A stretch of DNA of 32,000 nucleotides. Origin: Candidatus Saccharimonadota bacterium. Its GTDB lineage: Bacteria > Pseudomonadota > Gammaproteobacteria > Johnevansiales > Johnevansiaceae. The DNA lies in NCBI RefSeq assembly GCF_000300075.1, contig NC_018677.1, positions 240,001 through 272,000 of the forward strand, given 5' to 3'. The notes beneath the pieces were generated by a model. That model had not been told where the DNA came from and did no database searches. It was given only the letters and a program-made list of their open reading frames with translations. Shown here in pieces: positions 1-32,000 of the stretch (positions within the stretch are counted from its first letter, which is position 1; every line of letters starts with the position of its first letter). The position numbers and the translations under genes were made by a program.

Positions 1-170
1 ACTATCATTTTAATTAACCTAATAAAAATTTCTCCTAATGGTTGTAAAACGTTTATAAGTACCCAAGATTTAATATAGTTGTTTTGATGTAATATTAAAC
101 CTGTAATTATTCCAAAACATAAACCTATTATTATTTTTAATGCCAAATTTTTTGATTGAATTATTTTCAT
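1..170 (-). CDS. gltP: Glutamate/aspartate:cation symporter (DAACS family). Only the first 56 codons are present; the gene runs off the left edge.
   Basis: The reverse complement of 1-170 starts at ATG (168-170) and reads MKIIQSKNLALKIIIGLCFGIITGLILHQNNYIKSWVLINVLQPLGEIFIRLIKMIV without a stop. The pattern N.L.P.G.IFI.LIKMIV matches my recollection of the E. coli GltP N-terminus better than DctA. It is absent from the ORF track because it is truncated. Confidence 0.6.
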   Translation of the reverse strand, partial: MKIIQSKNLALKIIIGLCFGIITGLILHQNNYIKSWVLINVLQPLGEIFIRLIKMI

Positions 171-299
171 TTTTTTCTAATTCTTTTTTTTTTATATTAT
201 GCTTTTAAGAGTATTATACACAAAAACAAATCATATTTTAATAATTCCGCTAATAAAGTTTTTTTTGTATTGTCTTTTAAATAATTATACAGATTGTAG

Positions 300-2826
300 T
301 TAGAATTTAAACTAACTAGGGTCTGATTTGTATTTATTCATTAAGTTGTAAAATTTTATTGTATTTATTACTTTTAATTTATAAGTGTTGATCGTTACTG
401 TGTTTTTTACTTCCTTTTTATAGTTTTATTTTTGTTTTGCTCTATGTTTTTTATTGCTGTTATTTTGTTGTTATTTCTGCTTCTTTTGTTTATCTTTTTA
501 TTTGTTATATTTATATTGTTATTGTTATTGTATTTGTAGTTGTAGTTGTAGTATCCGTTTGTTAGTATTTGTTTCATGTTATTATCTTGTTGATGTTATT
601 AGTTAGGTTCTTGGCTTTTTATTAGTTGTTGATATTTTAAAAGTTTTTAGTATTTGTTTAGTTCAATTGATTAAAATATTTGTTGTTTTGTTTAATTGAT
701 GTTTATAGTATTTTGTTTATAGGTGTTAGTTAAAGTTAAGATTAAAGTTTATATTAGTTTTTTTTGTTTTAAAACCTGTACAGTTATACAGTATTATAAA
801 GAATTTAAAAGTTTTTATTTTTAGCTGGTAGTTTATTTGTTATTAGTTTGTTATAAGAGGTTTTGTTATTAGTTTGTTTTATATTATTTAAAGATTAAAG
901 ATGTTTTGTTATTAGTTTAAAAGTTTTTAGATGTTTAATCTATATGTTATATAGTAAAAAAAATGTAGTTATTTTGTTGTTCTGTTATTAAATTTTAGAA
1001 GTTAGTAGTAGTAGTTATGTTGTTAGATATATGTAGTTATTTAAAAACTATTGTTGTTAAATATTAATTTGTATTAAGTTTATGTTATTTATTTATTTTT
1101 GTTTGTTTTATTATTCTGTTATTTGTTACTTAGTAGATAGTTGTAGTTATTTGTTTATTTGTAGTTAAAGGTTTAATGAACTATTGGTAGTTAGTTGTGT
1201 TTTTTTTTTTTTTTTTAAGACTTTGTTAAACAAAAAGACGCTAATATTTGTATTGTATAGACTAATGTATTTTGTTGTTGTTTGCTGTTGGCTGTTGATT
1301 ATTTATTTAATATGTGATGTGTAGTTTTTTATTGTTAGGTGGTTAAACTTATTTGTGCTAGTTGTTTATCTGTTGAATATTGATATGCATTTTTTTTTGT
1401 TTGTTTTGTAAACTGTTTACTGTTATTCTTGATATGTAATTGGTTTTATCTTTTGTAAGGTCTATTATGTATTTTTATATGTTTTTTAAAAAACAAATAA
1501 TTTATTGTTTGCTGTTGATTTTAATATATTTATTGTAAGGTTTTAGGTGTAGTGATATGCCTTTGTTTTTTTTTTTAGGTGTTGCTTTTTATGTGATGTT
1601 GTAAATTGTGTAATAAGTGAGATACTTTATCATATGCAATAATTTTGTATATTGTTATAATTTGTTAAAAAGATTTGTTGGGAGAGTTGAGATGGAAGAT
1701 GCTTAGTTAAAAGTTGTAAATTTGAATGTTGTAAGATACTGTGTTAAAAGTTTAATAATATTTTATATAAAGTGTAAGTTGTTTTGTTGTGAGCTGTGAG
1801 CGTTTAGTTGTTAATTTTTTAGAGTTTAGAGTTTTGTGTTGTTGTGGTTATTTGTTAGAGTTTTAAATCGTTGATTTTATCTGTTAGTTATTGTTTAGAG
1901 ATTTTGGGTTTTGAGGTTTCTTTTAAGATTTAAGCGGTTGCTTTTTTGAGTTTTTTTTTGTTAGTTATAGGTTATAATTGTTATTTAAATCTGTTAGTTA
2001 TTGTTTGTTATAGGTTATTTTTTAGTAATTAGAGTTTGCTTTAAAGTTTAAAGATTAAAGATTTTTGTTTTTTATCTGTTAGAGGTTTTTTTTAGATTTT
2101 AGATATTATCTGCTTGCGGTTATAGTTTTAATTTTAGATATTTAGTTATTAGAGGTTATCTGTTGATGTTAGAGGTTATGTTTTGTGGTTAGATTATTAG
2201 ATATTTTTTGTTTGTATGTTTTTTACTATTTACTTTGTAAATATTTTTGTTATATATTTAACAATATGTTGTATTTTTGAGTTTATATGTAGTATAGTAG
2301 TGTGTTGTATAAATAAGAAATAGTTTATTAGAGGTTTGTTTGTTAGATATTAGAAGTTAGAGTTTTTGTTTTTTAGAGGTTAGCTTAAAGAGTTTTGAGT
2401 TTTGATGTTTGTTGTTTAGATAAAAGATGTGTTTTTAATTAGATGTTAGATGTGATTTGTTTTTTATTAGATGTTTAATTATTAGAACTTTGTTTCTTGA
2501 TTCTTGATTTTAGAATTTAGAATTTAGAGGTTAGAGTTGTTAGGTTAGAGGTTTGTTTTTTAGATGTTTATTTAAAGATGTTAGTGGTTATGTTTTGTGG
2601 TTAGAGTTTTTTATAGTTGCTTGTTTTTTAGATTTTAGATTTTAGAGCTTAGTTATTAGATGTTGCTTAAATTAGATGTTAGATGAGATTGTTAGATGTG
2701 ATTTTTAGATGTTATATATTTGAATTGTTTTATTGTTTTATTATTTGAGTTTTTAAGTTAATATCTTAAGCACTTAAGAGTTTAAGATAAGAGTTGAATG
2801 TAAGGGTTTAATTTTTTAACATTGTA
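300..2826. other. C-depleted (G+T-rich on + strand) non-coding arm, the left arm of the gltP-metF spacer.
   Basis: Hand counts of 60-nt lines give G 12 / C 1 for 961-1020 and G 8 / C 1 for 1021-1080. There are no long ORFs. The arm has dense TTAGAGGTT / TTAGATGTT / ATCTGTTAG motifs, short tandem runs (e.g. 530-555 TTGTTA/TTGTAG units) and a T17 run at 1200-1216. Boundaries are +/-50 nt. Confidence 0.85.
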
Positions 2827-2849
2827 AAATAAAAAGCAGTCGTTAATAC

Positions 2850-3900
2850 ATAACAATATACTCCTCTAATATCAACAACCTACAACCTACAACCTACAAC
2901 CACAAACCACAAACCATCAAATAAACATCTAACCATCTTATTTAATCATATAACATAACATAACATAACATAATATAACTTATACAAAATCTAATTTACT
3001 TTCTTTTGTACAACTTATAACAACAAAAAGCCTTAAACATCTAACATAAAATAAAAGAAACATCTAATAACTAAGCTCTAAACAACAAAAAACAAATTTA
3101 AATAAGAAACAAACAACATAAAAACTCAAACTCTAAAACATAAAAACTACAAACTACAAACTCTAAACTCTAAACTCTAAAAAATAAACATCTAATAAAC
3201 AACATAAAATAGTATAGAGCATACAAAAGTATACCTATAAAAAAAGCAACCTCTAATAAATAATAAACAACCAAGAATAAATAATAAAAGCAAACATTTA
3301 ACTTCTAAAAAACAAAAACTCTAACATCCAATAAATAAACCTCTTAAAATTAAACCTACAACATCTACTTTAAAACACATCTTTTATCTTAATTTAATAA
3401 CATATAACAATTACATCTAAATAACTAATAAAAGAAACATCTAATAACTAACATCTAAAATCTAAAAAAACACCTCTAATAACTAACAGCTTTAATCTTT
3501 AAATCAACCTAAAACCTCTAACAAACAAATAACAGTTTTAAGCAACAAAACTCTAACAACATAAAAAAAACATCTAACAGATAAAAAATTAAAAACACCA
3601 AACATTAAACATTAAAACAACAAATAACCACAAAACATTAAACAAAACTCGATCCTCGAAAAAAAATTAAAACTAACAGCAAAAACTCTAAAAGAAAACT
3701 AAATTGTAACAAACAATAACTAACAGATTAAAGCAAACACCAAACAAAGCTCTAAACAAAACAACATCCAACAGATAAAAAAAAATAACAACAAAAACAC
3801 AAAATCAGAAAACATAACAACAGAACAGCTAATACATAAAAATAACAAAAAATACAAGAATAAAAAAAAAACAATAAAAACTAAAAGAATAATAAAAAGA
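2850..3900. other. G-depleted (A+C-rich on + strand) non-coding arm, the right arm of the gltP-metF spacer.
   Basis: Line 3061-3120 has G 2 / C 11 by hand count. The motifs are reverse complements of those in the left arm (AACCTCTAA, CATCTAA, CTAACAG). Microsatellites include (CAACCTA)3 and (CACAAAC)2 at about 2878-2915, (ACATA)5 at about 2950-2975, and (CAAACTA)/(CTCTAAA) runs at about 3150-3185. Confidence 0.85.
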
Positions 3901-3908
3901 AGAAAAAG

Positions 3909-4739
3909 ATGAAAAAAAATGAAGTAGAAATAAGTTTCGAGATGTTTCCACAAAAAGAGCATTATAAAACAAAAGTTTTTATAAAAAAAATAAAACAGTT
4001 ATATAAAAAAAAAGATATAAAATTTTGTTCAATTACATATGGAGCTGGAGGATCAAACAAAAAAAATACGCTTGAGATTATAAAAAATATAAAAAAACAA
4101 AAAATAGAATGCGTACCACATTTAGCTTGTATTACAACGAAAGAAAAAGACTTAATAAAAACTTTAAAAAGTTATAAAAAAATAGGGATAAAAAAAATAT
4201 TAGCACTAAGAGGTGACATCAAAACAAACACAAAAACAAAGTTTATAAATTCACTAGATCTATTAACATTAATAAAGAAAAATTTTTATAAAAACTTTGA
4301 AGTGATAGTAACAGCTTATCCAGAAATGCACCCCAACACTATAAGTTTTGAAAAAGAAGTTTGCTTTGTTATAAAAAAATTCATGTTTGGAGCCAATAAA
4401 GCAATTACACAATATTTTTATGATCCAGATTCATATTTTTATTTTGTAGAGAAAGTTAGAAAATATGGTGTTGAAAAGCATATAATTCCAGGCATAATGC
4501 CTATAAGTAATGTAAACAACTTAATAAATTTTTCAAAAAAATGTGGTGCTAATATTCCAAAATGGATATATAAAAAATTAGAATTTTGTAAAACTGACAA
4601 TGACATAGAACATATCGGTAACGATATTGTTATTAAATTATGTGAAACATTAATAAAAGGTGGTGCCCCAGGTTTACATTTTTATACACTAAATAAATTA
4701 GAACCAACATTAAATATTTTAAATTCATTAATAACATAA
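3909..4739 (+). CDS. metF: 5,10-methylenetetrahydrofolate reductase
   Basis: Full-length 276-aa ORF. Segments ISFEMFP, SITYGAGGS, PHLACI, LALRGD, TAYPEMHP, GANKAITQYFYD, IIPGIMPI and HFYTLN are colinear with E. coli MetF as I recall it. Confidence 0.9.
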   Translation: MKKNEVEISFEMFPQKEHYKTKVFIKKIKQLYKKKDIKFCSITYGAGGSNKKNTLEIIKNIKKQKIECVPHLACITTKEKDLIKTLKSYKKIGIKKILALRGDIKTNTKTKFINSLDLLTLIKKNFYKNFEVIVTAYPEMHPNTISFEKEVCFVIKKFMFGANKAITQYFYDPDSYFYFVEKVRKYGVEKHIIPGIMPISNVNNLINFSKKCGANIPKWIYKKLEFCKTDNDIEHIGNDIVIKLCETLIKGGAPGLHFYTLNKLEPTLNILNSLIT

Positions 4740-4740
4740 A

Positions 4741-6094
4741 TTATTTGCCTAAATAACGTAAAGCTTTTCCATTCATTATTTTTTTTTCTATTTGCTCCAA
4801 TGAAATACCTTTTGTTTCTGGTATTACAAATATAGTAAAAAAGATAAAAGCTATATTAGCTAATGCTAATAAACTAAAAGTAAGTGGTCCACCAATTTAA
4901 CTTAGTATAGTTAAAAAGAACGTTCCAAGTAACATATTAGCTAACCAATTGTCAATTGGCTATTGGCTATTGGCTATTGTTGAACAACTTATTCCAAATT
5001 ATCGTCCATACAATTGTTGTATTTCTGCACATAAAATCCAAATTATAGGGCCAGCTGACATAGCAAAACCAGCAACAAAGATTAATAACGAAAATATAGA
5101 TAAAAATTGTATAAAGTGTAATGTGCGTGTGTATAAAATTAAACTTAATAATGCAATTCCTATAGCCATAATAGTAAAACAAAAATATAAAATGGGTTTT
5201 ATACCTACTTTATCTACTAATATAATAGCGACTATTGTTGATAAAACGTTAACTAAACCAACAGTTAAAGTACTTAACAATTGCGGTTTAGTTCCTGTAA
5301 AACCATAAAATTCAAAAATTTTAGGAGAAAAGTATATCAAAACGTTCATGCCTGTCAATTGCTGTATAAATTGTAAAAAAATGCCTTTAAGTACAGATCT
5401 ACGAAAGTTAATATTTTTTTTAAAAGAAATTAAATCCAAAGCTTTTATTTTAAAAATTGATGCTGTTAAAATTTTCGTTAAGTTCATTATTAACTTCAAA
5501 CTTAGATGCTCTTAAATTGTGTAAAAGTTTTATGGCTTCACGGTTTTTATTTGTAGAAGCTAGCCATCTAGGGCTAGCAGGAATTAATAATATGCAAAAA
5601 AATAAAAGTATTGAAGGAACAATTAAGAGTTCTAACATACTTCTCCAATTTTGTAAATAACTTTAAATAAGTTTTGATATTAAAGCCAAAAGTGTTCACA
5701 TCGTAACCATAAATTGATATAAGGATATTGTCATTCCTCTAATACTTTTTTGAGTTATTTCTGCTAAATATAAAGGAGCAGTAAATGATGCCGAGCCCAC
5801 AGATTAACCAATTATTATACGAGCGATAATTGATATTTTTGTAGAATTTGCAAATACTGTTAGTACCGCACCTACAACATAATATGTTGAACTAAGTAAT
5901 AATGATCTTTTTATACCAGTTGTTTGTGATACAATACAATACAATACAATACAAGTATATAATGCGCAAATATAAGCTCCCCAAATCATAGAGCCTACTA
6001 TACAACCCGCAATGTTAGTAGATAAATTTAATACGTTTGTAAAAAAAGGTAAAGAACCTGAAATAACACCTATATCAATTCAAAAAAAATACAT
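4741..6094 (-). pseudogene. MFS sugar:H+ symporter (GalP/AraE/XylE-like), inactivated.
   Basis: The minus-strand translation is colinear with GalP (IDIGVISGSLPF, GIKRSLLL, TAPLYLAEI..IRG, PASPRWL, NFRRSV, QQLTGMNV, FAMSAGPIIWILCAEIQ, IDNWLANM, PETKGISLEQIE). It is interrupted by at least 7 in-frame stops: TGA at 6080-6082 and 5696-5698, TAA at 5804-5806, 5663-5665 and 4996-4998, plus a TAG and a TAA further 3'. There is one frameshift near 5450-5470. The N-terminal TM1 region is missing. Microsatellite insertions are (GGCTATT)3 at about 4958-4980 and (ACAAT)4+ at 5931-5955. Confidence 0.85.
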
Positions 6095-6119
6095 AATAAA
6101 AAATATACAACAAAAAAGA

Positions 6120-6480
6120 AAGAACAAAAGGTACGATTTTAGTAAAGTTGTTTGAAAAATTGGTTTAATGAGAAAAAAAAATGTAAATTAGTAGTGGAAA
6201 AGAAATGGTTGTATAAAAAAGTGAAAGTAAGGAGAGAAAGGTTAAGTTCATTGCTGTAATAGTAGAAGAAAAGAAGGTTGACAGTTTAGTTTTTAAAAGG
6301 TATAAGTTTTGTTACGGTAGTATGGTAGATATTATAGATTTTGTTTTCTATTTTAGTTTTAGCAATTATGTTGATTTTGTTTTTGTTAATGATTAATAGT
6401 TTCTGTTGTGGTTTAGTGGATTGCTCATTATGTCTTTTTGTGGACTTTTTGTTTTGTGGTTTATGTGTGAAAAAGTTTAA
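6120..6480. other. Short C-depleted (G+A/G+T-rich) spacer segment between the transporter pseudogene and zwf.
   Basis: By eye, 6120-6300 is purine-rich and 6300-6480 is G+T-rich, with very few C. The two ORFs in the track here (6286-6498 -, 6341-6556 +) are low-complexity. Confidence 0.6.
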
Positions 6481-6547
6481 CATAGAACTAATCTCCATAA
6501 TCTTTATTATTTTAGATAATTATAATATAATAATATTTATTTTTTTT

Positions 6548-6552
6548 AGGAG
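6548..6552 (+). promoter_or_regulatory. Shine-Dalgarno-like AGGAG upstream of zwf.
   Basis: AGGAG lies at 6548-6552. ATG codons follow at 6553, 6556 and 6562. Only 6562 has conventional spacing (9 nt), so the true zwf start may be 6562. Confidence 0.45.
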
Positions 6553-7932
6553 ATGATGTTTATGAAAATAATTGTAAAGAATATAACAAGTTTAAGTTTA
6601 ATCATGTTTGGGGCATTAGGAGATTTAGCATTAAGAAAATTATATAATTCACTATTTATATTATATAAAAAGAATATAATAAATAAAAAAATTAATATTT
6701 TATGTTTAGCACGAAAAGTTGAAACATTAAACACATTTAGATATACCATTTATAAAAGATTAATCAAAGCTAACTATATTAACAATAAAAGAGATTTAGT
6801 AAAACTTATTAACTTTATAAACTGTTTATATTATTTAAACATAGATTTTACTACTCTAACACATTTTAAATTCATAAAGAACCAGAACCAGAACCAGAAC
6901 CTAAAAAATAACTTATCAAAATTAGTTTACTTTGCAGTATCTAGCAACATATTTAAAATAATATGTAAATATCTGAATTTAAATAAACAGTTAACAAAAA
7001 CAGCTAAAATCATATTAGAAAAACCCATCGGCTGTAATTTAAAAAGTTCAATAAATATAAATAATTATATTAACAATATTTATTTTGAAAGATCTATTTT
7101 TCGTATAGATCATTATTTAGGAAAAAGACAAGTAAAAAATTTATTGTCTTTAAGATTTTTAAATCCTGTTTTTTATATGTTATGGAAGAAAAAATACATT
7201 ACACATATTGTTATCAATTTAGCAGAACATTTAGGTATTGAAGACAGGTGGGGATATTTTGATAAAACAGGCCAATTACGAGATATGGTACAAAATCATT
7301 TAATACAATTATTATCGATGATAACTATTTGCATACCAAAAACAAAACAAATTAGTGTAAAAAATATATATAAAGAAAAAATTAAAATATTAAAAGATTT
7401 AAATAATAGTTTTTTAACGGTTGATATAAAGTATGGGCAATACATTTCAAACAAATTTAAAAACAAAATTTTTAATGGATATCTTGAAGAAAAAAATTCA
7501 AATAAAAATTCATCAACGGAAACATTTATTTATATAAAAACAAAAATAAATAATTTTCATTGGTATGGTATTCCTTTTTTTTTAATGTCAGGAAAAAGGT
7601 TAAAACAAAAATTATCACAAATAAAAATATATTTAAAAAAAAATAGTTTGAATAATGACTTAAATAATAAATTGATTATTAATTTACAACCCAAAGAAGA
7701 TATAAATTTAAATAAGTTCAAAATAAAGCAAATGTCTTTAAATAAGAATAACTACTTAGATTCATATGATTTTTTAATTTTAGAGGTTATAAAAGGAAAA
7801 CAAGATTGGTTTGTTAGCAAAGAAGAAATAGATTATTCATGGAGGTGGATAGATAAAGTTATACATATTTGGAAACAAAAAAATATTCCTATATTTTATT
7901 ATAAATCTTTTACATGGGGTCCTATTGGTTAA
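6553..7932 (+). CDS. zwf: Glucose-6-phosphate 1-dehydrogenase
   Basis: 459-aa ORF with MFGALGDLALRKL (the GAxGDLAxRK dinucleotide motif), EKPIG, RIDHYLGK (active-site motif) and MVQNHLIQLL. It contains an in-frame (AACCAG)3.7 microsatellite at 6880-6901 encoding NQNQNQN. Confidence 0.9.
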   Translation: MMFMKIIVKNITSLSLIMFGALGDLALRKLYNSLFILYKKNIINKKINILCLARKVETLNTFRYTIYKRLIKANYINNKRDLVKLINFINCLYYLNIDFTTLTHFKFIKNQNQNQNLKNNLSKLVYFAVSSNIFKIICKYLNLNKQLTKTAKIILEKPIGCNLKSSININNYINNIYFERSIFRIDHYLGKRQVKNLLSLRFLNPVFYMLWKKKYITHIVINLAEHLGIEDRWGYFDKTGQLRDMVQNHLIQLLSMITICIPKTKQISVKNIYKEKIKILKDLNNSFLTVDIKYGQYISNKFKNKIFNGYLEEKNSNKNSSTETFIYIKTKINNFHWYGIPFFLMSGKRLKQKLSQIKIYLKKNSLNNDLNNKLIINLQPKEDINLNKFKIKQMSLNKNNYLDSYDFLILEVIKGKQDWFVSKEEIDYSWRWIDKVIHIWKQKNIPIFYYKSFTWGPIG

Positions 7933-8900
7933 AGTTTGTTATTAAACAAAGCATCAGCTGACCCTAATAAACCTATCCATTTAGATTTAACTAACCAAGT
8001 TGAAATTTCTTTATTATAAAAACTCATTCTTCCTTTATTGTCAAAAGAATTACGAAAATCACTATTATCTAAGATTTTTATGATTCTAGGTAATATTCCT
8101 CCACATAAATACACTCCTCCTTTAGCTCCTAAAGTTAACGCCATATCACCTGTTACATGACCTAATAGTTTACAAAACATCAAAATAGTTTTATATGCTA
8201 AAGGATCGTTTTTTTTTAAAGCTGCTTTTGTAATGGCATCAGGCGTTGTTAAAACATTATAAGAGTGGTTAATATAATAATTAACATGTGCATAATATAA
8301 ATCTACTATTCCTTGTCCACAAAGTATGCGTTCAATAGAAACACGCTTATAATTATTTTGAAACCAATTTAAAATATATACTTCAAAGTTATCAATTGGC
8401 GCAAAACTGATATGACCCCCTTCCCCAGAAAATGGGATCCATGAATTTTTAGTATGAATTAAACCGGCAATTCCTAATCCAGTTCCAGGTCCTATTAAAA
8501 TTTTATTACTATTATTATTAGTTTTTCCGTATCCAAGTTTATACAAATCTTTTGCTTGAATATGAGTCAACCCTAAGGCTATCGCAGTAAAATCGTTGAT
8601 TATTTTTAACTTTTGTAAGTTCAGTTTATGTTTTAATTCATATTTTGCTATTGTCCAAGAATTATTTGTCATTTTTATAAAATTAGAGTAAACAGGACAA
8701 GCAAACGCTAAACAAGCTTGTTTAGGATAATCACAACCAACTAAAGAAATATATTGTTTTATAACTTCATAAACATTTAGATAATTAATACATTTAAATA
8801 TTTTTATTTTATATAATTTTAATTGATTTGTTGATACTAAAGCTAAAGCTAAACGAACATTCGTTCCGCCTATATCACCTACTAATGCTAAATGATTCAT
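7929..8900 (-). CDS. glk: Glucokinase
   Basis: 323-aa ORF. LVGDIGGTNVRLALA, INDFTAIALG, GPGTGLG, GEGGHISFAP, ERILCGQG and LCGGILPR are colinear with E. coli Glk. Its stop codon overlaps the zwf stop (TTAA at 7929-7932). Confidence 0.9.
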   Translation of the reverse strand: MNHLALVGDIGGTNVRLALALVSTNQLKLYKIKIFKCINYLNVYEVIKQYISLVGCDYPKQACLAFACPVYSNFIKMTNNSWTIAKYELKHKLNLQKLKIINDFTAIALGLTHIQAKDLYKLGYGKTNNNSNKILIGPGTGLGIAGLIHTKNSWIPFSGEGGHISFAPIDNFEVYILNWFQNNYKRVSIERILCGQGIVDLYYAHVNYYINHSYNVLTTPDAITKAALKKNDPLAYKTILMFCKLLGHVTGDMALTLGAKGGVYLCGGILPRIIKILDNSDFRNSFDNKGRMSFYNKEISTWLVKSKWIGLLGSADALFNNKL

Positions 8901-8905
8901 ATATG

Positions 8906-9361
8906 TTATCCTTTTTGTTTGTTTGATAAATTATCTATTAATAACTTACCATTTAAATGATCTATCTCATGTTGTATACATTGTGAAAGTAAACCAGAAG
9001 CATTTATAATAAATTTATTACCATTTATATCTATTGCTTTTATAATAATATTAATAGATCTATAAATATATTCAAAATAATTAGGTATAGACAAGCACCC
9101 TTCTTTGACTTTTTTATATGTTGTACTTACATAGATATATTTTGGATTAATTATTATTAATGGTTGATTAGAATTTTTACTAATGTCCATAACAAAGATT
9201 CTGATATGTTTGTTTATTTGTGTAGCTGCTAATCCAATGCCGTTATGTGCGTACATAGTATTTAGCATTTTAAAGATTAAAGTTCTTATCTTATAATTTA
9301 TAAGTTTAATTGGTTTGGCTATAAATTTAAGACGTTTATCTGGGTATTTTAAAATATTCAT
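8906..9361 (-). CDS. def: Peptide deformylase
   Basis: All three PDF motifs are present: GIGLAATQ, EGCLSIP and QHEIDHLNG. I place the start at MNILKYPDKRL (ATG at 9359-9361) by alignment to E. coli Def. The 23-codon upstream extension in the ORF track (to 9430) would overlap aroE and has no homology. Confidence 0.88.
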   Translation of the reverse strand: MNILKYPDKRLKFIAKPIKLINYKIRTLIFKMLNTMYAHNGIGLAATQINKHIRIFVMDISKNSNQPLIIINPKYIYVSTTYKKVKEGCLSIPNYFEYIYRSINIIIKAIDINGNKFIINASGLLSQCIQHEIDHLNGKLLIDNLSNKQKG

Positions 9362-9385
9362 ATACTTTGATAGGTTATTAATAAA

Positions 9386-10231
9386 ATGGAAAAAAAAATT
9401 AGTTGTGTTTTTGGTAAACCAATAAAACATTCTATGTCTCCTATATTACACAATTCTTTTGGTAAAAAAAACAATATTTGTTTATATTATAAAGCTATAA
9501 ATATAAGAAATAAAATTTTATTAAAAAAAGAATGGATTAAATTTGTTATCTGTGGTGGTATAGGTGTCAATATTACAATACCATATAAACAATATGCAAT
9601 TAAACTAGCTAATAAATTGTCTTATAGAGCAAAAATTGCAGGAGCAGTAAATACTTTAATAATAAATAAAAAAAATATATTTGGAGATACAACAGATGGA
9701 GTAGGTTTAATAAGAGATTTAAATCGTTTGAACATAAATTTATTAAATAAACGTATTCTTTTATTGGGAGCTGGAGGTGCAGTTAACAGTGTAATACAAC
9801 AAGTTTTAGATTTAGGTCCAAATAAAATATATTTAGTTAATAGGACATTATTAAAATGTAAAGATATAAGAAATAGATTTAATTTAAAAAATATAATTCA
9901 ATTTTGTTCGTATGATGAACTAAAAAATAAAAATGCTTTTGATGTTATCATTAATGGTACAAGTCTAAGTATTAAAAAGGATAAAATAAATTTTAATAAC
10001 AATGCTTTTAAAACTACAATAGCATATGATTTAATGTATTCAAAATATATTACCAAGTTTTTAAAGTTTGCAAAAAATAATAATGCAAAAATATATGATG
10101 GTTTAGGTATGTTAATTGAACAAGCTGCTGAAACGTATTTTTTATTAAATAATATACGTCCTAAAATAAAAAACTTACATAAAAAAATAAGAAATTTGTT
10201 AAATAATAATGATAAAAAAAAATATTATTGA
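9386..10231 (+). CDS. aroE: Shikimate 5-dehydrogenase
   Basis: 281-aa ORF. VFGKPIKHSMSPILHN, VNITIPYK, AGAVNTL, GDTTDGVG, LLLGAGGA and DGLGMLIEQAA are colinear with E. coli AroE. It ends in TGA (10229-10231). Confidence 0.9.
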   Translation: MEKKISCVFGKPIKHSMSPILHNSFGKKNNICLYYKAINIRNKILLKKEWIKFVICGGIGVNITIPYKQYAIKLANKLSYRAKIAGAVNTLIINKKNIFGDTTDGVGLIRDLNRLNINLLNKRILLLGAGGAVNSVIQQVLDLGPNKIYLVNRTLLKCKDIRNRFNLKNIIQFCSYDELKNKNAFDVIINGTSLSIKKDKINFNNNAFKTTIAYDLMYSKYITKFLKFAKNNNAKIYDGLGMLIEQAAETYFLLNNIRPKIKNLHKKIRNLLNNNDKKKYY

Positions 10232-11810
10232 TTATCTTAGTAAAGACAGTAAATTTAGAAGTTTGTTTAAAAAAAACTTTATTACTAGGTTTTCTCCCGA
10301 ACCCAATGGTTGTTTACATTTGGGTCACGTTAAATCAATATGGGTAAATTGTAGTTTAGCAAAAGTTTTAAATGGAAATTGTTATATTCGCTTTGATGAT
10401 ACGAATCCTATCAAAGAAAATAAAATATATATTACTTCTGTTTTAGAAGATATACATTGGTTAGGATTAAAATTAAAAAATATTAATTATGCTTCTAATT
10501 ACTTTAATAAATTATTTGAATGGGCGTTATTATTAATTAAACAAGGTAAGGCTTATATTGATGATTTATCTATATCAGAAATAAAACAATATAGAGGTGA
10601 TTTTAAGTCAGTTGGATATAATAGTCCTTACAGAAAGCGTAATATAAAAGATAATATATTTTTTTTTAAAAAAATGTATAAGGGTTTTGTTAAAGAAGGT
10701 AAAAAAGTGTTGCGTGCAAAAATTGATATGAATTCTAAAAATATAAATTTAAGAGACCCTATAATGTATCGGATTATAAACGTTTATCATTATAGAACTG
10801 GAAATTATTGGAAAATATATCCATCTTATGACTTTACACATGGTCAATCTGACATGCTAGAAGGCATTACACATTCAATATGTACATTAGAATTTGAAAC
10901 TAATAGATATTTATATCAATGGTTTCTTAAAAATATTTTTAATGACTATTTTAAATATCCAAAACAAATCGAGTTTTCTAGAATGAATATAAGCTTCTCA
11001 TTAACTTCTAAAAGAAAAATTAAATTGTTGATAGATAAAAACTTTATTTTTGGATGGGATGATCCTAGATTATCAACTATTTCTGGAATGAGACGTAGAG
11101 GCTATACACCGACATCATTAAAGAATTTGTGCAAAATAACTGGAATAACAAGATCAAATAATAACATAGACATTCATTTGCAATATTATGCTATCCGTTC
11201 GGATTTAGAAAACAAAGTTATTAGAGTAATGTGTGTAATAAATCCAATAAAATTAATATTAACAAATTTAATTGTAGATTATGAAGAAATAATTACCGTT
11301 AAAAATCATCCGTTTATAGAAATGGGTGCTAGAAGTATGTATTTTAATAGAGAAATTTGGATTGATTTAAAAGATTTTAATAATAAACAAAATTTGTTTA
11401 GATTATCTAAAGGAAAAAATGTACGTTTGCGGCATTCATATATAATAAAATGTAAAAAATTTGTTTTTTTTAAAAATGAACAGATAAAAGAAATACAGGG
11501 TATTGTTTATCTAAATAGTAAACATAAAAACCTTGAAGGAAAAATTTTAAAAGGAGTCATTCATTGGGTAAGTGTTAAACATTCTGTTCCTGTACTAATA
11601 CGTCTTTATAACACTTTATTACACAAAAATATTGTTAATAACAATTCTTTCTTTTTTACAGATTCTATTGGTGAACCTATTTTTTCTCATATTAAACCTG
11701 AAACAAGAGTACAATTCGAACGAATTGGTTTTTTTTGTGCTGATAGATATGATTTTAATAAAACTAATTTTGTTTTTAATGAGATTATAAGTCTTAAAAC
11801 TTTTATTTAA
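10209..11810 (+). CDS. glnS: Glutaminyl-tRNA synthetase
   Basis: 533-aa ORF. TRFSPEPNGCLHLGHVKS (HIGH region), RFDDTNP, PSYDFTHGQSD and LTSKRK (the MSK-type motif) indicate class I GlnRS architecture. It overlaps the aroE 3' end by 23 nt. Confidence 0.9.
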   Translation: MIKKNIIDYLSKDSKFRSLFKKNFITRFSPEPNGCLHLGHVKSIWVNCSLAKVLNGNCYIRFDDTNPIKENKIYITSVLEDIHWLGLKLKNINYASNYFNKLFEWALLLIKQGKAYIDDLSISEIKQYRGDFKSVGYNSPYRKRNIKDNIFFFKKMYKGFVKEGKKVLRAKIDMNSKNINLRDPIMYRIINVYHYRTGNYWKIYPSYDFTHGQSDMLEGITHSICTLEFETNRYLYQWFLKNIFNDYFKYPKQIEFSRMNISFSLTSKRKIKLLIDKNFIFGWDDPRLSTISGMRRRGYTPTSLKNLCKITGITRSNNNIDIHLQYYAIRSDLENKVIRVMCVINPIKLILTNLIVDYEEIITVKNHPFIEMGARSMYFNREIWIDLKDFNNKQNLFRLSKGKNVRLRHSYIIKCKKFVFFKNEQIKEIQGIVYLNSKHKNLEGKILKGVIHWVSVKHSVPVLIRLYNTLLHKNIVNNNSFFFTDSIGEPIFSHIKPETRVQFERIGFFCADRYDFNKTNFVFNEIISLKTFI

Positions 11811-13790
11811 TATTTTTTGTTTTTTTTGCTGTGTTTTCTGCTTTAAAATCTTTTCTTTTTTATTAGAGGTTGCTTTGATTATTTAGAGTTTAGAGGTTTG
11901 TTTTTTAGATGTTAGATTAGTAGATAGATGTTTGTTTATTTAGTTTTTAGGTTTTAACTTTATAAAAGTTATGCTAAAGAAATGAAATGATTTAGTAGTT
12001 GTTTGTTAGATTTATGCTTTAGTATTTAGTACTTATTTGCTATTTGTTTGATTTGTGGTTTGTCATGGTTATATTAATTGAAAATTTGTTATTTAAAAGC
12101 TTTTAAATGTTGTTATATTAATGATTTTGCAGTAAATTCTTTTTTGTTAGAGTTTAGAAAAGTTGTAGTTGTTAGAGATTAGATTTTAAAAATTTTAGTG
12201 TTTAGATGTTAGTTTCTTAGAAGTTTGGTATTTAATGATTAATTCTTGCTTAAAAGTTGTTTCTTTTTTATTATTAAGTTGTTGTTTTTTTAAAGTTGTT
12301 AGATAATAATAAGTGCTTGTTGTTATTGGTTTACTTATTTTTGGTTATTAGTTTTGTTTATTTTGATTGTTGTTTTTACTAAAACTTTGTTTGTTTAAGT
12401 ATCGATTGATGTTTAGTTGTTAGCCGTTTAAAACTTGTTGATTTGTAATTTGAGTGTATAATTTTTGATGGTTAGTAGTTGTTTAGTTATTAGAGTTTAT
12501 ATTTTTAGATGTATGTTGTAATATTAAAATGTTGTTAAAGAGGTTTATTGATAGTTGTTTAGTTATTAGAGTTTAGAGTCTTGATATTTGCTGTTAAGTT
12601 ATTAGTTGTTATTTATTTGAGGTTTGCTGTTAAGTTATTAGTTGTTTTGTTTGTAGATTTTATAAAAATTATTGTTTGGTTGTTATAGATGTTGATGTTT
12701 GTTGTAATGTTATTAAAAATGGTTTGTTAGTTGTTAGTTGTTAGAGCATAGATATTTGATTAATGGTTGTTTAGTTGTTGGTTATAAAAAAAAGAAATGT
12801 TGTTTATTCGTTGATAGAGGTTTGGTGTAAAATGATGAGTTGTTAATTGATAGAGGATTGTTAGTAGTTGTTATTAGCTGATAGAGTTTTGGGGTTTTGT
12901 AGTTTGTAGTTAGAGCTTAGTTATAAGATGGTTGTAAAAGGGGTTATTTAGTTGTTAAATTGTTAGTAGGTTTGTGGTAAGAGGATTATTGTTTTGTTCT
13001 TAATAAAATTGTTGTTAAATATAGAAAGAAGAAGAATAGAGTTGTATAGAAGAAATAACCAAGTTAAAAAAAGAAGAAGAAGGATATAAAAAGGTTAGAG
13101 GTTGTTTTGTAAGCTTGAAAAAAGAGGTTTGTTGGTTGTTTTGTAAGCTTGAAAAAAGAGGTTTGTTGGTTGTTTTGTAAGCTTGAAAAAAGAGGTTTGT
13201 TAGTTGTTTTGTAAGCTTGAAAAAAGAAGTTTGATGGTAGGTGCTATGTGTTTTGTTGTAAAAGGATAAAGGTTAAAGGTTAAAATGGTAATTTGTTAGA
13301 TGAATTGTGGTTAGTTGGTAAAAGTTTATCTGTTAGTTATTAGAGTTTTGAAAATAGTTGTTAATTGTTTTTTTATCTGTTAGAGGTTTGTTTTATGTTG
13401 TTTAAATGGTAGGTGTAAAAAAAGGGTTTGTGTTTTGTTAATAGGAAAATTGTGTATATGTATGTGTTTGGTGTTTTGTTAAAGTTAGTTAAGTAGTTTT
13501 ATATTGTGGAAAGTTGAAGGAAAGAGTTGATGGTTAAAGGTTTGAAGTTTACAGCTAAAGATAACAGTTGTATAGACGTAAAAAGGGTAAGTTAGGTGTG
13601 TGTATTTAAAATAGCATAAGTGAGATTATTAAGTGTTAAAAGAAAAATATGTTGAATTGATAATAATAAGAAAATTGATGAAAGAGTTCTGTTTAAATAC
13701 AAAGTAATTTATAAAAAAAAATGAACATATAACAGAAAATTGAGTTTGAATTTGTAAGTAGACTTAAAATAGATAGTTAAAAAGAAGGTA
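11811..13790. other. C-depleted non-coding spacer between glnS and cysS.
   Basis: Line 12481-12540 has G 11 / C 0 by hand count. The spacer is T-rich at the glnS end and becomes G+A-rich after about 13000. It carries many TTAGAGKTT / GTTAGTTATTAGAG motifs. Confidence 0.85.
13101..13236. repeat. Tandem repeat, 4 copies of a 34-bp unit.
   Basis: The unit GTTGTTTTGTAAGCTTGAAAAAAGAGGTTTGTTG starts at 13101, 13135, 13169 and 13203. The first three copies are near-identical and the fourth has a few substitutions. Confidence 0.9.
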
Positions 13791-13791
13791 A

Positions 13792-13798
13792 AGGAGGT
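13792..13798 (+). promoter_or_regulatory. Shine-Dalgarno AGGAGGT for cysS.
   Basis: AGGAGGT lies 6 nt upstream of the TTG start at 13805. Confidence 0.6.
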
Positions 13799-13804
13799 GT
13801 AGAC

Positions 13805-15166
13805 TTGTATATTTATAATACATTAAAGAAAAATAAAGAATTATTAGTACCTATAAACTTAAATAAATTAAAAATATATGTATGTGGCAGTACGGTATAT
13901 GATTATTGTCATATTGGTCATGGAAGGAATATGTTTATATTTTATTTTTTTTATAAATATTTAAAACATAGAGGCTACATACTAAAGTATATAAGAAATA
14001 TAACAGATATTGATAAAAAAATTATAAAGAAATCTATTAAAACGAATGAAAATACAAAAAATTTAACACAAAGAATTATTAATTCAATACATAAAGATGA
14101 AAAAAAACTAGGGTTATTGGCTCCTGATTGTGAGCCTAAAGTGAGTGATTATAAAAATATAATCATTTATTATATAAATAAATTACTTAAAAATGATTTT
14201 GCTTATATAAAAAAAGGTAATGTGTTTTTTAAAATAAAAACACATAAATTATATGGTATGTTAAGTAATCAAACCATAAAAAACTTAAATTTTTTTTTAA
14301 GTAAAAAGTTTTCTAGATATAAAAAATATAAATTAGATTTTAGTTTATGGAAAAAATCACAATACAAATTTGGTTGGGCCTCTCCATGGAGTGTTGGTTT
14401 TCCAGGATGGCATATTGAATGTTCAGTGCTATCAAAGATATATTTGGGTAATAAGTTTGATATACATGGTGGCGGTTTAGACTTGATTTTTCCCCATCAT
14501 GAAAATGAAAAAGCTCAAAGTGAATTATTGTTTTGTAAACCCCATGTAAATCTATGGGTACATTCAGGTCATTTAAATGTAAATAACAAAAAAATGTCTA
14601 AATCTTTACACAACACTATATTAGTACGTTATATTATAATAAAATATAATAATGAAGTAATTAATTTTTTTTTTCTTATAACTCATTATAGAAAGTCAAT
14701 AAATTTTACTATTGATCAATTAGATATTGTTTTAAATTTATTAAACCATATTTTATATAAAATAATATGTATAACACCAAAAAGACAAAAATATAATAAT
14801 GTATTTTACAATCAAATAATTTTAGCGTTAGAAAACGATTTCAATACAGTAAAAGCAATTTCAATACTATTTAACTTATTATATAAAACAAAAAAAGCTT
14901 TTAAGTTAGGTAAAATCAAAAAATCTCAAAGTTTGTGTTTTGAATTAATACGTTTAGGTAAAATACTAGGAATTTTAAAGTCATTAAAAAAATTTAAACC
15001 ACAAATATTATTCAATATTAATAAAGTTGGATCTTTGATTTTAAAACGGAATATTTATAAAAAAGAAACAAACTTCTTACAATCAGATAAGTTACGAATA
15101 TCTTTAACTGTATTTGATATTTTAATTCAAGATACAATAAAAAGAACTTTTTGGTTAAATCGTTAA
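13805..15166 (+). CDS. cysS: Cysteinyl-tRNA synthetase (TTG start).
   Basis: 453-aa ORF. YVCGSTVYDYCHIGHGR (HIGH), RNITDIDKKII, PGWHIECS, HGGGLDLIFPHHENE and KMSKS are present. The N-terminus aligns with E. coli CysRS from the TTG codon. Confidence 0.9.
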   Translation: MYIYNTLKKNKELLVPINLNKLKIYVCGSTVYDYCHIGHGRNMFIFYFFYKYLKHRGYILKYIRNITDIDKKIIKKSIKTNENTKNLTQRIINSIHKDEKKLGLLAPDCEPKVSDYKNIIIYYINKLLKNDFAYIKKGNVFFKIKTHKLYGMLSNQTIKNLNFFLSKKFSRYKKYKLDFSLWKKSQYKFGWASPWSVGFPGWHIECSVLSKIYLGNKFDIHGGGLDLIFPHHENEKAQSELLFCKPHVNLWVHSGHLNVNNKKMSKSLHNTILVRYIIIKYNNEVINFFFLITHYRKSINFTIDQLDIVLNLLNHILYKIICITPKRQKYNNVFYNQIILALENDFNTVKAISILFNLLYKTKKAFKLGKIKKSQSLCFELIRLGKILGILKSLKKFKPQILFNINKVGSLILKRNIYKKETNFLQSDKLRISLTVFDILIQDTIKRTFWLNR

Positions 15167-15170
15167 AATA

Positions 15171-15244
<74 letters not shown>

Positions 15245-16940
15245 TACGATACGAGACGAGATATGACTTCTTTTTTTTTTGCTTATGTTTTAGTTTTTTT
15301 TTTTATCTGTTAATTTTAGCTTTTTTTTATACTTTATACTTTATGCTTTAGTTTTTAGCATCTTTGCATTTTGTTTTTTGTTATGGTATTTAATTATTTT
15401 ATTTGGCTTATTCAGTTCTGGTGTTTTATGTGTTTTGCTGTTAATTTTTATGTTTTTTTTGCTTGTGGTTACTAGTTAAAGCTCTGGTATTTTATGTTTT
15501 TTTTTATTTGTTATTTGTTTTATGTGTTGCTGTTATTTGTTATGTTAAAAGTAGTTGCTTTATGTCTTTCTGTTATTTTATTTCGGTTTAAATGATTTGC
15601 TTTATGTGTTGCTGGTATTTGTTATGTTTTAAGGCTTTGTGTATTGCTGTTAATTCTTATGTTTAAAGTATTTGTGTTATACTAAAAGTAGTTAAACTGT
15701 TAATAATGATAATGTTATAAGATTTTTTGTTATGTTTTAAGGCTTTGTGTATTTATAATGTTTTGTGTAAATGTTGTTTGTGTGTTTTTTTCTTTTTGAT
15801 GCTGTTAATGAGTTATGTTTAAAGGCTTTGTGTGTTGCTGTTTAGTTTATTTCTTTTTGATGTTATATATAATGTTTTTGTATTGCTGTTATGTGCTATA
15901 TAAATAGAGAATTGTTATATAAAAAGGTAGTATGTGTATGGTGTATAGATGGAAAGGTGTTATGTTAGTTGATGTGGATGGTAATTTGTTATGTAGAAAA
16001 AAGTAAGAGTTATATAAAAATGAAAAAGTTAAAGTTGTTTGGTGTGTTGATGGTATGTGGTTTGTAGAAATAGGGGGATTGCAGTTAGGTTATATGTAAT
16101 GCAGTTAGGTGGTTAGTGCGTTGATGTTGGGTGAAAAAAGTTGTATGTGTGATGATGATAGGTGTAAGGTATTATGCTGTATAAAGTAAGTGTTATATGG
16201 ATATAAGAGTAGAATTGCTGTTAAGAGTTAGAAGGTAGGAGTAAGGTGTTATGTGGTAGGTTAGATGGTAAGTGTTAAAGGTGTTGTTCGAAAAAGTTAG
16301 GTTGGTAAAATGACTATGCTAGTAGAAAAGTTTTATGGTTTTGATGGAATTTATTTATATGTGTATGTATAGTTGTTAAAAGCTCTAATTGGTTTTATAG
16401 AAAATGACTATATGCTATATGTTTTGGTGTAAGGTAAATTGGGTTAGTATTTAGTTGATATGGTTTGTGTTTTAGTTTAGTTAACTTTCATGGTTTGAAA
16501 AATATTTGTTGTAATTTGTGTAGAATAGGTATTAAAGTACTTGTTATGCAATAAGTAGTTGTGTAAAGTAATTGTTTTATGATTAATTTGTTATGTTATG
16601 TTAAAAGATTCGTGGTTAGATGGTTGTTGTTATGTGTTTTGATGAATGGTTAGGTATTGGTTTGGTGTAAAAGGGTAAAGGTGTTATGTAATTGGTTTGG
16701 TGTAAAAGGGACCTTATATAAAAAATATTTGGTTGTTCGTTTAAAAGAAAAAAGTTTGTTGTGTGTGGTTTTGCTATGAAAAGTAAAAGAGTTGTATACT
16801 AAAAGAAGGAAAGAAATTAGTTTTATGTTTTGTGAATAGCTTGTTTTGTTAAAAAGTTTTTTATATTTTGTTTAACTATTGCTTTTTTTGTATTAGTAAA
16901 AAAGATGTAAGATGTTAGATGTTAAGTAAAATAAATGCTT
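15245..16940. other. C-depleted non-coding arm downstream of tRNA-Pro.
   Basis: Line 15961-16020 has G 14 / C 0 by hand count. The arm is T-rich with GCTGTTA / TTATGTTT / GGCTTTGTGT motifs up to about 15900, then G+A/G+T-rich. A 25-34 nt module, GTTATGTTT(T/A)AAGGCTTTGTGTRTTGCTGTT, occurs at 15621, 15729 and 15812. Confidence 0.85.
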
Positions 16941-16959
16941 TTATATAAAGACTATGAAA

Positions 16960-17330
16960 CAAAATTTAAATAAACATACAGTATAAACATTAACCACAAA
17001 ACACTAACCATAAAGCATTTAACATACAATTTCATTTATTATACAGCCTTTAATATTTAAATTTAACCTTACTACTAACTATAAAATCTTTAAAACAAAT
17101 CTTTTAACACTTACTAATTTAACTTACAAAAACATGTATAATACAGCCTCTTTAATATCAATATATTACACTAAACATTTTACATAACAACATAGAAATA
17201 TATATATACAACAATAATTTAAGCATAAAAAATAAAAACATACAGCATAAAGTTTCAAAAATGTAAAAAATAAAAAAAAGTAAAGCAGAAAAAAGAAGAT
17301 AAGAAACAACAAACGGTAAACAAAAAGCAT
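16960..17330. other. G-depleted arm upstream of tRNA-Arg.
   Basis: The sequence is A+C+T only for long stretches (e.g. 16981-17100). It contains reverse-complement versions of left-arm words (ACAGCCTTTAAT, CATACAGCATAAAG). Positions 17330-17465 have mixed composition. Confidence 0.75.
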
Positions 17331-17470
17331 AAACCAGTTTATTAAGGTATATTGGTGTAAGTATACAATAATGTAAGAACTGATTTGTTTCGTATACATA
17401 AATTTTGTATATCGTTAACGAATGTAGTATATGTGCAGCACAATTAGTTATATACGTAATATTGTTTGAA

Positions 17471-17506
17471 TAACCGTAACCGTAACCGTTATAGTTATAG
17501 TTATAG
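17471..17506. repeat. Two back-to-back hexamer microsatellites, (TAACCG)3 and (TTATAG)3, abutting the tRNA-Arg 5' end.
   Basis: Read directly: TAACCGTAACCGTAACCG at 17471-17488 and TTATAGTTATAGTTATAG at 17489-17506. The last G is tRNA position 1. Confidence 0.9.
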
Positions 17507-17579
17507 CGCCCATAGCTCAATAGGAAAGAGCAACGGCCTTCTAAGTCGTAGGTTGCAGGTTCAAGTCCTGCTGGACGCA
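17506..17579 (+). tRNA. tRNA-Arg (anticodon UCU)
   Basis: Closely resembles E. coli argU as I recall it. Acceptor is GCGCCCA/TGGACGC with a C4-A69 mismatch. Anticodon stem is ACGGC/GTCGT with loop CTTCTAA. T-arm is GCAGG-TTCAAGT-CCTGC. No CCA is encoded. The 140-aa minus-strand ORF in the track (MRPAGLEPAT...) is the antisense reading of this tRNA. Confidence 0.85.
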
Positions 17580-17580
17580 T

Positions 17581-17653
17581 GGTGGGTGTAGCTCAGTGGT
17601 AGAGCACCGGATTGTGGCTCCGGGTGTCGTGGGTTCAAAACCCATCATCCACC
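17581..17653 (+). tRNA. tRNA-His (anticodon GUG) with encoded G-1.
   Basis: G-1 plus acceptor GTGGGTG/CATCCAC and discriminator C. Anticodon stem is CCGGA/TCCGG with loop TTGTGGC. T-arm is GTGGG-TTCAAAA-CCCAT. It starts 1 nt after tRNA-Arg. Confidence 0.85.
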
Positions 17654-17705
17654 ATCCACTAACCACTAACCACTAACCACTAAACACCATCCACTAACCA
17701 CTAAT
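17646..17705. repeat. Heptamer microsatellite (CCACTAA)n that begins inside the tRNA-His 3' acceptor strand.
   Basis: The sequence reads CATCCACCATCCACTAACCACTAACCACTAACCACTAAACACCATCCACTAACCACTAA. The unit repeats the ATCCAC of the tRNA 3' end. Confidence 0.85.
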
Positions 17706-18960
17706 ATATTAGTTTTTTTTTACAATTAATAATACAATCTTTAAACAATCTATAAAACTGTTATTACTAATACAACAATTCTTTTTTTGTTAAAATAAAT
17801 ACAAATCAAAACTACACTAACTAACCTTTTAAATAATTTATAATAATACAAACACATTATATTTAGCAAACCACAATAACCTTTCTTAAAATTTAACAAC
17901 ACATAGCGTATAATATAACATAGTTAGCATATCATATATAAACTAAAAGCAAACATATGATAGTAAAACAACATCTTAAATACCCATTTATATTTACTAT
18001 ATATATAATATATTAAAACATAACATATGATTTACAAAAACAAGAAACAAAATTGTTAACAACAACAAACATACCATATACTTTATAAAAACAAATATTA
18101 ACAACAACAACTTTTAGAACACTTACATCTTAAAAACATCCTCAAATACAATAACAAACTCAACTCTTACATCAACAACATCTAACATCTTTTAAACATC
18201 CTCAATAACAACAACAACAACAACAACATCAACAACATCAAACATCAAACATAAAACATCTTACATATTACATATTACAAGAAAACTCAAGAACAACAAG
18301 ATCTAACATCTAACATCTAACATCTTAAAAACATCCTCAAAAACAATAACATATAAACTCTAAAACAACACATTCTAACAAAGAAATAAAAAACTCTAAT
18401 AACCCATCACCTATAAACCAATAACATATAAAACAAACAGATAATAAAAGCAACCATTAAATCTCTAAACTCTAAAAAGCAACATCTAGCAGACACTCAA
18501 AACTCAAAAAAGAAAACAAAAAACAACACAAACCTCTAAAAACAAATAACTAACAAATCAAAAAAACATCTAAACTCTAAAAACTAATAACAACAAAACA
18601 TATAACCTAAAAAATAATAATTAACATATAACCGCTTATAAATAAATAAAACAAAAACTAAACTCAAATAAATAAACCTCTAACAAAACAACTAACCTCA
18701 AAATAAAAAATCTAGCAAAAAAAGCAAAGGAAGAAAAAAGAACAACTTATAATAAATTAAAACATATAAGCTCTAAAAATAAGTTATATAATGACAGAAA
18801 AACATGACAAAAACAAATAGAAACTCTAACAGCATTTAAATAGCAAAAGGATATAAAACAAATATAACAAAAACAGATGTAAAAAAAAGCTTAGAACACA
18901 AAACATAAACACAAAATTTAACTAACAAAGAAATAACAAAACACTAAAAAAAAACAACAA
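17654..18960. other. G-depleted non-coding spacer between tRNA-His and the clpP pseudogene.
   Basis: Line 18541-18600 has G 0 / C 12 by hand count. It contains (AAC)n at about 18200-18230 and (ATCTAAC)3 at about 18300-18325. A module CATCTT(A/T)AAAACATCCTCAA..ACAATAACA occurs at 18126, 18186 and 18321. Confidence 0.85.
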
Positions 18961-18963
18961 ACA

Positions 18964-18969
18964 AAGGAG
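18964..18969 (+). promoter_or_regulatory. Shine-Dalgarno AAGGAG retained upstream of the clpP pseudogene.
   Basis: AAGGAG lies 12 nt upstream of the ATG at 18982. Confidence 0.4.
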
Positions 18970-18981
18970 TAAGGCGTAAAA

Positions 18982-19579
18982 ATGATGAATTATTATAAGT
19001 TTATAAAAGACAATTAGGTTCCAATAATTATTGATAATAATATTAGAGGGGATGTGTCGTATGCGGCTTTTAAAAGAACGTATAATTTTTATAGTAGGTA
19101 ATATTGAAGATAACAAAGCGAATTTAATTGTAGCACAATTATTATCTTTGGAGTATGAGAATCCAAAGAAAGATATTAATTTATATATAAATTCTCCATG
19201 TGGTATTGTAACAACAGGGTTGTCGATATATGACACTATGCAATATGTAAAACCTGATGTAGCAACTATTTGTATTTGACAAGCAGCTAGTATGGCGGCA
19301 ATTATTAAAAGCGGAGGAAATAAAGGAAAACGGTTTTGTTTACAAAATGCAAGAATAATGATACATCAACCAAACGTAAAGAAAAAAGGTCAAGCTAGTG
19401 ATATAGAAATACATACAAAAGAAATAATATCTATAAAAACAAAACTTAATAAGATTTTATCTCAAAATACAGGTCAAAATATAGAAAAAATAAAGATTGA
19501 CACAGATCGTAATAACTTTATGGATGCTAAAATGGCTTTAAATTATGGAATAATTGATTATCTAATAACAAATAGATAA
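18982..19579 (+). pseudogene. clpP: ATP-dependent Clp protease proteolytic subunit, inactivated.
   Basis: Colinear with E. coli ClpP ([12 protein letters not shown].., [56 protein letters not shown]). Three lesions are visible. An in-frame TAG lies at 19015-19017. A frameshift falls near 19060-19070 between the SY.. and RLLKER segments. An in-frame TGA at 19277-19279 replaces the Gly of the GQAASMG motif. Confidence 0.85.
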
Positions 19580-19649
19580 AACAGCTTAATTTATTAATTG
19601 GTAAAAACATAGTTACAACAAGGTTTAAAATTTATGAAGGTAAAGTATT

Positions 19650-20804
19650 ATGAAATATAAGGATGAAAAAAAATATATTGTTCTTTTTGTGAAAAACCAC
19701 AAGCAGAAGTTAAGAAATTTATAGCAGGGAAGTCAATATATATTTGTAATGAATGTATAGATTTATGTAATGAAGTTTTTAAGGAAGAAACAAGAAATGT
19801 AGAATTTGAATTTGTTTTACCAAAACCGAAAATATTTTATAACTGTTTAGATAAATATATAATAGGTCAAAAAAGAGCAAAATTAGTCTTATCAGTAGCC
19901 GTTTAAATTCATCGCTTAAAATATAAGAAACTTAACAAAAAAAAAAGCAATATTTTATTAATAGGACAAACTGGTACAGTAAAAACATTGTTTGCAGAAA
20001 CGTTAGCTTTATTACTTCTGGTTCATTTCACAATTGCTGATGCAACATCTTTAACAGAAGCATGTTATGTAGGAGACGATGTAGAGATAATAATTCAAAA
20101 TTTATTGCAAAAATGTGATTATAATATAGATAAAGCCCAAAATTGTATTGTATATATTGATGAAAAAATCATAAAATATGTCTATTACAAGAGATGTAAC
20201 ACAAATAACTGTACAACAAGTTAGACTTAAATAAATAGAAGGAACAATAGCACCCCCTAAGGGATTAACAAAACACCCTCAACAAGCATGTATAAAAGTA
20301 AATACAAAAAATATTTTATTTATTGTTGGGGGAGCTTTTTTAGGAATAGAAAAAATCATAAAGAATAAAGAAAATAAAAGAATTGGTTAAAATTCAAAAT
20401 TTAAAACAAATAAAAATATAGGTGATATTCTTAAATATGTTAATAATGAAGATTTTATAACATTAGGTTTAATTCATGAAAAATTTGGTAAATTACAAAA
20501 TCTAGTTACTTTAAAGGAATTAAATAAAGTTGATTTATTAATAATTTTAACGAATTCTAAATTTTCATTATTACAGCAATATTCATGCTTGTTTGATCTT
20601 GATTGTGTTTATTTGCATTTAAATAATAAAGCACTTAAAGCTATCGTAAACAAAGCTATATTGATAGAAAATGGTGCAAGAGGATTACGTTATATAATAT
20701 AAACTAGAAACCATGTTAAAACTGCCCTCAAACAACAATGTAATTAAAGTCATTATAAATGAAAAGGTAATATTAGGGAAACAACAACATTTATTATTTT
20801 ATAA
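19650..20804 (+). pseudogene. clpX: ATP-dependent Clp protease ATP-binding subunit, inactivated.
   Basis: Colinear with E. coli ClpX ([104 protein letters not shown]). An A8 run at about 19666-19673 puts the start codon out of frame with the zinc-finger segment. TAA replaces Tyr at about 19906. Walker A is degraded from GPTGSGKT to GQTGTVKT. There is a frameshift after IDE (about 20165) and several more stops (about 20222, 20389, 20701). Confidence 0.85.
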
Positions 20805-20825
20805 AAAAACTTAACCATAATTTAT

Positions 20826-22208
20826 ATGAAATATATAAAAACTTTTTTGAATATAATATTATTTTGTTTTTTACTAAGTTCGATAATAATAGCTTTATTT
20901 ATGAGTAGAACGCCGCAAAGTGCTATTGCTTGGTTAATATCGTTAATAACTGTTCCGTATTTTTCTATTCCTATGTTTTGGCTATTATCTTGTCCTAATT
21001 TTTGTGGATACTTAATAAAAAAAAATAGTTTACATATTAAAAAGTTCAAAAACACTTTCACTATAAATTGTAATGTACAAGTAGTAGAAAAGTTATCAAG
21101 TATGCCTTTGACACAATCAAACTTTGTCAAATTATTAATAAATGGGTATATTACATTTAAAAGTATGTTTGATGGTATAAAAAGAGCAAAAAAATATATT
21201 TTAATTCAATTTTTTATAATAAAAAATGATAAAATAGGTCAAGAATTAAAAAACAGTTTAATATATAGTGCAAAAAAGGGTGTTAATATTTTTGTTATTT
21301 ATGATCAAATAGGTAGTCACAATTTATCAAAAAGCTTTATAAAAGAATTTAAAAAAGCAGGAATTAACTTGTTTAAGTTTGGTTTTTGTAAAGGATGGAA
21401 AAATCTTTTAAAAATAAATTTTTGTAATCATAGAAAGTTAATTTTAATAGATGGTAAAGAGGCCTGGATAGGTGGATTAAATATTGGTAATGAATATTTA
21501 GGTATAAATAAACAAATAGGATATTGGCGAGATACACATCTACATATAATTGGGCCTAGTGTATTATGCTTACAAGAAATTTTTTTAGAAGACTGGTTTT
21601 GGAGTACAGATACTAAAATACATAATTTAAATTGGAAACCAATCTTATCAAACATAAAAAAAAAACATATAATTGTTGTACCTAGTGGTCCTATTAATAA
21701 TAGAAATAATGCCAGCCTATTAATTCAAAATTCAATAAATATAGCAAAACAACGATTTTGGATAACTAGTCCTTATTTTATTCCAGATCAAAGTGTAATA
21801 GATTCATTAAAATTAGCAGCACTAAGAGGTGTAGATGTTAAAATAATTATACCGGAACGTACAGATCATTTATTTGTTTATTTATCTACTTTTAGTTATT
21901 TTTCTGAATTAATAAGAGTTGGAGTTAAATTTTATAAATATATAAAAGGTTTTTTACATCAAAAAGTTATGTTAATAGATAATCATACAGCTTCAGTAGG
22001 AACTATAAACTTAGATAATAGATCTTTTAGATTAAATTTTGAAATAACAGCATATATAATTGATGGTGATTTTGCTAAAGATGTTAAGTACATGTTACAA
22101 CAAGATTTATTATATTGTAATTTAATACATTTAAATGAAATAAATTGTCGCTCTTTAATAAACAAATTACTCTCAAAATCAGCTTTTTTAGCTTCACCAA
22201 TACAATAA
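20826..22208 (+). CDS. clsA: Cardiolipin synthase (PLD superfamily).
   Basis: 460-aa ORF with N-terminal TM segments and two HKD motifs (HRKLILIDGKEAWIGGLNIGNEY and HQKVMLIDNHTASVGTINLDNRS). It is colinear with E. coli ClsA. Confidence 0.88.
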   Translation: MKYIKTFLNIILFCFLLSSIIIALFMSRTPQSAIAWLISLITVPYFSIPMFWLLSCPNFCGYLIKKNSLHIKKFKNTFTINCNVQVVEKLSSMPLTQSNFVKLLINGYITFKSMFDGIKRAKKYILIQFFIIKNDKIGQELKNSLIYSAKKGVNIFVIYDQIGSHNLSKSFIKEFKKAGINLFKFGFCKGWKNLLKINFCNHRKLILIDGKEAWIGGLNIGNEYLGINKQIGYWRDTHLHIIGPSVLCLQEIFLEDWFWSTDTKIHNLNWKPILSNIKKKHIIVVPSGPINNRNNASLLIQNSINIAKQRFWITSPYFIPDQSVIDSLKLAALRGVDVKIIIPERTDHLFVYLSTFSYFSELIRVGVKFYKYIKGFLHQKVMLIDNHTASVGTINLDNRSFRLNFEITAYIIDGDFAKDVKYMLQQDLLYCNLIHLNEINCRSLINKLLSKSAFLASPIQ

Positions 22209-22240
22209 TGCTATAAATACAGTAACTAACTACCAGACTT

Positions 22241-23587
22241 TTATTTTACATTAAGTATTATTGTCGCTATAGAAAAAAAAATTAAAACGCCTAGTGAATC
22301 ACATAAAGTAGCAACAAAAGGAGCACTAGCAGCAGCTGGATCAAATCCTAGTCGATTTAAACAAAAAGGTAATGACATGCCGAGTAAACTACCTATTATT
22401 ACAATAATTATCATACTAATCGCTACAGAATATGCAACTTCTATTCCTCCTCGAATATACCCAATTGGAAATATCACTATGGCCATTGTGATACCTAATA
22501 TTCCTGAAACTAATAATTCTTTACTCATTAATTTAGCCCAATCTTTTATGTTTATTTCTCCTGTGCCTAAACCTCTTATCATAAGAGTAGATGCTTGTGA
22601 TCCAGCATTACCCCCACTGCCAATCAATAATGGTAAGAAAAAAACCAAAGATATTTTAGAAGAAATAGTATCTTCATATTTTGCAATTCCAGCTCCAGAA
22701 AATAAATTACCAAAAATTAATAAAACTAACCAAAAAATACGCTTACTATATAATGTCAATAAGTTAGTACGAACAATGTTATATTCTAAAGTACCTACAC
22801 TGCCTGATTTATGAAAATCATCTGTTGTTTCTCTTTCAACAACATCCATAGCATCATCATATGTTATTATACCTACTAATTTATGTTCAGAATTAATTAC
22901 AGGAATTGCTAAAAAATCATAATGTGAAATCATTTTTGTTACATATTCTTGTTTTGAATTTGTATGAACATATATTACATCTTTTATCATTAAATCTTTT
23001 ATTAAAGCAATAGGATTAGCTAAAATAATCTGCCGTAATGATAAAGTTCCAGTTAATTTTTGATCCTGATCTAACACATAAATTTGATATATGGTTTCAG
23101 CATCAGGTGCTGTTTGTTTAATTTGGTTTAATGCTTGTAAAACAGTTATATTTTCAGGAATTACAACATAATTGGATGTCATAATAGCACCAGCAGTTCC
23201 ATCTTCATAACTTGACAGCTTTATAAGGTTTTCTCTAACTTTATTTGCCATACTACGTAAAATATTTTCTCTACGTATTGGTTCAAACATGTTAAATACA
23301 TCAGCACTATCATCAGAATTCATTTTAACAAAAATCTTTATTATCTCTTCATTATTTAGTTCTTTAGTAATTTCAAATTGTTTATCTTTTGGTAAATAAG
23401 AAAAAATATCAGCTTTTCTTTTTGAGCTTTGGCTATTTAATATCTGTATTATTAACTTATTTGATGTACGTGAGATCATTTCAGCTATATCAGCTGAACG
23501 AAAATATTTTAATAAACTCTTTATTTCTTTATAATTTTTGTTTGATAAAGCTTTCCATAAGTTAGGAATAATATTATTTTTTTTCAT
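22241..23587 (-). CDS. mgtE: Magnesium transporter MgtE
   Basis: 448-aa ORF. It has an N-terminal MgtE-N-like region, a CBS pair (GAIMTSNYVVIPENITV... LAIPVINSEHKLVGIITYDD), and a C-terminal TM domain with the GSGGNAGSQ motif. Confidence 0.85.
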   Translation of the reverse strand: MKKNNIIPNLWKALSNKNYKEIKSLLKYFRSADIAEMISRTSNKLIIQILNSQSSKRKADIFSYLPKDKQFEITKELNNEEIIKIFVKMNSDDSADVFNMFEPIRRENILRSMANKVRENLIKLSSYEDGTAGAIMTSNYVVIPENITVLQALNQIKQTAPDAETIYQIYVLDQDQKLTGTLSLRQIILANPIALIKDLMIKDVIYVHTNSKQEYVTKMISHYDFLAIPVINSEHKLVGIITYDDAMDVVERETTDDFHKSGSVGTLEYNIVRTNLLTLYSKRIFWLVLLIFGNLFSGAGIAKYEDTISSKISLVFFLPLLIGSGGNAGSQASTLMIRGLGTGEINIKDWAKLMSKELLVSGILGITMAIVIFPIGYIRGGIEVAYSVAISMIIIVIIGSLLGMSLPFCLNRLGFDPAAASAPFVATLCDSLGVLIFFSIATIILNVK

Positions 23588-23687
23588 TAATATCTCTTGT
23601 TTATATTTTTTTTTTTATATATTTTATATATATGTCCATACACTCATTCTATTATATAACATAATATATATTTATGGAAACAAAAAA

Positions 23688-25385
23688 ATGCGTATTAATT
23701 ATTGTGGTAAAGTCAATCAAACAATTTTAAATTCATATGTCAAGTTATACGGTTGGGTAAATAAAATACGAGATCATGGTGGCATTTTGTTTTTAGATTT
23801 ACGTGATATGTATGGTAGAACTCAATTAGTGATTGATTCTAAAAAGCTTGATTTTACAAATTTTGTGTTAGCAAAAAAACTCAAATCGGAATATATTATA
23901 AAAGTAATAGGTTTAATAAAATTACGACCTGTAAAAGATGGTTTTACAAATAAGATAGATATATTTGTAATAGAATTAAACTTATTAAGTAAATCCATAA
24001 AGTTACCTTTTAAGTTATATGCTAAAAAAAAAATTAAAGAAGAAATAAGATTTAAATTTCGTTATATAGATTTGCGGCAAAAGAAATATATAAAAAAAAT
24101 ACTTATTCGCTCTCAAATAATTCATAAAATTAGAAGTTTTTTAGATATTAATAAATTTATTGAAATCGAAACGCCTATATTAAGTAATATTACTGTTGAA
24201 GGAGCACGTACTTTTATTATACAAAGCCATAAACAAACTTTTGCTTTGCCTCAATCACCTCAAATATACAAACAAATTTTAATGTGTTCAGGTTTAGATA
24301 GATATTATCAAATTGCTAAATGTTTTAGAGATGAAGATTTACGGTCTGATAGACAACCAGAATTTACACAAATTGATATAGAAACTTCGTTTATGAATAA
24401 ACAAGCAATAATTAATGTAGTTGAAAAAATGATTAAATCATTATTTAAAGAACTTTTACATTTTACGTTCTCATCAGCTTTTAAAATAATCAAGTATACA
24501 GATGCTATCAACAAATATGGAACAGATAAACCTGATTTAAGAGTTCCTATTAAAATAACCGATATAGAAGATGTTATTCCTCAAAGTTTAACTTGTATTT
24601 TTCTTAATAAATTACAAAAACTAACAAGTCAATGCAATAGAATAGCTGCTATTAAACTCAAAGGTGGTGTTTGTTTATCTCTTAAACAGATTATTAAGTA
24701 TATTTCTTTTGTTAAATTATATGGTGCAAAAGGGTTAATATGGATTAAGGTTTACAATATTAATTTAGGCTTAAATGGTTTACAATCTCCTATATTAAAA
24801 CATATAACAGATGAAGTAATACACAACCTAAAAAAAAGATTGCATTTAAAAAATGGAGATCTAGTTTTTTGTTGTGCTGATACAATAAACATTGTAAATA
24901 CTTCTTTATCCGTGTTAATAACACAGATAGCAAACGATTTAAAACTTTATATCAAAGCTTGGGCTCCTATATGGGTTGTTAATTTTCCTTTGTTTAAACG
25001 TGATATTGTAGGAACGTTAACATCTTACCATCATCCATTTACTGCACCTACTTCTACGTTAGACGATATAATATATAATCCAGAAAAAGCTTTTGCTAAT
25101 TCTTTTGATTTAATAATAAATGGAATTGAATTAGGTGGTGGATCTATTCGTATAAATGATTATAAACTTCAAAAAATAATATTCAAACTATTAGGTTTAA
25201 CACAGAGAACCCTTAATAATAATTTTGGTTTCTTTTTAAAAGCTTTTAAATTTGGTGTACCTCCGCATGGTGGATTAGCTTTAGGTTTAGATCGTATAGT
25301 AATGTTACTTACAAAATCTGATAATATTAGAGATGTTATTGCTTTTCCTAAAACTAATAAGTTTATTTGTCCTTTATCTGTTTAA
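23688..25385 (+). CDS. aspS: Aspartyl-tRNA synthetase
   Basis: I place the start at MRINYCGKV (ATG 23688), which aligns with the E. coli AspRS N-terminus MRTEYCG. The 50 upstream codons in the track ORF are low-complexity and overlap mgtE. Class II motifs are present: FRDEDLRSDRQPEFTQID, HHPFTAP, GGGSIRI and GLALGLDR. Confidence 0.9.
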   Translation: MRINYCGKVNQTILNSYVKLYGWVNKIRDHGGILFLDLRDMYGRTQLVIDSKKLDFTNFVLAKKLKSEYIIKVIGLIKLRPVKDGFTNKIDIFVIELNLLSKSIKLPFKLYAKKKIKEEIRFKFRYIDLRQKKYIKKILIRSQIIHKIRSFLDINKFIEIETPILSNITVEGARTFIIQSHKQTFALPQSPQIYKQILMCSGLDRYYQIAKCFRDEDLRSDRQPEFTQIDIETSFMNKQAIINVVEKMIKSLFKELLHFTFSSAFKIIKYTDAINKYGTDKPDLRVPIKITDIEDVIPQSLTCIFLNKLQKLTSQCNRIAAIKLKGGVCLSLKQIIKYISFVKLYGAKGLIWIKVYNINLGLNGLQSPILKHITDEVIHNLKKRLHLKNGDLVFCCADTINIVNTSLSVLITQIANDLKLYIKAWAPIWVVNFPLFKRDIVGTLTSYHHPFTAPTSTLDDIIYNPEKAFANSFDLIINGIELGGGSIRINDYKLQKIIFKLLGLTQRTLNNNFGFFLKAFKFGVPPHGGLALGLDRIVMLLTKSDNIRDVIAFPKTNKFICPLSV

Positions 25386-26460
25386 CCTTTTGTTTTTTTT
25401 TACAATAATAGGCTTAATCTCACTTTTGCTCAAAATATAACTTGTACCTTTTTTGTTTTCTTTTTTATGCTTATGTGTTAATTGTTCTTTTTATTTTAGC
25501 TACTATATGTTTTTTGTTTTTTTTTAATTTGTGTTAGTTGTTTCTAGTTAGTTTAATTTTATGTTTTTCTTTTGTTTTTTCCATTCATTGTTATATTATT
25601 TAACTTATTTATTGTATTTGTTTGCTGTTATGTGTTATATGTACTTGCTTATATTTTTATTAGCTGGCATTTTGTTAGTTAAATATTTTTTGTATATAGA
25701 ATATATATTAGTAGTTTAAAACTGTTTTTGCTGTGTGTTATGTTCTTTTAATTAAAATGGTAAAATGTTTTAGATACTTTTTTGTTTTATGTTTCTTAAT
25801 TTGGTGTATGTTTTGTTATATAATGTTGAAATAAATTAAAAAGTGTTATAAATGTGTGTGTTGTTTGGATAATAATATGTTGATTGGTTATTATTGTGTG
25901 TTTGTAAAAAATACATGAGTTAGGTTTTAGATAGGTTGATTTGGTGTTTGTAAAAGTTGTGTAGTAGGTGGAATGTTATTAAAAAGGTAAAGAGAAGTTG
26001 TACTGAAAAAAAATAGTAGTTGTGTATTATATAAAGAAAAATAAAAAAATAGTAGTTGTGTATTATATAAAGAAAAATAAAAAAATAGTATGGAAAAAAA
26101 GGTAGTGTGTAATAGAAAAAAAATAGTTGTGTATTATGGAAAAGAAGTTAATGTTATGTAGAATGAGGAGTATAAAAAAGGTTTGCCGTAAATTGTTAAT
26201 AATAGGTGTAATGAGAAGGAAGTTATATAAAATAAAAATCAGATATGTGTAAGCTGTAGGTCTTATATTGAGTGTTGTGAAGTAAAAAGGATAGAGTGTT
26301 TGTTTTGTGTGCTGTGAAGTAAAACGATCTTACCATTAAAATGTATAAAAATTAGATTTAAATAAAGATGTGTGTTGTTAAACTAAAAGACGGTTGAGTT
26401 ATGTTGTGTTAAAAAAAAGCGAGTATTGTAAGCAGTTGTATATATATGTAGTTAAACGAT
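25386..26460. other. C-depleted non-coding spacer downstream of aspS.
   Basis: The spacer is T-rich with GCTGTTATGTG-type words to about 25850, then G+A/G+T-rich. Composition becomes mixed from about 26460 to the pal-like start. Confidence 0.75.
26005..26140. repeat. Tandem repeat, about 36-bp unit, 2 full copies plus 2 partial or diverged copies.
   Basis: ATAGTAGTTGTGTATTATATAAAGAAAAATAAAAAA starts at 26013 and 26049. A truncated copy lies at 26085 and a related AATAGTTGTGTATTATGG at about 26120. Confidence 0.85.
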
Positions 26461-26731
26461 AGACAATATTTAAAAAGGTTGTTTTGTAATATAAAAGGTA
26501 ATAGTGCTTGTTGAAAACAACAACTTTGAAATAGCATATACACAGTTGTGTAAAAGAACAAGTAGCCATAGATTAGTAATAAGTCAGTATTTACGATTAA
26601 ATATCTAAAAATACAATATAAAAACAGTAAAACGAAAATATTGGTACGTTTGTTATTAAAATTAAAATATATAAAATAGATTGTTAAAGAGGTAATATAA
26701 AGTACGATTATAGGTTATAAAAACATAAAAT

Positions 26732-27175
26732 ATGATAAAAAAATATATGCTTAAAAGGCTAATACTAGCAATTTCTTTATTACTGGTTTTAAAAAATAAT
26801 AATGTTATTTTAAACGAAATAAAATTAAACAAATTCTTTATTTTTAACAAAGCACCTTTTATTAAAACTATTTATTTTAATTATGATTTGTACTATTTTA
26901 GTAATAAGATAAATAATATTTTAAAGCAATATGTTATATATATACGTAACAATCCAAGTAAACAATTACTATTAAAAATCAATACCAATGTTTTAGGAAA
27001 TATAAAATATAATTTTATTTTAAATAAGTCTAGAATGAGTTTTATTGTAAACAATTTAGTTTTAAACGGAATACATAAAAACAACATTAAATATATTATC
27101 TGTGTAAAAAATAAAAAAGTTTATAATGAACTTAATACTCTTAACAACAATAAACTTATTGTTAATATATTGTAA
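26732..27175 (+). CDS. pal: OmpA-like domain protein, a probable degenerate peptidoglycan-associated lipoprotein homologue.
   Basis: 147-aa ORF. IYFNYDLYYFSNK..IRNNPSKQLLLK..G.IKYNFILNKSRMSFIVNNLVLNGIHKNNIKYI...NKLIVNIL is colinear with the E. coli Pal C-terminal domain ([67 protein letters not shown]). It has a hydrophobic N-terminus but no lipobox Cys. Confidence 0.55.
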   Translation: MIKKYMLKRLILAISLLLVLKNNNVILNEIKLNKFFIFNKAPFIKTIYFNYDLYYFSNKINNILKQYVIYIRNNPSKQLLLKINTNVLGNIKYNFILNKSRMSFIVNNLVLNGIHKNNIKYIICVKNKKVYNELNTLNNNKLIVNIL

Positions 27176-27193
27176 TTATACGCTTTTAGTGTT

Positions 27194-27281
27194 GGAGGGA
27201 TGGCAGAGAGGTTTATTGCATCGGTTTTGAAAGCCGACAAAAGTTTCTTACTTTTCCAGGGTTCAAATCCCTGTCCCTCCG
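27194..27281 (+). tRNA. tRNA-Ser (anticodon UGA), type II with long variable arm.
   Basis: Acceptor is GGAGGGA/TCCCTCC with discriminator G. Anticodon stem is TCGGT/GCCGA with loop TTTGAAA. Variable arm is AAAAG..CTTTT. T-arm is CAGGG-TTCAAAT-CCCTG. No CCA is encoded. Confidence 0.85.
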
Positions 27282-27323
27282 TTATCTATACACATATTTT
27301 TAATAAACACTATATGTAGCCTT

Positions 27324-27412
27324 GGAAGGCTGGCAGAGGGGTTTATTGCACTTGTTTCGAAAACAAGTAATTTAATACACAAAATTCGTGGGTTCGAACC
27401 CCACGCCTTCCA
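27324..27412 (+). tRNA. tRNA-Ser (anticodon CGA), type II with long variable arm.
   Basis: Acceptor is GGAAGGC/GCCTTCC with discriminator A. Anticodon stem is CTTGT/ACAAG with loop TTCGAAA. Variable arm is AATTT..AAATT. T-arm is GTGGG-TTCGAAC-CCCAC. The D-arm region differs by 1 nt from the neighbouring tRNA-Ser. Confidence 0.8.
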
Positions 27413-27439
27413 ACTTTAATACAAACACGTTTTTCTTTT

Positions 27440-28860
27440 TATAACTGTGTGTATATTTATTCTTCTTTATGTGGTTTATTATTATATAGTTTCTGATATT
27501 TGTGCTTTTTATGTTTTGATTTTATTTTATGATCTTTATCTCTTTTGTATTCTGTTTCTCCTCTCTTTGTATTATTTTATACAACATATACTATTTTTTA
27601 ACTTATTTATGTGTTATAGTTTATTCTTTTTGTGGTTTTTTGTTATCTGATATGTATTTAGTTACTTAATGTTGTACTAGTTGTTAAAAGATCATAGGTA
27701 AGTGTTACTTAAGTTACAAGATAAAAGATCATAGGTAATATTAAAATATATAAAAAAGAACATAATAGGTGTTGTGGTAAATATTTAAATGATTTATGTT
27801 GAATGGTTAATAGTTTGATGTTGGTGTTAAATATTAAAAAGTTTGTTTGTAAGGTTGATTTTTTTTGATGGTAGGTTTTTATATAAAAGAAGTTAAGAAG
27901 AGATAGTTTGTGTTAAATGGTTCTATTATAGATTGTGATATGTTATGTGTTTCAGTTTGTTTGTATTTACTGTATGTTATTAGTTGATAAATTCGTGTTA
28001 CCTGTTTAGTATATATATTATGTATTAGCTGTTTAGTAGTTATGTCTTGTGTGTTATGTGTTACTTTATAAGTTCTGTGTTATTTATGCTTTAAGATTTT
28101 GCTGTTATGCTTTGTTTAATTTAAATCTTTTTGTATTTTTATGATTAATGTTTGTTTTATGCTTTAAAAGTTGTGTGTTTGTTTTTTAGTGTTTATTTTG
28201 TAAATGTATTGTTTTTAAAAATATTTGTATTAGTCTTATGTTATGTTATGTTGTGTGTAGTGGTTGTAGTTAAGTAATTATGTTTTGTAGTTCTGTTTCA
28301 TGTGTGTTTAGTAGTTTTTTATTGTTAATGTTGTGTATTACTTATATTAGTTGTAATTTATAAAATTTATTGTGATATGTTTTGAGTAAATTGCTCTTAG
28401 GTTATGTGGTTTTGTAATACTAGTTATGGGTTGTAGTTTTGAGTTTATGTCTTGTTGTTTGTTAAAAAAAAAAGGGTGTATAACGATAAGTAAATTTTGT
28501 ATTAAAATTAAAAGTAAGTGTTTAGCTTATGCTATTATATGATTTTGAAATTGTAGTTATGTTTAATAATTAGTGTAAATTAGTTTTTGTTTGTTTTATA
28601 GAAAGTAGCTCTAATGCAAAATTTAAGTGTTTGTGGCTTAATTGTTATGCTGTATGAGAAAGTATAGCATTTACATAAATTAGTTGTGTTATAAAAGTAG
28701 GATGTATGTTATTAACGATAATGGGTTTATTTTTTAGAGGTTTATAATTTAATTATTTATATTTATTAAAGTTTGTTAAATTGTTGTATGTAGTAGAAAA
28801 GTAGCTAAAGTTTGTATGGAATTGGTAAAAAATTTACAGTTCAGTTCAGTTCAGTTAAAA
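27440..28860. other. T-rich, C-poor non-coding arm downstream of the tRNA-Ser pair.
   Basis: The first 200 nt or so are T-rich with both C and G. From about 27660 the arm is G+T-rich with very few C (GTTATG, TGTGTT and GCTTTAA words). It ends at a (CAGTT)4 microsatellite at 28837-28856. Confidence 0.8.
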
Positions 28861-28979
28861 AATAATAAGTTATAGAACACCACCATATATAAGCGTTAGG
28901 TTTTAAATTGTAAAAGTTTGTATTTACATATTAAGCTAATACGCCATATTTACAAAGGTTGTTGAAGGTATAGATCATT

Positions 28980-31130
28980 TATATTTAATAACGACAAATA
29001 CAAAACTCTATACTAAATAACCGTTATTTTAATTAAAGTGTATTCTACACAAAACTACATTTTATCAACAACAATATAATTTACACCTGATTCTTTGACC
29101 AGACAGACAATTAAGATCAACACTACAATCTCAGATAGCAATAAACCTCAAAAATACAATCTCAGCCAGCAAAAAACCTCAAACTTAAAACTCAATACAT
29201 ATATCTTTTTATTTTATCTCACATCAACATATAAGAAAATTTTTATCTCAAATAGTATATTTAATGGATATGTACAACAAATTTTTAAATTATACAGTTA
29301 ATTTTATATTCATATATAAAAAACTATTTCTTTATAATCATAAAAAGATATAAGTAAAACACAAACCTTTAACAGTTAATATCACATTTTACTACATCAC
29401 ACTTAACCTAAACTCATTCTTTACAACATTTTAACACATAACTCCTAATTATTTATTTTTTTAAAAAAACACACAATTAAAACATAAAAACTAATTTTTT
29501 ATCACTCTATCATACACCTTCCACCTTTCCTCTTTCACAACTCACAACAAAACATCTAACCAGTCATATATTACACCTTTCTTCTTTTGTCTTATAACCT
29601 TTTACATCTCCTTTCTCTTATCTACCTTTTACAACTCACCTAATATCCAATAACTACTAACAAGTAACAAGTAACAAAAACAAATCTCTAAAACCTGCTA
29701 CCCCCATTACTATCAACTACCTACAACTCACCTATTATCTTTAATACAACTCATCTAGTTTCTAAAATCAATTACTAACAAGTAACAACAACAAACCTCT
29801 TCTAACATCTATTCTCTAAAATCAATTACTAACCTCATCTAACAACAATTAACTCATCTATTCTCTAAATAACAACACATCCTTTTTTATAACTATTTTA
29901 AATTTTACAAAACTTATCTAACAACTTTTAAATCCTCTATAAATAATAACACATTTTCTTTATTTTCTTTTTCTATAACACATCTTTTAAGCAAACCTCT
30001 AATAAATAATTAATAACAAACAATCAACGCAACCATTAACAACTTATCCTCTAACCATTTACACAACTATCCTCTAATTAATAACAACTAATAAAAGCAA
30101 CCATTATCATCTTTTATATAACACTATTTTATCTAATTTAAGCTACTTCTAAACATTAACAACTTAACCTCTAACAAACTAACCTCTAATAACTAACAGA
30201 TAACCATTTTATTTATTACACCATCTAACATCTAACATCTAACCTAACACCTAACACCTCTAACAACTAACAAACAACAAACAACAAACTAACCTCTTTA
30301 ACATCTTTAAAGCAACCTCTAATAACTAAACCTCTTACCATCATCACATAACCTCTTAAAATACAAACTACAACCTTTATCTTCTACCAACATTCCTCTT
30401 TTTAACAAACATCCTACAAACTCCAACATCTAATCTCTTAAACCACCAACTATTCCCTTTTCTTCTTTTTTTTTACAACACTAATTATAATTATGTACAA
30501 CTTCTTTGTTATTAGTAAAATTTAACAACAATACAATTAAGAAACCATTATACAAAAAACAGTATTAATAGACAGAATACAACATCTAAAAAAAAAAATA
30601 ATACAAATATGTAAAAAAAAAATATCTAACAGATAAAAAAAAAGAACAACAAATATACAACCTCTAACAAAGCAACCTCAAATCAAAGAAATAAAGATCT
30701 AAAAAATATAAAAAAATACAACATATAATAAAAATATTTAAAACAAAAAATAAAGAGAATAACAATAATATAACAATTGAATAAAAAAAATAACAACATA
30801 ACAGATAATGTTAAAACACAAAAAGCAATAACGAAGAAAGCAAAACATAAAAAGAAAAAGTTTTAAAATAAAAAAAAAAAACAACAAGTATCTAAAAACA
30901 ACATAAAGAAACATTAAACAATAACGATTGTAGTTTAAGTAAAATAATAAAGAAAGAATATTATTCAAACAAAAAGTATTAACAAAACCAATAAATCAAA
31001 ACGAAACAAGAAATATAAATAAACACATTTTTAATAACTTGTACAACACATTTTAATAAATTACAAATATACATATCAGCAAACAGCTATAAAAAAAAAA
31101 CATATAAAACATAAAACACAATTTTAAAAA
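28980..31130. other. G-depleted non-coding arm upstream of lipA.
   Basis: Line 30181-30240 has G 1 / C 15 by hand count. Composition is C+T+A-rich at about 29500-29700 and A-rich after about 30500. Local direct repeats include ACAATCTCAG..AGCAA.AAACCTCAAA x2 at about 29125-29190, TCTAAAATCAATTACTAAC at about 29762 and about 29815, (CATCTAA)3 at about 30225-30245, and (CAAACAA)n at about 30270-30290. Confidence 0.85.
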
Positions 31131-31172
31131 GCATAAAAAATATAAATAAAAAAACAAAGACAAAAATAACAA

Positions 31173-31178
31173 GAGGTG
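31173..31178 (+). promoter_or_regulatory. Shine-Dalgarno GAGGTG for lipA.
   Basis: AAGAGGTGA at 31171-31179 lies 8-9 nt upstream of the ATG at 31188. Confidence 0.55.
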
Positions 31179-31187
31179 ATTTCCAGT

Positions 31188-32000
31188 ATGAGACATAAAC
31201 CTAGTTGGATAAAAATACGTGTTCCTCTATATAATGAAATTAATAATATAAAAAACAAAATAAGAAAAACATACTTACATACAGTTTGTGAAGAATCATC
31301 TTGCCCTAACATACTAAATTGTTTTAATGAAAAAATTGCAACCATTATGATCTTAGGAAATAAATGTACTAGAAAATGTCCTTTTTGTGATGTGTTGTAT
31401 GGAAAGACAATTAAGATAAACTATTATGAACCTTTTGATATAATTAAAATACTTATTAAGTTAAAAATAAACTATATAGTTATAACTTCAGTAAATCGCG
31501 ATGATTTAGAAGATGGAGGTGCTAACCACTTTTCAAAATGTATTGGTGCAATAAACCGTTTATATAAACATATAAAAATAGAAATTTTAATACCTGATTT
31601 TAGAGGTAAAAGTGATATTGCAATTAATATTTTAATTAAAAACAAACCTACTGTATTAAATCATAATATAGAGACTATACACAATTTATATTTGCAAGTA
31701 AAACCAGGTGCAACTTATGATATTTCACTTAATTTATTAAAACAAATAAAAAAATATTGTCCAAAAATAAAAACTAAATCAGGTTTAATGGTAGGAATTG
31801 GAGAAAACGATAAACAACTAATAAATGTTATTAAAGATATAAAAACAAATCAAGTAGATATTATAACTATAGGGCAATATATTGCACCATCGAATTTTCA
31901 CTTGCCAATTAAAAGATGGGTTCATCCAACAAGTTTTTATTTTTATGCAAAACTATGTTATATTTTAGGTTTTAATTATATTGCTTCAGGTCCGTTGATA
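31188..32000 (+). CDS. lipA: Lipoyl synthase. 271 codons are present; the 3' end lies beyond the window.
   Basis: I translated this by hand and found no stop through 32000. CEESSCPNILNCF (auxiliary cluster CX4CX5C), CTRKCPFC (radical-SAM CX3CX2C), ITSVNRDDLEDGGA, IPDFRG, NHNIETI, KSGLMVGIGE and TIGQY are colinear with E. coli LipA. It is not in the ORF track because it has no stop within the window. Confidence 0.9.
   Translation, partial: MRHKPSWIKIRVPLYNEINNIKNKIRKTYLHTVCEESSCPNILNCFNEKIATIMILGNKCTRKCPFCDVLYGKTIKINYYEPFDIIKILIKLKINYIVITSVNRDDLEDGGANHFSKCIGAINRLYKHIKIEILIPDFRGKSDIAINILIKNKPTVLNHNIETIHNLYLQVKPGATYDISLNLLKQIKKYCPKIKTKSGLMVGIGENDKQLINVIKDIKTNQVDIITIGQYIAPSNFHLPIKRWVHPTSFYFYAKLCYILGFNYIASGPLI

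Follow-up and report, generated by a model that had tools for sequence, protein, structure and literature searches.

Kilobase-long C-poor and G-poor arms in the expanded intergenic spacers of the whitefly symbiont Portiera: one material in opposite orientations

What could leave kilobases of intergenic DNA almost devoid of one base on one strand? The question arose from a 32,000-nucleotide stretch of bacterial DNA (the window, to which all coordinates refer), in which an initial annotation made from the letters alone had noticed about 14 kb of C-poor or G-poor spacer DNA. Spacers in the window total 15.5 kb, or 14.5 kb when the spacer containing an MFS-transporter pseudogene is left out, and recounting six 60-nt windows reproduced the earlier hand counts exactly (G12/C1, G11/C0 and G14/C0 in C-poor arms; G2/C11, G0/C12 and G1/C15 in G-poor arms). 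The absolute GC skew reached at least 0.6 in 99 of the 155 spacer bins of 100 nt, compared with 2 of 165 bins elsewhere. The longest C-free run was 185 nt, where composition predicts about 78 nt, and the longest G-free run was 208 nt (about 62 nt predicted).

The window is from Candidatus Portiera aleyrodidarum BT-B (CP003708.1, 100% identity across 21,362 nt), the symbiont to which the annotation had tentatively pointed. The homologous locus is also present in CP016304, CP007563, CP016343, CP016327 and JGI whole-genome contigs, and these spacers recur in six further complete genomes and several independent Logan assemblies, with small indels as the sole differences. Because of the identity to CP003708.1 and this recurrence in independent assemblies, the long spacers are genuine sequence, and the assembly artefact that the annotation had named as a possible refutation can be dismissed.

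The arms are the already published, oversized and short-repeat-rich intergenic regions of Portiera (Sloan & Moran 2012/2013; Santos-Garcia et al. 2012, 2015, 2020), with which they share a length of 1–4 kb, a spike of 7-bp repeats and 7-bp indel polymorphism. Large intergenic regions, the 7-bp tandem-repeat spike and 7-bp indels were described by Sloan & Moran 2013 (PMC3673631), together with the loss of dnaQ, dnaN, dnaX, holA, holB, mutL, ruvC and ssb; the published regions have been associated with the absence from the genome of genes for replication and repair, dnaQ among them (PMC3673631; Santos-Garcia 2020). The word ‘skew’ is absent from Sloan & Moran 2013, Santos-Garcia 2020 and Zhu 2019, the last of which merely predicted elements in intergenic spacers (Zhu et al. 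2019; PMC6699477). Santos-Garcia 2015 mentions skew solely to state that a clear genome-wide pattern is lost, and the 2026 papers on B. afer and B. tabaci give global GC skew alone (about +7% and +9%, respectively). We found no description in the Portiera literature of kilobase strand-locked C-poor or G-poor arms, no account of a T-to-A gradient across each spacer, and no statement that arms of opposite polarity share the same material; the annotation had likewise known of no description of the strand-locked architecture, and the searchable Portiera papers do not mention it.

Composition and repeat structure of the arms

Three spacers in the window are bipartite. The gltP(−)/metF(+) spacer consists of a C-poor arm, G+T-rich on the plus strand (171–2845; GC skew +0.49 to +0.81, AT skew −0.29 to −0.47), followed by a G-poor arm, A+C-rich on the plus strand (2846–3908; GC skew −0.34 to −0.75). 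Within the first arm, which has lag-7 autocorrelation and 7- and 13-nt indels between B and Q strains, the distal part (401–1700) and the proximal part (1701–2845) differ in motif family, the proximal part belonging to a TTAG-AKG heptamer family. The second arm is the reverse complement of this family, with its best family match to 1701–2845, and a polymorphic (ACAACCT)n array lies immediately right of the switch (2875–2905). The tRNA-Pro/tRNA-Arg spacer has a C-poor arm (15245–16950; GC skew +0.72 to +0.84) containing a TGTTATG/TTGCTGTTA motif family and repeat families D6 and D17, and its sequence becomes weakly G-poor on the right (16951–17505; GC skew −0.2 to +0.17). In the tRNA-Ser/lipA spacer, a C-poor arm with a weak lag-7 signal (27415–28860; GC skew +0.62 to +0.71) is separated by 120 nt of ordinary composition, in which both G and C are present (28861–28980), from a G-poor arm (28981–31187; GC skew −0.75 to −0.91) with G-free runs of 208, 187 and 182 nt and, from about 30000 onwards, the TTAG-AKG family in reverse complement. 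The sharp polarity switches at about 2830–2850, about 16950 and 28860–28980 are visible in the sequence, at the places that the annotation had marked.

The remaining spacers have other arrangements. Between glnS(+) and cysS(+), one C-poor arm reaches the cysS start (11811–13804; GC skew up to +0.86); it contains a tandem array of four 34-nt units (13100–13238, found by TRF) and differs between strains by indels of 7, 27 and 34 nt. The tRNA-His/clpP spacer is a G-poor arm (17655–19030; GC skew down to −0.83) that is G-poor right from the tRNA 3′ end, as noticed earlier; (CCACTAA)7 begins there (17656–17704) and extends the tRNA terminus ...CCACCA. The aspS(+)/orf147(+) spacer (25386–26731) runs from a T-rich trailer through a C-poor arm (25600–26400) to an A-rich leader and includes a perfect 36-nt repeat of 2.3 copies (26007–26090). 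In the tally of arm limits, the C-poor parts of the gltP/metF and aspS/orf147 spacers are given as 401–2845 and 25386–26400. A short C-poor stretch between the MFS pseudogene and zwf (6121–6480; C 0–4 and G 11–17 per 60 nt) is purine-rich (A+G) in its first part and G+T-rich in its second, and has the same polarity in the sister lineage.

The C-poor and G-poor arms are one material in opposite orientations. Base frequencies in the G+T-rich arms (A.287, C.041, G.195, T.477) are nearly the same as those of the reverse-complemented A+C-rich arms (A.285, C.046, G.182, T.487). Five arms, with both polarities represented, share one unit family (TTAGATG, TTAGAGT, TTAGTGG, TTAGTTG and similar), and TTTTATCTGTTAG occurs 9 times versus 0.35 expected, following arm polarity every time. 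GC skew and AT skew are anticorrelated across spacers (r = −0.54), with 181 of the 220 windows in which both skews are non-zero (225 windows in all) being of G+T or A+C type.

Comparison with neutral four-fold degenerate sites identified which base is anomalous. Because C/(C+A) in the arms (0.09–0.14) matches the neutral four-fold value of 0.12, C has not been erased; G/(G+T) is 0.22–0.33 versus 0.12 at neutral sites, such that the anomaly is an approximately 2.4-fold excess of G. In the MFS and clpX pseudogenes G and C are about equally frequent and, as the annotation had argued, pseudogene decay is not the source of the arms. In an Rfam search for known RNA families in the spacers, five tRNAs were the sole matches to reach the gathering thresholds.

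Autocorrelation at lags of 7, 14 and 21 was found in the main arms and was absent from genes; in weaker arms lag 7 was the highest or joint-highest lag, except in the aspS/orf147 arm. TRF periods in the window were 7, 14, 21, 28 and 35. Pairs of heptamers differing at no more than one position cover 9–25% of main arms versus 0–4% of genes, the former being the only part of an arm that is recognisable as tandem sequence. Since the lag-7 signal is weak or absent in the ybeY/trpB (3 kb), proS/aroQ and aspS/orf147 arms, an origin from repeats is presumed for these. Differences between B and Q arms are mostly indels (7, 14, 13, 29 and 34 nt), and between-strain variation is mainly in multiples of 7 nt. 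These alignments suggest that arms of Portiera from B. tabaci are still being remodelled by slippage.

Arm order, the AT gradient and gene ends

The survey was extended to 51 kb containing 11 spacers. It had been claimed that the C-poor arm always comes first, regardless of the orientation of flanking genes. Independence from gene orientation was borne out, and the order itself held in all three bipartite spacers and in two orthologous spacers of the sister lineage; however, 8 of the 11 spacers have a single polarity, two of these being G-poor, and given two opposite arms per spacer the C-poor-first order in three spacers has a chance of 1 in 8. The claimed drift of AT skew from T-rich to A-rich did not hold in every arm but held for whole spacers, in which Spearman's rho between position and AT skew was positive in 9 of 11. 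The T-rich to A-rich gradient is thus a more general rule than the C-poor-first order. It is also seen at gene ends, where the outward-reading strand was T-rich at 17 of 22 (9 versus 0 among strong cases). GC skew departs from the AT gradient near genes: 6121–6300 and 26000–26700 are A+G-rich, and the sequence right after proS and lipA is C+T-rich.

A head-to-head arrangement could have been forced if bipartite spacers were large inverted duplications, primed by fold-back at a break, or arrays grown on 3′ ends and joined like fused telomeres. The geometry fits, in that the G+T strand runs 5′ to 3′ toward a sharp switch from either side. In addition, the two best inverted matches of the gltP/metF spacer are centred at 2834–2866, near its switch, and the most indel-polymorphic arrays lie just to the right (2873–2950). 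Nevertheless, we give this explanation hardly any credence. Reverse-complement 10-mer matches per available diagonal were flat across centres, and the mirror-collinear chain scored 373 versus 337 for the anti-collinear chain and 338–435 for arms of other spacers; these diagonal and chain-score comparisons gave no evidence of end addition or of mirror homology about the switch, and a large palindrome was rejected. Spacers 3 and 5 are nearly without inter-arm matches, and most spacers have a single arm. The arms do resemble G/T-rich satellite or telomere-like arrays in their 5–7-nt units of T, G and A, C-free strand and (G+T)n–(A+C)n head-to-head order, but they lie inside a circular bacterial chromosome and their units are highly degenerate.

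Gene ends also bear on whether the composition is selected. No intrinsic terminator had been noticed after any gene; in 9001–29000 we found four terminator-like hairpins versus 2.7 expected by chance, none of them at a gene end. In a terminator-less genome, arms might shield genes against transcription and translation that run on, with G-free leaders lacking ATG, GTG, TTG and Shine–Dalgarno sequences and resembling the C-rich, G-poor RNA on which Rho loads, and with C-free trailers full of stop codons. This proposal is consistent with the A-rich leaders and T-rich trailers at most gene ends, and also with the G-poor arms that lie immediately 5′ of metF, clpP and lipA and, on the genes' own sense strand, of gltP and ybeY. 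Conversely, start-rich C-poor arms abut the start codons of cysS, trpB and sister-lineage metF, the kilobase lengths are well beyond such a need, and turnover has left arm sequences with hardly any conservation by position from one lineage to another. Symbionts of this type are also expected to experience weak selection, and we consider this explanation highly improbable.

Substitution spectrum and strand asymmetry

The initial annotation had attributed the arms to pervasive convergent transcription, with 3′ read-through and divergent 5′ antisense transcription exposing a non-template strand that becomes G+T-rich by deamination (C>T, perhaps A>G). Part of the evidence agrees. The shift from neutral sites has the sign expected of deamination on the G+T strand (C and A down, T and G up), terminators are no more frequent than chance, and inspection of the arm beyond the T-rich trailer showed a G+T-rich strand continuing from the gene 3′ end in 7 of 10 cases. 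Co-directional gene pairs track gene direction, glnS/cysS and aspS/orf147 being C-poor on the plus strand and alaS(−)/leuS(−) being G-poor on it in two lineages.

Substitutions polarised among four B. tabaci Portiera lineages (58 in arms, 33 in genes) argue against deamination. Transversions accounted for 51 of 58 in arms (about 88%) and 32 of 33 in genes, leaving 7 transitions in arms (C>T 1, A>G 1) and 1 in genes. Four-fold sites were scored in 11 transcribed genes: G (6.5%) and C (5.5%) were nearly equal there, the sense strand had a GC skew of just +0.08 to +0.09 with an AT skew of −0.07 to −0.09, and cysS, although it sits between two arms of skew +0.8, had G8/C7. The geometry also failed. 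The outward-reading strand was G-rich at 12 of 22 gene-end junctions (p = 0.83) and, with the first 400 nt scored, at 5 of 10 3′ ends; C-poor arms meet cysS and trpB at their 5′ ends, and a G-poor arm lies directly 3′ of tRNA-His. Convergent pairs should be the clearest bipartite cases, yet proS/aroQ and lipA/lysC have a C-poor arm alone, which reaches the 3′ end of the minus-strand gene. With no excess of C>T or A>G and such small silent-site skew, transcription-associated deamination was rejected as a match, and transcription as the source of arm polarity is very unlikely. Animal mitochondrial DNA is similar in having one G+T-rich strand nearly C-free for kilobases. Its asymmetry, due to deamination of a single-stranded strand, proceeds by transitions (C>T, A>G) visible at four-fold sites, whereas transitions are about 10% of arm substitutions and four-fold sites are unskewed.

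The G+T-rich strand could instead mark the leading (or lagging) strand, through biased substitution or fork-side-dependent expansion of a structure-prone G+T strand, with G-poor arms as local exceptions or inversions. The usual leading-strand signature combines G>C with T>A, and on the deposited strand C-poor arms total 14.1 kb versus 6.6 kb of G-poor arms in the 51 kb. Polarity is also kept between lineages despite turnover and a different repeat period. Net GC skew on the deposited strand is +8.7 to +9.1% in all 11 B. tabaci Portiera genomes (PMC13637331), and this value of about +9% suggests a chromosome-wide bias that the slippage model described below does not predict. However, skew on the plus strand is absent at four-fold sites, where plus-strand genes give +0.09 and minus-strand genes −0.08, and polarity alternates within a few kilobases, from C-poor to G-poor (alaS/leuS) to C-poor for 3 kb (ybeY/trpB). 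At least seven sign changes occur in 51 kb, some inside single spacers, instead of being confined to origin and terminus, and three spacers switch internally. Because the gltP–metF–MFS–zwf synteny is ancestral, inversion cannot account for the G-poor arm of the gltP/metF spacer. Replication-associated skew was therefore rejected as a match, and a replication-linked asymmetry is an unlikely explanation. Replication skew in typical genomes is roughly 0.05–0.2 and, as in the arms, the G-rich strand is also T-rich; the arms differ in their magnitude of 0.6–1.0, their many switches in 50 kb, their confinement to non-coding repeats and the unskewed neighbouring four-fold sites.

The 58 arm substitutions were dominated by T>G/A>C (16), G>T/C>A (17) and T>A/A>T (18). 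C>A per C (0.025) exceeded G>T per G (0.0059; p = 0.003), and G was gained 13 times and lost 12 times, where the neutral expectation is 26% gains (p = 0.005). The equilibrium GC skew of the rate matrix was +0.52, with a bootstrap interval of −0.10 to 0.90 at this small sample. Mutator spectra of the 8-oxoguanine type (mutT, mutY, mutM) consist of A:T>C:G and G:C>T:A; both classes, together with A:T>T:A, dominate the arms and yield a keto/amino coupling. The presence of A:T>T:A, which is no 8-oxoguanine signature, sets the arm spectrum apart. By analogy, 8-oxoguanine may serve as a lead.

Lineage comparison and a slippage model

Gaps that are long in the window are nearly absent from S. simplex Portiera: 1994 versus 15 nt for glnS/cysS, 2261 versus 2 nt for tRNA-Pro/tRNA-Arg and 1376 versus 9 nt for tRNA-His/clpP. 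As the tRNA-His-to-clpP distance is 24 nt in the sister lineage, this arm grew inside the B. tabaci lineage. The orthologous tRNA-Pro/tRNA-Arg spacer of the sister lineage retains the order of C-poor and then G-poor, whereas that of gltP/metF is C-poor throughout and lacks the counterpart of the G-poor arm. In a comparison of orthologous junctions of the kind that the annotation had proposed, the sister lineage agreed in polarity at 7 of 8 and S. simplex Portiera at each of the two observed, one of the conserved junctions being the 3′ side of aspS, which agrees in both.

Our favoured explanation, which we regard as on balance probable, is orientation-preserving slippage of short C-free units, with skew maintained by a spectrum of G↔T and C↔A transversions. 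The annotation had offered slippage or duplication of base-skewed seeds as its alternative, and the evidence favours this over its transcription hypothesis. Very short units (7 nt in symbionts of Bemisia, 5 nt in that of Singhiella), containing only T, G and A on one strand, would give rise to the spacers by slippage during replication and by local duplication. Because slippage and tandem duplication preserve unit orientation, the product would be C-poor for kilobases, and G-poor where the material was inverted. The nearly all-transversion spectrum (T↔G, T↔A, C>A) would turn G and T into each other, and likewise C and A, so that a T-rich strand would turn G-rich and an A-rich strand C-rich; C could not be derived from G, nor in practice from T. 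Arms may have been seeded from T-rich trailers and A-rich leaders at gene flanks, giving each spacer its course from T-rich beside the left-hand gene to A-rich beside the right-hand gene; combined with the G–T and C–A link, this gradient would produce the C-poor then G-poor order wherever both ends expanded. A possible case of local seeding is the (CCACTAA)7 array that prolongs the CCACCA end of tRNA-His, in the spacer that is so short in the sister lineage. A causal role of the lost replication and repair genes is plausible.

The seed idea has to contend with GC skew near genes, which often ignores the AT gradient. Symmetric transversions with the observed T/A ratio predict a G/C of about 1.7 compared with the observed 4.4, and the G excess needs an additional force. 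Turnover of repeat units by concerted evolution is the likeliest means by which G would be kept about 2.4-fold above neutral. S. simplex Portiera arms have a period of 5 and yet the same composition as Bemisia arms, and two separate unit lengths with the same G+T composition hint at an underlying strand-asymmetric process instead of chance seeds. The earlier interpretation is thus partly supported, and the one-sided base composition of Portiera spacers fits better with repeat slippage together with an unusual mutation pattern than with transcription damage.

Skewed arms in the oversized spacers of Portiera

The window, whose G+C content is 24%, is 100% identical across 21.4 kb to CP003708.1, the genome of Candidatus Portiera aleyrodidarum BT-B, the obligate symbiont of Bemisia tabaci MEAM1. 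The initial annotation had guessed at Portiera, and the guess was right. Abnormally large intergenic regions, a 7-bp tandem-repeat spike and 7-bp indels were already described for the BT-B genome, as was the loss of dnaQ, dnaN, dnaX, holA, holB, mutL, ruvC and ssb (Sloan & Moran 2013, PMC3673631; Santos-Garcia 2015, 2020). The spacers considered here belong to this published class of oversized repetitive spacers, in a published genome. Where skew is treated in the searchable Portiera papers, they either note that a clear GC-skew pattern has been lost genome-wide or give global values only (about +7% in B. afer Portiera and about +9% in B. tabaci Portiera); the word does not occur in Sloan & Moran 2013, Santos-Garcia 2020 or Zhu 2019. 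GC skew is reported to be +8.7 to +9.1% in all 11 B. tabaci Portiera genomes and negative in other Portiera (PMC13637331). We found no description of local strand-locked composition in the searchable Portiera genome literature, and what appears to be new here is the strand-locked architecture, its composition rules, a gradient across the spacers and a substitution spectrum made up almost entirely of transversions.

The arms are C-poor (G+T-rich) or G-poor (A+C-rich) on the plus strand. An absolute GC skew of at least 0.6 was found in 99 of the 155 100-nt bins of seven long spacers, compared with 2 of the remaining 165 bins. The longest C-free run was 185 nt and the longest G-free run was 208 nt, whereas composition alone predicted runs of about 78 and 62 nt, respectively. 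All six base counts per 60 nt that had been made by hand were exact on recount, and inspection of the sequence confirmed sharp polarity switches from C-poor to G-poor DNA at about 2830-2850, about 16950 and 28860-28980. The skewed arms are a real and striking feature. Rfam matches in the window were limited to five tRNAs, and a promoter scan returned 118 sites in the sequence and 166 in shuffles. In 9001-29000, terminator-like hairpins did not exceed their frequency in shuffles, and there was none downstream of a gene, in agreement with the earlier failure to see terminators.

The spacers of the window recur in six other complete genomes and in Logan assemblies made independently from public runs, and differ among them by only a few small indels; therefore they are not an assembly artefact, an outcome that would have undone the original proposal. 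In one MED genome (L014, CP007563.1), more than 30 differences fall within 70 nt at window positions 1084-1156, where four other assemblies are concordant. A local fault in assembly or sequencing, or the replacement of a repeat block, probably accounts for this cluster.

Repeat units and slippage

The base composition of the C-poor arms (A.287, C.041, G.195, T.477) is nearly the same as that of the reverse-complemented G-poor arms (A.285, C.046, G.182, T.487). Moreover, one family of units, which in the G+T orientation includes TTAGATG, TTAGAGT, TTAGTGG, TTAGTTG and similar sequences, is present in five arms of both polarities. The C-poor and G-poor arms are thus one kind of DNA in two orientations. 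The C-containing 13-mer TTTTATCTGTTAG, allowing at most one mismatch, was found in 9 copies where 0.35 were expected, always in the orientation of its arm: at 1875, 2070, 13324, 13371 and 15301 on the plus strand, and at 3574, 3720, 3768 and 30626 on the minus strand.

Base identity was in excess at lags of 7, 14 and 21 nt in the arms of the window and in no gene. Among the weaker arms, some of which lie outside the window, lag 7 was also top or joint-top, with the exception of the aspS/orf147 arm. Adjacent heptamers with no more than one mismatch cover 9-25% of the main arms and 0-4% of genes. The local strength of period 7, considered as an age gradient, was patchy and had no consistent relation to switches or gene ends. 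Differences between the arms of the B (MEAM1) and Q (MED) strains are chiefly indels of 7, 14, 13, 29 and 34 nt. These repeat units and indels support the alternative that had been raised alongside the deamination hypothesis, namely orientation-preserving slippage or duplication of base-skewed seeds. Slippage is also active in coding and pseudogene DNA, since an in-frame (AGAACC)4 repeat in zwf (6878-6901) differs by 12 nt between the B and Q strains and (ATTGGCT)3.6 in the decaying MFS pseudogene (4955-4979) is length-polymorphic between them.

The tRNA-His/clpP spacer is 24 nt long in a sister Portiera lineage and 9 nt long in the symbiont of Singhiella simplex. In the window, the G-poor arm of this spacer opens with (CCACTAA)7 at 17656-17704, which begins at the final bases of tRNA-His and repeats the terminal CCACCA of the tRNA, as if this microsatellite had been seeded from the tRNA 3′ end. 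Because the spacer is short in the other lineages and the repeat continues the tRNA, its growth took place in the B. tabaci lineage and started from local sequence.

The sister lineage (ENA ERZ28624604 scaffold_17, 84.6 kb; also SRR10613586) shares the gene order of B. tabaci Portiera, with proteins 78-80% identical to their counterparts in the window. Its spacers are of intermediate size (1-2.4 kb), have a period of 7 and are strand-locked, so that this lineage may be a useful intermediate stage. Polarity was the same at 7 of 8 orthologous junctions, and only short gene-proximal stretches of the orthologous spacers could be aligned with B. tabaci. In B. tabaci Portiera clpP is present as two ORFs and clpX as a remnant (window 19031-20825); both genes are intact in the sister lineage (L162 5218-7122), as is the MFS transporter (578 aa, L012). 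A tRNA-Ser(gct) on the minus strand ends the lipA/lysC spacer of the sister lineage (L162 16923-17006). The C-poor arms of S. simplex Portiera (L001 1-1700 and 19750-21590), in which GC skew reaches +0.98, have a strong period of 5 (lags 5, 10, 15 and 20) rather than 7, but their composition (T 53%, G 23-26%, A 19-21%, C 2-3%) is the same as that of the B. tabaci arms.

Substitution spectrum and the deamination hypothesis

The initial annotation had proposed that the arms arose by C-to-T deamination under convergent transcription, with unterminated read-through. Convergent gene pairs, which read-through predicted to be two-armed, had one arm only. Four-fold degenerate sites of 11 genes contained 6.5% G and 5.5% C, and their sense-strand GC skew was +0.09 in plus-strand genes and +0.08 in minus-strand genes. 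In cysS, four-fold sites were G8/C7, although the gene is flanked by two arms with a skew of about +0.8. As cysS is transcribed and replicated together with these arms, a regional point-mutation bias, whether from transcription or from replication, should have been apparent there. In three lineages, all arms had a C/(C+A) of 0.09-0.14, which matches the four-fold value of 0.12, and erasure of C by mutation was rejected on this basis. G/(G+T) was 0.22-0.33 in the arms and 0.12 at four-fold sites. The arms are therefore a T-rich strand with a neutral level of C and a 2.4-fold excess of G. Enrichment of G alone does not exclude deamination because A>G changes could also enrich G; for this reason, the case against deamination rests on the substitution spectrum and not on composition.

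Substitutions were polarised by parsimony in an alignment of MEAM1, MED, China 1 (CP016343) and Asia II 3 (CP016327). Transversions accounted for 51 of 58 polarised changes in the arms, with one C>T and one A>G, and for 32 of 33 in genes. A separate comparison of B and Q in the left half yielded some 14 clean substitutions, every one a transversion. When polarised and unpolarised changes among B. tabaci Portiera lineages were combined (window 13805-35385 against sequences L023, L024 and L164-L166; window 1-14739 against L014-L017), about 90% were transversions (48 of 52 in genes and 101 of 116 in arms), split roughly evenly among A:T>T:A, A:T>C:G and G:C>T:A. A full-text literature search returned nothing relevant on transversion bias in Portiera. 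Judged from these alignments, deamination is not what changes the arm DNA; four-fold sites, C/(C+A) and the spectrum all speak against the transcription-coupled hypothesis.

In the G+T orientation, the arm changes were T>G 12, G>T 8, T>A 14, A>T 4, C>A 9, A>C 4 and G>A 4, a spectrum that interconverts G with T and C with A. As a consequence, the G-rich strand is also the T-rich strand: GC skew and AT skew were correlated (r = -0.54), and the G+T or A+C type made up 181 of the 220 spacer windows with non-zero values of both skews (225 windows in total). C>A per C (0.025) exceeded G>T per G (0.0059) in the arms (p = 0.003), indicating that the process in the arms is not strand-symmetric. G was gained 13 times and lost 12 times, a balance where 26% gains would be expected from the four-fold equilibrium (p = 0.005), and the rate matrix gave an equilibrium GC skew of +0.52 (interval -0.10 to 0.90) compared with +0.59 observed at aligned arm sites. 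The skew thus seems to be kept up and not to be decaying. Exactly this pattern would result if variant units were replaced by neighboring ones during slippage, but it may instead reflect a true strand-asymmetric mutation process. With moderate confidence, we favor slippage combined with transversion as the origin of the arms.

Arm order, the T-to-A gradient and strand asymmetry

By extending the window on both sides we obtained 51 kb of B. tabaci sequence (window coordinates -6091 to 45345), which we compared with about 46 kb from the sister lineage and 21.6 kb from S. simplex Portiera. On the plus strand, the proS/aroQ, MFS/zwf, glnS/cysS, aspS/orf147, lipA/lysC and ybeY/trpB (3 kb) spacers of B. 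tabaci are C-poor, the tRNA-His/clpP and alaS/leuS spacers are G-poor, and the gltP/metF, tRNA-Pro/tRNA-Arg and tRNA-Ser/lipA spacers are C-poor and then G-poor. Hence the claim that the C-poor arm always comes first held for all three bipartite spacers but not as a general rule, as 8 of the 11 spacers have a single polarity. The same order was found in the sister lineage at tRNA-Pro/tRNA-Arg and, weakly, at tRNA-Ser/lipA, its gltP/metF spacer being without a G-poor arm; a kilobase-scale reverse order was not seen in the sequence examined. Since three of three would agree by chance once in eight, the rule is unproven. The outward-reading strand was G-rich at 12 of 22 gene-end junctions, and polarity is therefore not tied to gene ends. 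We rejected a large inverted duplication, as BLAST of left against right arms, reverse-complement 10-mer centers and collinear-chain scores relative to controls gave no mirror collinearity. Inversion as the source of the first G-poor arm was also rejected, because the order and orientation of gltP-metF-MFS-zwf are ancestral.

The drift in AT skew, T-rich on the left and A-rich on the right, which had been described within arms, was found in 9 of 11 spacers and failed in the remaining two. The outward-reading strand was T-rich at 17 of 22 gene ends, with nine strong cases for and none against, making the T-to-A gradient a more general regularity than the C-poor-first order. Because being T-rich on leaving a gene reads alike on either strand, the left-to-right order is independent of the orientations of the flanking genes. 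Together with the G-T and C-A coupling, the gradient would give C-poor and then G-poor DNA wherever both ends of a spacer had expanded. We infer that T-rich trailers and A-rich leaders provided the seeds of the arms. Immediately past a stop codon or a tRNA 3′ end, T makes up 60-70% of the first 60-250 nt, in which some C remains (window 11811-11870, 15265-15480, 25386-25620 and 27415-27650; L014 3272-3420). A C+T-rich stretch after proS and lipA precedes the onset of the C-poor arm.

We kept as a rival the possibility that a replication-linked or other chromosome-wide asymmetry shapes the arms. The main grounds for keeping it are that two repeat systems, of 5 and 7 nt, converge on one composition, and that net GC skew is about +9% in all B. 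tabaci Portiera genomes (PMC13637331). C-poor arms total 14.1 kb and G-poor arms 6.6 kb in the 51 kb, a 2:1 excess that can be taken as a sign of strand preference; arm polarity is not uniform along this stretch. A steady state in which G gains equal losses and C>A is about four-fold faster than G>T is compatible with such an asymmetry, and neither this spectrum nor the 5-nt and 7-nt convergence is explained by chance seeds. Nevertheless, we consider it unlikely that the arms record a self-sustaining strand asymmetry confined to non-coding repeat DNA, with a chromosome-wide strand preference. One example would be fork-direction-dependent repeat expansion by a replisome that has lost proofreading, clamp, clamp loader and SSB, with replication that may be unidirectional or very unequal. 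If it were true, the way in which this degenerate chromosome is copied could be read from arm polarity.

The excess of C-poor arms is a likely cause of the positive genome-wide GC skew of B. tabaci Portiera. Our results bear on why the Portiera lineages that lack dnaQ grew large intergenic regions, unlike most other ancient insect symbionts; the published account of this growth goes no further than that microsatellites proliferated. The process that made this DNA has to account for strand-locked G+T or A+C material of almost constant composition, for C at its neutral level with an excess in G only, for substitutions in the lineage that are almost all transversions, and for the T-to-A gradient across spacers. 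If polarity tracks replication or transcription genome-wide, the arms would be a free readout of it in an unculturable organism.

What the first reader, a model, noticed from the sequence alone, without database searches (positions are those of the whole stretch)
171..3908. The 3.7-kb divergent gltP|metF spacer is a degenerate giant inverted repeat
The C-poor left arm (about 300-2826) and G-poor right arm (about 2850-3900) share exact reverse-complement matches. I verified three base by base: 2641-2662 TTTAGAGCTTAGTTATTAGATG against 3061-3082, 2356-2377 GTTAGAGTTTTTGTTTTTTAGA against 3304-3325, and 2418-2435 AGATAAAAGATGTGTTTT against 3372-3389. The first two pairs are roughly symmetric about 2840-2860. 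The third is out of order, so this is not a clean palindrome. It looks more like an old inverted duplication that was later reshuffled and expanded by local duplication. A transcript or single strand spanning both arms could form long imperfect duplexes. Each arm is A+C-rich in the sense direction of the gene it precedes.
Basis: seen in the sequence. Interest (0 to 1): 0.75.

Follow-up and report, generated by a model that had tools for sequence, protein, structure and literature searches.

The report
Two opposite-polarity repeat blocks, Portiera spacer
The 3.7-kb gap between gltP and metF is one of the known bloated, microsatellite-derived spacers of the whitefly symbiont Portiera: two abutting blocks of the same short-repeat family in opposite orientation, not a demonstrable giant inverted repeat.

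Summary
The three reverse-complement matches are exact. The left arm has 3.5% C and the right arm 3.0% G. The arms share far more reverse-complement words than arm-wise shuffles give (k=14: 83 vs 5.7).

The window comes from Candidatus Portiera aleyrodidarum of Bemisia tabaci. Its expanded intergenic regions, rich in 7-bp microsatellites, are already published.

gltP|metF is an ancestral adjacency. The spacer is about 170-185 nt in two compact relatives, about 370 nt in a third, and 2,153 nt in a fourth, where it has one polarity throughout. So the A+C-rich right arm arose in the B. tabaci lineage.

The shared words are not private to the two arms. The same family (ATCTGTTAG, TTATTAGAGGTT) fills other spacers up to 27 kb away, always in the orientation of the local skew.

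Antiparallel collinearity is weak. Four or five long words lie on one diagonal through the junction (post hoc P about 0.01). Between them the sequence is no more alike than random arm segments. Two other polarity switches in the window have arms that share almost nothing.

Four-fold sites of neighbouring genes show almost no skew, so the asymmetry belongs to the amplified repeats, not to background mutation.

Verdict: known kind, partly supported interpretation, low-to-moderate interest.

The parts
1..171 (-). 5' end of gltP (SDF-family transporter); start codon at 171-169
   Evidence: Pfam PF00375 on the called gene in L001-L004; sequence read
205..245 (-). gltP-proximal promoter-like block (TTAAAA-17-TATAAT), conserved next to gltP in four Portiera lineages; not part of the skewed repeat
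   Evidence: Promoter scan hit 241->213; the block aligns with L009 and PeMo and is visible in SiSi
300..1750 (+). Outer left arm: G+T-rich, T-rich TTGTT/GCTGTT-type degenerate heptamer repeats
   Evidence: Composition; lag-7 autocorrelation +0.05; tandem arrays
1751..2826 (+). Inner left arm: G+T-rich block of the TTAGAG/TTAGATG/ATCTGTTAG word family in forward orientation
   Evidence: GC skew +0.72 to +0.88; lag-7 autocorrelation +0.13; word hits
2827..2850 (.). Polarity junction, where skew changes sign
   Evidence: the centres of the diagonal matches, 2831-2862, coincide with it
2875..2979 (+). Purest and most length-polymorphic microsatellites: (ACAACCT)4.6, (AACCACA)3.3, (ATAAC)6, just right of the junction
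   Evidence: TRF; seven strain-specific indel events of 1-14 nt at 2873-2950
2850..3900 (-). Right arm: the same word family in reverse orientation (A+C-rich on the + strand). Absent as an opposite-polarity block from the relative L009
   Evidence: L009 spacer is G+T-rich throughout
2641..2664 (+). Anchor word, exact reverse complement of 3059-3082 (24 nt)
2356..2377 (+). Anchor word, exact reverse complement of 3304-3325 (22 nt)
1988..2010 (+). Anchor word, exact reverse complement of 3707-3729 (23 nt)
2418..2435 (+). Exact reverse complement of 3372-3389 (18 nt), off the main diagonal
1085..1156 (+). Site overwritten in strain CP007563 by a 78-nt near-copy (75/78) of 1247-1318
3909..4739 (+). 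metF (methylenetetrahydrofolate reductase)
   Evidence: PF02219; exact protein in CP007563, CP016304 and JGI Portiera records

Best explanation
The spacer is non-coding DNA that grew in place, between two genes that have always been neighbours, in the Bemisia tabaci lineage of the whitefly endosymbiont Portiera.

How it grew:
- It is built from decayed heptamer (and 5-35-nt) tandem repeats.
- Growth comes from slippage and from short copy-paste (template-switch or gene-conversion) events. This lineage has lost the sliding clamp, clamp loader, proofreading subunit, MutL and SSB.
- New units are copied from neighbouring units, so a block keeps one polarity over kilobases. The amplified words contain G but almost no C, so each block is extremely strand-asymmetric.

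What the two arms are:
- The spacer holds two such blocks, made from the same B. tabaci-specific word family, abutting in opposite orientation at about 2840.
- The reverse-complement matches between the arms are family-level sharing, strongest between nearest neighbours.
- They are not the remains of a well-preserved giant palindrome.
- How the right block acquired the opposite orientation is inferred, not shown. It could be an inverted copy or an inversion of part of the left block that has since turned over, or seeding from another spacer.

Function: the fold-back potential across the junction is a by-product. No function is indicated.
For: Identity: the metF protein is an exact match in the B. 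tabaci-associated genomes CP007563 and CP016304 (CP016304 is also cited for this lineage in PMC13637331) and in two JGI records; its closest relatives outside that lineage are titled Candidatus Portiera aleyrodidarum.

Ancestral adjacency and stepwise growth of the gltP|metF spacer:
- 184 nt in TV.
- About 173 nt in PeMo.
- About 370 nt in SiSi.
- 2,153 nt with a single polarity in L009.
- 3,737 nt in B. tabaci.

No gene lies between the two in any relative, so the spacer is not a pseudogene remnant or a rearrangement junction.

Repeat nature:
- TRF reports 68 rows, many with period 7.
- A lag-7 autocorrelation peak appears in all nine spacer blocks and not in coding DNA.
- Strain differences are almost all indels, with a mode of 7 nt. 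This matches PMC3673631.
- Copy-paste is seen directly: a 78-nt patch in CP007563 copied from 168 nt away.

Word family:
- TTATTAGAGGTT with up to 1 mismatch: 26 hits vs 0.7 expected. ATCTGTTAG: 9 hits vs 0.27 expected.
- All hits lie in spacers, and their strand follows the local skew.
- Exact matches of 24 and 21 nt link the left arm to the glnS|cysS spacer.
- The family is absent from the L009, SiSi, PeMo and TV loci.

Not background mutation: 1,147 four-fold sites of 12 neighbouring genes are A .40, T .47, G .07, C .06. Their GC skew is about +0.1 in the sense strand for both gene orientations. Spacers have G at 18-22% and skew of 0.7-0.9.

The loss of dnaN, dnaQ, dnaX, holA, holB, mutL, ruvC and ssb in this lineage is taken from PMC3673631.
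Against: - The arm pair is the most similar of all 36 block pairs: k=12 density 70.8 per kb2 against 45 or less, and matches of 15 nt or more at 5.3 per kb2 against 3.3 or less.
- Four of the eight long private matches fall in a 35-nt-wide symmetry window that coincides with the junction (exact permutation P=0.009, thresholds chosen post hoc). A specific inverted-copy event is therefore not excluded.
- Why the amplified words are G-rich and C-free in three lineages with different words is unexplained by founder effect alone.
- In the roughly 43 kb examined, all three kb-scale polarity switches are G-rich to C-rich, never the reverse. A purely random history would not predict this, though n=3.
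- The slippage and template-switch mechanism is inferred from sequence patterns and gene loss. It was not observed.
Confidence: 0.6

Rival explanations
1. About 1 kb of the left block was duplicated in inverted orientation about position 2840, by fold-back or template-switch replication. Both copies were then scrambled by slippage, indels and local duplication, leaving only a few collinear words.
For: - The arms are the most similar block pair.
- Diagonal-band concentration gives P=0.003-0.018. A monotonic chain of HSPs runs from 1096/3907 to 2685/3038.
- The four longest private words have centres at 2831-2862, at the skew junction.
- Anchor spacings are similar in the two arms: 677 vs 671 nt between the outer anchors.
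- The relative L009 has one polarity only, so the right arm is a derived addition of roughly the right size.
Against: - Inter-anchor segments are no more similar than random right-arm segments (fraction at or above observed 0.36-0.86).
- Global alignment barely beats block-shuffled arms (P=0.015-0.095).
- Other block pairs reach comparable nominal band significance.
- Equally long exact words link the arms to distant spacers.
- The other two polarity switches in the window have unrelated arms, so a switch does not require a duplication.
Confidence: 0.25
2. Block polarity is imposed by a strand-specific process acting on the spacers. Candidates are replication-fork direction (G+T-rich on the strand exposed as single-stranded DNA) or transcription running into the spacer from both sides. 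Under this reading the junction marks where two directions meet, a local termination or convergence zone.
For: - G+T versus A+C asymmetry is the signature of single-strand C->T and A->G deamination (established knowledge).
- In relatives the spacers are G+T-rich on the same strand that is G-rich at four-fold sites: PeMo +0.37, L009 +0.21, SiSi +0.14.
- Orthologous spacers keep the same polarity in three lineages.
- All three switches in the window are G-rich to C-rich.
- SSB is lost in this lineage (PMC3673631).
Against: - Four-fold sites of genes flanking the spacers in B. tabaci Portiera show essentially no strand skew: +0.09 for plus-strand genes and +0.11 for minus-strand genes, both in the sense strand.
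- Spacer G (18-22%) is three times the neutral G content, which deamination cannot produce.
- The T excess of the spacers is absent at four-fold sites.
- No rule based on flanking gene orientation fits. The spacers before cysS, before the gene at 26732, left of aroQ, and between lipA and lysC are counter-examples.
- Three 'termini' in 32 kb would need many origins.
Confidence: 0.1
3. The arms form a functional structure: a cruciform or hairpin in DNA, or a long double-stranded or leader RNA that regulates gltP or metF.
For: - In silico pairing across the junction is strong. RNA MFE is -284.5 against -193.3+-6.8. DNA MFE is -150.8 kcal/mol for 2241-3440, while each arm alone is almost structure-free.
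- The architecture is conserved among the B. tabaci Portiera strains compared here (four complete genomes plus the window, which matches one of them).
Against: - No Rfam match even at E<=1.
- The arms vary in length between strains by many indels, and the zone flanking the junction is the most variable.
- Relatives do without the structure.
- The conserved promoter-like block sits next to gltP, outside the arms.
- Any opposite-polarity spacer pair pairs nearly as well.
- Pairing needs more than 400 nt of one strand to be single-stranded, or a transcript crossing the whole spacer.
Confidence: 0.05

Closest known systems
Expanded, microsatellite-rich intergenic regions of Portiera from Bemisia tabaci (Sloan & Moran 2013, PMC3673631; Santos-Garcia et al. 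2015 and 2020, PMC5322561 and PMC7821994)
   Same: Same organism and same class of object. It is a kilobase-scale spacer between genes that are tightly packed in other Portiera. It has a 7-bp repeat signature and 7-bp indel polymorphism between strains. The lineage lacks dnaQ and other replication and repair genes.
   Different: Those papers, as far as I could search them, do not mention three things: the block-wise extreme strand asymmetry (C or G at about 3-4% over kilobases), the abrupt polarity switches inside spacers, or the word family shared between spacers in skew-matched orientation. The word 'skew' is absent from PMC3673631 and PMC7821994. Other papers report only genome-level skew.
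Large inverted repeats, palindromes and cruciform-forming sequences (for example products of fold-back or template-switch inverted duplication)
   Same: Two adjacent arms of opposite orientation, a defined centre, several exact reverse-complement words, and strong predicted fold-back.
   Different: There is no collinear homology between the anchor words. Arm similarity is only 1.6-2.5 times the background shared with other spacers. The arms are unequal (about 2.65 kb against 1.05 kb).
Replication-terminus type GC-skew switch (cumulative skew maximum)
   Same: The sign change from G>C to C>G on one strand gives a local maximum of cumulative GC skew at about 2840.
   Different: The skew is confined to the spacers and is absent at four-fold sites of flanking genes. 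Its magnitude (0.7-0.9) far exceeds replication skews. Three such switches occur within 32 kb.
Strand-asymmetric organelle genomes (G+T-rich heavy strand of vertebrate mitochondria)
   Same: Keto/amino (G+T against A+C) asymmetry. Each strand alone has little capacity for G-C pairing.
   Different: In mitochondria the asymmetry is mutational and also affects synonymous sites. Here synonymous sites are unskewed and the asymmetry belongs to the amplified repeat units.

Membership tests
Expanded repetitive intergenic region of Portiera (B. tabaci lineage) | Lies in a Portiera genome of the B. tabaci lineage | tested here: met
   Exact metF protein in CP007563.1, CP016304.1 and two JGI records. 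The window has 0 mismatches to the CP016304 locus. Records of relatives are titled Candidatus Portiera aleyrodidarum.
Expanded repetitive intergenic region of Portiera (B. tabaci lineage) | Spacer between genes that are close neighbours in Portiera with compact genomes | tested here: met
   gltP|metF spacer is 184 nt in TV, about 173 nt in PeMo, about 370 nt in SiSi, 2,153 nt in L009 and 3,737 nt here.
Expanded repetitive intergenic region of Portiera (B. tabaci lineage) | Short tandem repeats with a 7-bp mode | tested here: met
   TRF arrays of period 7. Lag-7 autocorrelation is +0.05 (outer left arm), +0.13 (inner left arm) and +0.11 (right arm), and about 0 in coding DNA.
Expanded repetitive intergenic region of Portiera (B. 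tabaci lineage) | Length polymorphism between strains by repeat-unit indels | tested here: met
   18 indel events in the spacer among 5 sequences. Window-wide the size mode is 7 nt, 9 of 32 events.
Large inverted repeat / degenerate palindrome | Arms share reverse-complement sequence beyond composition | tested here: met
   k=14 matches 83 vs 5.7. Longest match 24 nt vs 15.4+-1.3.
Large inverted repeat / degenerate palindrome | Matches are collinear on one antiparallel diagonal along the arms | tested here: inconclusive
   Chain P=0.054. Band P=0.003-0.018, but other pairs are similar. Alignment against block shuffles z=1.3-2.3. Four of 8 long private words lie on one diagonal, P=0.009 post hoc.
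Large inverted repeat / degenerate palindrome | Homology extends between the anchor matches | tested here: not met
   Five inter-anchor segment pairs score no better than random right-arm segments.
Large inverted repeat / degenerate palindrome | Similarity is specific to the two arms | tested here: not met
   The same words, including 24-nt and 21-nt exact matches, are shared with spacers at 11.8-13.8 kb, 17.7-19.0 kb and 28.9-31.2 kb.
Replication terminus / origin skew switch | Skew extends to neutral sites of flanking genes and switches once per replichore boundary | tested here: not met
   Four-fold-site GC skew is about +0.1 in the sense strand of genes of both orientations. There are three switches within 32 kb.
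Known structured RNA (Rfam) | Match to a curated covariance model | tested here: not met
   No hit in 1-4100 at E<=1. Only five tRNAs in the whole window.
Pseudogene remnant | A gene occupies the position in relatives, or a residual ORF or domain remains | tested here: not met
   No gene lies between gltP and metF in TV, PeMo, SiSi or L009. Spacer ORFs are at most 80 aa and low-complexity.

The most novel reading that the evidence does not exclude
Proposed reading:
- The kilobase-scale, nearly C-free (or G-free) blocks are not an accident of which motif happened to expand.
- They are the only kind of repeat DNA that a replisome without clamp, clamp loader, proofreader, MutL and SSB can amplify and keep.
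- The reason would be that each strand alone is almost unable to fold. The arms give -5 to -7 kcal/mol per 300 nt. Coding DNA and DNA of neutral composition give about -21.
- On this view block polarity records the direction of copying.
- A polarity junction such as 2840 is the one place where a long fold-back can form. That would make it a growth and instability zone.

Supporting hints:
- The purest and most polymorphic arrays flank the junction.
- In the roughly 43 kb examined, kb-scale switches are always G-rich to C-rich.
- The whole-genome positive GC skew reported for B. tabaci Portiera would then reflect an excess of one spacer polarity.
Probability: 0.15. Interest if true: 0.6.

Novelty: already known. 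Interest (0 to 1): 0.3.

Why it matters
As given, the finding does not reveal a new element. It re-discovers one of the bloated, repeat-derived spacers that make B. tabaci Portiera an exception among ancient insect endosymbionts.

What may be worth a specialist's attention is a property that the papers I could search do not describe:
- The spacers are built of kilobase blocks with almost no C, or almost no G, on one strand.
- Block polarity can flip abruptly inside a spacer.
- Spacers share a lineage-specific word family in skew-matched orientation.
- Synonymous sites next door are unskewed.

That combination has three consequences:
- The spacers are far from mutational equilibrium and are being renewed by copying.
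- It gives a concrete handle on how a crippled replisome generates DNA: word sharing, a copy-paste patch in one strain, and hot arrays beside the junction.
- It warns that GC-skew-based origin or terminus calls in these genomes are dominated by spacer polarity.

Tried and rejected
- **Genome-wide sampling of spacers.** I scanned metagenome contigs for the 18-nt family word TTTTATCTGTTAGAKRTT. No genome-wide polarity tally was possible, and only about 43 kb of the B. tabaci Portiera genome could be read.
- **Polarised substitution spectrum in the arms.** Only about 10 genuine point differences exist among the five sequences; the rest are indels or the 78-nt patch. This was abandoned.
- **Rearrangement junction.** I considered that the junction marks a breakpoint between two formerly separate spacers. 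Rejected: gltP|metF adjacency is ancestral.
- **Displaced metF promoter.** I considered that the central 2826-2870 block is the ancestral metF promoter moved by a 5'-UTR expansion. Rejected: BLAST places the homologue of the L009 metF-proximal 60 nt directly upstream of metF, at 3849-3908.
- **Polarity rules based on genes.** The 'outward from genes' and 'A+C-rich upstream of genes' rules both have counter-examples.
- **Discrete mobile element.** Copies anchored on ATCTGTTAG align for only about 20-40 nt.
- **Selection against promoters within arms.** Depletion against arm-wise shuffles is only z=-1 to -2.5 in five of the seven spacer blocks tested (both arms of this spacer among them); two other blocks show an excess, z=+1.7 and +2.3. 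The whole-region shuffle is an unfair null because it mixes the two arms.
- **Folding the full 2.1-kb inner spacer with shuffles.** This timed out, so I used 1.2 kb instead.
- **Database look-ups.** Protein P0009 (Aleurodicus) is not on record. The P0001 contig starts 63 nt upstream of metF. The host of sample SRR10613586 (L009) could not be identified.
Full report
**What is at the coordinates**

Window positions 1-171 are the 5' end of an SDF-family transporter gene (gltP) on the minus strand. Positions 3909-4739 are metF on the plus strand. The 3,737 nt between them contain:
- no tRNA;
- no Rfam match, even at E<=1;
- no ORF over 80 aa, and every translation is low-complexity.

Their symmetry centres are 2861.5, 2840.5 and 2903.5. 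Two of them extend further, and there is an unlisted 23-nt match between 1988-2010 and 3707-3729.

The left arm (300-2826) is A .25, C .035, G .18, T .53. The right arm (2850-3900) is A .57, C .195, G .03, T .21. GC skew changes from about +0.8 to about -0.8 within roughly 100 nt around 2840.

**Is it more than chance?**

Yes, for the arms as a whole.
- With each arm dinucleotide-shuffled separately, reverse-complement word matches are 188 vs 37.7+-12.8 (k=12), 83 vs 5.7+-4.3 (k=14) and 45 vs 0.9 (k=16). Order-5 Markov simulations give 79, 15 and 3.
- The longest match is 24 nt against 15.4+-1.3 in shuffles. None of 200 shuffles reaches 22 nt, but 7-29% reach 18 nt.
- BLAST finds 28 minus-strand HSPs between the arms and no plus-strand HSP.

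**Where the window comes from**

- The metF protein occurs, residue for residue, in CP007563.1, CP016304.1 and two JGI records of about 351-357 kb.
- The window has no mismatch to the CP016304 locus.
- Relatives found with the protein are titled Candidatus Portiera aleyrodidarum.

This is the primary endosymbiont of the whitefly Bemisia tabaci. Its unusually large intergenic regions, 7-bp microsatellites, 7-bp indel spectrum and structural instability are published. So is its loss of dnaN, dnaQ, dnaX, holA, holB, mutL, ruvC and ssb (PMC3673631; PMC5322561; PMC7821994).

**History of this particular spacer**

gltP (minus) and metF (plus) are divergent neighbours in every Portiera I could read. 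The spacer lengths are:

| Lineage | Spacer length | Source |
|---|---|---|
| T. vaporariorum (TV) | 184 nt | |
| Pealius mori (PeMo) | about 173 nt | |
| Singhiella simplex (SiSi) | about 370 nt | |
| L009, unidentified whitefly sample (metF 78% identical) | 2,153 nt | |
| B. tabaci (this window) | 3,737 nt | |

So the spacer is neither a rearrangement junction nor a decayed gene. It grew in place.

Both gene-proximal ends are retained next to their genes:
- the promoter-like block TTAAAA-17-TATAAT at 241-213;
- the last 60 nt before metF.

In L009 the whole spacer is G+T-rich on the plus strand, right up to about 100 nt from metF. The A+C-rich right arm is therefore a novelty of the B. tabaci lineage. 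It is present and collinear in all five B. tabaci Portiera sequences compared.

**The arms are not special within the window**

The window holds several more kilobase spacers with the same extreme skew:
- 11811-13804 (plus);
- 15245-16945 (plus), switching to minus at 16946-17505;
- 17655-18982 (minus);
- 25386-26731 (plus);
- 27415-28900 (plus), switching to minus at 28901-31188.

A further spacer lies just past the window's end.

I oriented all nine blocks to be G+T-rich and compared word sharing.
- The k=12 match density of the two arms is 70.8 per kb2. That is the highest of all pairs, but of the same order as right arm against glnS|cysS spacer (45.1), right arm against the lipA-upstream block (36.5) and right arm against 17655-18982 (30.1).
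- In the opposite relative orientation sharing is essentially zero for nearly every pair, with one small-block exception at k=12.
- Exact matches of 24 nt and 21 nt link the left arm to the glnS|cysS spacer 9-11 kb away.
- TTATTAGAGGTT with up to 1 mismatch occurs 26 times (0.7 expected). ATCTGTTAG occurs 9 times (0.27 expected). All hits are in spacers, and the strand always follows the local skew.
- Copies align for only 20-40 nt, so these are shared modules, not a long element.
- The family is absent from the L009, SiSi, PeMo and TV loci. It therefore spread among spacers within the B. tabaci lineage, in both orientations.

**Is there a giant antiparallel diagonal?**

Only weakly.
- About half of the BLAST bits fall in one 240-nt-wide diagonal band whose centre (2780-2880) coincides with the skew junction. 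Permutation gives P=0.003-0.018, but several unrelated block pairs reach similar nominal values.
- The best collinear chain scores 334 bits against 266+-38 (P=0.054).
- A semi-global alignment of 1700-2840 to the reverse complement of 2841-3908 scores 202, against 182-187 for block-shuffled right arms (z=1.3-2.3).
- I restricted the test to words unique in each arm and absent elsewhere in the window. Of the eight such words of 15 nt or more, four have centres within 2831-2862. Exact permutation gives P=0.009, with thresholds chosen after seeing the data.
- The five stretches between and beyond these anchors are no more similar to their diagonal partners than to random right-arm segments. The fraction of random segments scoring at least as well is 0.36-0.86.
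- The other two polarity switches in the window have arms sharing 0 and 1 HSP.

A polarity switch therefore does not need an inverted duplication. If one happened here, almost nothing of it is left.

**What the skew is not**

Four-fold degenerate sites of 12 genes in the window (n=1,147) are A .40, T .47, G .07, C .06. Their GC skew is +0.09 for plus-strand genes and +0.11 for minus-strand genes, both measured on the sense strand.
- There is therefore no replication-type strand skew here.
- The neutral G content is one third of the spacer G content.
- The spacers are far from the mutational equilibrium of their neighbours.
- The asymmetry must come from the repeat units that are being amplified, not from strand-biased deamination.

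In the relatives, four-fold sites do show G>C on the plus strand of this region: PeMo +0.37, L009 +0.21, SiSi +0.14, TV +0.10. B. tabaci Portiera shows -0.08. Spacers in the relatives are G+T-rich on that same strand. The original polarity may thus have been set relative to replication direction. This is inference.

**How the spacer grows**

- Lag-7 autocorrelation is positive in every spacer block, with harmonics at 14 and 21, and absent from coding DNA: +0.13 in the inner left arm and +0.11 in the right arm.
- TRF lists many period-7 arrays plus units of 5, 13, 14, 20 and 35 nt.
- Among five strain sequences the spacer has 18 indel events. Window-wide the mode is 7 nt. Five of the ten polymorphic sites with indels of 5 nt or more lie within 300 nt of the junction, where the purest arrays sit: (ACAACCT)4.6, (AACCACA)3.3 and (ATAAC)6 at 2875-2979.
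- One strain (CP007563) has 73 nt at 1085-1156 overwritten by a 78-nt copy (75/78 identical) of the segment 168 nt downstream, with short homologies at the edges. This is either a template-switch or gene-conversion patch, or an assembly error.

Together with the published gene losses, this supports slippage plus short-range copying as the generator. New units inherit the polarity of their source.

**Folding**

- The 1.2 kb centred on the junction folds to -284.5 kcal/mol (RNA parameters), against -193.3+-6.8 when the arms are shuffled separately.
- Pairing the left arm with two other A+C-rich spacers gives -244 and -242. Pairing another G+T-rich spacer with the right arm gives -211. Two unrelated spacers give -262.
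- With DNA parameters each arm alone is almost structure-free: -5 to -7 kcal/mol per 300 nt, against -20.8 for coding DNA and -22.7 for random sequence of four-fold-site composition. The junction-spanning 1.2 kb reaches -150.8.
- The weakness of self-folding is purely compositional.

It is a family property, and nothing indicates that it is used.

**Comparison with what is known, and verdict**

The object belongs to the published class of expanded, microsatellite-rich intergenic regions of B. tabaci Portiera. It meets all four defining features I could test.

It fails two of four features of a true large inverted repeat (homology between anchors; specificity to the two arms), and a third (collinearity) is inconclusive. 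It is not a terminus-type skew switch, a known RNA or a pseudogene remnant.

In the papers I could search I did not find three things:
- the block-wise extreme strand asymmetry;
- the polarity switches inside spacers;
- the skew-matched word family shared between spacers.

'Skew' does not occur in PMC3673631 or PMC7821994. Other papers report only genome-level skew, including an overall positive GC skew of B. tabaci Portiera genomes. That is an absence in a limited library, not proof of novelty.

I rate the finding as already known in kind. Interest is low to moderate, and it rests on the undescribed polarity architecture rather than on a giant inverted repeat.

Noticed in passing
window 1085-1156 and 1247-1318; L001 7177-7254 and 7345-7422: In strain CP007563 about 73 nt of the left arm are replaced by a 78-nt near-copy (75/78) of the segment 168 nt downstream. 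The window and three other strains keep the original. This is either a copy-paste (template-switch or gene-conversion) patch or an assembly error.
   Followed up: partly
window 15245-17505 (switch near 16946) and 27415-31188 (switch near 28900): Two more spacers switch from G+T-rich to A+C-rich on the plus strand. Their arms share 0 and 1 BLAST HSP. In about 43 kb of this genome all three kilobase-scale switches are G-rich to C-rich, and each A+C-rich block ends at the 5' end of a plus-strand gene or tRNA (metF, tRNA-Arg and the clpP pseudogene, lipA).
   Followed up: partly
window spacers 172-3908, 11811-13804, 17655-18982, 28901-31188: A word family (ATCTGTTAG, TTATTAGAGGTT, TTAGAGG) is shared between spacers in skew-matched orientation. 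It is absent from the loci of four other Portiera lineages. This implies sequence spread between spacers in a genome without known mobile elements.
   Followed up: partly
all nine spacer blocks of the window, for example 300-2826 and 2850-3900: As single-stranded DNA the skewed blocks have almost no self-folding energy: -4 to -8.5 kcal/mol per 300 nt, against about -21 for coding DNA and -23 for sequence of neutral composition. This is notable in a lineage reported to have lost ssb. The effect is purely compositional.
   Followed up: partly
window genes 3909-32000; loci L008, L009, L007, L011: Four-fold-site GC skew on the metF-sense strand is +0.37 in PeMo, +0.21 in L009, +0.14 in SiSi, +0.10 in TV and -0.08 in B. 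tabaci Portiera. The replication-type skew is gone at neutral sites of B. tabaci Portiera, while spacers there are extremely skewed. The overall positive genome GC skew reported in PMC13637331 may simply reflect an excess of one spacer polarity.
   Followed up: partly
L007 4751-7884 (Portiera of Singhiella simplex): This 3.1-kb spacer has GC skew +0.8 to +0.93 and a different word set (TTTTTGTTTTG type). The same G+T asymmetry has arisen, or persisted, with different repeats in another dnaQ-defective lineage.
   Followed up: no
window 4740-6552 and 18983-20224: Pseudogene debris is present: fragments of a sugar transporter (galP; intact as 460-578 aa in relatives) and of clpP/clpX. This agrees with the published gene losses.
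   Followed up: no
window 17474-17505, 17655-17690 and 15245-15262: Short tandem arrays abut tRNA genes directly. (AACCGT)3(TATAGT)3 lies before tRNA-Arg, (CCACTAA)4 right after tRNA-His, and GATAC/GAGAC repeats right after tRNA-Pro.
   Followed up: no
window 13096-13228 and 26010-26130: Longer-unit tandem arrays occur inside other spacers. One has about four copies of a 33-34-nt unit (GAGGTTTGTTGGTTGTTTTGTAAGCTTGAAAAAA). The other has 2-3 copies of a unit of about 37 nt.
   Followed up: no
window 172-3908 and other spacers: Sigma-70-like promoter matches are 2-10 per kb in spacer blocks, against 6.6 per kb in coding DNA and 17 per kb in random sequence of four-fold-site composition. The skewed composition itself keeps spurious promoter-like sites rare.
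   Followed up: partly
window 17158-17580 (minus strand): A 140-aa ORF overlaps tRNA-Arg on the opposite strand and runs through A+C-rich spacer. It is almost certainly spurious.
   Followed up: no

Follow-up and report, generated by a model that had tools for sequence, protein, structure and literature searches.

In the genomes of Portiera from the whitefly Bemisia tabaci the intergenic regions are large, tandem repeats show a spike at 7 bp and indels of 7 bp occur (Sloan & Moran 2013, PMC3673631), and their microsatellite-rich, expanded spacers were also described by Santos-Garcia et al. 2015 and 2020 (PMC5322561, PMC7821994). B. tabaci Portiera has lost dnaQ and lacks other replication genes, and dnaQ is a pseudogene in the Portiera of S. 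simplex (PMC3673631, PMC5322561, PMC7821994). The portions of these three papers considered here describe repeat lengths and counts, not unit sequences, and contain no mention of the 9-mer ATCTGTTAG or of strand-polar, nearly three-letter arms.

The DNA analysed here, a window of 32 kb in its full length, comes from Candidatus Portiera aleyrodidarum, the whitefly symbiont of B. tabaci. Three complete genomes of 350-359 kb, CP007563, CP016304 and CP016343, carry colinear DNA together with proteins identical to GlnS and MetF, and CP016343 also carries P0001, a close CysS homologue (NCBI name Candidatus Portiera aleyrodidarum). With about 11 kb of flanking genome, the DNA covered amounts to about 43 kb, or 12% of the genome. 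The spacers of the window share with those considered in the three papers the genome itself, the intergenic location, the 7-bp periodicity and strain indels in multiples of 7, as well as the loss of dnaQ and replication genes and the absence from compact lineages. As far as the searched literature shows, this is the first description of the TTAGNNN/TTATCTG family and of how it is dispersed between spacers. We consider it probable, at roughly four chances in five, that ATCTGTTAG is a variant unit of the known 7-base Portiera spacer repeats that spread by duplication, rather than a separate signal or mobile element.

ATCTGTTAG is a real, non-random repeat. It occurs nine times in the window, five times on the plus and four times on the minus strand, always between annotated genes of the B. 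tabaci Portiera genome, compared to a mean of 0.27 copies and a maximum of 2 in dinucleotide shuffles of the whole window. The preliminary description had named beforehand a Markov-3 model of each arm as the test that could refute the enrichment; against it the enrichment persists, with 0.73 copies expected, a maximum of 4 in 300 simulations and an analytic expectation of 0.64. The motif copies claimed at that stage are all present at or near the places given. Besides its tabulated site, the 16-mer CTCTAATAACTAACAG recurs exactly at 30184-30199 (plus) and 13330-13345 (minus), with three more copies at two mismatches; the reported 19-nt exact match between 13327-13345 and 30184-30202 was confirmed in the sequence, and looser copies lie near 15305 and 3768, as claimed, and near 2158. 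A copy put at about 30615 exists, its true span being 30623-30642. The T-run said to flank the core consistently is less regular, since at least three T stand directly 5' of it in six of the nine copies and not in the other three. Comparably enriched 9-mers exist, for example GTAAGTGTT, TGGTTAGTG, GAGTTTAGA and AGTTATTAG. The top-frequency C-containing 9-mer in these arms of only 3-5% C is TTATCTGTT, a frequency that we would put down to descent. Two known signals were tried and rejected: an intrinsic terminator, which would need a G+C-rich hairpin ahead of a T-run, as here the T-run precedes the core and no stem is formed, and a DnaA box, as TTATCTGTT differs from TTATCCACA by four mismatches at positions 6 to 9, more than the one or two allowed.

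The copies stand in degenerate arrays of heptads. TTAG occurs 231 times in the TTAG-type arms, with a sharp peak at 7 in next-neighbour spacing (57 cases, compared to 0-5 for each other spacing from 4 to 12) and more peaks at 14, 21-23, 28-30 and 35-37 when all pairs are considered. The commonest heptads lying in register directly 5' of TTAG are TTAGTTA (10), TTAGATG (9), TTAGAGT (8) and, in fourth place, TTATCTG (7). Many arrays of period 7, 14, 21, 28 and 35 were detected by TRF, some of them with the motif inside, and on the opposite strand CTCTAATAACTAACAG reads CTG, TTAGTTA and TTAGAG, in heptad register. We propose that the motif, on the C-poor strand, represents the variant heptad TTATCTG plus the start of the next in-register TTAG heptad, and that the 16- and 19-mers represent the three successive heptads TTATCTG, TTAGTTA and TTAGAG. 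The 7-bp tandem period that defines Portiera heptad-repeat spacer DNA is present here, and the motif keeps to its register. ATCTGTTAG is confined to arms rich in TTAGAG and TTAGATG (A1, A2, B1 and E2); it was not found in arms made of TGTTATG and GCTGTTA words and is missing from the equal-composition arms C1, D1, E1, proS-aroQ and lipA-lysC.

Table 1. Spacer arms and motif copies in the window.
Feature	Positions	Strand	Remarks
C-poor arm A1	400-2800	+	3.4% C; degenerate TTAGNNN heptad array; rough mirror of A2, centre near 2830-2870
G-poor arm A2	2860-3900	-	TTAG-type on minus strand; directly upstream of metF
C-poor arm B1	11812-13560	+	TTAG-type; between glnS and cysS
G-poor arm C2b	17655-18960	-	TTAG-type; motif present only as degenerate ATCTGTT, positions 18436 and 18872
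G-poor arm E2	28900-31180	-	TTAG-type on minus strand; upstream of lipA
Exact ATCTGTTAG copy (TTTTATCTGTTAGTTATTGTTT)	1879-1887	+	C-poor arm; within 29-nt tandem duplication 1826-1887
Exact ATCTGTTAG copy (AAATCTGTTAGTTATTGTTTGTTA)	1989-1997	+	Mirror of 3720; inverted match 1985-2022 with 3732-3695, 87% over 38 nt
Exact ATCTGTTAG copy (T6-ATCTGTTAGAGGTTT)	2074-2082	+	Mirror of 3574; inverted match 2036-2382 with 3620-3299
Exact ATCTGTTAG copy	3574-3582	-	G-poor arm upstream of metF; 94% over 34 nt with 13369-13402
Exact ATCTGTTAG copy	3720-3728	-	G-poor arm upstream of metF
Exact ATCTGTTAG copy	13328-13336	+	Inside 19-mer TATCTGTTAGTTATTAGAG (13327-13345); part of two-copy module, other instance 1964-2094
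Exact ATCTGTTAG copy (T7-ATCTGTTAGAGGTTTG)	13375-13383	+	Within 13369-13402, matched by the 3574 copy
Exact ATCTGTTAG copy	30193-30201	-	Inside 19-nt exact reverse-complement match to 13327-13345
Exact ATCTGTTAG copy (A9 flank)	30626-30634	-	Upstream of lipA in G-poor arm; 3563-3892 matches 30615-30924 directly
16-mer CTCTAATAACTAACAG	3474-3489	+	Within 35-nt tandem repeat 3399-3498
Degenerate copy (T11-ATCTGTTAAT)	15305-15311	+	About 60 nt downstream of tRNA-Pro; inside 20-24-nt tandem duplication

The orientation of the motif had been described as locked to arm polarity, and no copy in the wrong orientation was found in any arm, the extra flanking genome of about 11 kb included. The lock carries no independent information, however, because arms at 3-5% C predict practically no reverse-complement copies. 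For the reverse complement of ATCTGTTAG, Markov-3 predicts 0.0000 copies in the arms, and nearly all of the other enriched k-mers likewise lack a reverse-complement copy there. In arms so close to a three-letter alphabet, a word containing two G's and a single C would be possible only on the C-poor strand.

Self-comparison of the arms yielded 34 matches of at least 50 bits, versus 0-5 in Markov-3 simulations, and each of the nine copies lies within such a match to another copy, with shared similarity extending over 29-338 nt. The copies at 1879, 1989 and 2074 correspond in mirror order to 3770, 3720 and 3574; a two-copy module is seen as a direct match of 1964-2094 with 13272-13395 (70% over 135 nt), and 13320-13348 matches 30209-30181 (90% over 29 nt). 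We hypothesise from these alignments that the spacers of B. tabaci Portiera, once tens of bases in length and now several kilobases long and made up of degenerate short tandem repeats, grew through local tandem duplication and slippage, the copying from spacer to spacer of stretches some 30 to several hundred nucleotides in length, and at least one inverted duplication that would have left mirror-image arms either side of about 2850. The word would have no function of its own and would be a marker of descent among B. tabaci Portiera repeat arrays. The earlier suggestion of a seed from which the spacers grew comes closest to the evidence, in that a heptad variant is carried by tandem and segmental duplications, but the word is one of many units and not a single seed. 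The segments that hold the nine perfect 9-mers reach only about 66-90% identity elsewhere, which could hint at constraint on the word; such perfect words are nevertheless expected from ascertainment, because the alignments were seeded on exact words.

All copies are kept in the genomes of other strains and lineages compared, without any difference in copy number among the strains, and the spacers there are 98-99% identical to the window. Because this identity applies to whole spacers, conservation within B. tabaci is uninformative on function. Gaps in the spacers between strains are mostly of 7, 7, 14, 14, 21, 35 and 42 nt, with some of 5, 10 and 15 nt; length polymorphism in multiples of 7 likewise characterises Portiera heptad-repeat DNA. 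In S. simplex Portiera (L128) and in L129, a third lineage, the expanded spacers have nearly three-letter arms that are just as polar; their repeat units are different ones, and ATCTGTTAG was not found there. Five two-armed spacers were seen in the three Portiera lineages, and in each of them the C-poor arm precedes the G-poor arm. The glnS-cysS spacer measures about 10-15 nt in two compact lineages (L131 and L132) and in S. simplex Portiera. Since the compact lineages have only about 10 nt there, the spacer DNA at this place appears to have arisen de novo in the lineage studied here. No spacer copy of the word occurs in L131 or L132, in keeping with the absence from compact genomes that marks these repeats.

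That the word is a functional polar cis-element, be it a protein-binding site or a termination or RNA-processing signal with a T- or A-run flank, seems very unlikely to us. Its strong over-representation even against Markov-3, its place as the leading C-containing word in C-depleted DNA, the T-run beside six of nine copies and the retention of each copy in all compared B. tabaci Portiera genomes would suit such a role, but other heptads are equally or more enriched and the retention is that of the near-identical spacers as a whole. No terminator-like site was found in positions 1-19500, versus 2.2 expected in shuffles, and the copies lack a hairpin, with fold z-scores of about 0. Their distances to flanking genes range from about 140 to about 2000 nt (about -140, -190 and -340 from the start of metF, about -560 and -1000 from that of lipA, 1200-2000 from the SDF gene), and neither the expanded spacers of S. 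simplex Portiera and L129 nor the intergenic regions of compact Portiera contain the word. The binding, termination or processing signal raised in the preliminary description thus appears, from sequence features, unsupported.

We regard it as highly improbable that the motif represents the core of a small mobile or REP/MITE-like element with independent insertions in several spacers, even though it is dispersed, in both orientations, over four arms belonging to three spacers and a 19-nt exact match links sites 17 kb apart. When the nine copies were aligned with 50-nt flanks, only a core of roughly 20 nt was conserved, and the mean column identity of the flanks (44%) was close to the roughly 39% calculated from arm base frequencies. 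Neither terminal inverted repeats, target-site duplications, a defined length nor element boundaries were found around the nine copies, and the stable, palindromic stem-loop typical of REP/BIME was likewise not found (minimum free energy 0 to -9.5 kcal/mol, z -1.7 to +0.7 versus shuffles). The proposal of a REP/MITE-like dispersed element consequently finds no support, as similarity ends at about 20 nt, inverted termini are lacking and folding is no better than in shuffles. Moreover, the copies keep the register of the heptad array around them, form part of longer colinear duplicated segments instead of standing as discrete insertions, and are equally numerous in all compared strains. We also give very little credence to convergence without common descent, whereby strand-asymmetric mutation would remove C except in contexts such as T/G-C-T-G-T-T. 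In its favour, T is the next base for 73% of the C in the arms, versus 50% in the background, CTGTT accounts for 51 of 488 C positions, and the polarised substitutions show strand asymmetry (C>A, 7 of 374 C sites; G>T, 5 of 1873 G sites). Markov-3 covers such short contexts, yet predicts fewer than one copy; the copies, moreover, have extended flanking similarity and mirror-symmetric order, and the word is missing both from equal-composition arms of the same DNA and from L128 and L129, lineages of the same composition.

With duplication of a variant heptad as the preferred reading, little is at stake in the motif alone, which is a handy marker for tracing the growth of B. tabaci Portiera spacers. 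The lesson is that, where DNA is strongly skewed, seemingly 'oriented motifs' require a composition-aware null model. More interesting than the motif are the polar arms. Kilobases long and with C or G at 3-5%, they reverse polarity inside a spacer, and three Portiera lineages have such arms, with differing repeat units; they may report on replication and repair under a minimal replisome. It is a long shot that the word and its heptad family are part of a strand-polar system, and not neutral debris, in a bacterium without SSB, sliding clamp, clamp loader and proofreading. The three-letter arms would then be kept by a strand-asymmetric mutation or repair process or, alternatively, by selection for single strands unable to fold, and units such as TTATCTG-TTAG might be preferred template-switching or priming sites.

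Among repeats of free-living bacteria, REP/BIME and MITE sequences are likewise short, intergenic and multi-copy in both orientations, but unlike them the Portiera word has no stem-loop, terminal inverted repeats, defined length or conserved boundaries and lies in phase within a heptad array. The perfect correlation of word orientation with local strand composition is reminiscent of Chi or KOPS; in Portiera, however, the bias is predicted by composition, with practically no reverse complement expected in the 32-kb window and its flanks of about 11 kb, the polarity flips every 1-2 kb and not at the replication origin or terminus, and the word is found only within non-coding repeat arrays. Although the Portiera arrays lie between essential genes of a 350-kb bacterial endosymbiont genome and are short (1-2.5 kb) and highly degenerate, they resemble eukaryotic-style satellites and minisatellites in being degenerate tandem arrays whose variant units, propagated by slippage and by segmental and inverted duplication, mark descent.

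All coordinates in the preliminary description proved correct when checked against the window sequence, the 16-mer being exact at three places and the reverse-complement match between 13327-13345 and 30184-30202 exact over 19 nt. The 9-mer ATCTGTTAG, which forms the motif, occurs nine times in the window (five copies on the plus and four on the minus strand), compared with 0.27 expected from dinucleotide shuffles. Splitting the spacers into nine arms, in each of which the depleted base makes up 2.6-5.1%, and modelling each arm by an order-3 Markov chain gave an over-representation of about 12-14-fold: nine copies against 0.73 in simulation (at most four in 300 runs) and an analytic expectation of 0.64. 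The enrichment therefore survives order-3 models (9 vs 0.64-0.73); its disappearance there is what the preliminary description had named as fatal to the finding. Comparable enrichment is found for GTAAGTGTT, TGGTTAGTG, GAGTTTAGA, AGTTATTAG and others, and the word is unexceptional among them. The locking of orientation to arm polarity holds as an observation but is empty of information, since 0.0000 reverse-complement copies are expected in the arms; nearly all the other enriched k-mers likewise lack a reverse-complement copy there. The motif analysis covered about 12% of the genome, and a scan of genome contigs (596 Gb) with TTTATCTGTTAGNNNTT, whose 14 specified bases are much too unspecific at that scale, returned, among the matches listed, only chance ones in unrelated bacteria.

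The composition of the arms shows what kind of word this is. Within the window the motif is present only in arms A1, A2, B1 and E2, where TTAGAG and TTAGATG are abundant, as they also are in C2b; C1, D1 and E1, whose building blocks are TGTTATG and GCTGTTA words, lack it, as do two more C-poor arms that lie just beyond the window. The TTAG-type arms contain 231 TTAG tetramers, and the distance to the next TTAG peaks sharply at 7 (57 cases), with 0-5 cases at every other spacing from 4 to 12; the distances between all pairs peak again at 14, 21-23, 28-30 and 35-37. Such spacing identifies these arms as degenerate TTAGNNN heptad arrays. Ranked by frequency, the heptads directly 5' of a TTAG are TTAGTTA (10), TTAGATG (9), TTAGAGT (8) and TTATCTG (7), so the motif core consists of a variant heptad, TTATCTG, and the first bases of the heptad after it, and the 19-mer reads in heptad register as TA TCTG, TTAGTTA and TTAGAG. 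Tandem Repeats Finder places several copies within short local duplications, whose periods are 20, 24, 25, 29 and 35. As for the location of the two arm classes, three TTAGNNN-heptad arms are inverted and lie directly upstream of metF, clpP and lipA, and every TGTTATG/GCTGTTA-type arm lies directly downstream of a gene. Two tandem repeats are young and nearly perfect, much better kept than the degenerate arrays around them, and a (CCACTAA)x7 heptad array directly follows tRNA-His.

Relations among the copies were examined by self-BLAST of the arms with +2/-3 scoring and a control of Markov-3 simulated arms; scoring at +1/-1 was rejected because it aligned every arm with every other at about 60% identity, a meaningless effect of composition. 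We found 34 internal arm matches at >=50 bits and 87 at >=40 bits, compared with 0-5 and 7-16 in simulated arms, and every motif copy is paired with another through one of these matches. Taken singly, matches below about 50 bits do not exceed the simulated range; their significance lies in the aggregate excess. Around a centre at about 2830-2870, three copies (1879, 1989 and 2074) have their mirror images at 3770, 3720 and 3574, and a single inverted duplication of a segment already carrying three copies therefore accounts for six. Mirror symmetry is confined to A1/A2; spacers C and E each consist of one arm per class and are thus not palindromes.

Positions of arms, matches between motif-bearing segments, repeats, decayed genes and two-armed spacers (window coordinates unless another genome is named; L128, Portiera of Singhiella simplex; L129, third Portiera lineage, metagenome; L131, compact Portiera lineage)
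Feature	Position	Partner or strand	Description
Arm A1	400-2800		C-poor (+); TTAGNNN-heptad
Arm A2	2860-3900		G-poor (-); TTAGNNN-heptad
Arm B1	11812-13560		C-poor (+); TTAGNNN-heptad
Arm C2b	17655-18960		G-poor (-); TTAGNNN-heptad
Arm E2	28900-31180		G-poor (-); TTAGNNN-heptad
Arm C1	15270-16950		TGTTATG/GCTGTTA
Arm D1	25400-26500		TGTTATG/GCTGTTA
Arm E1	27420-28850		TGTTATG/GCTGTTA
Match	1985-2022	3732-3695
Match	2036-2382	3620-3299
Match	1964-2094	13272-13395	two-copy module
Match	3555-3588	13402-13369
Match	3563-3892	30615-30924
Match	3422-3489	30130-30199
Match	13320-13348	30209-30181
Tandem repeat	13100-13238		34-nt unit, 4.1 copies, 96% matches
Tandem repeat	26007-26090		36-nt unit, 2.3 copies, 100% matches
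Heptad array	17656-17704		(CCACTAA)x7
Heptad array, L131	~11670-11698		(AACCTTT)n
Gene decay	~4750-5700	-
Gene decay	18985-19579	+
Gene decay	19580-20800
Gene decay	25400-26700
Two-armed spacer	400-3900
Two-armed spacer	15270-18960
Two-armed spacer	27420-31180
Two-armed spacer, L128	18110-21395
Two-armed spacer, L129	11560-13470

The preliminary description had offered three readings of the motif: a dispersed REP- or MITE-like element, a binding or termination/processing signal, and a seed from which the spacers grew. A dispersed element finds no support, as alignment of the nine copies with their flanks reveals no conserved boundaries (mean column identity 44%, compared with about 39% calculated from arm base frequencies) and the folding of six stretches centred on the motif does not surpass that of shuffles. 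The signal reading fares no better: a consensus scan detected no terminator-like site in 1-19500, and the nearest gene start is about 140 nt away at the least and about 2000 nt away at the most, depending on the copy. A promoter, considered because in the sense of the gene the word is CTAACAGATAAAA, was rejected after inspection by eye of two copies, neither of which shows a -35/-10 pair at 16-18 nt spacing; sigma-70-like promoter matches in 1-19500 number 111, fewer than the 153 ± 11 in dinucleotide shuffles. We also considered an origin from the 3' end of aspS, whose last codons and stop read TTATCTGTTTAA at 25374-25385, and judged the likeness to the motif heptad coincidental because the adjacent arm is without motif copies. 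The seed reading is roughly right, except that the word is one variant unit among many.

Comparison with other Portiera bears on the same choice. Every copy is present in all the other strains' or lineages' genomes compared whose whole spacers are 98-99% identical, and this identity deprives copy conservation of statistical power; the spacers differ from the window mostly by indels of 7, 14, 21, 35 and 42 nt. For more distant lineages, no spacer sequence can be aligned with the window. In the compact lineages L131 and L132 gene order is the same and the glnS-cysS spacer measures about 10 nt versus 2 kb in the window, so the 2-kb spacer arose as new DNA and not by decay of a gene. Near three-letter arms, C-poor then G-poor, recur in L128 and L129, with repeat units (GTTTT, GAGAT, TTAAG and GTAATG in L128; TGTAAGTGTTT in L129) that are in each case inverted between opposite arms, and ATCTGTTAG is absent from both (21 kb). 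Judged from these sequences, lineage-specific words within a shared polar architecture are the pattern that descent by duplication, and not a conserved signal, would predict. At the tRNA-His site, an L131 short-read contig ends in a heptad array about 70 nt downstream of the tRNA, which suggests that heptad expansions there may have been independent in the window and L131 lineages. Relative to other Portiera, the window also contains decayed genes, with the sugar transporter and clpP in fragments and a clpX zinc-finger remnant surviving in CP016343 only; the aspS-orf spacer stands where L132 has an intact ruvC.

On the plus strand, two-armed spacers run C-poor then G-poor in 5/5 cases from three Portiera lineages, with lineage-specific repeat units in opposite orientation between arms, and single-arm spacers are C-poor on that strand, including two that lie just beyond the window and separate convergent genes. 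Candidate causes considered were break-resection, convergent transcription and, in a cell that lacks SSB, avoidance of folding. Alignment of the arms with other B. tabaci Portiera genomes (L001-L004, L127 and L141-L144) yielded 47 polarisable substitutions (T>A 17, T>G 8, C>A 7, G>T 5, A>C 5, G>A 3, A>T 2), only 3/47 of them transitions and the rest transversions. Per site, complementary changes differ in frequency, C>A having occurred at 7/374 C sites versus G>T at 5/1873 G sites; C>A thus stands far above G>T, as does T>A above A>T, and indels are mostly multiples of 7. These changes tentatively hint at an active upkeep of arm polarity beyond mere inheritance, 47 being a small number and repeat alignment error-prone.

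The window has a G+C content of about 23% and carries housekeeping genes (metF, zwf, glk, def, aroE, glnS, cysS, split clpP, cls, mgtE, aspS and lipA, plus tRNAs) separated by kilobase spacers of extreme GC skew. Complete genomes of 350-359 kb, among them CP007563, CP016304 and CP016343 together with the JGI records PWF and PQ2WF, encode GlnS and MetF identical to those of the window, in colinear DNA. A close CysS homologue, P0001, which lies on CP016343, is assigned by NCBI to Candidatus Portiera aleyrodidarum. These matches place the window in Candidatus Portiera aleyrodidarum, which lives in the whitefly Bemisia tabaci as its primary endosymbiont. Short-read (Logan) assemblies (L005, L006, L137-L140, L145-L150) break consistently at the edges of long spacers, so that this repeat DNA is under-represented among public short-read contigs. 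Term searches of PMC3673631, PMC5322561 and PMC7821994, and a library search on Portiera asymmetry, turned up nothing on a local three-letter polarity of spacers or on the word ATCTGTTAG. The three papers describe for B. tabaci Portiera unusually long intergenic regions (coding density about 69%), loss of dnaQ, dnaN, dnaX, holA, holB, mutL, ruvC and ssb, disappearance of GC skew as a genome-wide pattern, and tandem repeats and indels of 7 bp in striking surplus. The TTAGNNN arrays match this published spike of 7-bp repeats.
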